64,000 bases of DNA from an uncultured Gemmatimonadaceae bacterium (lineage in GTDB: Bacteria > Gemmatimonadota > Gemmatimonadetes > Gemmatimonadales > Gemmatimonadaceae): the NCBI GenBank assembly GCA_963790305.1, contig CAWBOC010000007.1, positions 96,001 to 160,000 on the forward strand, written 5' to 3'. The number at the start of each line of letters is the position of its first letter. Position 1 is the first letter of the stretch. This document shows, piece by piece, positions 1 through 64,000 of the stretch. The notes beneath the pieces are model-generated. The model was not told where the DNA came from. It ran no database searches and worked only from the letters and a program-made list of their open reading frames with translations. Made by a program: the position numbers and the translations under genes.

Positions 1-330
1 CCGTCTGGTCACGCCATGAGCTCTGCGATCGTGTACTTCACGGTCGCGTATCTCATCGCGCGGCTCGAGAAACGTCGCTGGATGCGCGCGTTGACGATCC
101 TCGCGTCGCTGCTGCTGGTGGCGTTGATCTCGGTGAGCCGCCTGTATCTCGGCGTGCACTATCCGTCCGACGTGCTGGCGGGGATGGTCATCGGGCTGGC
201 CTGGGCCGGCTTCTGCCTCGCGGGTCTCGAAGCGGTCCGAGTCTTCGGGCTTCGCTTCCGGCCACGCGTGCTCGAGCAGGAGGAGGATCTCTCGAAGCTG
301 GAGCGCGCGTCGAAGGGATTCGAACAGTGA
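1..330 (+). CDS. PAP2-family phosphatase (5' partial)
   Basis: PSGHA motif from base 1 in frame, then [13 protein letters not shown] and hydrophobic helices. Confidence 0.9.
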
Positions 331-1047
331 GGGCGGCAGGGGCGCGCCGGCAGTGGTTTCGCCGACGCGGAGACGTGGCGTGGACGGGCAGCTGGATCGT
401 GGGCGGCTACTTCGGCGCGTTGCTCGTCGGGATTCTCTTTGCGCAGCTCATGCGCCGCACCGGCAACTGGGATCAGGGACTCGCCTGGGAGCGGGCGTTG
501 ATGCTCCGCACGCACGTGAGATTTCCGGAGCCCCTCGATACCCTGATGCTCGTCCTTCCCTGGCTGGGGACCAACATCACCCTCCTCCCGCTCGTCGTCC
601 TCGTATCCCTGTGGTTACTCGTCAGGCGGAAGCGTCCCGACCTCGCCGCGCATCTGGTGACAGTGCAGCTGGGCAGCCTCACGCTCAATGCGCTGCTGAA
701 GGACATTTTCGATCGCCCGAGGCCTGAGCTGTTCGAGCAGCGCGGGCAGCACGCGTGGGCCGCGTTCCCGAGTGGCCACGCGATCGCGAGCGTGTCCGTC
801 CTGTTGACCGTGGCGATCCTGCTGCGGCGAGAGCGGGGATGGAGGTGGCCGATGCGTGCCGCGGTCGTCCTCCTGCTCGATCAGCCTGTACTCGCGCCTG
901 TACCTGGGCGTCCACTGGCCCACCGACATCGTCGGAGGTGTCCTCGTGGGGCTGTTGTGGCTTGCGGCAACCCATACGGCGTTTCGCGGCCCGGGCGTCC
1001 CGAAAAACGAATCGGGCGCTGGCAGCCTGCCAGCGCCCGATCCGTGA
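327..1047 (+). CDS. PAP2-family phosphatase, apparent +1 frameshift near 879
   Basis: KDIFDRPRP and FPSGHA in ORF 327..; [12 protein letters not shown] continues in ORF 856..1047; GTGA overlap with the upstream gene. Confidence 0.85.
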
Positions 1048-1062
1048 TTGCTTGCGAAGGTG

Positions 1063-1518
1063 CTATTGACGGACGAGGTTGCCGCGAATCTCGCCGCCTG
1101 CGTTGACGCTGCTGTGCACGTTGAAGTACGTGCCTCCGGCGCGTATTGCCGTGAGCTGTGCATCAGTCGCGGCGACCGTGCCTGACCCCCCGGTGGTCGC
1201 AATCGACCCGCCTGGCCATCCCAGGAGCACTCCCGCCGCCGTGTCCGGTCTGATCGGGCGATTGTGAATATGCGCAGCGGAGACGGTGCGACCCGCCGGC
1301 CAGTTCGCGATCGTGATCACGTAGTTGATGTTGTTCCCAGTCACGGTGAACGTGCCGGTTCCGGTGGCGGTCGTCGTCACCGGTGGCGTCTCGTTGGCAC
1401 CGGTCAGCGTCGCCGTGTAGACCTCCGCCTGAGGCTCGATCGGGTCATCGTCGTCGCACGCCGCGACCGTGAGACCGACGGCCAGCGACAAGAAGGCCAA
1501 GTGTCTAAGCATGCGCAT
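1063..1518 (-). CDS. CHRD-domain lipoprotein
   Basis: GGAGG RBS, lipobox VAAC, CHRD motifs LTGANE, AAHIH, YFNVHS, GGEIRG. Confidence 0.85.
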   Translation of the reverse strand: MRMLRHLAFLSLAVGLTVAACDDDDPIEPQAEVYTATLTGANETPPVTTTATGTGTFTVTGNNINYVITIANWPAGRTVSAAHIHNRPIRPDTAAGVLLGWPGGSIATTGGSGTVAATDAQLTAIRAGGTYFNVHSSVNAGGEIRGNLVRQ

Positions 1519-1552
1519 GAAACCTCCCATACGAGTGAACACAACGGGCGTT

Positions 1553-1568
1553 CGCAACAACCGCGCCC
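1553..1568 (-). promoter_or_regulatory. putative sigma54 -24/-12 promoter
   Basis: GGGCGCGGTTGTTGCG, GG-N10-GC, 35 nt upstream of the CHRD start. Confidence 0.4.
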
Positions 1569-1720
1569 AGCCGACACTGCATTGTGAAAGGGGAATTCGC
1601 GTGCGACAACTGGACACGACATCTTTTACCGCGCGTTTCTTGCTGTTCACCGCAGTGACCCGGTGGCCCCGTCGAAGCGTCGGCGCGGGCCACACCGTTC
1701 TTCTCTTTTCACCCGTGCAC

Positions 1721-2215
1721 ATGCCTTCGATTCGCTGGTTCGCTCTCTGTATCGCATTCGTCCTCCCATCGCCGCTGCTCGCGCAGGGAGCATCCCTTCC
1801 CGCGACGCGGACGATCGCCGAATACAACGTCGATGATGTCACGTTGCGCATCAGCGCCGACGCGCCGCGCGTCGAGGTCTTTCTCTGGCGCAAGCCGCAG
1901 GCGATCGTCGTCTACCTCGACTCGCGATCGATCGAGCGCTGGCTGGATTCGGCGTCCACGTTCATCGCCAGCGACGGGCGTGCGCCTAACGGCGCTCCGG
2001 TCGAACAGTCGACGCGCGTACTCCGCCACGCCGACTCGTCCTATCGCAGCGGACTCGAGCTCACGCGCCGGGCGACTGAGCGCGGCTCGCAGCTCTTCCT
2101 CACGGCCTGGGTGGGCGACCATAGCGCGGCGATGGTCCCGATGCGGAGGTCGCAGGCGCGCGGATTTCTGGCAGCGCTCCGGGAAGCCGCACACGTCGCC
2201 CGACGGCCGCGGTGA
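1721..2215 (+). CDS. hypothetical secreted protein (paralog A)
   Basis: Signal peptide MPSIRWFALCIAFVLPSPLLA-Q; shares motifs with the next gene. Confidence 0.7.
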   Translation: MPSIRWFALCIAFVLPSPLLAQGASLPATRTIAEYNVDDVTLRISADAPRVEVFLWRKPQAIVVYLDSRSIERWLDSASTFIASDGRAPNGAPVEQSTRVLRHADSSYRSGLELTRRATERGSQLFLTAWVGDHSAAMVPMRRSQARGFLAALREAAHVARRPR

Positions 2216-2327
2216 TGGGTTGGGGAGCTGGCCCTCAACCCTATGCCGCTAGAGGTGTTGCCTTTGCTGACGGAGCCCCGTCCTCTAGAGGAAGCCCCGC
2301 GCGTCATGCGCAGCTCTGGAGGAGGCC

Positions 2328-2849
2328 ATGCCCCGCTCGCTCGTTCGCACCGCTCTGCTCATCGCCTTCGTGTTCGGCGCTTCGGCGTCCGCGCAGTCGC
2401 TCGTGCCCGGACAAACGCGGATGCGCGTCGGCACGACGATGCTCACGATTGGCCCCCTTTCCAATGGCAAAGTGCTGGTGGAAGCCTGGCGAGGCATGGC
2501 TCGCATCACGGGCTACGTCGAGGCGGAGCGCCTCGCGCGGTGGACCGACAGCTCCTGGGCACTCGTGGATTCGCACCGGGGCGTCCCGCTGTCGGCCGTG
2601 ACTTACGAGTACGCCGACGGATCGAAGAAGGTCGAGTACAAGTCGCCGTACCTCTTGCTCGGCCGGTCGATGTCCCTGATGATCGACCGCATTGATCAGG
2701 ACAACGTCTCCCGGTACGCGTTCTACGCCGTCGATGGCACGCGCGAGCGGCGTGTCTACATCGTCATGACCCGCAGCGACGTGGCCACGCTGCTGGCGGC
2801 GATGCGGGAGGCGGCCACGGGACAGATAGCGGTGTCGGAGCCGAGGTAA
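2328..2849 (+). CDS. hypothetical secreted protein (paralog B)
   Basis: GGAGG RBS, signal peptide ending ASA-Q. Confidence 0.75.
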   Translation: MPRSLVRTALLIAFVFGASASAQSLVPGQTRMRVGTTMLTIGPLSNGKVLVEAWRGMARITGYVEAERLARWTDSSWALVDSHRGVPLSAVTYEYADGSKKVEYKSPYLLLGRSMSLMIDRIDQDNVSRYAFYAVDGTRERRVYIVMTRSDVATLLAAMREAATGQIAVSEPR

Positions 2850-2888
2850 GAAACCGAGGTGCACCTCGAGCACCTCGAGCACCTCTTC

Positions 2889-4157
2889 TTACCGCCTCCC
2901 GCTCCGCATCACCCTCCAGATTCGCCCGCCACGATCGTCGCTGATGTAGAGCGATCCGTCGGGCCCCACCGCGATTCCCACCGGACGGTGGCGAGCCCCC
3001 GCGGGCTGCACCGAGTCACCGGCGAACCCTGTCGCGAAGATCTCGTGCGGCCCCGCACGGCCCTTCTCGAAGGGAACGAACACGACGTTGTAGCCGCCCT
3101 GCGCGCGAGGGGCGCGGTTCCACGACCCGTGGAAGGCGATGAATGCGCCGCCCCGGTAGCGCGCCGGAAACTGCGTCCCATCGTAGAACGCGAGCCCGTT
3201 AGGCGCCCAGTGCGCCGGCATCGCCGCGACCGGTCCCTTCACGCTCGCGCAGCGCCCGACCTGCTGACCGTCGCCGCCGTACTCGGGCGCCAGGACTTTC
3301 CGCTTCGCCTGCCCGTCGTAGAAGCAGTACGGCCACCCGAAATCATCCCCGCGTCCCACGCGAAAGAGCTCCTCCGCGGGAAGCTCCGCGCTCTCGGTCG
3401 TGTCGAAATGCGCGGGCCAGTTCTGCACCAGATTGTCGCGGCCATGCTGCGCCACCCAGAGTGCACCATCGGACGGATGGATCGTGATCGCGACGGCGTT
3501 CCGGATACCGGTCGCCCAGCGCTCGCCATTGCCCTGGGTCTGCCCCTTGTTCGCTGCCTCGAAGCGCCAGATGCCCGCGCGCGTTTCAAGCTCCGGACAG
3601 GGCGCCTGCCCGGGGGATTGTGGCTGACGGTCCTGGAGCTGACAGGCGTTCGACGGCGAGCCGATGTTCACAAAGAGATCGTTGCCGCGTAACGCGATGG
3701 TCTTCGCGGTGTGACTCCGCCCGGTGGGAAGCGAACCCACCACCGTGTCCGGTGCACCCGTCGGGCGAAGCGCCCCGGGAGAAATCGTGTAGCGCAGCAC
3801 CGCCTCGTCGGTCGCGAAGAAGAGATCGGTGCCTCGGAGCGCGATGCCCGAGCCGCCGTTGTCGCCGAATCGCTCGCGCACGTCCATGCGGCCATCACCG
3901 TTCGTGTCTCGCAACGCAATGGTTGCGCCCTTCACATCGCGCGTGTTCCGGATCGCCACGAACAGATCGCCATTCGGCGCAACGACGATGTGGCGCGCGG
4001 GGCCGAGGCTGTCCGCCACGACGAGCGCGCAGAATCCCTGCGGCAGTGTGATGCCGCCGTTGGTGGTATCGCACGCGACGCGCGACCGCTGCGCTGCAGC
4101 CGATGTGGTGATCGCGGCGGTACATGTGACGGCCGCGATGATGACGGATCGAATCAT
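2889..4157 (-). CDS. PQQ-dependent glucose/sorbosone dehydrogenase family beta-propeller
   Basis: Signal peptide; [42 protein letters not shown] motifs. Confidence 0.88.
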
Positions 4158-4287
4158 GGGTCGTTCCTCGAGTGAGTCCCGCGCGACGATATTCGCGGGC
4201 GCGCGTGTTGTCGAGAGCGGAGGCTCTGGAACTCGCCCCGGCGCACGCTGTATTGTAGATAGCCCGACTCTCTTCGTGGAGCTCCCA

Positions 4288-5214
4288 ATGCTGATCAAGC
4301 GCGCCCCCGATCTCCGCGCCTCCGATATCACCGATGAGGCGACGTATCTCGATCGCCGGCGATTCATTGCGCAGGCCGGGCTCGGACTCGCCGCCGTCGG
4401 CGCCGGGGTCCCCTGGAGCGAGAGCGCGCTGAGCGGCCGGGAGGTGGAACGCCAAGGCGACGACAAGCTCACCCCGTACGAAGACGTCACGACGTACAAC
4501 AACTTCTACGAGTTCGGCACCGACAAGGACGAGCCGGCAAAGAACGCCCACACGCTCCGGCCTCGCCCCTGGTCGATCGCGATCGAAGGGCACGTCAAGA
4601 AGCCCGCCGTTTACGCCATCGAAGACTTCCTCAAGCCGCACAAGCTCGAGGAGCGCGTGTACCGCATGCGCTGCGTCGAAGCCTGGTCGATGGTGATCCC
4701 CTGGCTCGGGTTCCCGTTGGCCGACCTGATCAAGCGGGTGGAGCCGACGTCCAGGGCCAAGTACATCGAGTTCACGACGCTGCTCGACCCCCGGCAAATG
4801 CCCGGACAGCGGCGGCAGGTGCTGGACTGGCCGTACACGGAGGGGTTGCGACTGGATGAGGCGATGCACCCGCTCGCTATCCTCGTCGCCGGACTCTATG
4901 GGAAGGTGCTGCCCAACCAGAATGGCGCACCACTGCGACTTGTCGTGCCGTGGAAGTACGGCTTCAAGGGCATCAAGTCGATCGTCAGGATGCGCTTCGT
5001 CGAGACCCAGCCGCGCACCGCGTGGAACGAGGCCGCGCCTGACGAGTACGGCTTCTTCGCCAACGTGAATCCCGAAGTCGACCACCCGCGATGGAGTCAG
5101 GCCAAGGAGCGGCGAATCGGCGAGTTCCGACGTCGCGCAACTCTCCCCTTCAACGGATACGCGGATCAGGTGGCGCGCCTTTACGCCGGGATGGATCTGA
5201 GGAAGTTCTACTGA
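4288..5214 (+). CDS. msrP: protein-methionine-sulfoxide reductase catalytic subunit (Mo-cofactor, Tat-exported)
   Basis: Tat [50 protein letters not shown]. Confidence 0.96.
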
Positions 5215-5825
5215 CGGCACCCGCGATCCCGCGCGAGGGCCAGCGGTCGCAGAGTCGGCGCTGGACGACGGTTTCACTGGTTCTCGTCTGTCTCCTCCCC
5301 GCCCTCTGGCTCGCGCGTCGCGCGTTCACCGATGAGCTCGGCGCGAACCCGATCGAGGCGCTCGAGATTCAAACCGGGCTCTGGACGCTTCGCTTCCTGA
5401 TTCTCACCCTCGCGGTCACTCCCATTCGGCGCTTCACCGGGTGGAACTGGCTCGCCAAGCACCGCCGAACGATCGGTCTCGTCACCTTCGGCTACGCGTG
5501 CCTCCATCTGTCGATGTACATCGGCCTCGACATGTTCTTCGACGTCAGCGACATCATCGAAGACGTTGCTGAACATTTGTACATCACGGTTGGGATGACG
5601 GCGTTTCTGCTGATGATTCCGCTCGCCGTCACGTCGACGAAGGGCGCGATCCGGCGACTGGGGCGACGGTGGAAAAAGCTTCACCGCCTCGTGTGGGTGG
5701 TCGCAACGCTTGGAACCGTGCATTTCCTCTGGGCCGTCAAGAAGGACATCCAGGAGCCCCTGATCTACGCCGGAATTTTCGCCGCGCTCCTGCTCTTACG
5801 GTTGCCGCGGCGGGCAAAGGCCTAG
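5211..5825 (+). CDS. msrQ: heme-binding membrane subunit of MsrPQ; start probably CTG
   Basis: LGANPIE, TGLW, RR.IGL..F.YA.LH, LAVTS, W..LHRLV; directly downstream of msrP. Confidence 0.92.
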
Positions 5826-5832
5826 CTCTCGC

Positions 5833-5848
5833 TGGCGTTCCCCTTGCA
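5833..5848 (+). promoter_or_regulatory. putative sigma54 -24/-12 promoter
   Basis: TGGCGTTCCCCTTGCA, close to consensus TGGCACG-N4-TTGCW. Confidence 0.55.
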
Positions 5849-5919
5849 TAGCTCGTCGGCGCTCACGCCATCCCGCGGCGAGGCCGGCGCGGGGTTCGGC
5901 CCATTCGAGGAGGAACGCC

Positions 5920-6123
5920 ATGGCCGACGTACAAGTGAACCAGAGTCCTGGGGGCGGTACTGGTAGCTCCGGCTGGATCTGGGCAATCGTGGTACTGGTA
6001 GTGGTTGCGCTCATCGCGTGGTTCGTGTTCGCCGGGGGTCCGGGTGGCAATGAGACGCGGATAGAAGTGGAGACGCCCGCAGCTGGCAGCGGGAATCCGC
6101 CGCCCGCTACGCCTCAGCCGTAA
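5920..6123 (+). CDS. small single-pass membrane protein
   Basis: GAGGAGG RBS, one TM segment WIWAIVVLVVVALIAWFVF. Confidence 0.8.
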   Translation: MADVQVNQSPGGGTGSSGWIWAIVVLVVVALIAWFVFAGGPGGNETRIEVETPAAGSGNPPPATPQP

Positions 6124-6128
6124 CAAAG

Positions 6129-6162
6129 GGGTCGGGAGTCAGGGACTTCTGACTCCTGACCC
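6129..6162. repeat. heptamer-based (GGAGTCA) inverted repeat
   Basis: gggtcgggagtcag-ggactt-ctgactcctgaccc, 14-bp stem. Confidence 0.75.
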
Positions 6163-6174
6163 TAACGGCAAAGC

Positions 6175-6205
6175 AAAACCTCCGGCTGCTTATCGCAACC
6201 GGAGG
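6175..6205 (-). terminator. intrinsic terminator of the nuclease-like gene
   Basis: cctccgg...ccggagg stem followed by TTTT on the minus strand. Confidence 0.6.
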
Positions 6206-6212
6206 CATCGCG

Positions 6213-6767
6213 TCAGGGAAGTCGGCCGGGCGCGCCCTTCACGGCATTCTGTGTCGCGGCTCCCAACTGGAACCGCCTGGCGGTGCGCGTCTTTCCGCCC
6301 TCGAGCCCCCCTGCAATAACCCCCTGCAAACGCCCGCAGCGCAGGTACCGCCGCAGCGTCTCCTCACACATCGGATACCCCGAGCTCACCCAGACTTCGT
6401 CGCGGTCGCCCGCGCCGACCACCGTCGCGCTCAGGTAGAGATACCGGCGTTCACTGCGAACGTACTCGGCGAGCGAGACCCGTAGCGCATCACCTTTGTA
6501 CTCCCGCCCACAGAACATCGGATGCAGCACCGCCGCCGGCATGTACTCGAACACGAACTCCGAGTCCGCGATCGTCAGGTTCCGCTGATCGGTGATGTGC
6601 GCAACCGTCTGCTCATGGAGCCATACGCTGCGCGCGCTCGGCGGCAGCCCGAGCTGCCCAGCCACGTGCGCAGGGATGGCACCGATGACCTGCATGCCGC
6701 TGGCCCAGCGACTGGGCCGCAGCACCGCTTCGATGTCGAGCTTCTGATGAACCCGCGTGGTGCCCAT
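6213..6767 (-). CDS. PBECR3-like (barnase/EndoU/colicin/RelE-fold) putative RNase
   Basis: Pattern IG.I...LGL...VWL....AHI...MP..V.HP.FCG...WVSSGY......LRCGRL resembles PBECR3 from memory. Confidence 0.55.
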   Translation of the reverse strand: MGTTRVHQKLDIEAVLRPSRWASGMQVIGAIPAHVAGQLGLPPSARSVWLHEQTVAHITDQRNLTIADSEFVFEYMPAAVLHPMFCGREYKGDALRVSLAEYVRSERRYLYLSATVVGAGDRDEVWVSSGYPMCEETLRRYLRCGRLQGVIAGGLEGGKTRTARRFQLGAATQNAVKGAPGRLP

Positions 6768-6876
6768 TCAGTGCTCCGGGTGGGGCGAGCGTGATGGAGA
6801 CGCACGACGAATTACCGAAGTAACGGGCGGGGTTCGGGGAGGGGTCGGCTTGCTTGGAGACACGAGCCGTTAGGGC

Positions 6877-7007
6877 AACGGCAAAGATGTCAGCTATCAG
6901 AATACAGAATTCAGAATCCAGAAACGGGCCGGGGAAGCCAGTCCTTGCTCTCGAGCCCGTTTCTGAATCCTGTATTCTGACGTCTGACTTCTGACATCTC
7001 TGGGGTT
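6877..7007. repeat. REPIN/MITE-like palindromic element (CAGAATT heptamer family)
   Basis: Left arm aacggcaaagatgtcag plus heptamers; right arm is its imperfect reverse complement; inner stem gaaacgggc/gcccgtttc. Confidence 0.8.
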
Positions 7008-7009
7008 CC

Positions 7010-8740
7010 CTACGAGCTCACCACCGCGCCTTCCGGTCGAGCCGAAACGGGAGCCTCGACGAAGTACGCGTTATACGCGTACTGCATCACCATTCTCTGC
7101 GTGTTGAAGTACGACCCGTTCACCGCAATCGCGTTTCGCATTACCTCGGCGTACGCGTACGGCAGCCCGTAGAACATCGGGAGGATGATCCGCTCCAGCT
7201 TGTCGTAGAGATCGGTCGCGTCTCCGGAGGGATCGCGCGGACGCTCGCGAGTGCCGCCGATGCCCCACCCGGTCGTTCCCTCGTGGCAGCCTTCGATCCA
7301 CCAGCCGTCGAGCACCGAGAAGCTCGGAACGCCGTTGAGTGCCGCCTTCATCCCGCTGGTGCCTGACGCTTCGAGCGGCGGAATCGGATTGTTGAGCCAC
7401 ACATCGCAGCCCGACGTGAGCACGCGGCCCAGGCTCATGTCGTAGTTCTCGAGGTACACCACGCGGACCGCGGCGCCGAGCTGATGCGACGCCTCGAAGA
7501 TCCGCTTGATGATGTCCCGGCCGTTGCCATCGCGTGGATGTGCCTTGCCCCCGTAGACGATCTGAAGCGGCCCGGTGTGCTTCGCGATCGAGCGCAGCCG
7601 CTCGAGATCCGTGAACAGGAGATCGGCCCGCTTGTATGGGGTCGCGCGGCGCGCGAAGCCGATCGTGAACGCCTTGGCGTCGAGCTGAACGCCGGTGCGC
7701 TGCACCACCTCGTCGAGCAGCGCGCGCTTGGCGCGGGCGTGCGCCTCACGAATCTCGTCGAGCGGGATCGTGCAGGCGTGACGAAGGAAGAAGTTGTCGC
7801 GCCGCCACTCGGGAACGAATCGGTCGAAGAGCTCACGGATGGGATCCGATGTCCACGTGACGGCGTGCACGCCATTCGTCACCGCGCTCATCGGGAATCC
7901 CGGGAACATCTCCTGCGACACTTCCTTGTGCCGGTGTGCGACGGCGTTGATGAATCTCGAGCACCGGAGCGCGAGATACGTCATGTTGAGCTTGCCGTCG
8001 TGCCAGAGCTCGGCGGCATCGAGCAAACCCGCGATGCGTGCGCCGAGGATCGCGCGCGCCAGGTCAGCGGGGAACGCGTCGTGACCCGCGGGGACGGGCG
8101 TGTGTGTCGTGAAGATGCACTGCCGCGCCACCGCTTCGATGTCCCCGACCGTCGGTGCGCGCTCTCCGCCGAGGCGCCGCTCGAGAAGGCTGAGGATCAG
8201 GAGCGACGCGTGACCTTCGTTGATGTGGTGCTGAAGCGGCTTGCCCGGATACAGCTGGGCCAGCAGCGCCGCACCGCCCATGCCTAACACGACCTCCTGG
8301 CAGAGCCGGTAGCGCGGATCGCCGCCGTACAGCGTATCGGTCAGGCCACGATCCGCTTCCGAGTTTTCGGGAAGATTGGTGTCCAGCAGATACACCGGTA
8401 CCTCGTGGTGCGACACACCGCGCACCGTGTACCGCCAGGCCCGAACCTGAACGGGGCGCCCCTCGATCTCGACCGTGACCCGGCCCGGAGCCTCGGGAAG
8501 CGTGTTCTCCGGAAACCACTCGGCGGGACTCTCGGACTGGTTTCCGTGCGTGTCGAGATGTTGGCGGAAGTATCCGCGGCGGTGCGCGAGGGTGACGCCG
8601 ACGACGGGCAGCGCCAGATCGGCCGCCGACCGCAGCGTATCGCCGGCGAGAACGCCGAGACCGCCGCTATAGGTGGGTAGCGTCTGCTCGAGGGCGATTT
8701 CCATCGAGAAGTACGCGACGCGAGGTGGAGCAACGGACAT
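7010..8740 (-). CDS. glgP: alpha-glucan phosphorylase
   Basis: YFSME, YSGGLGVLAGD, NEGH, FTTHTPVPAGHD, GFARR, EASGTSGMK. Confidence 0.95.
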   Translation of the reverse strand: MSVAPPRVAYFSMEIALEQTLPTYSGGLGVLAGDTLRSAADLALPVVGVTLAHRRGYFRQHLDTHGNQSESPAEWFPENTLPEAPGRVTVEIEGRPVQVRAWRYTVRGVSHHEVPVYLLDTNLPENSEADRGLTDTLYGGDPRYRLCQEVVLGMGGAALLAQLYPGKPLQHHINEGHASLLILSLLERRLGGERAPTVGDIEAVARQCIFTTHTPVPAGHDAFPADLARAILGARIAGLLDAAELWHDGKLNMTYLALRCSRFINAVAHRHKEVSQEMFPGFPMSAVTNGVHAVTWTSDPIRELFDRFVPEWRRDNFFLRHACTIPLDEIREAHARAKRALLDEVVQRTGVQLDAKAFTIGFARRATPYKRADLLFTDLERLRSIAKHTGPLQIVYGGKAHPRDGNGRDIIKRIFEASHQLGAAVRVVYLENYDMSLGRVLTSGCDVWLNNPIPPLEASGTSGMKAALNGVPSFSVLDGWWIEGCHEGTTGWGIGGTRERPRDPSGDATDLYDKLERIILPMFYGLPYAYAEVMRNAIAVNGSYFNTQRMVMQYAYNAYFVEAPVSARPEGAVVSS

Positions 8741-8752
8741 GAACTCTCCGAG

Positions 8753-11362
8753 TTATTCGCCAATGAGCACGGCTACCGGAAGCGTGAGAAACACCTCACG
8801 CGCCAGCAGCGTGGCACCGCCTTCAGCATTTTGTGTTTCCACGGCGCGCCCGGTGAGCGCGCACCGCCAGCGACGGGGGACATCGCTTCGAGGAAACATG
8901 ATCTCGGAGTCTCCCCACGCCAAGCCCGTCGGAATGCCTACGGTTCCAGACAATCGGACAGGCAGGCGCGTCACGGCGACGACGACCGTGGCTCCCTCGA
9001 AGGAGCGAGTGAAGGCGATGGCGTGGGCCGCGCGTTCGCCGCGGATGTCCAGGGAGACGTATCTGCCTCGCGTGAAGACCGGAGTCATCTCACGACGAAG
9101 ATGGAGCGCGGTACGCGTCACGTGCATCTTGAGCCGGCTGTCGGCGACGGTGCGCAGCATCTCCGCGCATGCCGCCGCGACATCGCCGCCGTCGAGCGTG
9201 GCGTCGAGTCGATCGAGCGTGGCGCGACGTGCCTCGAAGTCTACCTCGCGACGGTTGTCCGGATCGACCAGCGCGAAGTTCCACATTTCATCCCCCTGGT
9301 AGATGTCGGGGGTGCCCGGCGCCGTGAGGTGCACCAACAGTCGCGACAGGGCGTTACAGTATCCGGCAGGTGCCACGCGGCTCGCGAAGGTGGCCAACTC
9401 CGTCGCGAAGGTTTCGTTCTGCAGTGCGGCGCCGATATACGCCCGCACGGCGTTCTCATAGGCTTCGTCCGGTGACGTCCAGCTGGTGCGGACTTTCGCC
9501 TCACGATTCGCCTTGACCATGTATTCGACGATGCGGTCCTTCACTGCGCCCGCGGCCGCCGGGGGGGCTTCCTCCGCGGGCCATATGCCGAGCATCGTCT
9601 GGTAGATGAGCCACTCCGTCGAGGCGTCCGGGGCTGCGCCGCCGCGACCTTTCGCTCGATGGGACGCCAGCAGACGTCGCCAGCGGCGCACCGAGCGCAG
9701 CCACTCGTCCGGCATCTCACTCAGGACGTCGATCCGCGAGCGGACATCGGCGCTCCGCTTCGTATCGTGCGTCGACGTGCAGAGGAGGGAGCGCGGCCAT
9801 CGATTCTGGCGCTCGCGGTTCGCACGGTGCAGGTCGGCGACGGCGCGGGGCAGATCACGCGCGGGATCGCCGCCGACTTCGTTGAGCGACGCCAGCGGCA
9901 CATAACGATAGAGCGCGGTGTCCTCGACGCCTTTTGCCGTCGCCGGCCCGCTTGTCTGCTGGAGCCTCCCGATGAACTCGCTTGCGTGCTCATCCGGGGA
10001 TTCGAGCACCGCCGCGAGGCGATTGAGCTCGTGACTGCCTTTCCACCGCTCCCGAACGCGCGCGAGGGCGCGCTCGATGACCTCGCGATCATCACCGTGA
10101 ACGGTGCCCCGTCCGTCAATGTAGGTTCGATACACCGGCAGCGTCGCAATGAAACGACGAATGGCCGCCGCGGCCCCGGCCGCCGCCGCTCCCCGTCGCA
10201 TTCGCCGCGCACGACGGAACAGCTTCGTCAGGCGAGACACATCCGCGGCGAGCGCGGCGCGCAGCACGAGCTCCTTCCCGCGAACGGCCGCCTCTTCGAT
10301 TCCCCCACGGCCGCGAGCGCCGACCAGGCGCCGATAGCCGTCGTCGAGACGCGACGCGCCCTCGGCCGCGATGAATGCAGCCTCCAGCTCATTGAGGAAC
10401 TCGTAGCCCGTCGTTCCCTGCACGGGCCAGCTCTCGCGCAGCCGCTCTCCGGGGGAGAGAATCTTTTCGACGACGATCGGGACCGGATCGGCCGTGGATG
10501 GACGACGTCCCGCCACCTCGACACGCAGCGCGTCGAGGTAGGCCTGCGGATCGAGAAGCCCATCGATATGGTCGATGCGCAGTCCATCGATTACGTCATC
10601 CTCGACCCACTGAAGCACGAGCGCATGCGTCTCGCGGAACACCTCCGGGTCGTGCATGCGAAGCGCGATGAGGTCGTTGACGTCGAAGAACCGGCGATAG
10701 TTGATCGCGATCAATGCACGCTTCCAGAACGCGAGCCGGTACCACTGCGCGTCCACGAGCTCGCGCATCCGTGCCCGACCCTGCTTTCCTTCGTGCCACC
10801 GGGACAGGTCCGCACGCCCAAGCTCGCTCTCGGTTTCGCGCGCTACCGGAAAGGTTTTGTCGAAGTACTTGAGACGAATGCGGGCACCCTGTCGCTGGAG
10901 TGAGAGCTCGCCGCGATCCAGCACTGCTTCGAGGGTGTCGCCGAGAACGGGAACGAGAACGCGGCCCTGCAGAGATGATCGCTCCGACTCCCACTCGACA
11001 TCGAACCAGCTCGCCCACCGGGAGCGCCGACCGTTGGCCAGCATGTCCTCCCAGTAGGGATTGTCGGCACCGGTACCCATGTGGTTAGGCACGATATCGA
11101 GCAGGATTCCCATCCCCCGACCGCGAAGCTCGGACGCGAGGCCGCGCAGCTCATCCTCCGACCCGAGCTCCGGGTTGAGGCGTGTCGGGTCGGCGACATC
11201 GTATCCGTGGAGACTTCCAGGCCGGGCCGCGAGCAGCGGAGACGCGTAGATGTGCGACACGCCGAGACGCTCGAGATACGGCACCAGCCCGCGCGCATCC
11301 TGGAGCCGAAAGCCCGCGTTGAACTGGAGGCGGTAGGTCGCCGTCAGCGCGAGGGAACCCAT
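8753..11362 (-). CDS. treY: malto-oligosyltrehalose synthase
   Basis: ATYRLQ, HGYDV, DIVPNHM, INYRRFFD, GLRIDH.DGL, AKGVEDT, LVDPDNRR. Confidence 0.95.
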   Translation of the reverse strand: MGSLALTATYRLQFNAGFRLQDARGLVPYLERLGVSHIYASPLLAARPGSLHGYDVADPTRLNPELGSEDELRGLASELRGRGMGILLDIVPNHMGTGADNPYWEDMLANGRRSRWASWFDVEWESERSSLQGRVLVPVLGDTLEAVLDRGELSLQRQGARIRLKYFDKTFPVARETESELGRADLSRWHEGKQGRARMRELVDAQWYRLAFWKRALIAINYRRFFDVNDLIALRMHDPEVFRETHALVLQWVEDDVIDGLRIDHIDGLLDPQAYLDALRVEVAGRRPSTADPVPIVVEKILSPGERLRESWPVQGTTGYEFLNELEAAFIAAEGASRLDDGYRRLVGARGRGGIEEAAVRGKELVLRAALAADVSRLTKLFRRARRMRRGAAAAGAAAAIRRFIATLPVYRTYIDGRGTVHGDDREVIERALARVRERWKGSHELNRLAAVLESPDEHASEFIGRLQQTSGPATAKGVEDTALYRYVPLASLNEVGGDPARDLPRAVADLHRANRERQNRWPRSLLCTSTHDTKRSADVRSRIDVLSEMPDEWLRSVRRWRRLLASHRAKGRGGAAPDASTEWLIYQTMLGIWPAEEAPPAAAGAVKDRIVEYMVKANREAKVRTSWTSPDEAYENAVRAYIGAALQNETFATELATFASRVAPAGYCNALSRLLVHLTAPGTPDIYQGDEMWNFALVDPDNRREVDFEARRATLDRLDATLDGGDVAAACAEMLRTVADSRLKMHVTRTALHLRREMTPVFTRGRYVSLDIRGERAAHAIAFTRSFEGATVVVAVTRLPVRLSGTVGIPTGLAWGDSEIMFPRSDVPRRWRCALTGRAVETQNAEGGATLLAREVFLTLPVAVLIGE

Positions 11363-13519
11363 TGTCGCTCCACGCCCAGCGCGCGACGGACCTCGGCGCT
11401 CTCGCTCATTTCCTCGAGACTCATCGTCATTCGTCGCGTCCAGCTGGGCCACTGAGCGGCCGCTACGCCGGGAAGGTTTACCGGCTCGACTTCCCCAGTG
11501 AGGTCGTCGAGCGAAAGTCCCACCAGCCAGGACGGCGTGCGCCGCAGGAACGTGTGAACCGCTTCACGCAGCGCCAGGTCGGTGGTCGGCTCCTCGTTCG
11601 CCGGCCAAAGGCCCTCCTCAATGAGCGTCGTCGCGAGCGCCTCGCGCGCCTGGGCCCGCTCCTGTCGCGCCCCTGCCACCGCACGCTGCGTGGGAATCGC
11701 TCCCACCTTCGCGCGCAGATCAATGTCGCTCTCCCGCCAGAATGCCGCGATCGTCGGCATGTCGTGCGTATTGGCTGTCGTCAGCGCGAGCGCGGGATAC
11801 GCGCGAGGGGGCTTGAACCGCCCACCCTTCGGCTCCGATTCGAAGTACATCACTTTCGAAGAGAGGACGCCCCACCGCTCGAGTGCCGGGGGAACCTCTG
11901 GTGGCACGGTGCCGAGATCCTCACCCACGATGAGAGCGTTGGCACGCACGCTCTCGAGCGCCGCGATGCCTAACAGGTCGTCGCCGGGAAAGCGCACGTA
12001 GGCGCCATCGCGGCCCTCCATGCGCGCGTGGAATCCAGAACTGCCGAAAGAGTCCGAGGACGTGGTCGATGCGCAGCGCGCCGGCGTGTCGAAGCGCCGC
12101 CCGCACCAGGCGCACCCAGTACGCGTACCCATCCTCGGCCAGCCGATGCGGGTTGATCGCCGGAAGCCCCCAATTCTGCCCCGCGGCCGCATAAGGGTCG
12201 GGCGGAGCGCCGATCGTCGGGCCATCGAGAAAGAGTCCCGGATGCATCCACGTGTCGCTGCCGTCTCGCGCTGCCCCAATCGCCAGGTCCTGATACAGAC
12301 CGACGGGCAGCGACAGCTCGCGCGCGCGCGCCTGCGCGTCGCCGAGCTGGCGGTCGAGCTCGAACTGTGACCACTGATGAAAGCGGACGCGCTCGCGCTC
12401 TTTCTCACGAAACGCCTTCACCGCGCGTCCGCGCGGATCTCGCAGCTCATTCGGCCACTCCTGCCAGGGCATACCCTGCTGCCGCTCGTCGAGCGCGCAC
12501 CAGGTGGCAAAGTCCTCGAGCTGCTCCCCCTGTGATTGGACGTACCGCGCGAACGCCCGACCACGTTCCGTCTTCTTTCCTTCGTGGTTCTCCATGAATG
12601 AGCGATGGAGGGCCTCGAGGACCGGGCGCTTCATCCTCATCACCGCCTCGTAGTCCACGTGCGATGCATCGCGCAGCTCGGCGATGCGCGGGAGGGCGCG
12701 AGCCGTCAGCGTTCGCGCATCCGCGCTGTCCGCCATCTCGGGCACCGCATCGACGTCAATGTAGAGAACATTCCCGAAGAGCCGGCTCACCGGGCCGTAG
12801 GGTGAGATGTCGTGACCCCGGTTGCGCAGCGCGTGCAGCGGATTCACGCCGACGAAAGCGGCGCCAACGTCGGCGGCCCACTCGGTGAGCCGAGTGAGAT
12901 CGCCAGTGTCGCCAACACCCCAGTTCCGCGCGCTCCGCAACGTGTACACGTTGGCGGTGAGACCCACGACGCGCCGTCCGCCAAGCAGGTCTTCGGGCGC
13001 GGCGCATTTGCGAGGCACGACGATCAGCCGCTGTGTCCCCTCCACCGACTGACCACGCGCACGTGCCGTTAGGCGCACGGTGTGGTAGCCAGGGCCGGGT
13101 GCCGCATCCAGCGGGATGTGGATCTGCCCGCGCGCGCTTTTGGTCGTGCGGCCCGCGCGCCGGACGGTTCTCCCCTGCTCATCTTCGAGCTCCACCTCCC
13201 ACTCGACGCGCGACGGCCAGCCGCGTGGAAGAGTAATCGCAATCGGCGCGGAGGCATCGGCGGTAACGCGAACCGGAGGCAGCAATTGCTCGTGCGCACG
13301 CTCGCGAAGCGCGACCAGCGCGTCGGCGGCAGCAGCGTCATCGGACACGTCGTAGCCCATGGAGCTGAGCAGCGCGGCGCGTGTACGATCGCTCGTGGCC
13401 CGCCGCTCCTTCCCAGTCTGGTCGACGTACTCGGCAATGATCCCCACCCGGTCGGCGAGCGCGCGCAACGCGCTGGCCCTGCGTCTTCCGGAGTGCTTAC
13501 GAGGTGCCATTCCCACCAT
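11344..13519 (-). CDS. malQ: 4-alpha-glucanotransferase, apparent frameshift near 12025
   Basis: WGVGD, NPLHA, SPY, YQDLA.G, GAPPD, GQNWG, RIDH; continues in another frame with GEDLGTVP, THDMPT, NLPG. Confidence 0.92.
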
Positions 13520-15835
13520 CGGCGGCGCGCGCGACCGCGGAGTCCTCCAGTGCGAGCACGAGCGCGCCCAGCGGTGGGACCTGCAGGGCTACCGACTGCG
13601 GGTAGCCATGAAACGGTGTCTCCTCAACGGCAATCGTTGGACGCATGCCGAGCCCGCTGCCCCCGTATCGGCTGTCGTCGGTCGACATCACGCAGGGTGT
13701 AGCGCCCCGTGCTCGGCACGCCGATCCGGTACTGCTCGCGCGGAATGGGAAGGAAGTTGAGGACGACAATGACGTGCTCGTGCCCATCGTGGCGCGCATA
13801 TGAGATCACGGAGTTCTCCTCATCCGCCAGATCGATCCACGCAAACCCGGATGGGACGTGATCATTCCGCCACAGCGCGGATCGCTCACGGTACAGGCGT
13901 CCAAGGTCCTCGACGAATCGCGAGAAGCCTGCACGTTGTGGCTCACCCGCGAGGTGCCAGTCGAGGCTCGTGTCGTGATTCCATTCGGCCCAGGGCGCGA
14001 ACTCGGTGCCCATGAACAGCAGCTTCTTGCCGGGCCGCGTGTACTGGTAGGTGAGCAGCAGGCGAAGGTTCGCGAGCTTCTGCCACAGGTCGCCCGGCAT
14101 CTTCTCGAGCAAGCGAGCGCTTGAGGTGCACGACTTCATCGTGCGACAGCGGCATGATGAACCGCTCGTTGTATTCGTACACCATGGCGAAGGTGAGCTC
14201 GCCCTGGTGGAACCTTCGATACAGTGGATCACGCGCGAAGTAGCGCAGCGTGTCGTGCATCCACCCCATGTTCCATTTGAAGGTGAACCCCAGCCCGCCT
14301 TCGGACACGGGCTTCGTGACACCCGGCCAGGCGGTGGATTCCTCGGCAATGGTGATGCATCCCGGGTCCTCGGTGCGCACCGTCTCGTTGAGCTGCCGCA
14401 GGAAATCGATCGCCTCGAGGTTCTCGCGGCCGCCGTATCGGTTGCGTAGCCATTCTCCCGGTCTGCGCGAGTAGTCGAGGTACAGCATGGAGGCGACCGC
14501 GTCCACACGCAGCCCATCGACGTGGAACTCCTCGAGCCAGAAGAGCGCATTCGCGATGAGGAAGTTGCGCACCTCCGGCCGGCCGTAGTTGAAGATCAGC
14601 GTCCCCCAGTCCGGGTGCTCGCCGAGGCGCGGGTCTTCGTGCTCGTAGAGCGCGGTGCCGTCGAATCGCCGAAGCGCGAAATCGTCCTTGGGAAAGTGCG
14701 CCGGCACCCAGTCCAGCAGCACACCGATCCCCGCGCGGTGGCACGCGTCGACGAGATAGCGAAAATCGTCGGGGGTGCCATAGCGGGACGTCGGGGCGAA
14801 GTATCCGGACACCTGGTATCCCCACGAGCCGGTGAATGGATGCTCCGACACGGGAAGCAGCTCGATGTGGGTGAAGCCAAGGCGCCGCACGTGCTCGACC
14901 AGCCGCGGGGCGATCTCGCGGTACGTGAGCGGACGGTTGTTCTCTTCCGGTACGCGCGCCCAGGAGCCGAGATGGACCTCGTAGATGAGCATCGGCTCGC
15001 GGGGTGGATCACGGTGCGGGCGCTCGACCATCCACTCCCGATCTTCCCATGCATACCTCTGCTCGTCGACGACGATCGACGACGTTCCGGGCATCTGCTC
15101 CATCTTGAAGGCGAAGGGATCCGTCTTCAGCCGTGGAACGCCAGCGTGCGTGATGATCTCGTACTTGTAGAGCGCCCCGGCGCCGATCTCGGGGACGAAC
15201 AGCTCCCAGACGCCGGACGATCCCATCGTACGCATGGGATACACGCGCCCATCCCATCCGCAAAAGTCGCCCACGACGCTCACCCGGCGGGCGTTAGGCG
15301 CCCAGACGGCGAAAGCGACGCCGCTGACGTTATCAATCGTGCGGACGTGCGCGCCGAGCTTCTCCCACAGACGACGATGCGTCCCCTCGGCGAAGAGATG
15401 CGCGTCGATCTCACCGATGGTCGGCAGGAAGCGATAGGGATCATCTCGCTCCCAGGCGACGCCCCCGGAATGGTGGAAGCGAAGCCGGTATCGCAGCGGG
15501 GCGCTCGCGTTCGGCAGAAACACCGAGAACAGCGGGCCGGCCTCGCGCTCCATCGGAACCGCCTCGCGACCTTCCGGAAGCACGTCGATCGCGCTGGCAT
15601 CCGGGTGCATCGCGCGAACCACGACGCCGTTGACGCCCTGCACGGTCGTGGGGTGCGCTCCGAGAATCGAATGCGGATTGGTGTGATTTCCCGCAAGAAG
15701 ATGTCGCACGGATTCCTGGTTAGCCGCTGGTGGCGAAAAGCGCTTCGGGGCGCTCCTCGTTGGAGGTTCGGCGGTGGCGGCTGGAGCCGCCTCCATCGCG
15801 CGACGCTCCTCGCCCTCTCCCCGCTTAGCGTCCAT
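13497..15835 (-). CDS. glgB: 1,4-alpha-glucan branching enzyme, apparent frameshifts near 14112 and 13695
   Basis: [52 protein letters not shown]; then PGKKLLFMG and YGGSG in other frames. Confidence 0.94.
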
Positions 15836-18012
15836 AGTCCAGCACCTCGGGAGCCGCGGCGACGATGTCGTCACCGGATCGTGCCTCGACCACCAGGCGA
15901 CGATCGGGCCCGTATCGCAAGAGCATGAGCGAATGCGGCATGAGGCCGACCCAGCCCGCGTCGATCATCCGCAAGGACCCGGAGGCCGTGTCAACGAGCT
16001 GCGCCCATTGGCCCTCGTGACCGACCGCCGGCAGCGTGAATCGAACGTCGTCATCGCCCGCATTCGTGAGAAGCAGCATGGTGTCATCGCGAATGCGACG
16101 TCCCCGCTCATCGGTGTCGTCGGTGGCGTCGCCATTGACCAGAGCGCCGAGTGCCTTGTTGTGCGCGTTCTGCCAGTCCTGTTCCGTCATTTCTTGACCG
16201 TCGGGACGAATCCAAATCAGATCCTTGGGGGCCCCCTCGGTCACCGGAGCGCCGCGAAAGAAATGCCGGCGGCGGAAGACCGGGTGGGCGTGACGGATCG
16301 CCAACGCGGTTTTCGTGAACTCGAGGAGCGCCTTGCGTCGATCGTCGAGCTCCCAGTTCACCCACGAAATCTCGTTGTCCTGCGCATACGCGTTGTTGTT
16401 GCCACCCTGCGTCCGCGCGATCTCATCGCCGTGCGACAACATCGGAACGCCTTGCGAGAACGCGAGCGTCGCCAGGAAGTCGCGCATCAGCCGGAAGCGC
16501 AGGTCGAGGATGCGCTCGTCCGCGGTCTCGCCTTCCACCCCCCAATTACGACTCAGGTTGTCGTTATGCCCATCCTGGTTGTTCTCGCCATTCGCCTCGT
16601 TGTGCTTCTGCTCGTAGCTGACGAGATCGTACAGGGTGTAGCCGTCGTGCGCGGTGACGAAATTCACGCTCGCGTACACTGCGCGACCGGTTCCCTGATA
16701 GATGTCCGCCGACCCGGCCAATCGCGACGCCAGCTCGGGTGTGGTGCCATGCTCACCTCGCCAGTATTTCCGGATCGCGTCGCGGTACTTCCCGTTCCAC
16801 TCGGCCCACCGAACCGGGAAGTTGCCCACCTGGTACCCCCCGGGCCCGATGTCCCATGGCTCGGCAATGAGTTTCACCGTCGACAAGACGGGGTCCTGCT
16901 GGATGATGTCGAAGAAGGTCCCGAGCTTGTTCACCTCCAGAAGCTCCCGCGCGAGGACGGGCGCCAGGTCGAATCGGAAGCCGTCGACGTGCATCTCCTT
17001 CGACCCAGTACCGCAGGCTGTCCATGATGAGCTGGATCGTGCGCGGATGCAGCATGTTGAGACTGTTGCCCGTGCCCGTGAAGTCCACGTAGTGTCGCGG
17101 GTTCTTCGGATCCAGGCGATAGTAGGCGCGGTTGTCGATGCCGCGCAATGAGAGCGTGGGGCCGAGATGGTTTCCTTCCCCCGTGTGGTTGTACACGACG
17201 TCGAGGATGACCTCGATGCCCGCCGAATGCAGCGTCTTCACCATCGACTTGAACTCGTACACCTGGTTGCCGAGTCCCTTCGTCGCATAGCGGACGTCCG
17301 GGGCGAAGAAGCCGATCGAGTTGTACCCCCAGTAGTTCGTCAGGCCTTTCTCGGCGAGCCCACGGTCGACGACGAACTGGTGGACCGGCAGCAGCTCGAT
17401 CGCGGTAATGCCTAACGCGAGAAAGTAATCGATCATCGCATCGGAGCAGAGGCCGAGATAGGTACCGCGAAGGGGCTCGGGCACGTCCGGGTGCCGCACC
17501 GTCATCCCCTTCACGTGGCACTCGTAGATCACGGTGCGGTTCCACGGGATGCGGGGCCGCCGATCGGATCCCCACGTAAAGGCGCTATCGATGACGACGC
17601 ACTTCGGCACGCCGCCGGCGCTGTTCTCGGTGGACATCTCGAGATCCTGTTTCTCGCCGCCGACCTTGTACGCGAACAGCGCGTTGCTCCACTGAATTCG
17701 CCCCGTGATCGCCTTCGCGTACGGGTCGATCAGGAGGGTGTGCTGATTGAAGCGATCCCCCTCCTCCGGCCGATAGGGGCCATGCACGCGATAGCCGTAA
17801 TACTGACCGGGGCGAACGTCAGGCAGGTACGCGTGCCACACGTGATCGGTGAGCTCGGGCAGCACGATCTTGTGCGATTCCTTCGCATCCTCCGGGTTGT
17901 CGAACAAATGCAGCTCGACGCCCGTCGCGTGCTCGGAGAACAGGGCGAAGTTCACGCCTTCGCCATCCCACGTCGCGCCGAGTGGATACGGTTGTCCCGG
18001 CCACACCCTCAT
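15825..18012 (-). CDS. glgX: glycogen debranching enzyme, apparent +1 frameshift near 16998
   Basis: [34 protein letters not shown] split across frames; AEPWD, AHDG. Confidence 0.94.
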
Positions 18013-19859
18013 CGATCGGCCCTCGCGTATACACTCGCGCTCGCGGCGGGCACGCGCACCGTCGCCGTCGCGCCGCCGCTGTCCGGCAGACACGCCGGTG
18101 CACCACCTCGACCTCCGTACATCTCCCCCTCCGTAGAAAGCAAGAGTCGCCACGTTCCCGGCGCGCTCGTCGCCGCCGGAACCTGGCGCTCGGTTTCGCT
18201 CAGATTGAACACCGCCAGCAGCGGTGGGCCTTGCTCGGTCGTCAGCTCGAGCGTGATCCAGGAATCGCGCTCGTCGTGGGCGACACGGGCCTCAGCCTGC
18301 CCTGGTCGCAGCGCAGGCATCTGGCGGCGAAGTCGCAGCAGATCCCTGTAGAGGGCATACATCCCGGCATGCTCGCCGCTCTGACGGCGACGCCGATCCA
18401 GCCGTGATCGCTCGAACGTCTCCGTCGCTTGCGGGTCCGGAACGTCGTCGCCCCACCCGAATTGCTCGAACTCCTTGCGTCTCCCTTCGCGTACGGAGTC
18501 GATGAGCTTCGCGTCCCCGTGACTCACGAAGTACTGAAAGGGATTCGTCTCGCCGTACTCTTCGCCCATGAAGAGCAACGGCACATAGGGTGACAGGAGC
18601 AAGAGCGCGGCCGCGAGCCTGCTTTTCGACAACCCCACCAGTGAGGCGATGCGATCGCCGAATGCGCGGTTGCCCACCTGATCGTGATTCTGAATGCACA
18701 CCACGAAACGGTCGGCCGGGACACCGGTCGCCGGTGCGCCGTGGCGTCGTTTGCGGTGCAGCGAGTACCGACCGTCGAACACGAACGGAGTGCGCAGCGC
18801 CGTCGCGACGGGTGTGACGCCGCCGAAGTCGGAATAGTAGCCGTTCTTCTCTCCGGTGAGCGCTGCGTGAATGCCGTGGTGGAGATCATCCGCCCATTGG
18901 CCGTCGAGCCCGTATCCGCAGGCATCGGAGGGGCGCACGACCCGCGGGTCATTGAGGTCACTCTCGCCGATGACGACCACCTGTCGACCGAGCAGAGACG
19001 CCTGATTGCGAACCGACTCGGCGAGGTCACGCAGGATGTGCCGCGGAGAAAAATCGAAGATCCCGTGGATGGCATCGAGCCGAAGTCCATCGACGTGAAA
19101 CTCCGTCACCCAGTAGAGCGCGTTGTCGATGATGAATCGCCGAACCTCATCGGAGTGCGCATCATCGTAGTTGAGCGCCTGCCCCCACGGCGTCGTGTAC
19201 CGGCCGGTGAAATACGGACCGAACGAGCCGAGGTAGTTTCCCTCGGGCCCGAGATGGTTGTAGACGACGTCGAGAACGACGGCGAGTCCCGCAGCGTGCG
19301 CAGCGTCGACCAGCGCACGGAGCTCCTCCGGGCCGCCATACGTGCTCTGCGGTGCATACAAATGCACGCCATCATATCCCCAATTGCGTGAACCGGGGAA
19401 CTCGGCTACCGGCATGATCTCGATCGCGGTAATGCCGAGCTCGCGCAGCTCGCGAAGGTAAGGGATGACGCCGCGAAAGGTGCCCGCGTCGGAGAACGTG
19501 CCGACATGCAGCTCGTAGATGACAGCGTCGGCCATGGCAAGGCCGCGCCACCCGCCGTCCTTCCACTGGTACCGTGAAGGATCGACCACGCGCGATGGGC
19601 CGTGTACTCCGGCCGGCTGGTACCGGCTGACGGGGTCCGGAACCGCGGCACCGTCGAGCACATAACGATAATCCGCGCCGGCTCCCACCCCGCCGATGAT
19701 CTCCTCGAAGACGCCGCCGCCCGATGGAGCGAGCGGATGCGTGGCGCCGCCCTCGATCTGCACCGAGACCCGCGTCGCATTCGGCGCCCACACGGAGAAC
19801 CGCACCCCGTCGGCGACGACCGTGGCTCCGCGCGACAGCGACCAGGCGTGCAGCGTCAC
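18009..19859 (-). CDS. treZ: malto-oligosyltrehalose trehalohydrolase
   Basis: [51 protein letters not shown] overlap at the start. Confidence 0.95.
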
Positions 19860-21376
19860 GAGCGCTTTCTCGCCGATGCGCGCGTGGGTGGGCGCGTCAT
19901 TGCGATCAGCCCACGCAACGGAATCCACATCCACGTGGGGCGATTGTTCAGCTCATAGGCGAGCTCGTAGAGCACCTTCTCTGTCTCGAACAGCATGAGC
20001 AGGACGTCGAGCCGTGCGCGCGCCTGCGGCAGAAACGGCGGGTGCTCCCGCCCGTCCGGCAGATAGCCCCGCAGGAACGCTTCACGAAGCTCGCGCTCCC
20101 ACCGGTGCGCTCGCGTTCTTGCGTCGGCCTCGCCAAGGTCGGCGCGCGCCCTTTCAGCGCACGTCGCCGCGGCATAGGCGAACGAGCGCATCATGCCGGC
20201 CACGTCGCGAAGCGCCGAGTGTTTCGTACGTCGCTCCTGAAGCGGTCGCGCAGGCTCACCTTCGAAGTCAATCACGAAGAAATCTCCATCTCCCGTCTGC
20301 AGCACCTGGCCCAGGTGGTAATCCCCGTGATGGCGAATGCGGCCGCCCGCGTCCTCACCGATCTCGGTGATCCACCCGTCAACGAGCCCCCTCACGACAT
20401 CCCTCCGACCGAGCACGGCCTCGACATCTCGAGCGACTTCGCTCGACAAGGACCCGTTGGTCCCACTCCGCTCGAGCAAGTCGAACGTCTTCTCTGCCGC
20501 GAGGCGCACCGCGTTGGCCCACTCCGCGACGTCCTCCGCCGTCCCCTCCTGCGGCGCAAACGCTGGATCGTGTTCGTCGGACGCCAGCGCCAGATGCATT
20601 TCGCGCGTTACCGTCCCAAGCGTCTCTGCCTCGACGACAAACGGAATGCCCGTCGATGCGTCGACGCCAAACGCCTCGGCTCCGCGCTCGAGGGCGACCG
20701 TCCACGCATCGCGCGATCCGGGGAGGAAACGCTGGAGTATCGCCGCCACCTCGATGCCGCCCGGCGACTCGAAGCGCGCCGTCGCCAGGAGGTCCGGCGT
20801 ATGCGAGAAATGCGCGCGCGTCGTGAGGAAGTGCCCGATCTCCGCATCGGGATGCTCACCTGGCTCGAGCCGCCGATAGAGCTTCATGATCGCCACGTCG
20901 CCGAAGACGAGTGACGTGTTGCTCTGCTCCGCGCCCGCCAGCCTCGGCACGGGCAGCTCGTCAGGCATCGGAGCCCCGCGGTCGATAGCCCAGCGTACGT
21001 CGATCCCCTTCAGCCCTGTTCCTCGGGTGACGGCTTCACCAAGCGCGCGACAGAACGCCGGGTCGTCGAGCCCCTCGGCAACGTCGTCCCCCCGACCCCT
21101 GACTCCTGACTCCTGACCCCTCAGCGTCACCTGATATCGCTCGACGCCGTCCTTCAGCGCCACGTCGACGCGCGCGATCCATCCGGCCGACCCCACCGGA
21201 ACGGCATCGACGACGCGCGCGCTCTCCGGCTGGCGCCCTTTCGCGCCGAACCAGCGTCGTGTGGCGAGAAAGCGAAGGAGAGCCTCAGACGAGAGATCGC
21301 GCACGGGGTCGCTCACGCGATCGCGCTTCGGTTCGTTCCCGGAGCCGGACCGAGCCTCGAGGTCGCCGCGCATCAC
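19856..21376 (-). CDS. mak: maltokinase (Pep2/Mak)
   Basis: [50 protein letters not shown]. Confidence 0.9.
21094..21121. repeat. four GACYCCT heptamers inside mak
   Basis: gacccct gactcct gactcct gacccct, read as [10 protein letters not shown]. Confidence 0.7.
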
Positions 21377-23070
21377 TTCGGCTTCTTGAACGACGCGACG
21401 TCGGCGGGGGCGACGAGCCGGAACCAGAGAAATCCGTGCGGCGCCATGGTGAAGAAGTACGGCAGAGCGCCGACGGCGGGAAATGCTTCACAGCTCCAGA
21501 GCTCGATCGGAACCAGCCCCGAGAACTCTCGCAGGTCGAGCTCTACCGGCTGCGCATATCGGGACAGATTGTTCACGCACAGCACCACCTCGTTCTCGTA
21601 CCGGCGGAGGAAGACGAGCACCTTCTTGTTGGCCGGGTGCAGAAACTCCTGCGTGCCCCGCCCGAACGCCTTTTGCGCCTTCCGAACGCCGATGAGCCGG
21701 CGCATCCAACGGAGGAGCGACGTCGACGTCCGCTCCTGCGCCTCGACGTTGATGGTGTGGTAGCCGTACGGCGGATCGACGATGACCGGCGAGTACAGCG
21801 CCGCGCTATCGCCGTCGGAGAATCCGGCGTTCTTGTCATCGCTCCACTGCATCGGCGTGCGCACGCCGTTGCGGTCGCCGAGATAGATGTTGTCTCCCAT
21901 GCCGATCTCGTCGCCGTAGTACACGACCGGCGTCCCCGGCATCGACATGAGGAGCGCGTTCATCAGCTCCATCTGCCGGCGCCCGTTATCCATCAGCGGG
22001 GCGAGTCGGCGGCGGATACCCAGGTTGATGCGCATCCGCTTGTCGCGCGCATACTCCCGGTACATGTAGTCGCGCTCCTCGTCCGTCACCATCTCGAGCG
22101 TCAGCTCATCGTGGTTGCGAAGGAAGATCGCCCACTGACAGTTGTCCGGGATCTTCGGGGTGCGCGCCATGATCTCGACGATCGGCGTGCGATCTTCCCG
22201 CCGGACGGCCATGAACATCCGCGGCATGAGGGGGAAGTGGAACGCCATGTGGCACTCGTCCCCATCGCCGAAGTACGGCCGCACATCGGCCGGCCACTGG
22301 TTCGCCTCGGCGAGGAAAATCCGGTTGGGAAACTCGGCGTCCATCGCGGCACGAAGCTGCTTGAGCACGACGTGCGTCTCCGGAATGTTCTCGCACGACG
22401 TGCCCTCGCGCTCGATGAGGTACGGAATCGCGTCCAGCCGCAGCCCGTCGACACCCATGCGCAGCCAGAAGCGCATGACGTTGATCACCGCCTCGATGAC
22501 CTTGGGATTCTCGAAGTTCAGGTCAGGCTGATGGCTGAAGAACCGGTGCCAGTAGAACTGCTGCGCGATGCCGTCCCATGCCCAGTTCGACTTTTCGGTA
22601 TCGGTGAAGATGATCCGCGCATCCTTGTACTTGTTGGGATCATCGCTCCACACATACCACTCGCGCTCCGCCGATCCTTTCGGGGCGGCGCGCGCTCGCT
22701 GGAACCACGGGTGCTGGTCGGAGGTGTGGTTGATCACCAGCTCGGTGATGACGCGTATTCCACGATCGTGCGCTTCCTTCAGGAACGCCTTGAAGTGCTC
22801 GACCAGGCCGTACGTTTCGTGAATCTCTTCGTACGACGCGATGTCGTAGCCATCGTCCTTGAGCGGCGACGGATAGAACGGGAGGATCCAGATGGCGTTG
22901 ACGCCGAGGGTCTGTACGTAGTCGAGCTGCGACGTGAGGCCGGCAAAGTCACCATAGCCGTCGGCATTGCTGTCGAAGAACGCCTTCACGTGCACCTGAT
23001 AAATGATCGCGTCCTTGTACCAGTTCGGGTCATCGGAAAGCGGCTCCGCTGGCATCTTCTCCCGCTTCAT
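21373..23070 (-). CDS. treS: trehalose synthase / maltose alpha-D-glucosyltransferase
   Basis: [55 protein letters not shown]. Confidence 0.96.
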
Positions 23071-25079
23071 GCCGCTCCTCCGCGCTCCAGCCGAAGGATG
23101 TGCGCCGGCTCCTGCGACGGGTCGAGCCGCACGTAGTTGCGGGCGCCGCGCCAGCGGAACTGCGCTCCGGTCAGGAGATCCGTGACCGCGTACACGGCAT
23201 CACTGGCAATCCCGAGTGCGTCGAGTGGCATGTGCACCATCGACTCGTGCGCGCGCAGCGGATCGAGGTTCACCACCACGAAGAGATCGTTCGACTGATC
23301 GGGCATGGACTTGTGATAGAACAGGATCTGGTCGTTCTCGCTGCGGAGGAACGTGAGATTGTCGGCGCGCTGGAGCGACGGATTCTCGCGGCGGATGCGG
23401 TTGATGCGACGAATCTCCGCATCGAGGTTGCCCGGCGTGGCGAAGTCGCGTGGGCGCAGCTCGTACTTCTCGGAGTTGAGATATTCCTCGCTGCCCACGC
23501 GCACCGGCACGTTCTCGTACAGCTCGTACCCGCTATAGATGCCGTAGAGCGGTGAGAGCGTCGCGGCGAGGATGAGTCGGATGCGAAATGCCGGGCGGCC
23601 GCCATGCTGCAGATACTCGTGCAGAATATCCGGTGTGTTGGCGAACAGGTTCCCGCGGTAATACTGGAGCACGTCGGGATCGCTGAACTCGCGCATCCAC
23701 TCGCGAATCTCGTACGTGCTGTTCTTCCAGGTGAAGTACGTGTACGACTGACTGAAGCCGAGCTTCGCGAGGTAGAGCAGCTTCTTTGGACGCGTGAAGG
23801 CTTCCGAGAGGAAGACGATGTCAGGATCGGTTCGCTTGATGTCGGCAATGACCCATTCCCAGAACGCGAACGGCTTCGTGTGCGGATTATCGACGCGAAA
23901 CGTTCGAACGCCGCGCGCCATCCAGAATCGGAAGACCTCCAGACACGCGTTCCAGAGCGCCTCGCGATCATCGGTCCAGAAGTTCAGCGGATAGATGTCC
24001 TGGTACTTCTTCGGCGGATTCTCCGCGTACTGGATGCTTCCGTCAGGGCGAATCTTGAACCAGTCGGGATGCTCGCGGACCCAGGGATGGTCGGGTGATG
24101 TTTGCAGGGCGTAGTCGAGCGCGACCTCGAGACCGAGGTCGCTCGCGCGCTTCACGAATCGCTCGAAGTCGGCGAGCGTCCCGAGCTGCGGGTGAACGGC
24201 GGTGTGCCCGCCCTCTTCGCTTCCGATTGCCCATGGGCTTCCGACGTCGCCCTTGAGCGGGTTGAGCGTGTTGTTCTTCCCCTTGCGGAAGTTCGTTCCA
24301 ATCGGATGGATCGGCGGGAGGTACACGACGTCGAAGCCGAGCTGCGCGATGCGCGGCAGCTGTCGCTCGGCATCCGCGAACGTGCCGTGACGCTTGGGAT
24401 CGCCCGACTGCGAGCGCGGAAACATCTCGTACCAGGCCGCGAACGCCGCCCGGACTCGATCGACCGTGATGAGGAGCTGGCGTGAGTACTCCGTCAGGTC
24501 GTCCCGGGCCGGATGCTGCGTAACCAGCGCGAGGAGCGCTGGGTCCAGTGCCGCCCGCGCACGATCGGCGGCACCCGTGTTCGTGTCGCGCAGTGCCTGG
24601 GCGGCTTGCGTCAGCGATGCCCGCGCTCCGCGATCCTTGCACGCCCGCGCCGCACGCTCCACGATCGCGCCGCCTTCGAGGAGCTCGACCGCGACATCCT
24701 GACCGGCGGCGACCTTCTTCTCGAGCCCCGAGCGCCACGTCGCGAATACATCGGTCCAGGCCTCGACGGTGAACCGCCACTCCCCAACGCGATCGAGCAG
24801 AAACGCGCCCGCCCAGCGATCGGTGTCGGCGTCGTACGGCATCGCGACATACGCCCATTCACCCTCCGTCGGACACCGATATCGCACGCGAGCAGCGAGC
24901 TGGTCGTGTCCATCCTTGAAGATGTCCGCCGACACGACGCAGGCTTCCCCCAGTACGCGCTTGGCGGGAAAGCGTCCGGCATCGATTTCGGGGCGTACGC
25001 GCTCGATCACGATCGGCGCCAGTCCTCTCGACCCGACAGATCGCGAGGCACGGCGCGGTGTTCGTGTGGGTGCCGACAT
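23067..25079 (-). CDS. glgE: alpha-1,4-glucan:maltose-1-phosphate maltosyltransferase
   Basis: [55 protein letters not shown]. Confidence 0.96.
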
Positions 25080-25280
25080 GTCGTGCAGTGGTGGGAAAAT
25101 GGGGGCGGCTACGCGCGTTCAACCCGCGGGGCCGCTAAAGCAAGTTCCAGTCCGATCGCGGGAACATGCACACACTGTTCTGCGGGCGGGAGAGCGGCGC
25201 GCCGGGCCTCGCCGGGAACGGCAAGGATAACAGAATTCAGAACGCAGAATTCAGAACGCAGAATTCAGAGCTTGCATCCA

Positions 25281-25478
25281 GGCATCCAGGTTCAAGGGCA
25301 CGCGCGGAGTGCGCGGATGCAGCGGATCAGGCGGATGCTCTGCCGGCGTGATCTTTCCTCGACAGGAGAAAAAAACGGGTGCTTTGTTCCGCGTGATGAG
25401 AGTTGGCCGGCACCGGGAACGATCCGCCTGATCCGTTGCATCCGCCTAATCCGCGTCCCTCCTTGGAACCTGGATGCC
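25281..25478. repeat. inner ~57-bp inverted repeat built from GCGGAT nonamers
   Basis: Arms 25281-25336 and 25422-25478 are imperfect reverse complements. Confidence 0.8.
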
Positions 25479-25509
25479 AGTCGAGCAAGCACACCAGGTG
25501 AAACGAACC

Positions 25510-25531
25510 GGGGAGCCGTCTCCGGCTCCCC
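25510..25531. terminator. GC hairpin, possible terminator
   Basis: ggggagccg-tctc-cggctcccc. Confidence 0.5.
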
Positions 25532-25582
25532 GTACCGTGTCCCGAATTCTGTATTCTGAATTCTGTCATCTTTGCCGTTGGC

Positions 25583-26128
25583 CTACGGCTTCGACACCGC
25601 CGGCGCATCCTCGAGGCCCGCCCCCTCGGCGTTCCGGTGAAGCCGCGTTCCGCAGTAGACGTCCAGCGCGGCAACGCCGAGCACGGCCGCGGTCGCCGCG
25701 ACCACGCGACCCTTCTGAGCGTTGTCCGATCGGAGCGCCGAGCCCAGTAGCGCGAGATCCAGGGCGTCCCCCGCCACGCGACCCCACATCCAGCGTGTCG
25801 GCCTGCGCTGGGAAAGGATCCCGATGCCGCTCGCGATCTCCCGCACCCCCATCCCACGCACGACGCGACGATTCGCCTCGTCCTGCTCGAGGCCTGCCAG
25901 CCGCGCAACGCTGTGCGGCGCAACGATTTCGGCTATACCAACCCCAATGCTGAGCCAGCCGAGCGCGCGGGCGAGCCGTTCGCCCTGTCGATCGTCCCCC
26001 GGCTCCGAGGCATCTTCGGCGTGGTCGAAATTCGTCCGTCCGCGCCGCGCAGGACGCGTCTGCGCACGACGGCTGCTGCGTGCGGCAACCCTCGGGTTCG
26101 CGTCGTCGGTCGTTAGGTACGAATCCAT
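25583..26128 (-). CDS. conserved membrane protein, like the N-terminal region of SRPBCC 'cyclase/dehydrase' proteins
   Basis: LARALGWLSIG.G.AE..AP, G.REI.SG.GIL, W.RVAGD.LDL. Confidence 0.7.
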   Translation of the reverse strand: MDSYLTTDDANPRVAARSSRRAQTRPARRGRTNFDHAEDASEPGDDRQGERLARALGWLSIGVGIAEIVAPHSVARLAGLEQDEANRRVVRGMGVREIASGIGILSQRRPTRWMWGRVAGDALDLALLGSALRSDNAQKGRVVAATAAVLGVAALDVYCGTRLHRNAEGAGLEDAPAVSKP

Positions 26129-26164
26129 CTGCCACCAACTCCTCAGGAGGGAGTTGCCGGGGAA

Positions 26165-26180
26165 AGCATTGGTCGTGCCC
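26165..26180 (-). promoter_or_regulatory. putative sigma54 -24/-12 promoter
   Basis: GGGCACGACCAATGCT, GG-N10-GC, 37 nt upstream of the start. Confidence 0.5.
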
Positions 26181-26393
26181 GCGGCCTGCACGGGGGGAGG
26201 ATTCCTTCAATGTCGACGGACGCCTCAGGGAGCGGGCCATAGGTGCGGAAGGCGTAAGAAGATTGTTGCGGTGCGCATCCTCTCGCCCCTAATGTGAGAG
26301 CGACATAATACTGTATAGCTCAGCTAGATCGCCGAGGATCCTTTCCATGGGTCGCTCGCTCATGCATCAGCATCCCACCCCGCCGCACACGAT

Positions 26394-29037
26394 TTGAGTA
26401 CTGAGGCTGTCCTGGATCGGCTGCGCGCCTCGCTTGCGGGGCGCTACGAGGTACAACGCGAGCTGGGTCGCGGTGGCTTCGCGACCGTGTATCTGGCCGT
26501 CGACGTGCGCCATGGGCGCATGGTCGCGATCAAGGTGCTGCATCCCGAGCTGATGGGCACGCTCCAGTCGGAGCGATTCCTTCGCGAGATTCGCGTCGTC
26601 GCGCACCTCAACCATCCGCACATCCTGCCGATGCTGGATTCAGGCGAGGCGGATGGGCTGCTCTTCTTCGCGATGCCGTACGTCGAGGGAGAAACGCTGC
26701 GCGACTGTCTCGGCCGGGAGAAGCAGCTTTCCATTGGCGAGGCGCTCCGCATCACGGCCGAGATCGCCGACGGGCTTTCCTACGCACACTCGCGTGGTCT
26801 CGTCCACCGGGACATCAAGCCCGAGAACATCCTGCTTTCCAGCGGCCACGCCGTCGTGACCGATTTTGGTATCGGGCGCGCAATCGATCAGTCGGCCGGC
26901 GAACGTCTCACCTACACCGGCATGGCGACCGGGTCGCCGGCGTACATGAGTCCCGAGCAATGGACCTCGGACGATCGAGTCGATGGCCGCAGCGATGAGT
27001 ACAGCCTCGCGTGCATGCTGTACGAGATGCTCGTGGGCGAGCCCCCCTTCTCCGGCGCCTCGCCGAACGCGCTCATGGCCAGGCACAACATGTCGCCGGT
27101 GCCTTCGGTCCGAACCGTTCGCCCGAACGTGCCCGAGGCGGTCGATGAGGCGATCGCGCGCGCGATGGAGAAGATCCCCGCCGACCGCTACCCGACGGTC
27201 ACCGTGTTCGCCGAAGCGCTTGCCGCCGCGCCGGCACCGGTGCGTGCCACGGCCGAGGACCCCATTGCCGTTCTGTCGGACCGGCGGGCGTCGCGCAAGA
27301 GATTCCGCTTCACGCGAACGCAGTTAGGCATCGCCGCGGCGATCGTCCTCGTTGCGGTGCTCGGCTACTTCGCCTATCAACAGTTCGGAGCAGACACGAG
27401 CTACACGCGCCTCGTCGTCATTCCCTTCAGGAATCTGGGCGACGGTGACGACGCGTATCTCGTCGACGGCATCACCGGCGAGCTGACCAACAAGCTCTCT
27501 GGAATCGGAAGCCTCGGCGTCATCGCCCGCACCAGCGCGGTGCAATATCGAAACAGCGGCAAGACCGCGCGTGAGATCGGGCGCGAGCTCCAGGTACAGT
27601 ATCTGATCGAAGGCGACGTTCGGCGTGAGCTCCCGAACGGGCACGAAGGAACCATTCACGTCAACGCGCGACTGGTTCGCACTCGCGACCAGACGCAGAT
27701 CTGGACCCAGGACTACGATGTCGAAGCAGCCGACGTCACTGACGTCCAGTCCCAGATCGCTCAGCGGGTCGCGGACGAGCTTGACCTCGTGCTGCTCGGA
27801 CCAGAGCGCCAACGGCTGGCTCGTCGCGCGACTGACGACGCACAAGCGTACGACTCCTACCTGCGCGGCAACGCGTACTACGAGCGCAGCTGGTCGAGGC
27901 CGGATGTCGAAGCGGCGGTCGAGATGTATCAGAAGGCAGTCGAAATCGATCCGGACTATGCGCTCGCCTACGCGAAACTGGCGCAGGCGCATGCCTGGAT
28001 GCACCAGCTGCGCTACGACCTGAGCGAGGACCGGCTCGTCGCCGCCAAACGTGCCGCGGATCGCGCGGTCGCGCTCGATCGTGACGCCCCCGAGGTCCAC
28101 GTCGCGCTCGGGCTGTACTACTACTGGGGGCGTACCGATTACGCGCGCGCGGTCGAGGAATTCACGATCGCCAAGGACCTGCAGCCCAGCAACGCGCTCG
28201 CGTTCCGCCAGATCGGCAACGTGCAGCGTCGTCAGGGGCGCTTCGCCGAAGCAATCGAGAGCTATCGCAGGGCCGCCGATCTCGACCCGAGATCCCACCA
28301 GGCGTGGTTCAATCTCGGCGAAACGCATCTCGTTCATGCGCAATTACGAGGAGACGGCTCGATATCTCGAGCGGGTAACGGCGCTGGCCCCCGAGTTCCT
28401 CGAGGGCTATGTGCAGCGTGCCCGTCTCTCAATAAGCGCGCGCGGCGATCTCGACGGTGCCCAGCGTATTCTGAGGCAGGCGGAGGAACGGATCGCGCCC
28501 ACGGCGTGGCGCGCCCCGATGCTCGACTTTGCCCGCATCATCTATCATCCGCAGCTCGATGAGTTTCTCGCGCGCATGCGACCCGGGGCGTACGGGCTCG
28601 ACAGCGCGTCGTATCACGTCATGAAGGGCACGATGTACCTTCAGCTCCAGCGAGCACCGCAAGCGACCGCGCAATTCGACTCCGGCCGCACTCACCTGGA
28701 AATCATGCGGAAGGATCAGCCCGACCAGGCCTGGATTCATGGATTGCTCGGCATCGCGTACGCCGGGCTCAAACGCGGGGACGAGGCCATCAGGTCCGCC
28801 GAGAGAGCCGAGCAGCTGCTTCCGGTCTCGAAGGACGCCCTGGATGGACCGGAATGGGTGATCAACCTGGGTCTGATTCACGCGATGCTCGGCAACGAAG
28901 CGAAGGCGATCGAGTATTACGGGAAAGCCTTATCGATCCCCTCATGGGTCTCGAGCAACTCGCTGCGTCGCGATCCGGTCCTTGCGACGCTCAACCGCAA
29001 CCCCGACTTCCAGCGACTGCTCGCGTCCCGCCCGTGA
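26394..29037 (+). CDS. Ser/Thr protein kinase with TM, TolB-N-like and TPR domains; apparent +1 frameshift near 28331
   Basis: LGRGG, VAIK, HRDIKPEN, DFG, YMSPEQ; TM; V.PF.NL; TPRs continue in ORF ending at 29037. Confidence 0.92.
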
Positions 29038-29040
29038 CGG

Positions 29041-29925
29041 TCAGGCTCGCGCGCCTTGCGACGGGGGGCGCAGCCGGGAGCCGCGACAGCAGCCACGCCC
29101 CAGTGCCGCGAGCATCCTCGCAATGAAGTTCACCGCGGCGGGCCGCGGCCGGGTGTAGGCAACGTAGTCCGCCCACGCAAACAGCTCGAGCCCCGATCGA
29201 GCGACGCCGCCGATCTTGCGCCGTTGCAGCGCGGCACGGCGCGCACGCCATGTGTTACGAGCGCCGATCGCCCGCTTGCGTGCATCATGACTCTGTGAAT
29301 CGGGAAGGTCGCGATAGTAATACAGCACCGCGTCGACAAAAACCGGGCGCGTGATCTCCTCCAGCTTGTAGACGAGGTCGCGATCCTCGGCGTAGAGCAT
29401 CGTCGCATCCAGACCAGCGGTCCGGGCGTATGCACCGCGACGAAAGCTGCGAATCGCTCCGACGACGCCTTCGAGAATCGCAGTTCCGCCGTCGGGGATG
29501 GCGCTGCCGTGGACCGCGCCTTGTCGTACGAGGGTCTCGTCATACACCGCATACCGCGAGTAGACGAACTCGACCGATTCGTCCGTTCCGTAGGCGGCCA
29601 GCAAACGCTCGGTCGCGTCGTCGGAGATCGCGTCATCGGCATCGAGGATCGCGACAATGTCCGTGGACGCTTCGGCGATGAGCCGCTTCAATGTGGCGAT
29701 GTAGCCCACGTTGCGCGGGTTGACGACGAGCCTGATGCGCTCATCGACGAAAGGCGCGATCGCGCTCAGCGAGTCGTCCGTGCTGGCATCGTCAGCGATG
29801 ATCGCGAGCCAGTTCGGGCTCGTCTGCCGGCGGATCGACTCCAGACAGGCAGCAACGAACGGACCGCGGTTGTGGTTCGCGATCAGATACGTGATGCGCT
29901 CGGCCGCTCCGCGCGCGTTAGGCAC
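29041..29925 (-). CDS. GT2 glycosyltransferase
   Basis: DDASTD, LDADD, AEDRDL. Confidence 0.9.
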   Translation of the reverse strand: MPNARGAAERITYLIANHNRGPFVAACLESIRRQTSPNWLAIIADDASTDDSLSAIAPFVDERIRLVVNPRNVGYIATLKRLIAEASTDIVAILDADDAISDDATERLLAAYGTDESVEFVYSRYAVYDETLVRQGAVHGSAIPDGGTAILEGVVGAIRSFRRGAYARTAGLDATMLYAEDRDLVYKLEEITRPVFVDAVLYYYRDLPDSQSHDARKRAIGARNTWRARRAALQRRKIGGVARSGLELFAWADYVAYTRPRPAAVNFIARMLAALGRGCCRGSRLRPPSQGARA

Positions 29926-30946
29926 GCTCCCGCTCGTGCTCGATGACCATTGGGGCAGTGAGGAGCCGGCTCACGATCGCGCCCGCCTCCGCGATCGAGT
30001 CTGCGCGGTGCACGCCTTCGATCCCGGTCGTCCACGCGGCGATGAAGCTCGAGAGCTTTCCGTAGCTGTTGTCGAGCACCACGTGGGGCAGATCCAGTAA
30101 TAAGGAAAGGATATGCCCGTGGAGCCGATCGGTCACCACGACGTGCCCGGCGGCCAGGGTGCGCAGCCCGCGCTCCAGGCGTTCGCGCGCAAGCGGTTCG
30201 TACACGCTCCTGAGGAGCGGCCTCGCCAGTTTTCCGAGCGCGGGACGCATGACGGCGCCGGTGAGCGCGTAGCTCAGCGACCTCAGCCGCGTCGGCGGCT
30301 CATCCAGCCAGTCGACTCGCACGCCGCTCGCGACCGGGCTGGTCGCTGAAGCGGATTCCTTGTCGCTGCGCAGCAACCACACCGCGGGATGCACTGGCCG
30401 CCTCGGCCGATCGAGCGGGCCGAGCGCGAAGGCCATGTCGGGACAGAGATGCGCGGGCACGCTGAACTGGTTCGTCGCGATCTCGAGGCTCCGGCGATCG
30501 CGCACGAACAGCGTGAGGTTGTCATGTGCATTCATCGCCGCACGCGCGCGTTGCAGCGCCTGGACGTTCTCGAAGTGGATGGTCTGCGGCAGCTGGACGA
30601 TCGGATTGCGAGGAAAAGCGCGAACGATCTCCTCCCGAAGCTCCTGCGCCGTGGGCCACAGATCCCCGAAGCTCCCGCCCCCGGTGAGCAGGATCGTTCC
30701 TGTCTGCCCAATGCGCTTTGCAAGCTCCGCGCGATCGTACGTGCGGAAGTCGCAGATGAATCGCGGCCGCGGTGCCCCGAGTGCGCGAAGACACGCGAGT
30801 TGGCCCAGGTAGATCGCGCTGTCGCCGACGTTCGAGTAGTTGGGAAAGTCGATCATCGCAAATGCGTCGAGGCGTGCGATGAACGGGCGGAGTATCTCCA
30901 GCAGCTGCGTGCGCAGCGTTCGGACCGCCGCCACGCGGCTGATCAC
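29918..30946 (-). CDS. polysaccharide pyruvyl transferase family protein
   Basis: NVGDSAI, GGGSFGDLW, LPQTI, CPDMAF, TDRLHGHIL, DNSYGK. Confidence 0.9.
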   Translation of the reverse strand: MISRVAAVRTLRTQLLEILRPFIARLDAFAMIDFPNYSNVGDSAIYLGQLACLRALGAPRPRFICDFRTYDRAELAKRIGQTGTILLTGGGSFGDLWPTAQELREEIVRAFPRNPIVQLPQTIHFENVQALQRARAAMNAHDNLTLFVRDRRSLEIATNQFSVPAHLCPDMAFALGPLDRPRRPVHPAVWLLRSDKESASATSPVASGVRVDWLDEPPTRLRSLSYALTGAVMRPALGKLARPLLRSVYEPLARERLERGLRTLAAGHVVVTDRLHGHILSLLLDLPHVVLDNSYGKLSSFIAAWTTGIEGVHRADSIAEAGAIVSRLLTAPMVIEHERERA

Positions 30947-32139
30947 GAGGGCAGAACGCGCATACGCGGGGATGCGAAGACCATCCCCGAGGCCGACCCC
31001 TCCGGGCCCACGCCGATGAGCGTCGAAGGCCCCCTGGCGATCTCGCGCAAATCGCGCAGATCCCACGCGGCCGCCTGCGCTCGGTAGCTGCCCGGCCCGA
31101 CATTCATCTGGAGCTCGATCTCGAGCTCGAACGGTCCCGCGTCGGGGAGCTGCACCCCACACCCGGCGGAGTGCGCGACGAAGAGGAGCTCCTCACGCGG
31201 TAACATGCGCACGCGAACGCCAACCGTCGGTCTCGCCCCGTTCGGAGCTCCGAGCACCTCGCCGCGTACGTGAAGGCGCACGCGATCTCCCGGACTCACC
31301 TGCGAGGGAAATGGTCCCGCAATCTCGCTCAGGCGAATCGGTGAATCGGCATGCTCGCTCGGCGGCGTGGCCTCCGACACATACCGGGCCACACATTCCG
31401 CGGCCGTGCCGGAGCACACGACCGTGCCATGGCTGAGCAGTACGGCCCGGTCGCATAGCTGCATGACCTGGTTGAGCTGGTGCGACACGACCACCGCCGG
31501 CACGCCGCGCCTGACGAGCTCCTCGATCCTGCCGAACGCGCGCTGCTGGAACGCGAGGTCACCGACCGCCAGCACTTCGTCGATGAGCAGGATGTCCGGC
31601 TCGAGGTGCGCGGCGATGGAGAATCCAAGGCGGGCGACCATGCCAGTCGAATAGTGCTTGACCGGCGAGTCGATGAATTCCGCGAGCTCCGCGAACGCGA
31701 CGATCTCGTCGAACTTTCTCGTCACCTCCGCGCGTCGCATCCCGAGCAGCGCCCCCTGAAGGTAGATGTTGTCGCGCCCGGACAGCTCGTAGTGAAAGCC
31801 CGCCGAGAGCTCGATCAGTGCACCGATGCGTCCGCGACCTTGTCGCGGGGCGCGGACGATCACACGGCCGCCATCGGCGCGGAGTATTCCCGTGATCAGC
31901 TTCAGCGCCGTCGACTTTCCCGATCCGTTTGGCCCGATGATCCCGAGGGCATGGCCAGCATCGACGGAGAACGACACGTCGCGTAGCGCCCAGAATTCCT
32001 CGCGGCGATTCGGCGCCCTGCGCACGACCCTCCGGAGCGCGGCGGGAATGACCTCGCTCAACGACGAATGGCGCCTCCCGCGAAGGAACCGCTTCGAGAC
32101 GCCCTCGAAGGCAACGAGCGCGCTCGCGGTCGAGGTCAT
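30943..32139 (-). CDS. wzt: polysaccharide ABC transporter ATP-binding protein with C-terminal domain
   Basis: FWALRDVSF, GPNGSGKST, YSTGM.ARLGF, IDEVLAVGD. Confidence 0.92.
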   Translation of the reverse strand: MTSTASALVAFEGVSKRFLRGRRHSSLSEVIPAALRRVVRRAPNRREEFWALRDVSFSVDAGHALGIIGPNGSGKSTALKLITGILRADGGRVIVRAPRQGRGRIGALIELSAGFHYELSGRDNIYLQGALLGMRRAEVTRKFDEIVAFAELAEFIDSPVKHYSTGMVARLGFSIAAHLEPDILLIDEVLAVGDLAFQQRAFGRIEELVRRGVPAVVVSHQLNQVMQLCDRAVLLSHGTVVCSGTAAECVARYVSEATPPSEHADSPIRLSEIAGPFPSQVSPGDRVRLHVRGEVLGAPNGARPTVGVRVRMLPREELLFVAHSAGCGVQLPDAGPFELEIELQMNVGPGSYRAQAAAWDLRDLREIARGPSTLIGVGPEGSASGMVFASPRMRVLPS

Positions 32140-33329
32140 CGACGTAGGCGCATCGCGCGAAGAACGCCGCCGAGCGGTCGACGAATCACGGCCATGCCGG
32201 CACGAACCCGGCTGCGGCGGCGCGTGCGAGCGAACGAGCGATCGATGGCGCGCGCGGCGTCGACACGCCCCTTCGCGAGCGCGAGCTTCCGTATGTCCTG
32301 AAGCTCGCGGTGGTCGAAAGGATGCGAGCAGTCGAACCGCGCCACCTGACGGAGGTCGATCGTCTTTCGCGGAAAGGCATCGCATCGGGCGAGCGCGCCG
32401 CAGATGTCGAGCGCCAGCATCGTCCTCAGACACTTGTTGCACGCACCGCAATTCTCGTCCGACTCCGATTCGTAGCAGACGTGCAATGCGCGGAGCGCCG
32501 GATCGCACCCGGCCAGACTCTCGATCTTCTCCGTGCGAAGATAGGCGATCGCATCGTAGACGATCGCGGTCCGGGACGTGGAGAAGAGTGGGTCGGTCGC
32601 GGGATGCGATCCCCAGGAGTGGAGATCCCGATACGCGACGCTACCCGCGATGTAGGCAGTGTGGAAGCGCTGCTCCAGGAAGAGCGCAATGCACGCGAGG
32701 CCCGCGCCATGCGCGAGGTACGACCACTGTGCTTCCCGCCATCGCGTCGAGCGGAGGTTCGTCGCCACGTCGATCAAGTGCTTGCCGAGCTCGTATGCCG
32801 CGACTCGGTGCCGGTCGCGCAATCGCGCGAACGCATCGGCACGCTCGAGCGGCACGTCGAACCCCCATACCGTGATCAGATCGTCGACCGGTGCCCGCTC
32901 GGCGGGCGCGGCCAGCGGACGAGACCGAACGGCGGTGAAGAACGAGTCCACTCCGCCGGAAAAGAACGCCGCCGCCTTCGCCGGTCGCATATCGGATGAG
33001 TCGGGGGTCGTCGGCGCCTCGATGGGTACGACCGAAACGCCGGGATACCACGCCGACCAAATGCGCATCAGCCGCTCGGCATTCGCCAGGAGCGGTGCGT
33101 CGACGGGAAGTGGAACGCGCAGCCTCTCGCCCGTATGCGCCGCCAGCGGGAGCAGGCACGCAAGCCAGGGATTGCCCGACGTCGAGAGATCGGCAGCGTG
33201 CTCCTTCGGAATGTCCAGCCAATACTCCTCGCCCGCGACCGATCCGGCGTCATATCGAACTTCGGCGCGGATTCTCGTGCGATCGGCGCCCCGTGGCGAC
33301 GCAACCAGGTCGATGTCGCGGACTTCCAT
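32136..33329 (-). CDS. PP-loop (QueC-like) ATPase with Cys cluster, function unknown
   Basis: FFSGGVDS; WGSHP; C-x8-CxxCxxC (CYESESDENCGACNKC). Confidence 0.7.
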   Translation of the reverse strand: MEVRDIDLVASPRGADRTRIRAEVRYDAGSVAGEEYWLDIPKEHAADLSTSGNPWLACLLPLAAHTGERLRVPLPVDAPLLANAERLMRIWSAWYPGVSVVPIEAPTTPDSSDMRPAKAAAFFSGGVDSFFTAVRSRPLAAPAERAPVDDLITVWGFDVPLERADAFARLRDRHRVAAYELGKHLIDVATNLRSTRWREAQWSYLAHGAGLACIALFLEQRFHTAYIAGSVAYRDLHSWGSHPATDPLFSTSRTAIVYDAIAYLRTEKIESLAGCDPALRALHVCYESESDENCGACNKCLRTMLALDICGALARCDAFPRKTIDLRQVARFDCSHPFDHRELQDIRKLALAKGRVDAARAIDRSFARTRRRSRVRAGMAVIRRPLGGVLRAMRLRR

Positions 33330-33332
33330 CGC

Positions 33333-34193
33333 TCAGATTTCCTCGGCGAAGCGGAATTCCGCGCGATGAAAGAGGATCCAGCTCGAGACAAACGTCAGGA
33401 CGGCGATCACAGCCGCGGCGGCGAACGGTCCGGCCTCCGGAAGGGTGCCGCGAAGCAGCACGTCCCGATACGCATCGATGATTGGCGTCATCGGGTTCAG
33501 CTGGAGCACGCGACCGAGCGTGCCGCCAATGCGCTCGACCGGGTACAGGACTGCTGTCGCGAACATCCACACCGTGAGTACCAGCTCGAAGATGTGCTTC
33601 ACGTCGGTGTAGAACAGATGAGCCATCGAGACCAGAAGAGCGAGTCCCGCCGTGAACGCGAGCTGTACGAGAACGATGACCGGGATGAATGTGATGCTCC
33701 AACCAACGTCGATGCCGTAGTACCACATCAGCAGAGCCAGCACGGTCGACGCGACGACGAAATCGAACAGAGAGACGAGAACGGCGGAGAACGGGAGGAC
33801 CTCGCGCGGAAAATAGACCTTCGTGACGAGATTGGGATTCGCGGTGAGCGAGGTGCCGGCGAACCGCAGCGACGCCGCGAACAGATTCCACGACCAGAGC
33901 CCGACGTACGCGTACACCGGATACGGGCTGCCGGTGTCGAGCGGGACGACGCGCGTGAAGACGACCGAGAAGATGAGCATCTGGAGAAGCGGCGCGAATA
34001 CCGCCCATCCAAATCCCATGACCGAGTTCTGGTAGCGGAGACTCAGATCGCGGCGCACGAGAGCATGGAGCAGCTCGACGTACTCGCGCTGCTCGCGAAC
34101 CATCTCGGCGACTTCGGCCATGACGGACCAGGACGTCGCCGACCCACGCCTTTCCTCGCTACGGAGTAGCGACGTGTCGGGCCCGTCGGTCAT
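33333..34193 (-). CDS. wzm: polysaccharide ABC transporter permease
   Basis: RDL..RY..S.MG..W, KVYFPRE, LNPM..II..YR. Confidence 0.93.
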   Translation of the reverse strand: MTDGPDTSLLRSEERRGSATSWSVMAEVAEMVREQREYVELLHALVRRDLSLRYQNSVMGFGWAVFAPLLQMLIFSVVFTRVVPLDTGSPYPVYAYVGLWSWNLFAASLRFAGTSLTANPNLVTKVYFPREVLPFSAVLVSLFDFVVASTVLALLMWYYGIDVGWSITFIPVIVLVQLAFTAGLALLVSMAHLFYTDVKHIFELVLTVWMFATAVLYPVERIGGTLGRVLQLNPMTPIIDAYRDVLLRGTLPEAGPFAAAAVIAVLTFVSSWILFHRAEFRFAEEI

Positions 34194-34429
34194 CAGGGTG
34201 GGTTCCGGAAGGGTCGCGCGTTAGGCGGGGCGCGCGTCTGGAAAAGAAAAGTCGGGCAGCTCGCATGAATCACGATCCGCCCGACTTTATCGATCGATCC
34301 AACTTAAGAGAGAGTGCCGCCCGACATGTGAGCCTCCTGAGGACGTGGATTTGCCATTCTGTTCACGCCTCCCCTTGCTCGCTAAACTATGCGCCCCCGG
34401 CGATCCGTCAATGGTATCCCTCCGAGGCA

Positions 34430-36220
34430 ATGGCGAATTTTCTGGTGATCGTCGACCCGGATACCGCCCGGCGACACGCGTTCATCCGGCGGGCAGAGTC
34501 GCGGCTGGCGCTGGTCGACGGGCTTTCGGTAGCCCGCCTCGATCACGGCGACTTCAGCGCCCTTTGGGCGGCCAGCCCGCGCGCGCCGACAAGCCAACAT
34601 GCCGGTTCGGACTCCGCGGCGCTCGTGTGGGGGCACGCGCTCCAGCCGAATGGGCCGATCACCGCCGAGCAGGTGGCGAAGCAGTGGACCGGATCGGCCG
34701 CCGCTCCGCCGCCCGCATTCGATGGGTATTTCGCGGCCGCCGCCTTTTGCCGCGATGGCGGCCTCGTCGTGGGAGCGGACCTCCTCGGCCTCTTCCCCGT
34801 CTACTATGCCGCGATCGACGACGTGTGCATCGCGAGCGCGACGCCCGAGCCGTTTCGGTTCCACCCGTACTTTCCCACGGCGGTCGATCACGAAGGACTG
34901 GTGGGCCTGCTGATCGTGCGAGCCCCGCTTGGCGGCAGGACCCTCCTTCGAGGGGTCTCGCGATTGTCGGCCGCTCATGCGCTGGTGTGGAAGCGGGGAG
35001 CCCCGCCGAAGGAGGTTCGTCAGTATCGAATTCCCGTAACAGAACCCACTGATCGCGCCAACTTCTCCGACCACGTCGCGGCACTCGATGACGCGCTCGC
35101 GGGGGCTGTGAAGCGACACGCCGCCTCAGCGGCCGCGCGGGGGATTCTCCTTTCCGGCGGTCGGGATTCGCGCATGTGGGCCGGCTATCTCGCTGAGGAG
35201 AACTCTCCCCTCCACGCCCTTACGCTGGGCGAGCGCGGCGACTTCGAGGTCGAATGCGCTGCTCCGGTCGCGGCGGCGTTAGGTACGATGCACGACATTG
35301 CGTCAGTCGATGACGCCGCGTACCCGTGGGCTGCGAACATTCAGGCGAACCAGGAGCATCTCATTGGCGGCTTCGGCAACGTCTTCATGTGGGGGCTCAT
35401 GGAGCCCCTTCGGCGGCTGCCGCCAACCGTTGTCACCGGCTATCTCACCGACTCCATCATCACCGGAAAGAGCATTACGCCCGGGCTCCAGGACTTCGAT
35501 ATCGTGTTGCCGAGGCTCGTACACCTGGCGCTCGCTCCCGAACAGCTCGCGCGCCTGTTGCGCCCCGACGTCTTCGGATCAGTGATCGAGGAGACTGTCG
35601 AGCGTCTTCGCGTGGCCTGGAACGACACCGCACCTCCGGAGCAGCAGCGCGCGTGGCGATTCCAGATCGCGCATTCGGAGCGGTGCCACGTCGGAGCGAT
35701 CCCGTGGCGACTCTCCTTCGGCGCGTGGCCCATACTTCCCGTGCTCGACCGGCGCGTGCTCGACACCGTTGGCGCTCTTCCCGCACCGAGCCTCGCCAAC
35801 CGAAGGGCGCAGGACGCGATCCTGCGGGCCCGTTTTCCGCGTTTGGCACGCCTTCCGCACGTGGCAGCGAACGGCGACGTCGTGGATCCGCTTCTCCCAT
35901 CCTTCCGCGCGCGCGTCGCGCGCACCGTGAGTCGCCTAACGCGCGGACGGTGGCGGCCGAACAGGGCCCCGTCCGCTGGCGAGCGGGATCGGAGGTTCAA
36001 CTACCGGATGTACGATTTCAACTCTCCCGGCTGGCGCGGCATCCGACAGCGGGCCGAGCCGGAACGCGAGCGCCTGGCGAGCCTGTTCAACATGGACGAG
36101 CTTCGAGCGTTCATTCCTCCTCCCGACGCGACGCTCGCCGTCAAGCATGGGATCTTCGACACCGTGGGCCGTAAGCTCCTTCTGGGCCTCATGCTGTGGG
36201 CGCGGGAGCATCTCCCCTGA
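34430..36220 (+). CDS. asparagine-synthase-like amidotransferase/ligase lacking N-terminal Cys
   Basis: D.LG.FPVYY, LLSGGRDSR, P.LD; begins MANF. Confidence 0.75.
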   Translation: MANFLVIVDPDTARRHAFIRRAESRLALVDGLSVARLDHGDFSALWAASPRAPTSQHAGSDSAALVWGHALQPNGPITAEQVAKQWTGSAAAPPPAFDGYFAAAAFCRDGGLVVGADLLGLFPVYYAAIDDVCIASATPEPFRFHPYFPTAVDHEGLVGLLIVRAPLGGRTLLRGVSRLSAAHALVWKRGAPPKEVRQYRIPVTEPTDRANFSDHVAALDDALAGAVKRHAASAAARGILLSGGRDSRMWAGYLAEENSPLHALTLGERGDFEVECAAPVAAALGTMHDIASVDDAAYPWAANIQANQEHLIGGFGNVFMWGLMEPLRRLPPTVVTGYLTDSIITGKSITPGLQDFDIVLPRLVHLALAPEQLARLLRPDVFGSVIEETVERLRVAWNDTAPPEQQRAWRFQIAHSERCHVGAIPWRLSFGAWPILPVLDRRVLDTVGALPAPSLANRRAQDAILRARFPRLARLPHVAANGDVVDPLLPSFRARVARTVSRLTRGRWRPNRAPSAGERDRRFNYRMYDFNSPGWRGIRQRAEPERERLASLFNMDELRAFIPPPDATLAVKHGIFDTVGRKLLLGLMLWAREHLP

Positions 36221-37449
36221 CTCACCCTCTCGCCACCCCCGCACTGCCGCACGTCCTTTTCCTGATCAACGATTTGCGCATGGGTGGCGCAGAACGGTCT
36301 CTCGTCAATTTCGTCAATCACGTCCACCGCATTCGGCCTTCGGTCGTGCTCATCGAGACCGCCGCCGATTTGCTCGCCGAGCTCCCCGGTGAGCTGAACG
36401 TCTACTCGCTCGAGACGCGTGAGCCGGTTCCGCTGTCCGGAGATGAGCTTCAGTCGGCCCGTATCGCGGCAGCAGCCGCGCGCGGAGGTCGCCCGCCTGG
36501 TCAGACGGCGCTCGAGCTGCCGGAGCTGCTTCGCAAGGCGGTATTGCTCGCGCGTCTCGCGCGCGCGACGAACGCGGCGGTGGTCTCGACATTTCTCAAT
36601 CGGTCACATACGATCGCGATCCTCGCGAAAGCGCTGTTCGCGCCGCGACTCCGCATCGTGATCAACGTTCACGAGATGCTGTCGGATCATCTGAACCGTT
36701 TCTTTTCTCCAATGGAACGGCGATTCATGCGGGCCTTCATCCGGCATGGCTTTCCGCGCGCGGAGGCGATCGTCGCGGTCTCCGATGGGGTGAAGCAGGA
36801 TCTGGTCAGGCACTTCTCCATAGCGCCCGATCGGATCACGGTGGTACCCAATCCCGTCAACATCGAGCGAATCCGACATCTCGGCGCCGACGCGCTCGAC
36901 ATCGAGCACGCCTCCGCGCTGGTTGTAGCCGTGGGACGACTGGTGCACCTCAAGGGCTTCGACCTCTTGATTCGTGCGTTCGCCAAGCTTCGGCTCTCGC
37001 CTCCCCCCAGGCTGATCATCATCGGCGAGGGCGACCAGCGCGCGACGCTCGAGACGCTGATCGCCGAGCTGCGCCTCGGCGATCGCGTCACCCTGCTCGG
37101 CAGGCAGGCGAATCCGTGGAGGGTCATGGCGCGAGCCGACGTCGTAGCGCTGGCATCGCGATCGGAGGCATTTCCGAACGTCATCGGCGAAGCGCTCGCG
37201 CTCGGTCGTCCGGTGATCGCCACCGAGTGCTCGCCCGGCATCGCTGAGTATCTGGATCATGGACGGTACGGCGTGCTCGTCCCCCCTGAGGATGTGGACG
37301 CGCTCGCGGCCGGCCTCGAGCGAATGCTCACCGACGAGGATCTACGGCGCGAGCTCACCACGCATGGGGTGAGGCGCGTCGAGGCGTTCGCCCTTCAGCC
37401 GGTCGTCGAGCGCTACGAAACCACCCTCCTCGCCGGCACGCGGGCGTGA
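36196..37449 (+). CDS. GT4 glycosyltransferase
   Basis: GGAER, AVS..VK, VGRL...KG, EAFPNV..EA...G.PV. Confidence 0.92.
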   Translation: MGAGASPLTHPLATPALPHVLFLINDLRMGGAERSLVNFVNHVHRIRPSVVLIETAADLLAELPGELNVYSLETREPVPLSGDELQSARIAAAAARGGRPPGQTALELPELLRKAVLLARLARATNAAVVSTFLNRSHTIAILAKALFAPRLRIVINVHEMLSDHLNRFFSPMERRFMRAFIRHGFPRAEAIVAVSDGVKQDLVRHFSIAPDRITVVPNPVNIERIRHLGADALDIEHASALVVAVGRLVHLKGFDLLIRAFAKLRLSPPPRLIIIGEGDQRATLETLIAELRLGDRVTLLGRQANPWRVMARADVVALASRSEAFPNVIGEALALGRPVIATECSPGIAEYLDHGRYGVLVPPEDVDALAAGLERMLTDEDLRRELTTHGVRRVEAFALQPVVERYETTLLAGTRA

Positions 37450-38531
37450 GCCGCATCGTCACCGTGTACAGCGGTTCGCTGCGACCAGCGCGCCAGGTCG
37501 AAATGGGATTCATCCGGTGGTTCCGGGTGTCCGCCGCGCTCGCCGCGCTGGGACATAGCGTCGACATCGCGAGCGCCGAGCTTCGGCGTCGCTTGTTCCG
37601 AAGCGTCGAGACGATCGAGCCGAACCTGCGCATCGTGCCCATCTCCCGCGTGCGGTGGCGCGACTACGATGTCGTGAAGACGCTCTTTCACAGCGGGTTC
37701 GAGACACTCGAGCGATACGGAGGCGCAGACCATCCCTTCATCATCGCGAAGCTGGGCTCGGTCGTGGGCCCGACGGATATGGAAGGTGTCTTTTTCTATG
37801 GCAAGCAGCGAGAGGACATGTTCCGCATCCAGGAACGGATTGCCCGTGTCGCCCGCTACGTCACACTGCTGAGCGAGCCCGCCGTCGATCTGTGGCGCAG
37901 CGCCCACGGCCCGGGTACCCGGGTGCTCGTCGTTCCAGGCGCGGCCAGCGCGGTGATTCCGCCTCCGACGCGCAGCCCATATCCCCGCGACGGACGAGCC
38001 CCGGTGGTCTTTGCGGGCAACTTCTACAGCCAGCATCGCGGGAGCCAGCCCGAGGCACACCGGACGCTCGCGAGCAAGCTCAATCGGCTCGGTGCCTTGC
38101 TTCACGAGCGCGCGGCGCGTCTGTATGTGGTGGGCACCGGCGATCGGCACAGCCTCGATGCGCACCACGTCAGCTATTGCGGCGAGGTGCCTTACGACGA
38201 CTCCTGGGACTACATGTACTTTGCCGCAGTGGGAATCGTCGTCACCGCCGGCGGTCGCATGCACAACAACGAGAGCACGAAGATCTACCACTATCTGCGC
38301 GCGGGGCTCCCCGTGGTCAGCGAGGCCGGTTTTCCGAACGATCACGTGGTCACCGAATCGGGTCTCGGGCACGTCGTCGAGAACGGCGACCTTGAAGCGA
38401 TGGCGCACCGCATCGAGGAATCGCTGCACACCCGGTGGGACCGAGAGCGCGCCGTCCGCTACATCCTCGACCAGCACACCTGGGAGAAGAGAGCGGAGAT
38501 TTACGACCACGTGCTTCGCGGCACTGAATGA
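37446..38531 (+). CDS. GT-B (GT4-like) glycosyltransferase
   Basis: KIYHYLRAGLPVV and HTWEKRA C-terminal motifs; coupled in the operon. Confidence 0.75.
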   Translation: MSRIVTVYSGSLRPARQVEMGFIRWFRVSAALAALGHSVDIASAELRRRLFRSVETIEPNLRIVPISRVRWRDYDVVKTLFHSGFETLERYGGADHPFIIAKLGSVVGPTDMEGVFFYGKQREDMFRIQERIARVARYVTLLSEPAVDLWRSAHGPGTRVLVVPGAASAVIPPPTRSPYPRDGRAPVVFAGNFYSQHRGSQPEAHRTLASKLNRLGALLHERAARLYVVGTGDRHSLDAHHVSYCGEVPYDDSWDYMYFAAVGIVVTAGGRMHNNESTKIYHYLRAGLPVVSEAGFPNDHVVTESGLGHVVENGDLEAMAHRIEESLHTRWDRERAVRYILDQHTWEKRAEIYDHVLRGTE

Positions 38532-40099
38532 CTGCGCCGCAGCCGACAGCTACCGGCTACTTCCGCACGAGCGCCGGCCAGTGGACCATCGCGGCGGCTT
38601 TCCTGGTCGTGTTCGTCGCGCTCTCCTGGCTGCAGCGCGTTCCCTCGCTGACGACTGCCAACGACGACGCGACGTATGTCCTGCTTTCGCGATCCCTTCG
38701 CGATGGCGGGTACAACTCGATCCATCTCGTGGGCGCCCCTGTCCACACGAAGTATCCGCCGGTGTTTCCCGTGTTGCTCGCGGGTGTGTCCGCCGTTGCC
38801 GGGGAGTCGATCGACGCCTTCCTGGCGGTGAACATCGCTCTGTCGGTCGCGGCGCTGGCCCTCATCTTCGCAGTCACCAGGCGCCTTTTCCCGCCGGTCG
38901 TCGCGTTCGGCGCCCTCGCGATGGCCGCGTCCAACCCATCCCTCCACGGCACATCCGGCACGGTGATGAGCGAGCCCGCGTTCCTCGCTCTCATCGCGTT
39001 GACGGTCTGGATGCTCTCACGAGTGCCGCTGACGACGCGAAGCATCGCGCTGGCCTGTGCGTGCGCGACGCTCGCGGCGCTCGCTCGGACCGTCGGCGCG
39101 ACCCTCGTTCTGGCGGTGCTCGCCTTCCTCCTGCTCGAGCGACGGTGGCGCTCGGCCGCCGTGTACGCAGGTGTCATTGCGCTGGCGGTGGTCGGTGCGT
39201 CGCTCTGGCTGCGGTCCCGCGCGATGCCGGAGCTCGCGGCCGATTACATCACTGACGCGCTCACGACAGGAACCCAGACATCACCGAATCCAGTCACGCT
39301 CCTCGCCGGGCGCGTTGTCGCGAACGCTCCGCAGTATGCCGCCACGCTCCTCTCGGTGTTCTCGTTTCCGACGATCGGTGGGACGATCATCGACAACCTG
39401 CTGTGGCTGGCGATCACGTGCGTGGGACTGGCAGCTGGTCTCCTTCTCCTCTGGCGACGCTGGAGAATCGTTCCCCTCTTCGCGCTCATCTATGGCGCGC
39501 TACTCCTTGCCTGGCCGTGGGTGATTGGGCGCTTCGTCGTGCCGTTGCTTCCACTCCTCGCTGTCGCGTTCGTCGCCGGAACCTACGCGCTGCTCGAGCG
39601 ATGGGGCTCCCGGCCCGCGTTCGCGGTCGTGATGGCGCTCGTGGCGATCATTACGATCACGGGATTCACCCGAGCCGCGTTGCGGGTGGCGACGAGATCG
39701 CAATGCGAGCGCGAGCAGGCGATGCTCGCTCCCTCGTGCTTCAACGCCGATCAGCTGAGCTTCTTCGCCGCCGCGCGATACGTCGGGGACCACACACCAT
39801 CCTCGGCCATCGTGATGAGCGCGTATGAGGGGACGTTCTTCTATCTCGCGAACCGCCGCCTGGTGCCGGTCGATTCGATCAACGCACTCCCACCGGAGGA
39901 TGCCGCGGCATTTCTGCGGCGTGAGAACGTCTCTTACGCAGTGGTGAATCACGTGGCCTTCGCTGCCCTTCCCTTCTCGGAACGCTTGCTGAGCGCATGC
40001 AATTACCTGGAGCCGGTCGCCGAGTTTCCGCCACGAACGACGGTCTTCCGAGTGCTCCCGAGCGCAGCACGGGATGCAGCGGGCGTGCGGAATGCTTGA
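38528..40099 (+). CDS. GT-C (ArnT/PMT-like) membrane glycosyltransferase
   Basis: DDATY..L..SL..G, YPP.FP, MSE, many TM helices, periplasmic C-terminal domain. Confidence 0.75.
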   Translation: MTAPQPTATGYFRTSAGQWTIAAAFLVVFVALSWLQRVPSLTTANDDATYVLLSRSLRDGGYNSIHLVGAPVHTKYPPVFPVLLAGVSAVAGESIDAFLAVNIALSVAALALIFAVTRRLFPPVVAFGALAMAASNPSLHGTSGTVMSEPAFLALIALTVWMLSRVPLTTRSIALACACATLAALARTVGATLVLAVLAFLLLERRWRSAAVYAGVIALAVVGASLWLRSRAMPELAADYITDALTTGTQTSPNPVTLLAGRVVANAPQYAATLLSVFSFPTIGGTIIDNLLWLAITCVGLAAGLLLLWRRWRIVPLFALIYGALLLAWPWVIGRFVVPLLPLLAVAFVAGTYALLERWGSRPAFAVVMALVAIITITGFTRAALRVATRSQCEREQAMLAPSCFNADQLSFFAAARYVGDHTPSSAIVMSAYEGTFFYLANRRLVPVDSINALPPEDAAAFLRRENVSYAVVNHVAFAALPFSERLLSACNYLEPVAEFPPRTTVFRVLPSAARDAAGVRNA

Positions 40100-40167
40100 G
40101 GCATTCCGCCGCGGGGCCGGGGAGTTTCTGCCGCAGATTTTCTAGGAGTCCGCGCAAGTGCCGTAGT

Positions 40168-40262
40168 GCATCACCACAGAGGCACGGAGGACACGGAGAC
40201 GGCCAACTGCAGGGCGTTTGCAGTTGACCGTCTCCGTGTCCTCCGTGCCTCTGTGGTGATGC
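40168..40262. repeat. 44-bp near-perfect inverted repeat (CACRGAG units)
   Basis: Arms 40168-40211 and 40219-40262, one mismatch, 7-nt loop. Confidence 0.92.
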
Positions 40263-40551
40263 GGTTGGCTAGTTGCGCGATGTGCCCGGCGGCGATCTGC
40301 CCTTGGACTGTTGCAGGCGAGCATCAGCGCGTGTTTCCGGCGCGACGTAGGGAGTCACAAAGCCAAAGGCGACCGCGGCATCGCCGGCTTGGATTCGAAT
40401 ACTTAACTCTCGCCCCACGAAGCTCTTAAGGCTCGCCTCGGCCACTCGAGCGGCCGCCCGCAATTTCCCTGGGCCCGGGCCGGGAAAATGCTCTCCCCGC
40501 AACGCCGCACGCACGGATCCCCGCCGCTGCCCCACCCGTATCGGAGTTTGC

Positions 40552-42141
40552 GTGAGACAGGGAACACGGCCGCTCCCCGAGGTGGCCGAGACGAGTGAAA
40601 TCGACGCCGAACACTCGCCTTGCCGTAGAGTAGATCGCCTCCGCTCCGAGGATCACGTCGTCATCGCCGGAGCGGGGCCCGCCGGGCTGACCGCTGCGTA
40701 TCTCCTGGCCAAGGAGGGAGCGCGCGTCACCGTGCTGGAAGCCGATGACGTCGTGGGTGGAATCGCGCGAACGGTCGAGTACCGGGGATACCGATTCGAT
40801 ATCGGCGGCCATCGCTTCTTCACCAAGATCGCGCCCGTCGAGGCCTTGTGGCGCGAGCTACTCGCCGACGACCTCATCAAGGTCCCGCGACTCTCTCGCA
40901 TTCACTATGACGGGCGGTACTTCGACTATCCGCTCAAGGCGACCAACGCCCTTCGCGGGCTCGGCTTCTTCAACACGCTTCGGGTCCTGGCGAGCTACAT
41001 CCGGGCGCACCTCTGGCCGAGCAAGGTCGAGGACACGTTCGAGCAGTGGGTGACCAACCGGTTCGGCCGTCGCCTCTACGAGATCTTCTTCAAGACGTAC
41101 ACCGAGAAGGTGTGGGGTATTCCCTGCTCCGAGATCCGGGCCGAGTGGGCCGCGCAGCGCATTCAGGGCCTGTCGCTATGGAAGGCGATGTGGTCGGCGA
41201 CCGCCCTGCAGCGGCGGTCCGACAGCATCAAGACGCTCATTCATGAGTTCGACTACCCGCGCCTCGGTCCCGGACAGATGTGGGAGCGTGCGCGCGATCG
41301 CGTGATCGAGATGGGCGGGGACGTGCGCACGAACCATCGCGTGGTCAAGCTCGAGCGTCGCGATGGTCGCGTGATCGCGGTGCGAGCGCGCACACCGCAC
41401 GGCGAAGTGCGAATTCCGACCGACCATTTCATCAGCACCATGCCGGTGGGAGAGCTCGTGCACGCGTGCACGCCGGAAGCGCCGCGGGCGGTACAGCGCG
41501 CAGGTGATGGATTGAATTACCGCGACCTGCTCGTCGTCGCGCTCATCGTGCGCCAGCCCGATCTGTTCCCGGACAACTGGATCTACATCCACACGCCGGG
41601 CGTACGCGTCGGTCGCATTCAGAATCTGAGTAACTGGAGCCGCGCGATGGTTCCCGACCCGGCGACGAGCTGCGTCGAGATGGAGTACTTCTGCTTCGAG
41701 GGCGACGAGCTGTGGACCCGTCGCGACGAAGACCTCATTGCGCTCGCGCAGCGTGAGCTCGCGCAACTTGGACTGGCGGACGCATCGCTCGTCGTTGACG
41801 GCACCGTGGTGCGCACGCCGAAAGCGTATCCCGTCTACGACTCGACGTACCGCTCACACCTCGATGTCGTGCGCCGCTGGCTGGATGGCATCCCGAACCT
41901 GCACACCATTGGGCGCAATGGGATGCACAAGTACAACAACCAGGACCACTCGATGCTCACGGCCATGCTCGCGCTCGACAACATGCATGGCGCCGCGCAC
42001 GACCTGTGGGAAGTGAACACCGACTACGAGTATCACGAGCATCAGCGTGTGACCGAGCCCGTCATCCGCCCCGCTCGCCGCGGGGCGCGATCCCGATCGC
42101 TCGGGCGCCGGTGGCTCACGCCGCAACCGGAAGTCACGTGA
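40552..42141 (+). CDS. FAD-dependent oxidoreductase (Glf/protoporphyrinogen-oxidase-like, glycan-locus type); start uncertain
   Basis: GAGPAGL, DIGGHRFF, YTEKVWG, DNWIY, GRNGMHKYNNQDHSM. Confidence 0.85.
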   Translation: MRQGTRPLPEVAETSEIDAEHSPCRRVDRLRSEDHVVIAGAGPAGLTAAYLLAKEGARVTVLEADDVVGGIARTVEYRGYRFDIGGHRFFTKIAPVEALWRELLADDLIKVPRLSRIHYDGRYFDYPLKATNALRGLGFFNTLRVLASYIRAHLWPSKVEDTFEQWVTNRFGRRLYEIFFKTYTEKVWGIPCSEIRAEWAAQRIQGLSLWKAMWSATALQRRSDSIKTLIHEFDYPRLGPGQMWERARDRVIEMGGDVRTNHRVVKLERRDGRVIAVRARTPHGEVRIPTDHFISTMPVGELVHACTPEAPRAVQRAGDGLNYRDLLVVALIVRQPDLFPDNWIYIHTPGVRVGRIQNLSNWSRAMVPDPATSCVEMEYFCFEGDELWTRRDEDLIALAQRELAQLGLADASLVVDGTVVRTPKAYPVYDSTYRSHLDVVRRWLDGIPNLHTIGRNGMHKYNNQDHSMLTAMLALDNMHGAAHDLWEVNTDYEYHEHQRVTEPVIRPARRGARSRSLGRRWLTPQPEVT

Positions 42142-43262
42142 TCGCACGCCCACTCGCGCTGTCGGTCATCATTCCCGCCAGGAACGTGGCTGAGACGCTG
42201 ACGACGTCTCTGTCCGCCCTCCTGCAGAGCGACCTGCCGCGAGACCAATGGGAGCTCATCGTCGTCGACGACGCGAGCACCGACGCGACGGTCCAGGTCG
42301 CGAGACGTTATGCAGACGCGGTGGTCGAGCTACCCGGCCCACGTCCCTTTGGCCCTGCATACGCACGGAACCGAGGCTGCGACATCGCGCGCGGCAGCGT
42401 CATCGTGTTCGTGGATGCGGACGTGTGCGTTCACTCCGACACCCTGCGGAAATTCGCCGAGCTGTTCGGCGCCGACGCGAGCATTGGCGCCGCGTTCGGA
42501 TCGTACGATGCCAGCCCCGCTGCACCAGGGCTGGTCTCGCAATATCGCAATCTTCTCCATTACCACGTGCATCAGCGGAACGGCGGCGATGCCGAGACGT
42601 TTTGGGCGGGGTGTGGCGCGGTGCGACGGACCGTGTTCGTCGACGCAGACATGTTCGACGAGTGGCATTATCCCCGACCGCAGATCGAGGATGTCGAGCT
42701 GGGTGCGCGGATTCGCGCCCTCGGCCATCGCATCCTCCTTCGTCCCGACATTCAGGCGACGCATCTCAAACGGTGGACCTTCGCGGGCGTCCTCCGCGCT
42801 GACCTGCTGGACCGCGGCGTTCCCTGGACGCGGCTGCTCGTGCAGCAAGGAACGGCGACCCGTGTCGCCACGCTCAACCTCAAGCGCTGGGAGAAGGTAA
42901 AGACCGTGATGGTCGGGGTTGCCCTGGCGTGTGCCGCGTTGGCCTGGCCAACGAGCGACGCACGCTGGCTGGCCGCTGCCGGCACATCACTGCTACTCGT
43001 GATCGCCAGCAGTGCTGACCTGTACGCGTGCTTCGCGCGCGTGCGGGGGGTGCCGTTCGCGCTGGCGGCGATTCCCCTTCACCTGCTGTACTACCTCACC
43101 AACGGGCTGTCCGTGTTTCTCGGATGGCTCATGCATCACGCGGTTGGGGAGCCTCGGCCCGACCCGGTGGTCGAAGCCTACGCGGAGGTCGGAGTGAAGC
43201 GGGATCCACCGCTGCCCTCTCGCCGGCGCGGGGGACCCTGGGCGGAATCGGTCACCCGCTGA
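42138..43262 (+). CDS. GT2 glycosyltransferase with C-terminal TM helices
   Basis: VIIPA, VVDDASTD, ARNRG, FVDAD, IEDVELG. Confidence 0.9.
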   Translation: MIARPLALSVIIPARNVAETLTTSLSALLQSDLPRDQWELIVVDDASTDATVQVARRYADAVVELPGPRPFGPAYARNRGCDIARGSVIVFVDADVCVHSDTLRKFAELFGADASIGAAFGSYDASPAAPGLVSQYRNLLHYHVHQRNGGDAETFWAGCGAVRRTVFVDADMFDEWHYPRPQIEDVELGARIRALGHRILLRPDIQATHLKRWTFAGVLRADLLDRGVPWTRLLVQQGTATRVATLNLKRWEKVKTVMVGVALACAALAWPTSDARWLAAAGTSLLLVIASSADLYACFARVRGVPFALAAIPLHLLYYLTNGLSVFLGWLMHHAVGEPRPDPVVEAYAEVGVKRDPPLPSRRRGGPWAESVTR

Positions 43263-43319
43263 GGAAGAGCCCTGCACCGCTGAGCGATGCAGGGCTCCCT
43301 TGCGTTCGCGGCCCAGAGG

Positions 43320-43808
43320 TCACGCCATCGTGCGGAGGTACTCGGCGAGACGCTCGTAGCTGACGTCCATTCCCTCCTTCATTCCCGTCTTGAGCGCTGC
43401 ATCCCGCGCTTCCTTCGAAGGATAGAGTATCGTCAGCGTGATCGTTGTCTTTCCGCCTTTTTCCGAGAACACGAGCGTGTTGATGGTCTCCGGCCACTCC
43501 GGTCCCCATCGCTCGGTATTGACGAGGCGTTCCGGGGGAACCACCTCCTTATAGATCCCGGTCATCCCCATCTCGGCGCCGTCGGACTTTCGCCAGACGA
43601 AGTGCCACTGGCCGCCCGGGCGCAAATCGATCTCGCACACCGGCAGCGTCCATCCCTCCCAGCCGGTCAACCAGTTCTTCACGTGATTGGGCTTCGTCCA
43701 CGCATCCCACACGCGCTTGCGTGGCGCGTCGACGACGCGAGTGATCACGACCTCGCGATCCGATGGCGTCGTGAGCTTCGTGACACCCACCTTGTCCGTT
43801 GCATTCAT
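43320..43808 (-). CDS. SRPBCC/AHSA1-domain protein
   Basis: ITR..DAPR..VW.AWT.P, DLRPGG, Y.EVVPPERLV.T, GM..G...SY. Confidence 0.92.
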   Translation of the reverse strand: MNATDKVGVTKLTTPSDREVVITRVVDAPRKRVWDAWTKPNHVKNWLTGWEGWTLPVCEIDLRPGGQWHFVWRKSDGAEMGMTGIYKEVVPPERLVNTERWGPEWPETINTLVFSEKGGKTTITLTILYPSKEARDAALKTGMKEGMDVSYERLAEYLRTMA

Positions 43809-43881
43809 GATTTCTTCCTCTCTTCCAGGTAGTCGAATGGTCAGCGGCCCGTTCGGTCGCGCGACGCTGTGACTGCGATGG

Positions 43882-44220
43882 TCACCGGTCTTCCTCCTCT
43901 GCTTTCATGTGTTGTAGGTAGCTGTCCAGGCGAGCGTAGCTCGCGTCCCAGAAGCGCCGGTACCTCTCCGCCCAGTCGGCGACCTCCTTGAGCGGAGCCG
44001 CGTCCAGTCGTCGGGGTCGCCACTGCGCCTCGCGACCGCGCGCGACGAGCCCGGCGCGCTCGAGGACCCGCAGGTGCTTGGAGACGGCGGGCCCGCTCAT
44101 GTCGAAGGGCGCCGACAGCTCCTTGACCGTGGCCGCGCCCGAGGCGAGCCGGGCGAGGATCGCCCGGCGTGTCGGGTCGGCGAGGGCGGCGAAGGTGGCG
44201 CTAAGCCTGTCAGAGGGCAT
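43882..44220 (-). CDS. ArsR/SmtB-family transcriptional regulator
   Basis: FAALADPTRRAIL, AVSKHLRVLE.AGL, GREAQWRP. Confidence 0.93.
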   Translation of the reverse strand: MPSDRLSATFAALADPTRRAILARLASGAATVKELSAPFDMSGPAVSKHLRVLERAGLVARGREAQWRPRRLDAAPLKEVADWAERYRRFWDASYARLDSYLQHMKAEEEDR

Positions 44221-44283
44221 TGTATCTAACCGTTGGGTTAGCTAACTGATCGGTTATATACAACCCCCCTCGCGAGCCGTCAA
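44221..44283 (-). promoter_or_regulatory. promoter with tandem palindromic operators for the ArsR regulator
   Basis: TTGACG-17-TATATA; palindromes CTAACC-N4-GGTTAG and TAAC-N6-GTTA. Confidence 0.6.
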
Positions 44284-44362
44284 GAGCAGACAGACGACCG
44301 AGGCATTGCGTCTTCGCGCTCCCGGCCATTCATTGCCCGACCTACCCGGTTCGGAGGACTAC

Positions 44363-45073
44363 ATGCGTGGCGCCTACATCCGCATCTGCGCGCTAGCCGC
44401 CGTCGTGCTCGCGGGCCAGACAGAGCTGGCTCAGGCTCAAGAAATGGAGACGTCTCGCGCCGCCAAGGACGGCGGCATCTCGGTCGCTGGCTGGTCGGGA
44501 AAGATCGACGCCAGGGAGGCGGCGGCTGGGCAAGTCCTCAACAATGCGAAGCTCGCCAAGCACGGCGACGACCTCCACGTCACGACCGGACCGGCCGTGA
44601 CCTATTGGAATCCCGCCAACAAGGCGACCGGCGACTACACGGTGAAGGCGACGTTCACTGAGCCCAAGTACATGGCTCTGAACAACCACCCGCACCCCTA
44701 CGGCATCGTGATTGCCGGGAATGACATGGGAACGGATCAGCAGAGCTATCTGTACTGCGCCGCGTATGGGAATGGGAACTTCATCGTCCGCGGCTTTGGT
44801 CCCGAGCCCTTCCAGGCGAACGGACGGCGCGGCGAGGCACACCCCGCGGTGAATAAGGCGGCCGGCCCCGGTGAACCTGTCACTCAGGTAATCGCCGTCT
44901 CGGTGAAGGGCGACAAGGTCGAGTGTGCGATCAACGGCACCGTCGTCGGCAGCTACGACAAGGCCGCGCTGGTGACCGCCGGCAAGCTCAAGTCCACCGA
45001 CGGCGTCTACGGAATTCGCTTCGCGCACAATACGGAAGCCACCGTGTCCGGCCTCACGGTCACGAAGCCGTAA
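44363..45073 (+). CDS. secreted beta-sandwich protein (DUF1080/ConA-like, tentative)
   Basis: GGAGG RBS, signal peptide, beta-rich sequence. Confidence 0.7.
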   Translation: MRGAYIRICALAAVVLAGQTELAQAQEMETSRAAKDGGISVAGWSGKIDAREAAAGQVLNNAKLAKHGDDLHVTTGPAVTYWNPANKATGDYTVKATFTEPKYMALNNHPHPYGIVIAGNDMGTDQQSYLYCAAYGNGNFIVRGFGPEPFQANGRRGEAHPAVNKAAGPGEPVTQVIAVSVKGDKVECAINGTVVGSYDKAALVTAGKLKSTDGVYGIRFAHNTEATVSGLTVTKP

Positions 45074-45099
45074 CGCGCTCCTTCCGTCAACAACGCGTA

Positions 45100-45145
45100 A
45101 CACGCAAGACCCCCGCGCCGGTAATGGCGCGGGGGTTTTGCGTGT
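45100..45145. terminator. bidirectional intrinsic terminator
   Basis: cgcaagacccccgcgcc-ggtaat-ggcgcgggggttttgcg between convergent genes. Confidence 0.8.
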
Positions 45146-45208
45146 GCGGGCTATCGACTTGTTAGGCTTTCACCCACAACGATCCGAAGCGATGCGGCGT
45201 GCGGCGAT

Positions 45209-45724
45209 CTACCGCACCGCTGTCGGCTCTCCCTCGTATGCCCGCTTCAGCTCCGCGATGTCGAGCTTCTTCATGTGCAGCAACGCCTCGAAGGCGCGTT
45301 GCGACGCCTCCGACGTTTCGTCGGTGAGCATTTCCGTCAACTCCGTCGGCACGACCTGCCACGACAGGCCGAACTTGTCCTTCAGCCAGCCGCATTGCTG
45401 CGCGTTGGGATCGCCGCCCGCCGTCAGCTTCTCCCAGTAGTAGTCGATCTCCTCTTGCGTCTCGCAGTGGATCTCGAACGACACGGCTTCGTTGAACTTG
45501 AAGTTCGGGCCGCCATTCAGCGCAGTGAACTTCTGCCCGTCGAGCTCGAACTCCACCGTCAATACCGAGCCTTCCGGCTTGCCGTGGATCTCATGCCCGA
45601 CCTTCGGATATCGAGTGGTCCTGGAGATGCGCGACTTCCTGAAGATGCCGACGTAATACTGCGCCGCCTCTTCGGCCTCGGTGTCGAACCAGAGACACGG
45701 CTGGATTCGCTGTGTGACGGTCAT
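45209..45724 (-). CDS. VOC family (PhnB/3-demethylubiquinone-9 methyltransferase-like) protein
   Basis: PCLWFD..AEEA, F.ALNGGP, Q.EIDYYW, CGWLKDKFGLSWQ. Confidence 0.93.
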   Translation of the reverse strand: MTVTQRIQPCLWFDTEAEEAAQYYVGIFRKSRISRTTRYPKVGHEIHGKPEGSVLTVEFELDGQKFTALNGGPNFKFNEAVSFEIHCETQEEIDYYWEKLTAGGDPNAQQCGWLKDKFGLSWQVVPTELTEMLTDETSEASQRAFEALLHMKKLDIAELKRAYEGEPTAVR

Positions 45725-45793
45725 GACGTACCTCGATGGTAGTGGCGGAAGGGGCACCAGCCAATTCCATGCCCAGAAAGCGAGCGATTGCAC

Positions 45794-45850
45794 TCCCATT
45801 GACATTCGATGGGACAGGCGACATCCTGCTCCCATCGACACTCGATGGGA
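45794..45850 (+). promoter_or_regulatory. two palindromic operators overlapping the padR promoter
   Basis: TCCCATYGA-N3-TCGATGGGA at 45794 and 45830; TTGACA-17-CATCCT. Confidence 0.75.
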
Positions 45851-45853
45851 CTC

Positions 45854-46201
45854 ATGGCCCGACCTTCGAACCTGGACCTGCTGCAGGGCACGCTCGACCT
45901 CCTCGTTCTGAAAACGCTGACGTGGGGGCCGGCGCACGGCTACACCGTCGCGTACTGGATTCAACAGCTCACCGACGACGTCCTTCAGGTCGGCGAAGGA
46001 TCGCTCTATCCCGCCCTGCACCGGCTCGAGGAGCGTGGTTGGGTCGAAAGTGAGTGGCGCCGATCGGAGAACAACCGGAAGGCCAAGTTCTACCAATTGA
46101 CCGCGGCGGGACGCGCGCAGTTGCGCGCCGAATCGCAAACCTGGACGAGGTTCGCGTCCGCAATCGGAAAAGTGCTCCAGGCGACGGAGCAGCCTGGATG
46201 A
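45854..46201 (+). CDS. PadR-family regulator (acidobacterial type)
   Basis: LLQGTLDLL.L, HGY, GSLYPALHRLE, SENNRKAKFY.LT. Confidence 0.94.
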   Translation: MARPSNLDLLQGTLDLLVLKTLTWGPAHGYTVAYWIQQLTDDVLQVGEGSLYPALHRLEERGWVESEWRRSENNRKAKFYQLTAAGRAQLRAESQTWTRFASAIGKVLQATEQPG

Positions 46202-48900
46202 GCTGGACTCGTCTGCCGCGGATCTTCCGCCCCACGGAACGTGCCGAGGTCGCGGATGAGCTGCGCTTCCACGTCGAGGAACGCGCTCGCGAGCTGATCG
46301 AAAGGGGCATGGACCCCGAACGCGCACGCGAGCAAGCGGAACGGCGCTTCGGCCCCGTCCGCCCCATCGAGGACGAGCTCGTCGACAGCACGCGACGCCG
46401 GCGCCAGCGCGAAGATCGCGCAGAGAGGCTCATGAATCTGCGGAAGGATTTGCGGTATACCCTTCGCTCGCTGCGCAAGAATCCGGGATTCGCCGCGGCG
46501 GCCGTCGGGACGCTGGCGCTCGGCGTGGGTGCCGCGCTCGCCGTGTTCACCGTCGTGAACGGCGTGCTCCTGCGGCCGTTGCCGTACAAGGATCCCGAAC
46601 GGATCACCATGATCTGGACGTGGATGCCGGAAGGCTACGGGCTGCCGCTGTCCAGCGGCACGTTCAATCTGCTGTCCGAACAGCAGACCCGTTTCGATGC
46701 CGTCGCGGCGTTTCGCGCCTGGCCATACGGATTCGCGACACCAGGCTCGACAGAGTCCGAGCGCATCGCTGGCGCCCGCGTGACACCGTCGCTGTTCGAC
46801 GTGCTGGGCGTCCGACCGATCGCGGGGCGGGCGTTCACGAACGACGAGGCGGTTCCGGGCGGACCGAACGTCGTCGTCGTCAGCCATGATCTTTGGCAAC
46901 GACGCTTCGGGGGCGATCGGTCAGCGATCGGCAGACAAATCGAGCTGAGCGGCCAATCGTTCACGCTTATCGGCGTGATGCCGCCCGGGTTTTCGTTCCC
47001 GCGCGGCGCCGAGCTCCCCGCGCCGTTGCAGTTCGCCCGCCGCACGGACCTGTGGACGCCGCTCGTGTTCGACTCCGCGGCCGTCACGGATTTCGGCACC
47101 GAGAATCTCTCCGCGATCGGACGCTTGAAGGAATCGGATCCCCGGCCGGCGCAAGCGGAAGCCAGCGTCATCATGCGTCGCTTCCTCGATGCGAACGCGC
47201 CCAGTCTCAAGACGGACTTCAAGCTCGTATCGCTTGCGGATCAGGCGGGAAAGACCATCAAGGGCGGGCTGCTCATTCTGCTCGGGGCCGTCGTCATCGT
47301 CCTGCTGATAGCAAGCGCCAACGTCGCGAGCCTCCTGGTTGCGCGCGTCTCGCATCGCCAGCGGGAGCTGGCCGTCCGCGCAGCGATGGGAGCGGGTTGG
47401 GGACGCATTGCTCGCCAGCTCGTCACCGAGAACCTGGTGTTATCCACGTTGGGGTGCGCCCTCGCCGTGCTCATCGCGTTCTGGATGACGAAGGGCATGC
47501 TGGCCCTCGTGCCAGGTTCCTTGCCACGAGCGGACGACATCGGACTCGATTGGCGCGTCTTGTCAGTCGCCGCGCTGGTGGCGATCGCCGCTGGCGTCGC
47601 ATTCGGAGTCATCGTCGCCGGATCTGTCCGCTGGTCGCGTCTGGCGGAGACGTTGCACGCGGGTGACACGCGGTCCGCGGGGAGTGTCAGTCAGCGTTAT
47701 GGACGACGCGTGCTCGTGGCAGCCGAGGTTGCGCTGTCGCTCGTGCTCCTGATCGGCGCGGCGCTGCTGACACGGAGCTTCATCGAGCTGCAGCGCGTTC
47801 GGGCGGGGTTCAACCCGAGCAACGTTCTCACGGCCGGCGTGTCGATTCCAATCGCGGGGCGTTTCGATCCGTCCCTCGGTCCGATCTGGGCACAGCGGCT
47901 CAACGACGCCAGCGCCCGCCTGAACGCGACGCCGGGCGTCGTCGCGGCGGGCGCCATCAGCTCCTTGCCGCTAACGGGCGGCGTGGAGTACGGCGGCGTC
48001 CTCATCGCGGGTGATCCCACACCGCAGCCGGGTGAGATGCCCACGGCACAGTACAACGTCGTTACGGGACGGTACTTCGAAACGATGAGGATCGCGGTGC
48101 TTCATGGTCGGGCCTTCGATTCCCGCGATGACGCGCCGGGCGTGCGCACGATCGTCGTGAATCGCACCTTCGCCCGTCAGCGATTCACGTCGGAGGATGC
48201 CGCGGTCGGTCGGGCAGTTCGCGCGACGTTCGAGTTCACCCAGAATCCGGCGCCGCGCATGATCGTCGGTGTGGTGGATGACGTGAAGCAGTTCGCTCTC
48301 GACGACGAACCGACACCGCAGGTCTACCTGCCGCAGTCGCAGCATGCGTATCCCCGTCTGGCGTTCGTCGTGCGGACCGATGGCTCGCGACTCACGACAG
48401 TCGGCGCCGTGAACATCGTGCGCCGAGCGGTTCACGACGCGGACCGGGGCGCGCTGATCGCTGACGTGCGGACGATGGACGAGGTCGTCTCCCAGTCGCT
48501 GGCGCGGCAGCGGTTCAGCATGACGCTGATCGGCACGTTCGCGTTGCTCGCCGTGATTCTCACGATCGTAGGAATGTACGGCGTACTCTCGCTCGCCGTC
48601 CGGCAGCGACAGCGCGAGATCGGCGTGCGTCTCGCCCTCGGCGCCCAACCGGGCAACGTCGTCGCCATGGTGGTCGCCGACGGGGCACGCGTCACAGCGG
48701 TGGGGATTCTCGTGGGCATTGCGGGCGCCATCGCCGCAACGCGTGTTCTCGCCTCGCTGCTCTACGGCGTCAGTACGACGGATGCCATGACGTTCGTCGG
48801 CGCGGCGGCAGTCGTGGCCACCGTTGCGTTGACGGCGACGTACGTGCCAGCTCGACGAGCCGCGGCGGTGGATCCCAGGGAGGCTCTCACGGCCGACTAA
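46198..48900 (+). CDS. duplicated MacB/FtsX-type ABC permease (ADOP family)
   Basis: EL.FH.E prefix, LRPLPY, IASANVA, RELAVR.A.GA, REIGVRLALGA, PARRA..VDP. Confidence 0.93.
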   Translation: MSWTRLPRIFRPTERAEVADELRFHVEERARELIERGMDPERAREQAERRFGPVRPIEDELVDSTRRRRQREDRAERLMNLRKDLRYTLRSLRKNPGFAAAAVGTLALGVGAALAVFTVVNGVLLRPLPYKDPERITMIWTWMPEGYGLPLSSGTFNLLSEQQTRFDAVAAFRAWPYGFATPGSTESERIAGARVTPSLFDVLGVRPIAGRAFTNDEAVPGGPNVVVVSHDLWQRRFGGDRSAIGRQIELSGQSFTLIGVMPPGFSFPRGAELPAPLQFARRTDLWTPLVFDSAAVTDFGTENLSAIGRLKESDPRPAQAEASVIMRRFLDANAPSLKTDFKLVSLADQAGKTIKGGLLILLGAVVIVLLIASANVASLLVARVSHRQRELAVRAAMGAGWGRIARQLVTENLVLSTLGCALAVLIAFWMTKGMLALVPGSLPRADDIGLDWRVLSVAALVAIAAGVAFGVIVAGSVRWSRLAETLHAGDTRSAGSVSQRYGRRVLVAAEVALSLVLLIGAALLTRSFIELQRVRAGFNPSNVLTAGVSIPIAGRFDPSLGPIWAQRLNDASARLNATPGVVAAGAISSLPLTGGVEYGGVLIAGDPTPQPGEMPTAQYNVVTGRYFETMRIAVLHGRAFDSRDDAPGVRTIVVNRTFARQRFTSEDAAVGRAVRATFEFTQNPAPRMIVGVVDDVKQFALDDEPTPQVYLPQSQHAYPRLAFVVRTDGSRLTTVGAVNIVRRAVHDADRGALIADVRTMDEVVSQSLARQRFSMTLIGTFALLAVILTIVGMYGVLSLAVRQRQREIGVRLALGAQPGNVVAMVVADGARVTAVGILVGIAGAIAATRVLASLLYGVSTTDAMTFVGAAAVVATVALTATYVPARRAAAVDPREALTAD

Positions 48901-48924
48901 AAAGCGGGAGGCAATACCGTGACG

Positions 48925-49083
48925 ATGAATAGACGCGATCTGCTCGTCGCAAGTGGGTTGTTCTTGCTTGCGGGCCCGCGCGCTATCGGTCAGGGCACTG
49001 CGCCTGCACGTGCCCAGCCCCAACCTCGCGGTCCGCAAGGAAGCCTTCTCGACGCTCTTCAAAGCAACAGGCGTGCTGCATGA
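48925..49083 (+). pseudogene. 52-aa Tat-signal-only ORF, probable truncated gene
   Basis: GGGAGG RBS; MNRRDLLVASGLFLLAGPRA then an early stop. Confidence 0.45.
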
Positions 49084-49171
49084 CCGGCGAGACTGGTTCG
49101 TGCTAGATGCCATCGAGCTGCTCGGCCGGGTGCGCCAGCGACAGCCTCGATGATCGAGACGACGGAGATCG

Positions 49172-49525
49172 TTAGGGACGTTTCTGCACCATATAGGTAC
49201 GCCCGCTGGATCCGAACGTAAGGATCATTTGCGTCCTCGACGTGAACCTTCCATCGAGCACTCCTCCATCGTCGAACGCGATCCGAAGGGTCGTGCCGGT
49301 GATTGTCGCACGCCCCTGGCGCTCTACGCCTGACAAGCGAAGCCGCGCACGAAGCTCGGATGCGTCCGACGTGAATACGAGGTTGATGGGCGGAAGAGAC
49401 TCTGTCGGCCGTTCCCACTCGCCCACGACCGTCTCCGGACTGGGCGTGTTGACTGGCTCGCAGGCAGGCATGGCGGCGATGAGTAGTGCAGTCACCGTGA
49501 CAACCGCGCAGCGACGCATGCTCAT
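49172..49525 (-). CDS. hypothetical lipoprotein
   Basis: AGGAG RBS, signal peptide ending MPAC, VVGEW beta-barrel-like start. Confidence 0.7.
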   Translation of the reverse strand: MSMRRCAVVTVTALLIAAMPACEPVNTPSPETVVGEWERPTESLPPINLVFTSDASELRARLRLSGVERQGRATITGTTLRIAFDDGGVLDGRFTSRTQMILTFGSSGRTYMVQKRP

Positions 49526-49600
49526 GTTGTCGTTTCTCCTGTACCGCCCGTTGGCGGTGAGTCGACAGCGGGGTAGCCGCGCTCGGCGGCCCAGGACTCC

Positions 49601-52324
49601 TTACGGCCGCCGTAGCATCTTCTCCAACAGCTCCTGAGCCCGGGGATCGTCGCTCTCGCCGAGGCGCCGCAACGCCCGGATCCGCACCTCCCGATTGGGG
49701 TGCGAGCGCGCCGCCTCCATGAGCGCCGGGATGCCGGCGCCGTTGTCCAGCTCCTCCAACGACTGCAACACCTCATTGTAGACATCTTCCCCCACATCGC
49801 CGGCGAGGATCTCGGTCAGCAGCTTCACCGCGGCATTGGCGGGGGCGTTCTCGGCATACGTCTCGATCGCCTCGCGCTGCACGTCGGGATGCGCGTGACG
49901 CCGCGCGATGGCCGCAACCCGCTCGAGGCTACGCGCGTCGCCCATTTCGCCAAGCGTCTCGACCGCTTCCCGCGCCGCGTCCGGGTCGTCGCCGTCGCGC
50001 GTCAACTCGTCGAGGATGCCGATGACGCTGTCAGTCCCGCCACTTTCGCCCAGCGTTTCGATCGCTTCACGCCGCACGTCTCGGTCAGGGTGCGTCCTCG
50101 CAAACCTGGTGAGCACGGCCACCGCGCCCTCCGTCTTCACCTCACCGAGCGCCTCCACTGCCGCACGCTGCACATCGCTCTCCGCGTCGTTCGTCGCGAT
50201 CGCTTCGAGCAGAGTGACCGCCTCCGCGGCGGGGAGATGCTCGCCGAGCGATTCCACTGCCTCGCGCCGGATGTCGGGATGACCGTGCGTGCGCGCGAGG
50301 TCTCGGACCGCGGGGAGACCGCGGCCGTTCGGCATTTCCCCGAGCGCTTCTACCGCCTCCCGCTGTACGTCGACGTTCCGGTCATCCCGCGCGATCGCGA
50401 GGAGCGCGGCCAGCGCCCGATCGTTGTCTTTCTGTCCCAATCCCTCGACCGCCTCGCGCCGCACCTCCACGTCGTTCGCCGTGCGCGCGATCGCGATTGC
50501 CGAGTCGGTCGACGCGGGTGCGGCGCTGTCGCCAAGCGCCTCCGCAGCTTCGCGCCGCACCTCCCTCTCCGCGTCGCTCCGCGCCGCCCGACTCAGCGCA
50601 TTCACCGCCTCCGCGGTGGGATGGAACCCGAGCCACTCGGCCGCCTGCGCGCGAAAGTCGGCGCGCTCGCGGCCGGTGAGCCAGCCTATCAGAATCGGGA
50701 CTGCGAGATCGCTCGAGCCGTGAATGGCCACGGCCCCGACCATGTCTTCGCGGAGACGGGGGTCCTGCGTGGCGGAGAGCAGTCCCGCGGCGAGCGGGAC
50801 GCTCTCCGCGTCCGCGGCGTCCCCCAGCCAGAACAGGGTGCGATTGGCGAGGTCGACGGGGAGATGGAAGCTGGCGATGTGCACACGCACGAGACGCGAG
50901 CCGTCAAACCCGAATAGCATCGAGATGTCGTCGGAATCGCGGGTGCCGAGCAGCGGGGCCAGCCGCGAGCCGCGGAACTTTAGTCCCTCGAAGTCGCCGA
51001 ACATGCGGCCGCTGAGCGTGACGTTCCGACCGGTCACGCCGATCTCGCGATCGATGTAGACCGAATGCTCGAGCCAGGCCGGCCGCGGGATCCGATAGCC
51101 GATCCAGTACATCCGGCGGTCGAGCCGGCGCGCCTGCGCGTGGGCCCACTCCCAGCGCTGCGTGAGCGGCCGGCTGGGATCGGGGTGCTGGATGACGGTG
51201 TCGACCGCGGTCTGCGTCGTATCCGCGCGCTGTCCTTCCACGAGCGTGATCGGGGAGTTCAGTGAGGGTGCGGACGCGGCGGCGCGCGCGCCCCCCGCGC
51301 CGAGCAGCGCAACCGTGACGGCGATGACGCCGGCGATCCAGGGCGCGGAGATCTCCCGCCGAGTCGAGCCGGGGAGCACGAGCCGCTGCACGCAATGCAG
51401 GAGCGAGCCTCCGCTGGCCGCGAGCGCAAGGTTCGGCGGCTCGCTACGCAGCCGCTCCATGCCGACCAGCGCCGTCGCGTAGACATGCGCATCGCCCGCG
51501 ATCCGCACGACGAGATCGTCGCAGCAGTGCTCGCGCTCTTCGCGGATTCGCCGCGACACCCACCAGACGGCGGGATGGTAGAACAGGAGCGTCTCGACGA
51601 CCGACTGCGCCACGTTCACGAGATAGTCGTAGCGGCGCACGTGGGCCAGCTCGTGCGCGATCAGCAGCTCGAGCTGTTGCGGCGAGAGTCCGGTCAGTGC
51701 GCTTGCCGGCACGAGAATCACGGGACGCAGCCAGCCGACGACGGCGGGCACCTGGATCAGGGCGGACTCGAGCAGCGCGACTGGCCGGCGCACACGCAGC
51801 CGGGCCGTTAGGCGCTCGAGCATCGCGACGAGCGCGGCGGGCGCCGGCGTCGTGCCGTGCGTGCGCAGCGTGCGCGCCGCGGTCCACCCGCGCGCCAATC
51901 GGATCGAGAAGACGACGACGCCGACGACCCAGACGAGCACCAGCCACGGAAGCGCCGGATCGAGCAGCCTCCGAATCCCGGACAGGCGGGTTGCGATCGT
52001 CGCCACCCGAGTCACGGGGGCTGGGGCGGTCGTGACGGCAGCGGCATTGTCGGCCCCACTCTCATCGTCGCGCGTGGTGACGGGCGCTACGCCGGCGTCG
52101 GCCGCCGCGATCGCGACGGCCGGAGGCTGCGCCCGCTGCAAGCGCGCGGCGGTGACGATGGGCAGGACCAGCATCGCGGCGAGCGTCGCGAGGGAGAGCG
52201 CATACCGGGTTCGTGCGGCGGTTTGCCGGGTGACCGCGAGCGCGGCGGCAAGGAGGACGGCCAGCGCCGCGCCTTGCCACAGGAAGTGCACCAGCGCCCA
52301 GCCGAGGGCCTGTGTTGCGTTCAT
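49601..52324 (-). CDS. BlaR1-like M56 metallopeptidase with ~12 C-terminal HEAT repeats
   Basis: LVHFLWQG, HELAH, FYHPAVWW, ERE.CCDD; repeats of V.REAVE.LGE. Confidence 0.9.
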   Translation of the reverse strand: MNATQALGWALVHFLWQGAALAVLLAAALAVTRQTAARTRYALSLATLAAMLVLPIVTAARLQRAQPPAVAIAAADAGVAPVTTRDDESGADNAAAVTTAPAPVTRVATIATRLSGIRRLLDPALPWLVLVWVVGVVVFSIRLARGWTAARTLRTHGTTPAPAALVAMLERLTARLRVRRPVALLESALIQVPAVVGWLRPVILVPASALTGLSPQQLELLIAHELAHVRRYDYLVNVAQSVVETLLFYHPAVWWVSRRIREEREHCCDDLVVRIAGDAHVYATALVGMERLRSEPPNLALAASGGSLLHCVQRLVLPGSTRREISAPWIAGVIAVTVALLGAGGARAAASAPSLNSPITLVEGQRADTTQTAVDTVIQHPDPSRPLTQRWEWAHAQARRLDRRMYWIGYRIPRPAWLEHSVYIDREIGVTGRNVTLSGRMFGDFEGLKFRGSRLAPLLGTRDSDDISMLFGFDGSRLVRVHIASFHLPVDLANRTLFWLGDAADAESVPLAAGLLSATQDPRLREDMVGAVAIHGSSDLAVPILIGWLTGRERADFRAQAAEWLGFHPTAEAVNALSRAARSDAEREVRREAAEALGDSAAPASTDSAIAIARTANDVEVRREAVEGLGQKDNDRALAALLAIARDDRNVDVQREAVEALGEMPNGRGLPAVRDLARTHGHPDIRREAVESLGEHLPAAEAVTLLEAIATNDAESDVQRAAVEALGEVKTEGAVAVLTRFARTHPDRDVRREAIETLGESGGTDSVIGILDELTRDGDDPDAAREAVETLGEMGDARSLERVAAIARRHAHPDVQREAIETYAENAPANAAVKLLTEILAGDVGEDVYNEVLQSLEELDNGAGIPALMEAARSHPNREVRIRALRRLGESDDPRAQELLEKMLRRP

Positions 52325-52707
52325 CGCTTGTCTCCCTTGCGTTGATCGAGCAGTCGTCGGATCTGCTCGAGCTCGTCGCGGCTCGCGGGCGTGGTGGAGA
52401 GCGCCTGGAGGACCAGCGCCATGGACGATCCGCCGAAAGCACGGTCTACGAGATCCGACACGAGCTGTTCCTGGGTCATCGCTTCCGAGACGGCGGCCCG
52501 GTAGACGTGGGTGCGCGCGCGCTCGTCGCGCGTGACCAGGCCTTTGTCGGTCATGATCTGGAGCAGTTTGAGCACGGTGGTGTAGCCGACCGGCTCGCGC
52601 AGCGCTGCGTGCACGTCGCGCACGGTGCTGGGCCCGCGTCGCCACAGGATGCTGAGGATGGCGAGCTCGGCCTTGGTGGGACGCGGCGGCGCTTTGCGCT
52701 TGGGCAT
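52321..52707 (-). CDS. BlaI/MecI/CopY-family repressor
   Basis: EL.IL..LW..GPSTVRDV, YTTVLKLLQIM..KGLV, AFGGS. Confidence 0.94.
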   Translation of the reverse strand: MPKRKAPPRPTKAELAILSILWRRGPSTVRDVHAALREPVGYTTVLKLLQIMTDKGLVTRDERARTHVYRAAVSEAMTQEQLVSDLVDRAFGGSSMALVLQALSTTPASRDELEQIRRLLDQRKGDKR

Positions 52708-52714
52708 GGATGAG

Positions 52715-52766
52715 ACGTTATACGAAGGTCTTCGTGGTGTCAATACGAACGCCTTCGTAATACGAA
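52715..52766 (-). promoter_or_regulatory. promoter and TACGAA-N4-TTCGTR operators of the blaI-like gene
   Basis: Boxes at 52721 and 52744, half-site at 52761; TTGACA-17-TAACGT. Confidence 0.75.
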
Positions 52767-52776
52767 CGCTCTGAAT

Positions 52777-53484
52777 TCAGACGGGCGGAGGGCCCGGCAG
52801 ACCGCCCCGGGCCCCAGCGACCGCTGCGACCGCGTCGCAGAGCGCACGCGCGACCTGCCACCGAGACTCGACCTTCAACCGGGCGAAGATCTGCTCGGCG
52901 TGATTGCGGGCGGTGAATCGGCTGATGCCGAGCCGCCCAGCGATCTCCGGATTCGAGCGCCCCTCGGCAATCAGGAGCGCGACCTCCGCCTGTCGCAGGG
53001 TCAGTCCGCAGGCGCTCATGACCTGCTGAGGAGTGAGCAGCGAGGCGTCCGGCTCCGCGGCCGGGACCGGCGCGGCCGGCGCTGGCTGGACCGACGCCGC
53101 GGCCCGCTCCCGAACGACGCGCCGCCCCATCGCGTCCACCCGCGCCATCAGCTCCAGCGTGCGAAACGGCTTCGTGACGTAGTCGTCCGCTCCGAGGCGG
53201 AACCCCTCGACCTTGTCCGAGTCGGAGTCGCGCGCGGACAGAATGAGGACGGGGCACCAGTGCCCCTCGGCACGCAGACGTGACAGGAGCGCGAGCCCGT
53301 CGAGTCCCGGGATGCCGAGGTCGAGCACGACGATGTCGGGCGGATCGGCGCGCACCATCGCGAGCGCCTGTCGCCCGTCACTCGCGACGCTCGCCTGGTA
53401 TCCCTCGCTGCGGAGGTTCGCCCGGAGCGCGTCGGCGAGGTCGTCGTGGTCCTCGACGATCAGGATGCGCAGACTCAGGCTCAC
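52777..53484 (-). CDS. response regulator (REC + LuxR-type HTH); start approximate
   Basis: ILIVED, LDLGIPGLDG, GADDYVTKPF; LT.RQ.EV..LIAEG.SN.EIA..L.IS. Confidence 0.88.
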   Translation of the reverse strand: MSLSLRILIVEDHDDLADALRANLRSEGYQASVASDGRQALAMVRADPPDIVVLDLGIPGLDGLALLSRLRAEGHWCPVLILSARDSDSDKVEGFRLGADDYVTKPFRTLELMARVDAMGRRVVRERAAASVQPAPAAPVPAAEPDASLLTPQQVMSACGLTLRQAEVALLIAEGRSNPEIAGRLGISRFTARNHAEQIFARLKVESRWQVARALCDAVAAVAGARGGLPGPPPV

Positions 53485-53583
53485 GTCGTGGACGGCGTTC
53501 GGGATGCTGGACAGGGCGGCGGCTGCGGCACGCGACGCAATCTGGCCGAGCCGCTCGACGCGGGCATAGGTCACTGACCCATC

Positions 53584-53783
53584 GAGTGGAGAGCGGGAGT
53601 GCGAGAGTGGGGAGTACGGACCTTGCCTCTCCACTCGCCACTCTCCATTGGGTACGTGACCCATAGGATACTCGCCCGTGCCGGTGCACCTTGAAGGGCG
53701 AGTGGGGCGTGGGAGTGGGAGTGCGGAGTCGACTACTACCTTCCACTGTCCACTCGTCTGCGCCTCCACTCTCAGCCCACTGC
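53584..53783. repeat. degenerate GRGAGTG heptamer inverted-repeat clusters
   Basis: gagtgg/ccactc units forming two hairpins between the divergent RR and HK. Confidence 0.6.
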
Positions 53784-53813
53784 GACAGCTACACTCGCGA
53801 GTCCGCCACTCGT

Positions 53814-55607
53814 ATGCGCCGCGGCAGGGAGACGGTCGCCTGGCTCGCCATCGGCGGAACGCTGGCGGCGATGTTCCTCACGGCGCATCAGGTGCGTCAG
53901 GGCTGGGCGCAGCGGCGCCTCGCCGCGGAGCGCGCCGTACGCGACCACCTGACGACCGCCGCGGTGCTCATCGGCACCGAGGCGGCGAAGATGAGTGCGC
54001 TCGAGCTGCGGGCGCTCCTCTGGCCGGCGCTCGGCACGAACGGATCGGCGAACCCGCGCCCGCTCACGCTCGACGGGTTCGCCCGCGCCGGCGCGGGACA
54101 GTTCGCCGCCATGAGCGACGATCGCGGCGCCGCGCTGCCCGGCTACTTCCGCCTCGCGCGGCGCGGCCGCGGAGAGTGGACGGCCGAGCTGCGCGGCGCG
54201 CTCGCCACCGACTCCGTGTACGCGCGCGCGGTGCTCGACGAGGTCCGTCGCTGGACCGATCGCGTCGACGTCGACAGGCCCGGAGCTGGCATCGCCATCA
54301 TCCACCCGAACGTGCGGGGTGTGCCCTTCGTCGTCGGCATGGCGCCGGAGCGCGGGGCCGACGGGCGCGCCGTCGCCCTGTTCGGCGTCGCGTACGCGCG
54401 CACCGTGGCGCTCCGCACGCACGTCGGGCACGTGCTTCACGGGGTGTCGCTGCTGCCGGCGCCCGCGCGCGAACGGAGCGACAGCACGACGAGCGATGGC
54501 GCTAAGAGCGACGGCACCAAGGTGGACAACGCGGCCCTCGCCGTGCGTCTGCGGTACGCGACAGGGTTGCGAGACGCGGTCTCCCCCGCCGCGGCGGACG
54601 ACGCGGTCTGGCACTCCGGGTTCGTCGCCACGCGCGCCATCGAGGGCCGGGACGGAGGGTTCACGGTGGAGGTGGCCGTGCCGGAGCAGCGTCGGCCGGC
54701 GCTACGTGGAGGCCGCAACGCCGTTAGCGCAGCGAGCGGCTGATGCTCGGCGGCGTGCTGCTCCTCGGCCTCGGGTTCGCCGCGGCCGCGGCGCTCGGGC
54801 TGCGGCGACAGTACAAGCTCGCCGAGGCGCGCAGGACGTTCGTTGCCGCCGTGTCGCACGAGCTCCGCACGCCGCTCGCTCACGTGAACGCGCTGAGCGA
54901 GACGCTGCTGCTCGGGCGCGCGGAGTCGCCGGAGCAGGCGCAGCGCTGGCTCCGCGCGATCCACCGCGAGGGCCGGCGCCTCAGCGTGCTCACGGAGAAC
55001 GTCCTGCTGCACGCGCGCGGCGAGCGACGCGGCATCCGCGCGGCCCCACAGTGGACGGACGTCGGCGCGGTCGTCCACGACGCGGTCAGCCTCGTCGAGG
55101 CGCAGGCGCAGGCACGCTCGGCACGCATCGTCATCGCGCGGCACGGCGGTGGACGGCACGGTGGGCGGCGCCGGCGGCTGGGTCGACGCGGCCGCCGTGC
55201 GACAGATCGTCATCAACTTCATCGAGAACGCACTGAAGTTCGGCCCCGACGGCCAGACGGTGACGGTCACGCTCGACCTCGAGCGCCCGGCGTCCGGCGG
55301 CGCGGGGGGCCTGCTGCGTCTGAGCGTCGACGACGAAGGGCCAGGGGTCCCGCCCGCCGATCGCGACCGGATCTGGCAGCCGTTCGTGCGGCTCGCGGAG
55401 GGGGGAAGCGCGCCAGCAGGCACGGGCCTGGGCCTGAGCGTCGTGCGGCAGCTGGTCGCGGAGCTCGGCGGACGCTGGTCGGTGTGCGACGCGCCGGGGC
55501 GCGGCGCCCGATTCCGCGTCGAGCTGCCGCTCGCCGCGCCCGCGCCCCCGCCCCGTGTCGCGGAGCGCGTGGCGGAGCCTGCGACGTCGTCGCCAGCGCA
55601 GCGATAG
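53814..55607 (+). CDS. sensor histidine kinase, about 3 apparent frameshifts (~54695, ~54740, ~55145)
   Basis: N-terminal TM, second TM, VSHELRTPL, N..ENALKF, D.GPG, GTGLGL. Confidence 0.85.
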
Positions 55608-55643
55608 AGCGTTTGCGCTCGACCGCGCGCTGAGCGCTCGGGG

Positions 55644-56196
55644 ATGATGGGTCACTGCACCATGCCCGCGGTACCGCACGGGCGTAGGATGTGGCTCCCT
55701 CAACCCTGGTGCGTGCCATGCCGCAGTCCCGCCATCTTCCTCGCGCTCCTCACGTTAGTCACGTACGGCTCCGCCGAGGCGCAGGGCCGCAGCCGCGTCC
55801 GACACGCCGCTGCACCTGCCGGCGAGCCGCTTCGAGTTCGTCGCGTCGGGCGACGCGCAACCGCCCGCGAAGCCGCTCCGCGTGCATAACGGCGGCACCG
55901 CGCGGTTCACCGACGTGCGGCTGACGCGGCTCGCGTACGCGGACTCGGCGCGCGGCGCCGCGTGGCTCGTCGCGCTGCCGCGTCAGTCCGCCGTCGCGCC
56001 TGACGAGCTCGCGACGGTCGGCACGCTCTGCGTCGACGCGGCCGGGCTGCCGGCGGGGACCTACCGCGCGACGGCCGCCGTCGCCGCGCGCGAGGTCCCG
56101 GAGCCGGTCGCGATCACGATCACACTCGTCGTGACGGACGCCGGCGCTCGCGCGCGCCACGCGGCCGCACGCTGCGGAACGGCCGTCACGAAGTAG
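55644..56196 (+). CDS. hypothetical secreted Ig-like protein, frameshifted; start uncertain
   Basis: Signal-like LALLTLVTYGSAEAQ; C-terminus GLPAGTYRAT...ITITLVV. Confidence 0.35.
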
Positions 56197-56351
56197 CCTG
56201 AGCACTGGTGACGGGAGGATCGGTGATGAATCGGACGCGTGCGCCGCCTCGGGAAGCCGAGGTCCATCGAGCACCTCTACACCACCGACGCCGGTCGGTA
56301 TCGAGAACGACTTAGCGCACTGCGATCAACCACATGACACGGAGACTGATT

Positions 56352-57020
56352 ATGTCGAAGGTATCTCGTTCGAGCCTCATGGTCCTCTGCGCCGCGCTGG
56401 CGGCGTGCGCCGACAGCGACACGAATCGCACGGTGACTGCCCCGGACGTGCGGACCAGCGTTCAGCGAAGCGCTGGCTGACTCTCAGCGTCGGATACACC
56501 GTGGACGGACCGTTCGAGCTCGCCTTCGGAACCGAGGCCGCATCTACGCAGATGGCCGCTGCTGCGCAGGCCGCGACCGGTGGTCGCGCATCCGGTCACG
56601 TCGGGCTCAACCTCCCCGCCTCCCCTGGGGTCGTGAGCGAGAAGTACTCCTTCGTGGCGCTGAGCGCGGACCCTTCCACGCCATTCGCGGCGAAGGGGCA
56701 GTACGAGATGGAGCTGACGACCGCGACGGGAAGAACGAACAAGAGTCCACGGCGACGTGATCTGCATGGGCATCACCGGTAACACGGCGAGGATCGGCGG
56801 GCAGATCACGAAGCTTTGGGTCAACAACGTTCAGGTTCCGATCGCTGGTCCCACGCACAACATCTGGGTCGTGGTGGACAACGGTGAGGGCCAGGGGACG
56901 CCGGATCAGGTGTCGCTGATGCAGTACACGATCGCGCCGGGCGCGCAGACCCATTGCGCCACGGGCTTACCGTCTGTCGTGTTCTCCAACCAGGAAGGCG
57001 ACGTTCAGGTCAATCCCTGA
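56352..57020 (+). CDS. hypothetical lipoprotein, apparent frameshifts near 56465 and 56745
   Basis: GGAG RBS, lipobox LAAC; joined frames give SGH..., HGDVIC..I.GN.A.IGG, V.DNGEG. Confidence 0.65.
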
Positions 57021-57049
57021 GTGGCGAGTGGGGAGTGGGGAGTGGGGAG
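57020..57049. repeat. GGGAGTG heptamer run
   Basis: agtggcg agtgggg agtgggg agtgggg, starting at the stop codon. Confidence 0.7.
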
Positions 57050-57068
57050 ACTCACACCGGCCAGGCGC

Positions 57069-60032
57069 TTACCCGCTCCCTGCTCGCAGCCGCGCGATCC
57101 GCCGGCGCACCTCCGCGACCCGCGGCTGCAGCTCTGGATCGGCGTCCTTCCACAGCGCGGCGAAGCGCTCGTAGCGCTCGAGCGCCTTCGCCGTGTTCCC
57201 CTTCGCCTCGTACAGCGCGCCGAGCTTCTCGAGCGCAATGGGTAGATAAATGTCGTCCGCCTCAGTGAGGCGGTAGTCGTACCGCTCCGCGAGAAAGCGC
57301 TCGAAGCTGTCGATCGCCGCGTCGGTGTGCCCCGCGGCGGCGTGGATGAAGCCGCGGTTGAAGTTCGCCCCGACGCCCGTGACCAGGGGCCCGCCATCCA
57401 CGTCTCGCGACGCGACCTCCGTCTCGCGCAGCGCGTCCTCCCAGCGCCGCTCGGCGGCGGCGACCCGCGCAAGCGCGGCCGCGCGTGCCGGGCCATCCTG
57501 CCGGCGGAGGCCAGCATCCGTCACCTCGGCGTCGTAGCGCGCGAGCCACCGCTTCGCTTCGGACACGTCCCCGGCCAGGGCGTACAGCCGCGCGAGCCGC
57601 AGGTACGGGCGGTCATCGAGTGACAGTCGTTCGACCGGCCACGACCGGAGCGCGGCTGCGAGCCGCCGCACGACACGCGTCGAGTCCTGCCGAACCCACA
57701 GGTCCTCAGTGGCCAGGTCGAGTGCGTGGAGGAGCGGTGCGCGCTCGTCGCCGGTGCGCGGCCGCACCGTGAGATCTTCCGTGGGGTTGCGTTGGTCGCG
57801 AGCGACGCGCTGGGCCGCCGCCAACCGACCGTGGAGGAGGTCGAGCGCGCGTAGGGAGCGCCGCCCGGTGAGAGCGATCTGGGGACGCGGGGACGACGCG
57901 GCCTCGCGCGCGAGCATCTCTGCGGAGTCGGTCCGCCCGCGCATGTACGCGGCCTGGATGCGGAGGGATGGGAGGAACGGGTAGTCGCCCATGCCCTTCG
58001 CGCGCATCGCCGTCAGCACCGAGTCCACGGCCAACCAGCGCTGCTGGTGCGCGAGGTTGCGGGCGAGCAAGGAGTTCACCATCGCCGCCCCCGGCTCCGC
58101 CGCGACCGCACGCCGGTACGCCGACTCGGCGCGTGTGAGATCTCCGCGACTCCGGTGCAGGTTGCCCAACTGCATCCAGAGGGCCGAGGACGGACTCATC
58201 GCCAGCAGCGACTCGACCGCCGCCTGCGACCGCGCGCGGTCGTAGCCGGGGCTCGCCGGAGCGCCGTGATACGCGGCGACGATCTCGAGCCGCTCGCGCT
58301 CGGGCACGCGGTCGCGGAGCGCGTAGGCGCGCGCGACCACGGCGGGCCCCCGCCGCGACTGGACGCCGGCGTAGGCGTACGTCTTCCACAGTCGCACGTA
58401 CGCGCCTGCGAAGTTGCTGTCGAGCGCGATCGCCCGCTCGAGGTGCGCGGCGGCCGTCGTCCAGTCGCCTCGTTCGAAGGGTCCGTAGCTCGCCGTGTAC
58501 TCGCGCAACGCGTCGAGTGACCCCGTCGTCATGCGGCTGAGCGGCTTTCCGGCGCGCACTGACTTTAGCGACTCACCCATCTTTCCGCGCAGCGCACGCG
58601 TGGCTCGGTCGATGGCCGGGATCAGATCGTCCGGCCCCTTTGCAGTCGCCTGCGCCGTCGCCAACTCGTCCTGCTTCGCCACATCCACCAGGCGCACGGT
58701 GAGGAAGTAAGCTCCGCCGAGCGTGGCGACATCTCCCATCACGACTGCCGCGACCCCCTCGCGCTGCGCGATCTCGCGCGCGACTTCACCGTCGACGCGT
58801 CCGCCGGCGGGACGGCGCATCCGCTGGAGCACGTCACTGACCGTGCCGGCGGAGAGCACGCGCACGGCTTTCGAGTCGCTGAGCCCCGCCCGCACCGCCT
58901 CGGCCACGACGCGGCCGAGCGCGGAGTCGGCACCCGGGACGGTGAAGTCTGCGACGAGGAGCTTCGCGCGCTCGTCGAGCTGTCCCGCGGCGACGAGCGA
59001 CGCCGCCGGGCCAACGCCGAGCTGACGCAGCACCGTGACGCCGACGACGACGGCGACGACGACGGCGAACACGACGAGCGTGTTCCGGAGCGTCCGCGAG
59101 CGAGGGAGCAGACGCGGGGGCCCCTCTTCCAACGCTGGCGCATGGCGCGAAGTCCGCGCGGCGATAGCGCCAGTCGCAATGCTCCCCGCGCCGTCGCCAG
59201 CGGACGGCGTCGCCGGGGGAGCGCTCACAGTCGGCGCCGGAGGGACCGCGTGTCGCATCCTCGCCGCCTCCCCACGTCGCACGCGCTCCGCCAGCGCGAC
59301 GGTCTCGCCCGACGGCTCCTCGTCCAGCTCGGCGGCCAACCGGCGCGCAACTTCCTCGTACGCGCGGACTGCGCCGAGCCGGTCGCCGGCGTCGTCGAGT
59401 AACGTCATCAGCCGGCGGAGCGCCGACTCGGTGCCGGGCTCGAGCTGCAGCACGGTGCGCAGCCGCTGCACGGCGAGCGCGTTGTGCCCCGCGCGCTCGG
59501 CCTCATCGGCCATGGAGGTCGCCGCGCGCACCGCCCGCGCCCGCAGGCGCGATCGCTCGCCCTCGAGCCACTGGTCGAACTCGGGGGCGACGCCAGCGGC
59601 GTGGAAGCCCTCCAGTAAGTGACCACGGTAGAGGTCGAGCGCTTCTTCGGGTCGGCCGACGTCGAGCGCACGGTCGAACTCACGCACGTCGCACCAGATG
59701 GCCGCGAAGTCCAGACCGACCTCATCGCCGCCGCGGATCGCCAGCAGGTCGCGGCCGAGCGTCTGTCGCAGGAAATGCAGCGCCTGGCGGAGCGACCGGC
59801 GCGCGTCCTCCTCGGTCGACTCCGGCCAGAAAAGCGCGAGTAGCGAGTCGCGACGATGGAGGCGCGGCGGGTTCGCGCAGATCAGGTAGGTGAAGAGCGC
59901 CAGCCGCTTGGGCTGCACGAGCAGCGCGCGCAGCTCATCGCCTCGCGCGTTGTGCAGGTCGAGCGACCCCAGAGCGCGGAAACGGATCACCGACCCGGCG
60001 ACAGGCGGAGCGAGCGGGGTGTTATCTGACAA
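57069..60032 (-). CDS. SARP/BTAD transcriptional activator with TM, TolB-N-like and TPR domains
   Basis: LG.L.L, QPKRLAL, RRD.L...FWP, LYRG.LLEG; TM; C-terminal LWKDADPELQP. Confidence 0.88.
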   Translation of the reverse strand: MSDNTPLAPPVAGSVIRFRALGSLDLHNARGDELRALLVQPKRLALFTYLICANPPRLHRRDSLLALFWPESTEEDARRSLRQALHFLRQTLGRDLLAIRGGDEVGLDFAAIWCDVREFDRALDVGRPEEALDLYRGHLLEGFHAAGVAPEFDQWLEGERSRLRARAVRAATSMADEAERAGHNALAVQRLRTVLQLEPGTESALRRLMTLLDDAGDRLGAVRAYEEVARRLAAELDEEPSGETVALAERVRRGEAARMRHAVPPAPTVSAPPATPSAGDGAGSIATGAIAARTSRHAPALEEGPPRLLPRSRTLRNTLVVFAVVVAVVVGVTVLRQLGVGPAASLVAAGQLDERAKLLVADFTVPGADSALGRVVAEAVRAGLSDSKAVRVLSAGTVSDVLQRMRRPAGGRVDGEVAREIAQREGVAAVVMGDVATLGGAYFLTVRLVDVAKQDELATAQATAKGPDDLIPAIDRATRALRGKMGESLKSVRAGKPLSRMTTGSLDALREYTASYGPFERGDWTTAAAHLERAIALDSNFAGAYVRLWKTYAYAGVQSRRGPAVVARAYALRDRVPERERLEIVAAYHGAPASPGYDRARSQAAVESLLAMSPSSALWMQLGNLHRSRGDLTRAESAYRRAVAAEPGAAMVNSLLARNLAHQQRWLAVDSVLTAMRAKGMGDYPFLPSLRIQAAYMRGRTDSAEMLAREAASSPRPQIALTGRRSLRALDLLHGRLAAAQRVARDQRNPTEDLTVRPRTGDERAPLLHALDLATEDLWVRQDSTRVVRRLAAALRSWPVERLSLDDRPYLRLARLYALAGDVSEAKRWLARYDAEVTDAGLRRQDGPARAAALARVAAAERRWEDALRETEVASRDVDGGPLVTGVGANFNRGFIHAAAGHTDAAIDSFERFLAERYDYRLTEADDIYLPIALEKLGALYEAKGNTAKALERYERFAALWKDADPELQPRVAEVRRRIARLRAGSG

Positions 60033-60199
60033 TTAACGCTCCCTTGGCGCGGAGCTAACGCGGCGCGGCAGTTTCTCGCGGTGACTGGGACGTGTGGATG
60101 AAAAACGGAAGAATGGCAGACGATAGTGCCCGCGGGATGCCGAGGCAATCGCGCAGTCGGAGCGGGCTGGGCAGCTTCGTACCGAACAGGAGGTGGTCT

Positions 60200-61852
60200 G
60201 TGCGTTTCACTGTCGTGCGATCCCTTGGCCTTGTCGCCGTAGCCGGACTACTCAGCAGTTGCAATCCGGATCGGCCGTTCCCGACCGAAGGCGACCTCCC
60301 GGCATTGGCGTCGAGCAGCGCCGGCACTCCTGCGGCGCCATCCAGCCTCGCCGCGAGCGCCGTCTCGCCTGGCCAGATCGATCTCGCATGGCGTGATAAC
60401 TCGGCCAATGAATCCGGGTTTGAGGTTCGAGGCTCCTCGGATGGACCTAACGGCTCGTTCACGCTCTGGTCGACAACACCTGCGAACACCACCGCCACGA
60501 GCTTCGCCGGCCTCGGGCCCTCGGAGACGTATTGCTTCAAGGTTCGCGCGTTCGTCACGAAGGGGAAGCAGCTCCATTACTCCGCGTTCTCCAACGCTTC
60601 GTGTGCGACGCTCTCGCCCGCGCCGAGCGCTCCGTCGGGAACCGGGGCCAAGGCCGTCAACAGCACGTCGGTCGGAATCACCTGGACCGACAACTCGAGC
60701 AACGAGGAAGGCTTCCGCGTGGAGCGTGCCGCCGGTGGCTGCGCCGCGACATGGGTGACTGCAGGGGCGACCGGCGCGAACGTCACGTCGTTCATCGACG
60801 GGGGACGGGTCCCGGATCAGGTCGTCTGCTACCGTGTGCGAGCCTTCCATGGTTCGAGCTCCTCCGCGCCATCGATCGAGGCCACGACCGTGCCGCCGAC
60901 AGCGCCGACGAGTCTCACGGTCTCGCGAGCCAGTGCGATGCCTCACCGGGCGATCGACCTGAAGTGGCTCGATAACTCCAGCGCCGAGGACGTCTATCAG
61001 ATCCAACGCGCCCCGTCGGCCGGCGGCCCGTACGAGGCAGTGAGGTATGTCGAGGTCAACTCGACGACCTATCGCGACACCGGCCTCGTCAGCAACACCA
61101 CGTACTGGTATCGCGTGCGCGCCGGCCGAAATACGGGATTCTCAGACTTCTCGAACGAGGCGTCCGCGACCACGGATCCCGCGCCCGCTCCTGCAGTACC
61201 CGCGACGCCGGAAGCCGCCACGGCCGCACCGGCAGGCAGCGCAGTCGCGACCATCAGCTGGACCGACCCCTCCTGGGATGAGGACGGCTTCCGCGTCGAG
61301 CGCTCCCTCGACGGCGGCGCGAGTTGGAGCGTCGCCGGGTCGACCGCCATCGGCGTGACATCGCTGTATGACCATGGGCAACGGAGCGAGGTGGAGCTCT
61401 GTTATCGCGTGACCGCCTTCAACGCCCAGGGTGACTCGCCGCCATCGAACGTCGACTGCACGAGACTGCCCGCAGCGCCGAGTGATGCCAGGTTCACGAC
61501 CGCCAACTCGTTCTTCTGGAAGGACAACTCCGGCACCGAAACCGGTTACCAGATCTGGTACTGCAACGAGGCGATTGGTTGCGATCACCTCGTAAGCCTG
61601 CCGGCGAACTCGCAGAGCTACGAGCCATCGTCGGTCATCCCGAGCGGGTTCTACTACCTTTTCGCCACGTATGACGGGGGCATGTCTGACGAGGTGCTCT
61701 TCGTCGAGACGTCGGGCGAAGGCATTGCCTGGTCAGCGAGCACACGGACGAATCCGCATCGCGCAACCGACATCGCGCCACGTGTGTGTGTACGTCAGTC
61801 TGGCCGGGACAATGTCATTGTCTCTCTTCGGCGCGGAGGTGTGTCATGCTGA
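60200..61852 (+). CDS. fibronectin type III repeat lipoprotein
   Basis: AGGAGG RBS, lipobox LSSC; 4-5 repeats of W.DNS..E.GF..ER...Y.YRVRA. Confidence 0.85.
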   Translation: MRFTVVRSLGLVAVAGLLSSCNPDRPFPTEGDLPALASSSAGTPAAPSSLAASAVSPGQIDLAWRDNSANESGFEVRGSSDGPNGSFTLWSTTPANTTATSFAGLGPSETYCFKVRAFVTKGKQLHYSAFSNASCATLSPAPSAPSGTGAKAVNSTSVGITWTDNSSNEEGFRVERAAGGCAATWVTAGATGANVTSFIDGGRVPDQVVCYRVRAFHGSSSSAPSIEATTVPPTAPTSLTVSRASAMPHRAIDLKWLDNSSAEDVYQIQRAPSAGGPYEAVRYVEVNSTTYRDTGLVSNTTYWYRVRAGRNTGFSDFSNEASATTDPAPAPAVPATPEAATAAPAGSAVATISWTDPSWDEDGFRVERSLDGGASWSVAGSTAIGVTSLYDHGQRSEVELCYRVTAFNAQGDSPPSNVDCTRLPAAPSDARFTTANSFFWKDNSGTETGYQIWYCNEAIGCDHLVSLPANSQSYEPSSVIPSGFYYLFATYDGGMSDEVLFVETSGEGIAWSASTRTNPHRATDIAPRVCVRQSGRDNVIVSLRRGGVSC

Positions 61853-62424
61853 CGCTCGCAAGACCGGTCGCGGTAGTCGGGCTGGTTGCGCTCCAAGCGT
61901 GCTTCGATGCCTCGCGCGATCCGGTGGCCACCGAACCGCCGGCGTTAGGCGGGGTAGCGCCGGCGTTCGCGATCGAGAACGGAGACCCCGGGCGGCGGAT
62001 CTTCCTGCGCGACCAGTGCGACCCGACGGACCCGACGTGGGCAGGTGGGTGCAGGCTGCCGAAGGGGAACGTCACTGTCGCCGAGTTCCAGGCGGCGTTC
62101 GCGGAGCACGGGGGGCATCCGCTGTGGCGGTTTTCTCCGATCGCGGCGGCCGTCGAGAGCGGGGAGACGCTCGAGATCGTGAACGTGGGCGGCAGGGTGC
62201 ACACCTTCACCCGCGTCGCCGCATTCGGCGGAGGGGCGGTCCCTGGGCTGAACAACGGTCAGCCGACGATCCCGGAGTGCCGAACTCCACCCCCGCTCGT
62301 GCGCGTCCTGCCGCAGGGCACGTCGTCGATCACCTTCACCGGTAGTGGGGAGCAGCTCTTCATGTGCTGTTTTCATCCGTGGATGCGGTCGATCATTCAC
62401 GTCAGGGAGCACCAAGGGAGCTGA
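61846..62424 (+). CDS. cupredoxin-like lipoprotein
   Basis: GGAGG RBS, LQAC, HTFT and C-x2-H-x2-M (CCFHPWM). Confidence 0.75.
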   Translation: MLTLARPVAVVGLVALQACFDASRDPVATEPPALGGVAPAFAIENGDPGRRIFLRDQCDPTDPTWAGGCRLPKGNVTVAEFQAAFAEHGGHPLWRFSPIAAAVESGETLEIVNVGGRVHTFTRVAAFGGGAVPGLNNGQPTIPECRTPPPLVRVLPQGTSSITFTGSGEQLFMCCFHPWMRSIIHVREHQGS

Positions 62425-62435
62425 AGCGGGCGTTC

Positions 62436-62507
62436 GAGTGGAGAGTGGAGAGTGGAGAGTGGAGAGTGGGGAGTGCACTCCCCACTCCCCACGCCCCACT
62501 CTCCACT
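62436..62507. repeat. GRGAGTG heptamer palindrome
   Basis: (gagtgga)4 gagtggggagtgcactccccactcccc... centred on GTGCAC. Confidence 0.85.
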
Positions 62508-64000
62508 ACCTGGCCAGCGGATCCGGCCGGAGCTGGAACCGGTACGCCTTGGGGGTGGTCCCCTTCCCCCCTCCATATGGAAGGGCGCGCGCGTGCTGAT
62601 GGTGGCCCAGAGACCCCGCCCCTTCCAGCCGGCGTCCGCATCGTCGATGCGGCCGTCGAGCCACTTGGTGTAGAACCCCATCGGATACGGCACACGAAGG
62701 ACGACGAACTTGCCGTCCTTCAGGACGAGAAGCCCTTCGGACTGGTTCCCTGTGTTGATCGGCACGTTCTCGCCGAGGCCGAGCGTGTTGAACTGGTCCA
62801 CCCAGGTGTAGTAGCTCCCTTCCCCACCACCCGGACTGGTGACGTTGCCGAGCTGCGGGAGAGGCTCGACGTAGAAGGTCCATCCCCTCCGGACAGTGCT
62901 GGCCCGTCGCGTTAGGCCCGTTGAGCGGTCCGCGGCACTTGCGCCGGTCGAAGCTGGCCATGTGTCCGCTCGCCAGCGCGGCCCAGTACACGCCGTTCCG
63001 ATCTACGTCACCGCCGCGCGGAGAGAAGCCCGCGTTCGCGACGGCCGGGTTGTTCCACGGTACCTCGAAGACCTCGGTGAGCGCGGTCTCGGACGGATTC
63101 GCGCCGGGGGTCATCCGGAATACCGCGCCGGGGAACCCGAACATCGTTCCCCACACCGATCCGTCCGGCGCCGGCGCCAGCGCGTACGGACCGCCGCCGT
63201 ACTGCCCCGGCTGAATGCGCTTGTCCTTGGTGGGATCGGCGGGCGCGTTAGGCTCGACGTACTCGTCGCGCCGACCGTTGCCGTTCATGTCCATGATCAG
63301 CGGGGTCCATCCCTGCGCCCTTTCCTCGTCGCCCGTCTCGTCCCACAGCCTGGTGTTCAACCACCCGATTACCTGCCCGCCACCGCTCGTCCACAGCGTT
63401 CGGTTGGCATCCTCGGCGAACATCAGGTGGTGCGTGCCGAAGCAGGTGCCGACGTGTTTCAGCTCCTTCGTCTTTGGATCGTACACGGCCAGGTGGCGGC
63501 CGGAGTTGTTGAGCGGGAAGACGCGAGCCGACGGATGGCTCGACCCCGCCTTGCAGAAGTCCGGGTTGTCGGGCGGACGAACCCTGGAGGTGATCCAGAC
63601 GCGCCCCGTCTCGTCGAACATCGGGTTGTGCACGTTCGCCTTGCTGGTCCAAATCGCCTCGGTGGACCAGTAGGGCGAGGGGCCAGCCACCTGCGGCGGC
63701 GCGGCCCGCGGAGTGTTGGGATCGCGCACCGTAACCGGCACTCGCGTCACCGTATGGGTCGTCGGGTCGAGCACCGGCATGTAGTCGGCGCTCGCCTCGA
63801 GCACGCCGTACACCAGACCGTTCGCGTTGACGGTGGGATTGCGGCGGTCGGTCGAGACCAGGTCGTGCATGTACGCTTTCGGGTCGGCCCAGTCCCACAT
63901 GGTGATGACGACGTTGCGCTCGATCCCCTGCGGGCGCGGCGGCGTGGGCGGGACCTCGCCCGACGCGATCCGGTCGGTCCAGTCGGCGAACATCCGCAGC
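62506..64000 (-). CDS. conserved large beta-propeller protein ('carboxypeptidase regulatory-like domain' family), 5' partial, frameshifts near 62880 and 62575
   Basis: FADWTDRI, RPQGIERNVV.T.WDW, TCF.THHL, LRVPYPMGFY.K, FQLRPDPLA. Confidence 0.7.
   Translation of the reverse strand, partial: LRMFADWTDRIASGEVPPTPPRPQGIERNVVITMWDWADPKAYMHDLVSTDRRNPTVNANGLVYGVLEASADYMPVLDPTTHTVTRVPVTVRDPNTPRAAPPQVAGPSPYWSTEAIWTSKANVHNPMFDETGRVWITSRVRPPDNPDFCKAGSSHPSARVFPLNNSGRHLAVYDPKTKELKHVGTCFGTHHLMFAEDANRTLWTSGGGQVIGWLNTRLWDETGDEERAQGWTPLIMDMNGNGRRDEYVEPNAPADPTKDKRIQPGQYGGGPYALAPAPDGSVWGTMFGFPGAVFRMTPGANPSETALTEVFEVPWNNPAVANAGFSPRGGDVDRNGVYWAALASGHMASFDRRKCRGPLNGPNATGQHCPEGMDLLRRASPAARQRHQSGWWGRELLHLGGPVQHARPRRERADQHREPVRRASRPEGRQVRRPSCAVSDGVLHQVARRPHRRCGRRLEGAGSLGHHQHARALPYGGGKGTTPKAYRFQLRPDPLAR

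Follow-up and report, generated by a model that had tools for sequence, protein, structure and literature searches.

(C)GTTAGGC, a lineage-specific DNA word acting in cis in the Gemmatimonadaceae

Occurrence of the word in the window

The window (the whole stretch of 64,000 nucleotides analysed here) carries genes for a phosphorylase, MalQ, GlgB, an isoamylase-like protein, a Ser/Thr kinase, an Asn-synthase-like protein and an M56 peptidase; these gene names, given in the initial annotation, agree with Pfam. Scattered among them are 17 exact copies of GTTAGGC/GCCTAAC, 12 on the plus and 5 on the minus strand, and six GTTAGG[G/T] variants (four plus, two minus). All 23 lie where they had been reported, and the reported count of 16 on the plus strand is right. 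Twelve of the 17 extend to the full 8-mer CGTTAGGC. The gene calls are crude, and codon readings are given where a called gene covers a site; 'kept' refers to relatives.

1984..1991, minus: CGTTAGGC copy (8-mer), outside the crude gene calls
3197..3204, plus: CGTTAGGC copy inside GSDH-like ORF 2889-4502 (-)
8282..8288, minus: GTTAGGC copy preceded by T; GTG-TTA-GGC (Leu-Gly) on the sense strand of phosphorylase-like gene 7010-8740 (-)
11084..11090, plus: GTTAGGC copy preceded by G; CCT-AAC (Pro-Asn) in alpha-amylase-family gene 8753-11452 (-); relatives have CCG-AAC, one synonymous change away
11968..11974, minus: GTTAGGC copy; GTT-AGG-C (Val-Arg) in MalQ 11921-13519 (-); kept in 4/5 genus relatives
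13067..13074, plus: CGTTAGGC copy; CGC-CTA-ACG (Leu-Thr) in the same MalQ gene; kept in 4/5 genus relatives
15292..15299, plus: CGTTAGGC copy; CCT-AAC (Pro-Asn) in GlgB 13943-15874 (-); kept in 1/5
17410..17417, minus: CGTTAGGC copy on the sense strand of isoamylase-like ORF 16753-18153 (-); kept in 1/5
27323..27329, plus: GTTAGGC copy; CAG-TTA-GGC (Leu-Gly) in Ser/Thr kinase-TPR gene 26394-28562 (+); kept in 0/4, relatives having TTG-GGC or CTG-GGx
29916..29923, plus: CGTTAGGC copy; CCT-AAC in GT2 glycosyltransferase gene 29041-29925 (-); kept in 2/4
34219..34226, plus: CGTTAGGC copy outside called genes, ~40 nt upstream of the Asn-synthase-like gene (34265); kept in 2/2
35934..35941, minus: CGTTAGGC copy; CGC-CTA-ACG in Asn-synthase-like gene 34265-36220 (+); kept in 1/2
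45161..45167, plus: GTTAGGC copy outside the crude gene calls
51806..51813, plus: CGTTAGGC copy; CGC-CTA-ACG in M56 peptidase/HEAT gene 49601-52645 (-)
61943..61950, plus: CGTTAGGC copy outside called genes, ~90 nt beyond the end of the fn3-domain gene
62910..62917, plus: CGTTAGGC copy; GGG-CCT-AAC in ORF 62506-end (-), which has no Pfam family; kept in 0/4
63246..63253, plus: CGTTAGGC copy; GAG-CCT-AAC in the same ORF; kept in 1/4
6160..6166, minus: variant GTTAGGG outside called genes
6869..6875, plus: variant GTTAGGG at the edge of a palindromic MITE-like repeat (6870-7010)
26112..26118, plus: variant GTTAGGT; TAC-CTA-ACG in gene 25583-26191 (-)
35278..35284, plus: variant GTTAGGT; GCG-TTA-GGT (Leu-Gly) in Asn-synthase-like gene 34265-36220 (+)
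49171..49177, plus: variant GTTAGGG outside called genes
60445..60451, minus: variant GTTAGGT; GGA-CCT-AAC in fn3-domain gene 60092-61852 (+)

Dinucleotide-preserving shuffles of the window gave a mean of 2.54 GTTAGGC copies and a largest count of 6, with 0/100 reaching 17; an earlier zero-order expectation of ~7 was thus too high. The 8-mer had a shuffle mean of 1.01 (largest 4). The variants taken alone are within chance (6 versus 2.68, a count reached by 7/100 shuffles). The three proposed codon readings, TTA-GGN, CCT-AAC and CTA-ACG, hold at the called genes, but a fourth (GTT-AGG, Val-Arg, at 11968) had been overlooked. Leu-Gly arises through TTA-GGC or TTA-GGT at 8282, 27323 and 35278, Pro-Asn through CCT-AAC at 11084, 15293, 29917, 60445, 62911 and 63247, and Leu-Thr through CTA-ACG at 13068, 26112, 35934 and 51807. 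The enrichment in the window mirrors a genome-wide feature of this MAG, which comes from a soil member of the Gemmatimonadaceae.

Genome-wide enrichment, spacing and conservation

Across the genome studied here (G000) GTTAGGC occurs 1105 times and, by order-1 and order-3 models alike, heads the ranking of all 16384 7-mers. CGTTAGGC is the top 8-mer, with 855 copies versus 44.3 expected (order-3 Markov). The flanks of the copies carry no information, so that we are dealing with a discrete word rather than part of a repeat; one-letter variants are tolerated most at the edges of the 8-mer, where position -1 is C in 79% and position +6 is C in 71%. When the codons of 3009 crudely called genes were shuffled synonymously (60 shuffles), GTTAGGC on the sense strand fell from 495 to 30.0 ± 5.0 copies (largest 41) and on the antisense strand from 317 to 51.1 ± 6.9 (largest 70). 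On both strands the word occurs in each of the four frames free of stop codons and never in the two that would contain one. Its use per synonymous opportunity is 5.6% (426/7587), 2.9% (69/2397), 8.4% (140/1670) and 14.1% (177/1257) in the four frames, higher on the antisense than on the sense strand. GTTAGGC accounts for 40.5% of TTA codons (426/1051), 140/1751 CTA and 177/5170 CCT codons; like the codon shuffle, this comparison did not give the refuting outcome that had been named at the outset. The enrichment is independent of reading frame, as had been proposed, and operates on the DNA itself. We regard (C)GTTAGGC as a lineage-specific word that acts in cis.

The excess of 16:7 on the plus strand is a local feature of the window, since the genome-wide ratio is 534:571. 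The G-rich strand holds just 55.8% of copies (323 versus 256), a weak polarity of the same sign as in the phage described below, and the KOPS-type polarity that had been considered is excluded. The two arms around the GC-skew switch of contig C5 gave 51:62 and 66:69, and twenty 20-kb samples from the complete 5.3-Mb chromosome of a word-rich relative gave 130:120, with no domain pattern.

Close pairs are scarce. At separations below 100 bp we found 8 pairs in the same orientation versus 28.2 expected and 9 in opposite orientation versus 28.4, with only 5 convergent pairs in the genome. Because the scarcity is equal in both orientations, a copy in either orientation seems to meet the local need, although avoidance of clustered rare codons could also be the cause. 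The gap CV is 0.98 in G000 and 0.76-0.85 in G016; in two lineages the copies are spaced more evenly than random placement would give. Genes with at least 3 copies number 9 versus 16 expected, a slight under-dispersion of copies per gene. The longest stretch without the word is a polysaccharide gene cluster of low GC and of an exchangeable kind. Copies were kept at 21/50 orthologous places, more often than other 7-mers (24-26%), which supports the initial interpretation.

Distribution in the phylum, nucleases and phages

In a survey of 401 genomes of the phylum, enrichment of the word was confined to certain clades of one order, with 0/135 genomes elsewhere showing it, which upholds the suggestion of a lineage-specific signal. 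Within the family it is scattered patchily: a tree of 57 genomes requires at least 9 changes. Density ranges from 0.2 to 1.25 copies per kb (~1 per 4 kb here, up to ~1 per 0.8 kb in relatives), values that cover the densities published for Chi (PMC3784561). Most relatives of like GC are at or below baseline, having 6-50 copies of the word versus 100-400 of the reversed word.

The PDDEXK_1 nuclease domain (AddA/AddB/AdnAB/RecB type) was not found in G000, and RecC was found in only 1/41 relatives. Sampled across the phylum, 124/135 genomes outside the order carry PDDEXK_1 (E ≤ 1e-15), but only 53/265 inside it do. Only 1/17 word-rich genomes (G218) has it, versus 52/249; by these raw counts the association is weak, and most word-poor genomes of the order likewise lack the domain. 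On an RpoB tree, all six informative sister contrasts place the nuclease on the word-poor side and its absence on the word-rich side, contrasts 4 and 5 with exceptions; the association is post hoc.

Contrast 1: poor G292 versus three rich g44 genomes
Contrast 2: poor G095 versus rich G303
Contrast 3: poor G013 and g30 versus the rich G016 clade
Contrast 4: poor G035 versus rich g75, G218 being the exception
Contrast 5: poor g19 (PDDEXK_1 in 3/4) versus rich g24/g26 (fragments only)
Contrast 6: poor G011 versus rich G131 and G020

One IMG/VR record (G419) is a 57,794-bp phage genome with direct terminal repeats (CheckV 100% complete) and genes for terminase, portal, capsid, sheath and baseplate proteins. 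It carries 32 forward copies of GTTAGGC and 1 reverse copy, where 1.3 are expected on the plus strand; for GTTAGG the ratio is 35:1. This polarity is independent of gene direction: PHROG-supported genes lie on the plus strand at 3.4 to 38 kb and on the minus strand at 40.9 to 56.5 kb, and between 39 and 57.8 kb 10/10 copies are on the plus strand, as CCT-AAC within minus-strand genes. The gaps are regular (CV 0.65, minimum 249 bp). Its TerL shares <48% identity with the TerL of any phage in culture; as the phage was located via a search for the word, coincidence with another host's signal is possible. Further viral loci are one-sided as well (23:2, 7:20, 13:2 and 3:11). Among the 159 viral loci found with the word, 17 are integron cassette arrays (GC 0.48 to 0.67).

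Candidate readings of the word

Strong context biases exist in high-GC genomes, and rare sub-words such as TTAG inflate ratios, yet we give next to no credence to a functionless by-product of codon-pair, dinucleotide or mutational context. It is refuted by the synonymous shuffle (a 16- and 6-fold excess on the two strands), the like-GC relatives and the close-pair deficit, and the use of all four frames plus uncalled DNA and the partial conservation also speak against it. Secondary recombination sites of an integron integrase are a very improbable source, although the 7-mer does, as was pointed out initially, fit the attC/attI core GTTRRRY where IntI cuts. This core defines cassette boundaries, attC running from RYYYAAC to GTTRRRY (PMC3053210), and in cassette arrays of word-poor relatives attC starts at GCCTAAC and ends exactly in CGTTAGGC; such arrays recur among the viral loci, and the IntI gene is intact in G000. 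However, the integrase does not track the word. It scores above the curated cut-off in 12/18 word-rich or intermediate versus 16/23 word-poor relatives, which largely refutes it as the driver, and the richest genome (G016) holds only a frameshifted remnant. The dispersed copies are single, lie in conserved genes and have neither hairpin partner arm nor conserved flank. Integron cassette insertion and excision are precise and scarless, and insertion into genes would harm. Improbable, too, is a nucleoid-organising or DNA-wrapping protein that lands on the word, its sites being held by weak selection at a preferred spacing. The even spacing in two lineages, the depletion of close pairs in any orientation and the under-dispersion per gene would suit such a protein, and a role in chromosome structure has been proposed for HIP1 (PMC5861425). 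But the gap CV in G000 indicates a short exclusion zone only, without periodicity, an orientation-blind binder would not give the strict phage polarity, and site-by-site selection hardly maintains thousands of weakly useful rare-codon sites.

Unlikely, though with a close parallel in cyanobacteria, is an asymmetric modification site: a methyltransferase (perhaps Type III, Type ISP or BREX-like) would mark GTTAGG on one strand, and methylation-dependent repair, recombination or transformation would favour the word. HIP1 (GCGATCGC) is a comparable octamer, described as 15-300-fold over-represented and, like our word, as conserved between genomes, non-randomly spaced and explained by neither a peptide nor an RNA motif (PMC5861425); it has been tied to methyltransferases (PMC4390886) and to transformation, a DNA uptake role now being proposed for it as well (PMC13756078). 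Variants are tolerated mainly at the ends of the 8-mer, as Elhai describes for HIP1. HIP1 is, however, a palindrome with known cognate methyltransferases, whereas CGTTAGGC is asymmetric. A patchy clade distribution suits a mobile driver, and the single orientation might spare the phage from enzymes whose cutting requires a head-to-head pair of unmodified sites. T7, whose asymmetric EcoP15I sites all point one way, evades Type III restriction in this manner. Evasion accounts for the polarity but leaves the 25-fold enrichment on one strand of the phage unexplained. Hosts usually avoid restriction sites instead of enriching them, and Vsr occurs in 3/41 relatives, each word-poor. A DNA-uptake sequence is possible: outer uptake machinery would prefer word-bearing DNA, and homologous recombination would spread copies as a molecular drive. 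The DUS of Neisseriaceae (receptor ComP) and USS of Pasteurellaceae are likewise described as non-palindromic, hyper-abundant on both strands and in genes, partly against codon habits, lineage-specific and free of chromosome-wide orientation bias (PMC2817400, PMC3630211, PMC1939737). Our word is abundant on both strands, in every open frame and outside called genes, lineage-restricted and partially conserved, and its largest gap is exchangeable DNA. The orientation-independent close-pair deficit fits one copy per fragment sufficing, and in Haemophilus influenzae two USS within 100 bp are reported to give no added uptake (PMC7811141). All 41 relatives have ComEC and ComEA-type HHH_3, and 40/41 have a PilQ-like secretin; prepilin-type genes number 14 in G000. 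But these competence genes occur in rich and poor genomes alike, the literature searched for an uptake sequence in gemmatimonads held no report of transformation in this phylum, and the drive would not predict a complete phage with 25-fold enrichment and strict co-orientation regardless of gene strand. It also leaves the link to missing AddAB-type nucleases unexplained, since Neisseria and Haemophilus retain RecBCD. The patchiness within the family is a further difference from DUS and USS. Finally, 23% of H. influenzae USS lie <100 bp from another (PMC7811141), whereas our word shows a 4-fold depletion of close pairs and lacks the close inverted pairs of terminator type.

We tentatively rank first, closely followed by the uptake sequence, a Chi-like 'self' signal, read by a non-canonical enzyme that would tell own from foreign DNA in recombination. 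Chi and CGTTAGGC are both short asymmetric words of about 0.2 per kb or more, among the most over-represented in their genomes and rarer in acquired DNA. Phages acquire and enrich their host's Chi, by which they escape RecBCD (PMC3784561), and we find a complete phage with 32:1 co-oriented copies. Several observations argue against the Chi-like reading: replichore polarity or leading-strand skew is almost absent in hosts, unlike that of known Chi, the close-pair scarcity is independent of orientation, density varies tenfold between lineages, and O/E values of 19-49 are far above the value of about 2.3 (at about 0.2 per kb) given for Escherichia coli Chi (PMC3784561).

We infer that a protein reads the word, that its reading in the host depends on orientation, and that the reading has the following effect. 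The enzyme would track from a DNA end and recognise the word in one orientation only, whereupon it would switch from degradation to protection or recombination of the DNA. Host genomes have both orientations everywhere, as would suit a chromosome hit by two-ended breaks at random places, and the phage has one orientation, as would suit replicating or packaged DNA that exposes one end. New copies would arise by point substitutions, mostly synonymous, wherever the reading frame permits, and would then be retained by selection or transmission bias. None of IntI, Vsr, RecC, ComEC, ComEA and PilQ follows the word across relatives. As the word-rich lineages lack RecBCD and, with one exception, an AddAB/AdnAB-type nuclease, the reader would not be a known Chi reader, and another machine may have taken over the role. 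Written against codon habits in its hosts and co-oriented in some phages, the word points to some undiscovered system that reads it.

The word in the window and the source genome

The 17 exact copies of GTTAGGC (reverse complement GCCTAAC) that the initial annotation had listed in the window all proved to be correctly placed, 12 on the plus and 5 on the minus strand; dinucleotide-preserving shuffles of the window gave a mean of 2.54 copies and a maximum of 6. Twelve of the 17 are also copies of the full 8-mer CGTTAGGC (shuffle mean 1.01). The six GTTAGG[G/T] variants were likewise found where claimed (4 plus, 2 minus), and by themselves they are not above chance in the window (6 versus 2.68; six or more in 7 of 100 shuffles). 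The proposed codon readings hold at the sites covered by our crude gene calls, the gene names are backed by Pfam, and a fourth frame, GTT-AGG-C, occurs at position 11968. A tRNA-Leu with anticodon UAA is present, thus TTA can be decoded. Other features of the window are:

1-40 kb: collinear with five same-genus genomes
6870-7010: intergenic palindromic MITE-like or REP-like repeat, ~130 bp, with dozens of matches per genome, on either strand, in five genomes of the genus (72-94% identity)
44000-64000: few syntenic matches in the same five genomes
52-60 kb: GC 0.71-0.73, zero copies of the word

The source genome, in which the window occupies C7:96001-160000, is 4.31 Mb in 13 contigs with 66% GC and has 1105 copies, 534 on the plus and 571 on the minus strand, against Markov expectations of 152 (order 1), 87 (order 2) and 96 (order 3), so that the enrichment seen in the window extends genome-wide. 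By z-score GTTAGGC ranks first among the 16384 7-mers under orders 1 and 3 and third under order 2, where CGTTAGG and its complement stand above it, and CGTTAGGC is the top 8-mer (855 versus 44.3 expected). In a logo over 1547 GTTAGG sites, position -1 is C in 79% and position +6 in 71%; the flanks are otherwise uninformative, which rules out a longer repeat element, and the only other signal is the 3-base periodicity of coding DNA. The variant CGTTATGC is raised too (253 versus 35 in the whole genome, ∼ 3-fold above synonymous shuffles on both strands). Two further over-represented words, TCCGCATT (628 versus 98) and the AGAGGCGCTA(G)AGGC family (10-mer 166 versus 53), have most copies outside called genes and therefore probably come from intergenic repeat elements.

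Genes were called with a simple codon-usage score (3009 genes, 77% of the genome). The 1105 copies are read as xxG-TTA-GGC (424), GTT-AGG-C (67), xGC-CTA-AC (140) and xxG-CCT-AAC (176); 298 lie at gene edges or outside called genes, and none falls in either of the two stop-creating frames. Synonymous-codon shuffles (n = 60) gave 30.0 ± 5.0 copies on the sense strand, where 495 are observed, and 51.1 ± 6.9 on the antisense strand, where 317 are observed. The 7-mer takes up 426 of the 1051 TTA codons. Use per synonymous-only opportunity is 5.6%, 2.9%, 8.4% and 14.1% in the four frames, and on this measure the excess of sense copies merely reflects abundant Leu-Gly dipeptides. Given the shuffle excess on both strands and the use in four frames, the word acts at the DNA level and on both strands. 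No gene in the genome is unusually rich in it; per-gene counts are Poisson or slightly under-dispersed.

At two word sites relatives have other codons: a conserved Pro-Asn of an alpha-amylase-family gene is CCT-AAC here and CCG-AAC in most relatives, and the site at window position 27323 is TTG-GGC or CTG-GGx in relatives. The copies therefore arose through point substitutions rather than insertions. When the window was aligned with five same-genus genomes (69-91% DNA identity), the 7-mer was kept in 21 of 50 site-by-genome comparisons, which are not independent (14 of 28 in a first subset), against 24.4% for all 7-mers (37,976 of 155,766) and 26.2% for 7-mers with three A/T. The conservation excess is thus real but moderate, with considerable turnover.

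Gaps between copies look exponential overall (CV 0.98, largest 30 kb), with a depletion of short ones. The 7-mer has 16 gaps below 250 bp (68.3 expected) and 3 below 100 bp (28.0 expected), the 8-mer 5 below 250 bp (42.1 expected), and only 5 convergent pairs at 30-160 bp occur genome-wide. The deficit is equal for the two relative orientations: pairs closer than 100 bp number 8 (28.2 expected) in the same and 9 (28.4 expected) in opposite orientation, and pairs at 100-250 bp number 25 (42.4) and 18 (42.9). A purely mutational origin of the word does not fit this deficit; either a single copy in either orientation suffices locally, or rare codons are kept from clustering. Density is almost independent of how odd the composition is (Spearman -0.04) and is low only in the six windows with GC below 0.62 (1.17 versus 2.56 copies per 10 kb). 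The largest word-free gap of the genome is a polysaccharide gene cluster.

Distribution, integrons and nucleases among relatives

The word is enriched in all eight of the remaining genomes of the genus (382-1006 copies; reversed control word, 211-366). Elsewhere among the 41 relatives, G016 has 6360 copies and G012, G021, G022, G036 and G040 have 345-605, and most others have 5-65, under the control. In a 200-kb sample of G016, GTTAGG occurs at 2.07 per kb, CGTTAGGC reaches 248 copies (5.1 expected), the logo is that of the source genome and gaps below 200 bp are again depleted (35 versus 75.3 expected; CV 0.76-0.85). An 8-kb word-free stretch of G016 holds ordinary accessory genes and was discarded as a special island. 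Samples of 100 kb from the word-poor relatives G010 and G026 contain no comparable 'dialect' word, at modest power, since even the real word of the source genome reaches only z 12.5 in 100 kb.

In an even phylum sample of 401 genomes (266 Gemmatimonadales, 135 of other families), 17 of the 266 have at least 100 copies per Mb and 7 more at least 30 per Mb; none of the 135 reaches 30. On an RpoB tree of 57 genomes the word-rich state requires at least 9 changes, of which well-supported branches force at least 7; the mean for shuffled labels was 18.6, and 0 of 500 shuffles was as low as observed. Rich genomes are found in inner clades within family f1, in a single clade of f2 (g75 with g87) and in g24/g26 of f3, with the word-poor lineages G011, G292, G068, G009, G095 and G013 nested among them. 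Left off the tree were G015 (unpublished), G004, G005, G007, G012, G017, G018 and G153 (no match at 1e-100) and G002 (partial). The tallies take in the unpublished G015, G085, G203 and G124, all word-poor, and no single claim is based on them.

In attC sites of integrons, which depend on IntI, a GTTRRRY core is paired with RYYYAAC at the other side of an imperfect palindrome of 57-141 bp. The core letters match the word; however, its dispersed copies have uninformative flanks, no partner arms and no IntI dependence. Where word-poor relatives have the 8-mer clustered on one strand, the clusters are integron cassette arrays, whose attC sites run from GCCTAAC to CGTTAGGC over ∼ 85-125 bp, in agreement with the layout RYYYAAC...GTTRRRY as one publication gives it (PMC3053210). 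Integrons have already been reported from the phylum in at least one paper (PMC8618304). The arrays are long, with cassettes of 0.5-1.1 kb, and are located as follows:

L001, 1-20000: cassette array
L002, 1-8000 (G027:C95): cassette array
L003, 1-8000 (G025:C3): cassette array
L004, 1-6500 (G027:C80): cassette array, with an IntI remnant at G027:C80:6419-7148

IntI scores above the curated cut-off in 28 of the 41 relatives, of which 12 are among the 18 rich or intermediate genomes and 16 among the 23 poor ones (that of G016 is only a frameshifted remnant). With no association between the two, the integrase is not the driver of the word. The source genome itself has an intact intI gene (C9:694984-695919; 448.9 bits, open frame of 355 aa), and no attC-type pairs based on the word were found in this genome. 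Four ∼ 47-nt repeats ending in GTTAGGG lie 3' of intI at 698853, 699369, 703000 and 710801 (region C9:694984-711000, outside the window and partly covered by locus L111), on the intI strand, an unusual layout.

We searched the relatives for a protein that goes with the word, and the first six candidates do not follow it. Vsr-type very-short-patch repair (3 of 41 relatives, all word-poor; absent from the source genome) and RecC (1 of 41) were rejected. ComEC (41 of 41), the ComEA-type HHH_3 domain (41 of 41), a PilQ-like secretin (40 of 41) and one minor pilin of the source genome (39 of 41) are near-universal in rich and poor genomes alike and hence uninformative, and no candidate for a specific uptake receptor going with the word was found. 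The source genome has two similar type IV pilus clusters (C3:166600-187700 and C11:32500-43400), both of which encode minor pilins and a 662-aa PilQ-like secretin; they are a real duplication or two assembly haplotypes.

PDDEXK_1, the nuclease domain of AddA, AddB, AdnAB and RecB, has 0 matches in the source genome. Paired AddAB-like loci, that is two adjacent ORFs of ∼ 1000-1250 aa, occur in 8 of 23 word-poor relatives (G010, G011, G013, G018, G026, G032, G034 and G035) and in 0 of 18 rich or intermediate ones; G021, G036 and G038 have weak or contig-end matches to the domain only. In the phylum sample PDDEXK_1 is found at E ≤ 1e-15 in 124 of 135 genomes outside the order versus 53 of 265 inside. 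Gemmatimonadales have largely lost AddAB/AdnAB/RecB-type nucleases. Within the order, 1 of 17 rich genomes (G218) has the domain versus 52 of 249 others, a contrast that is weak as raw counts. The informative sister contrasts on the RpoB tree all point in the same direction (6 of 6), with the nuclease on the poor side (exceptions within two), and an AddAB-type nuclease is present in four of the six poor lineages that are nested among rich ones. Mutual exclusion of the word and these nucleases is possible, as a post hoc pattern.

Orientation in hosts and phages

Orientation on the chromosome hardly tracks GC skew. In the source genome the plus to minus counts are 259:243 in bins of positive and 275:328 in bins of negative skew; with smoothed skew, 323 copies lie on the G-rich strand versus 256 (55.8%), where the weak skew makes strand assignment noisy. 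The sense fraction is 63.5% in replication-co-oriented versus 56.2% in counter-oriented genes (Fisher p 0.08, on the same noisy strands). Twenty 20-kb samples of the complete 5.3-Mb chromosome of the rich relative G303 gave 130:120 without domain structure. These numbers exclude a strand polarity of the KOPS type, and a Chi-type skew in the hosts is faint at best.

Two scans of IMG/VR for 8-mer pairs spaced 300-330 or 450-480 bases yielded at least 159 viral loci of at least 3 kb with the word, at least 17 of which are integron arrays and at least 19 of which have no fewer than six dispersed copies. The word itself was the criterion by which these records were picked out. G419 (57,794 bp, direct terminal repeats, 100% complete by CheckV) encodes terminase, portal, protease, capsid, sheath, baseplate and fibre proteins, as well as Erf, exonuclease, helicase and 7-deazaguanine pathway genes; its TerL, used to trace the host, has no cultured relative above 48% identity. 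Its top strand-specific 7-mer is GTTAGGC, with 32 copies on the plus strand versus 1.3 expected and 1 on the minus strand, in the context T(C/T)GTTAGGC with otherwise random flanks. PHROG-supported genes lie on the plus strand at 3.4-38.3 kb and on the minus strand at 40.9-56.5 kb. Plus-strand genes read the word as GTT-AGG or TTA-GGC; beyond 39 kb all 10 copies are still on the plus strand, as CCT-AAC within minus-strand genes. Gaps average 1.6 kb (CV 0.65, minimum 249 bp), and GC skew is positive throughout. Loci L343-L345 of G419 hold a 7-deazaguanine DNA-modification set (QueE-like, GTP cyclohydrolase and TGT-like proteins), three ParB-like/methyltransferase-domain proteins, an anti-restriction protein and the Erf-exonuclease pair.

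Counts in other viral records are 19:9 in G420 (72% complete) and 23:2 in locus L378, which is no test of independence from gene direction because its long ORFs are nearly all on the plus strand. In the provirus G418 the count is 13:14; the copies form two blocks of opposite sign, contrary to the crude gene-strand calls. In its loci L349-L350 the word has a density of 1.06 copies per kb and is mostly on the plus strand to ∼ 14 kb and then mostly on the minus strand, with 15 of 18 copies antisense to local genes.

Possible functions of the word

To our knowledge the list of genome-wide 'self words' with an understood role is short: Chi, DUS/USS, KOPS and, in part, HIP1. KOPS, which orient FtsK, are strongly polarized towards dif on each replichore, unlike the word, whose hosts lack strong replichore polarity. 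Iterated words of the HIP1 type are palindromic octamers with a cognate methyltransferase, whereas the word, from its letters, is non-palindromic. Chi is read by RecBCD or AddAB (RexAB, AdnAB) and is co-oriented with replication (leading-strand skew); in contrast, no known Chi reader was found in the source genome. What Chi and the word have in common is presence in one orientation in a phage (32:1 in G419). The polarity of the phage copies, the lack of a known Chi reader in word-rich lineages and the AddAB-type nucleases of the word-poor sisters lead us to rank first, tentatively, a Chi-like self signal with a putative enzyme as its reader. In G419 the word is 25-fold enriched, evenly spread and co-oriented across both gene directions, which points to a putative directional intracellular reader; phages are described as making such use of their host's Chi (PMC3784561). 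The lack of replichore skew in the hosts and the scarcity of close pairs in any orientation count against the Chi-like reading.

The host data alone fit an uptake sequence, which we rank a close second, also tentatively. DNA carrying DUS/USS is preferentially taken up by competent cells, and the word is, like these, hyper-abundant on both strands without chromosome-wide orientation bias. Many DUS/USS copies form close inverted pairs (terminators), which are nearly missing for the word in the source genome; for H. influenzae, one study puts 23% of USS within 100 bp of another USS (PMC7811141). The phage pattern of G419 does not fit uptake. That pattern could be explained in part by a methylation-linked asymmetric site, ranked third and unlikely, since polarity in G419 would then be evasion of head-to-head restriction; the enrichment in G419 is left unexplained by it.

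Extending the Chi-like reading, Gemmatimonadales lineages without an AddAB-type nuclease may use an undescribed end-tracking repair or defence machine with CGTTAGGC as its word. Copies in both orientations would saturate the chromosome, and phages would copy the end-protecting orientation alone. Integron cassettes have the same word as their crossover core, which gives each attC an inverted pair of copies; such cells would therefore treat cassette DNA as 'self', and cassette traffic would be tied to the test for own DNA. Taken as a whole, from loss of AddAB through saturation and phage mimicry to cassettes as self, this picture is improbable.

Our literature search found no published description of the word in gemmatimonads; among the matches listed for GTTAGGC by itself were primers. 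Each self word that is understood has led to the discovery of some DNA-handling machinery. Here a very strong word, holding ∼ 40% of the rarest leucine codon, is found in a little-studied soil phylum, and it is testable now through two handles, the one-orientation phages and the possible mutual exclusion with AddAB-type nucleases. If it is an uptake sequence, it would be the first known outside Proteobacteria; if it is Chi-like, these bacteria would have a Chi-like system without RecBCD or AddAB.
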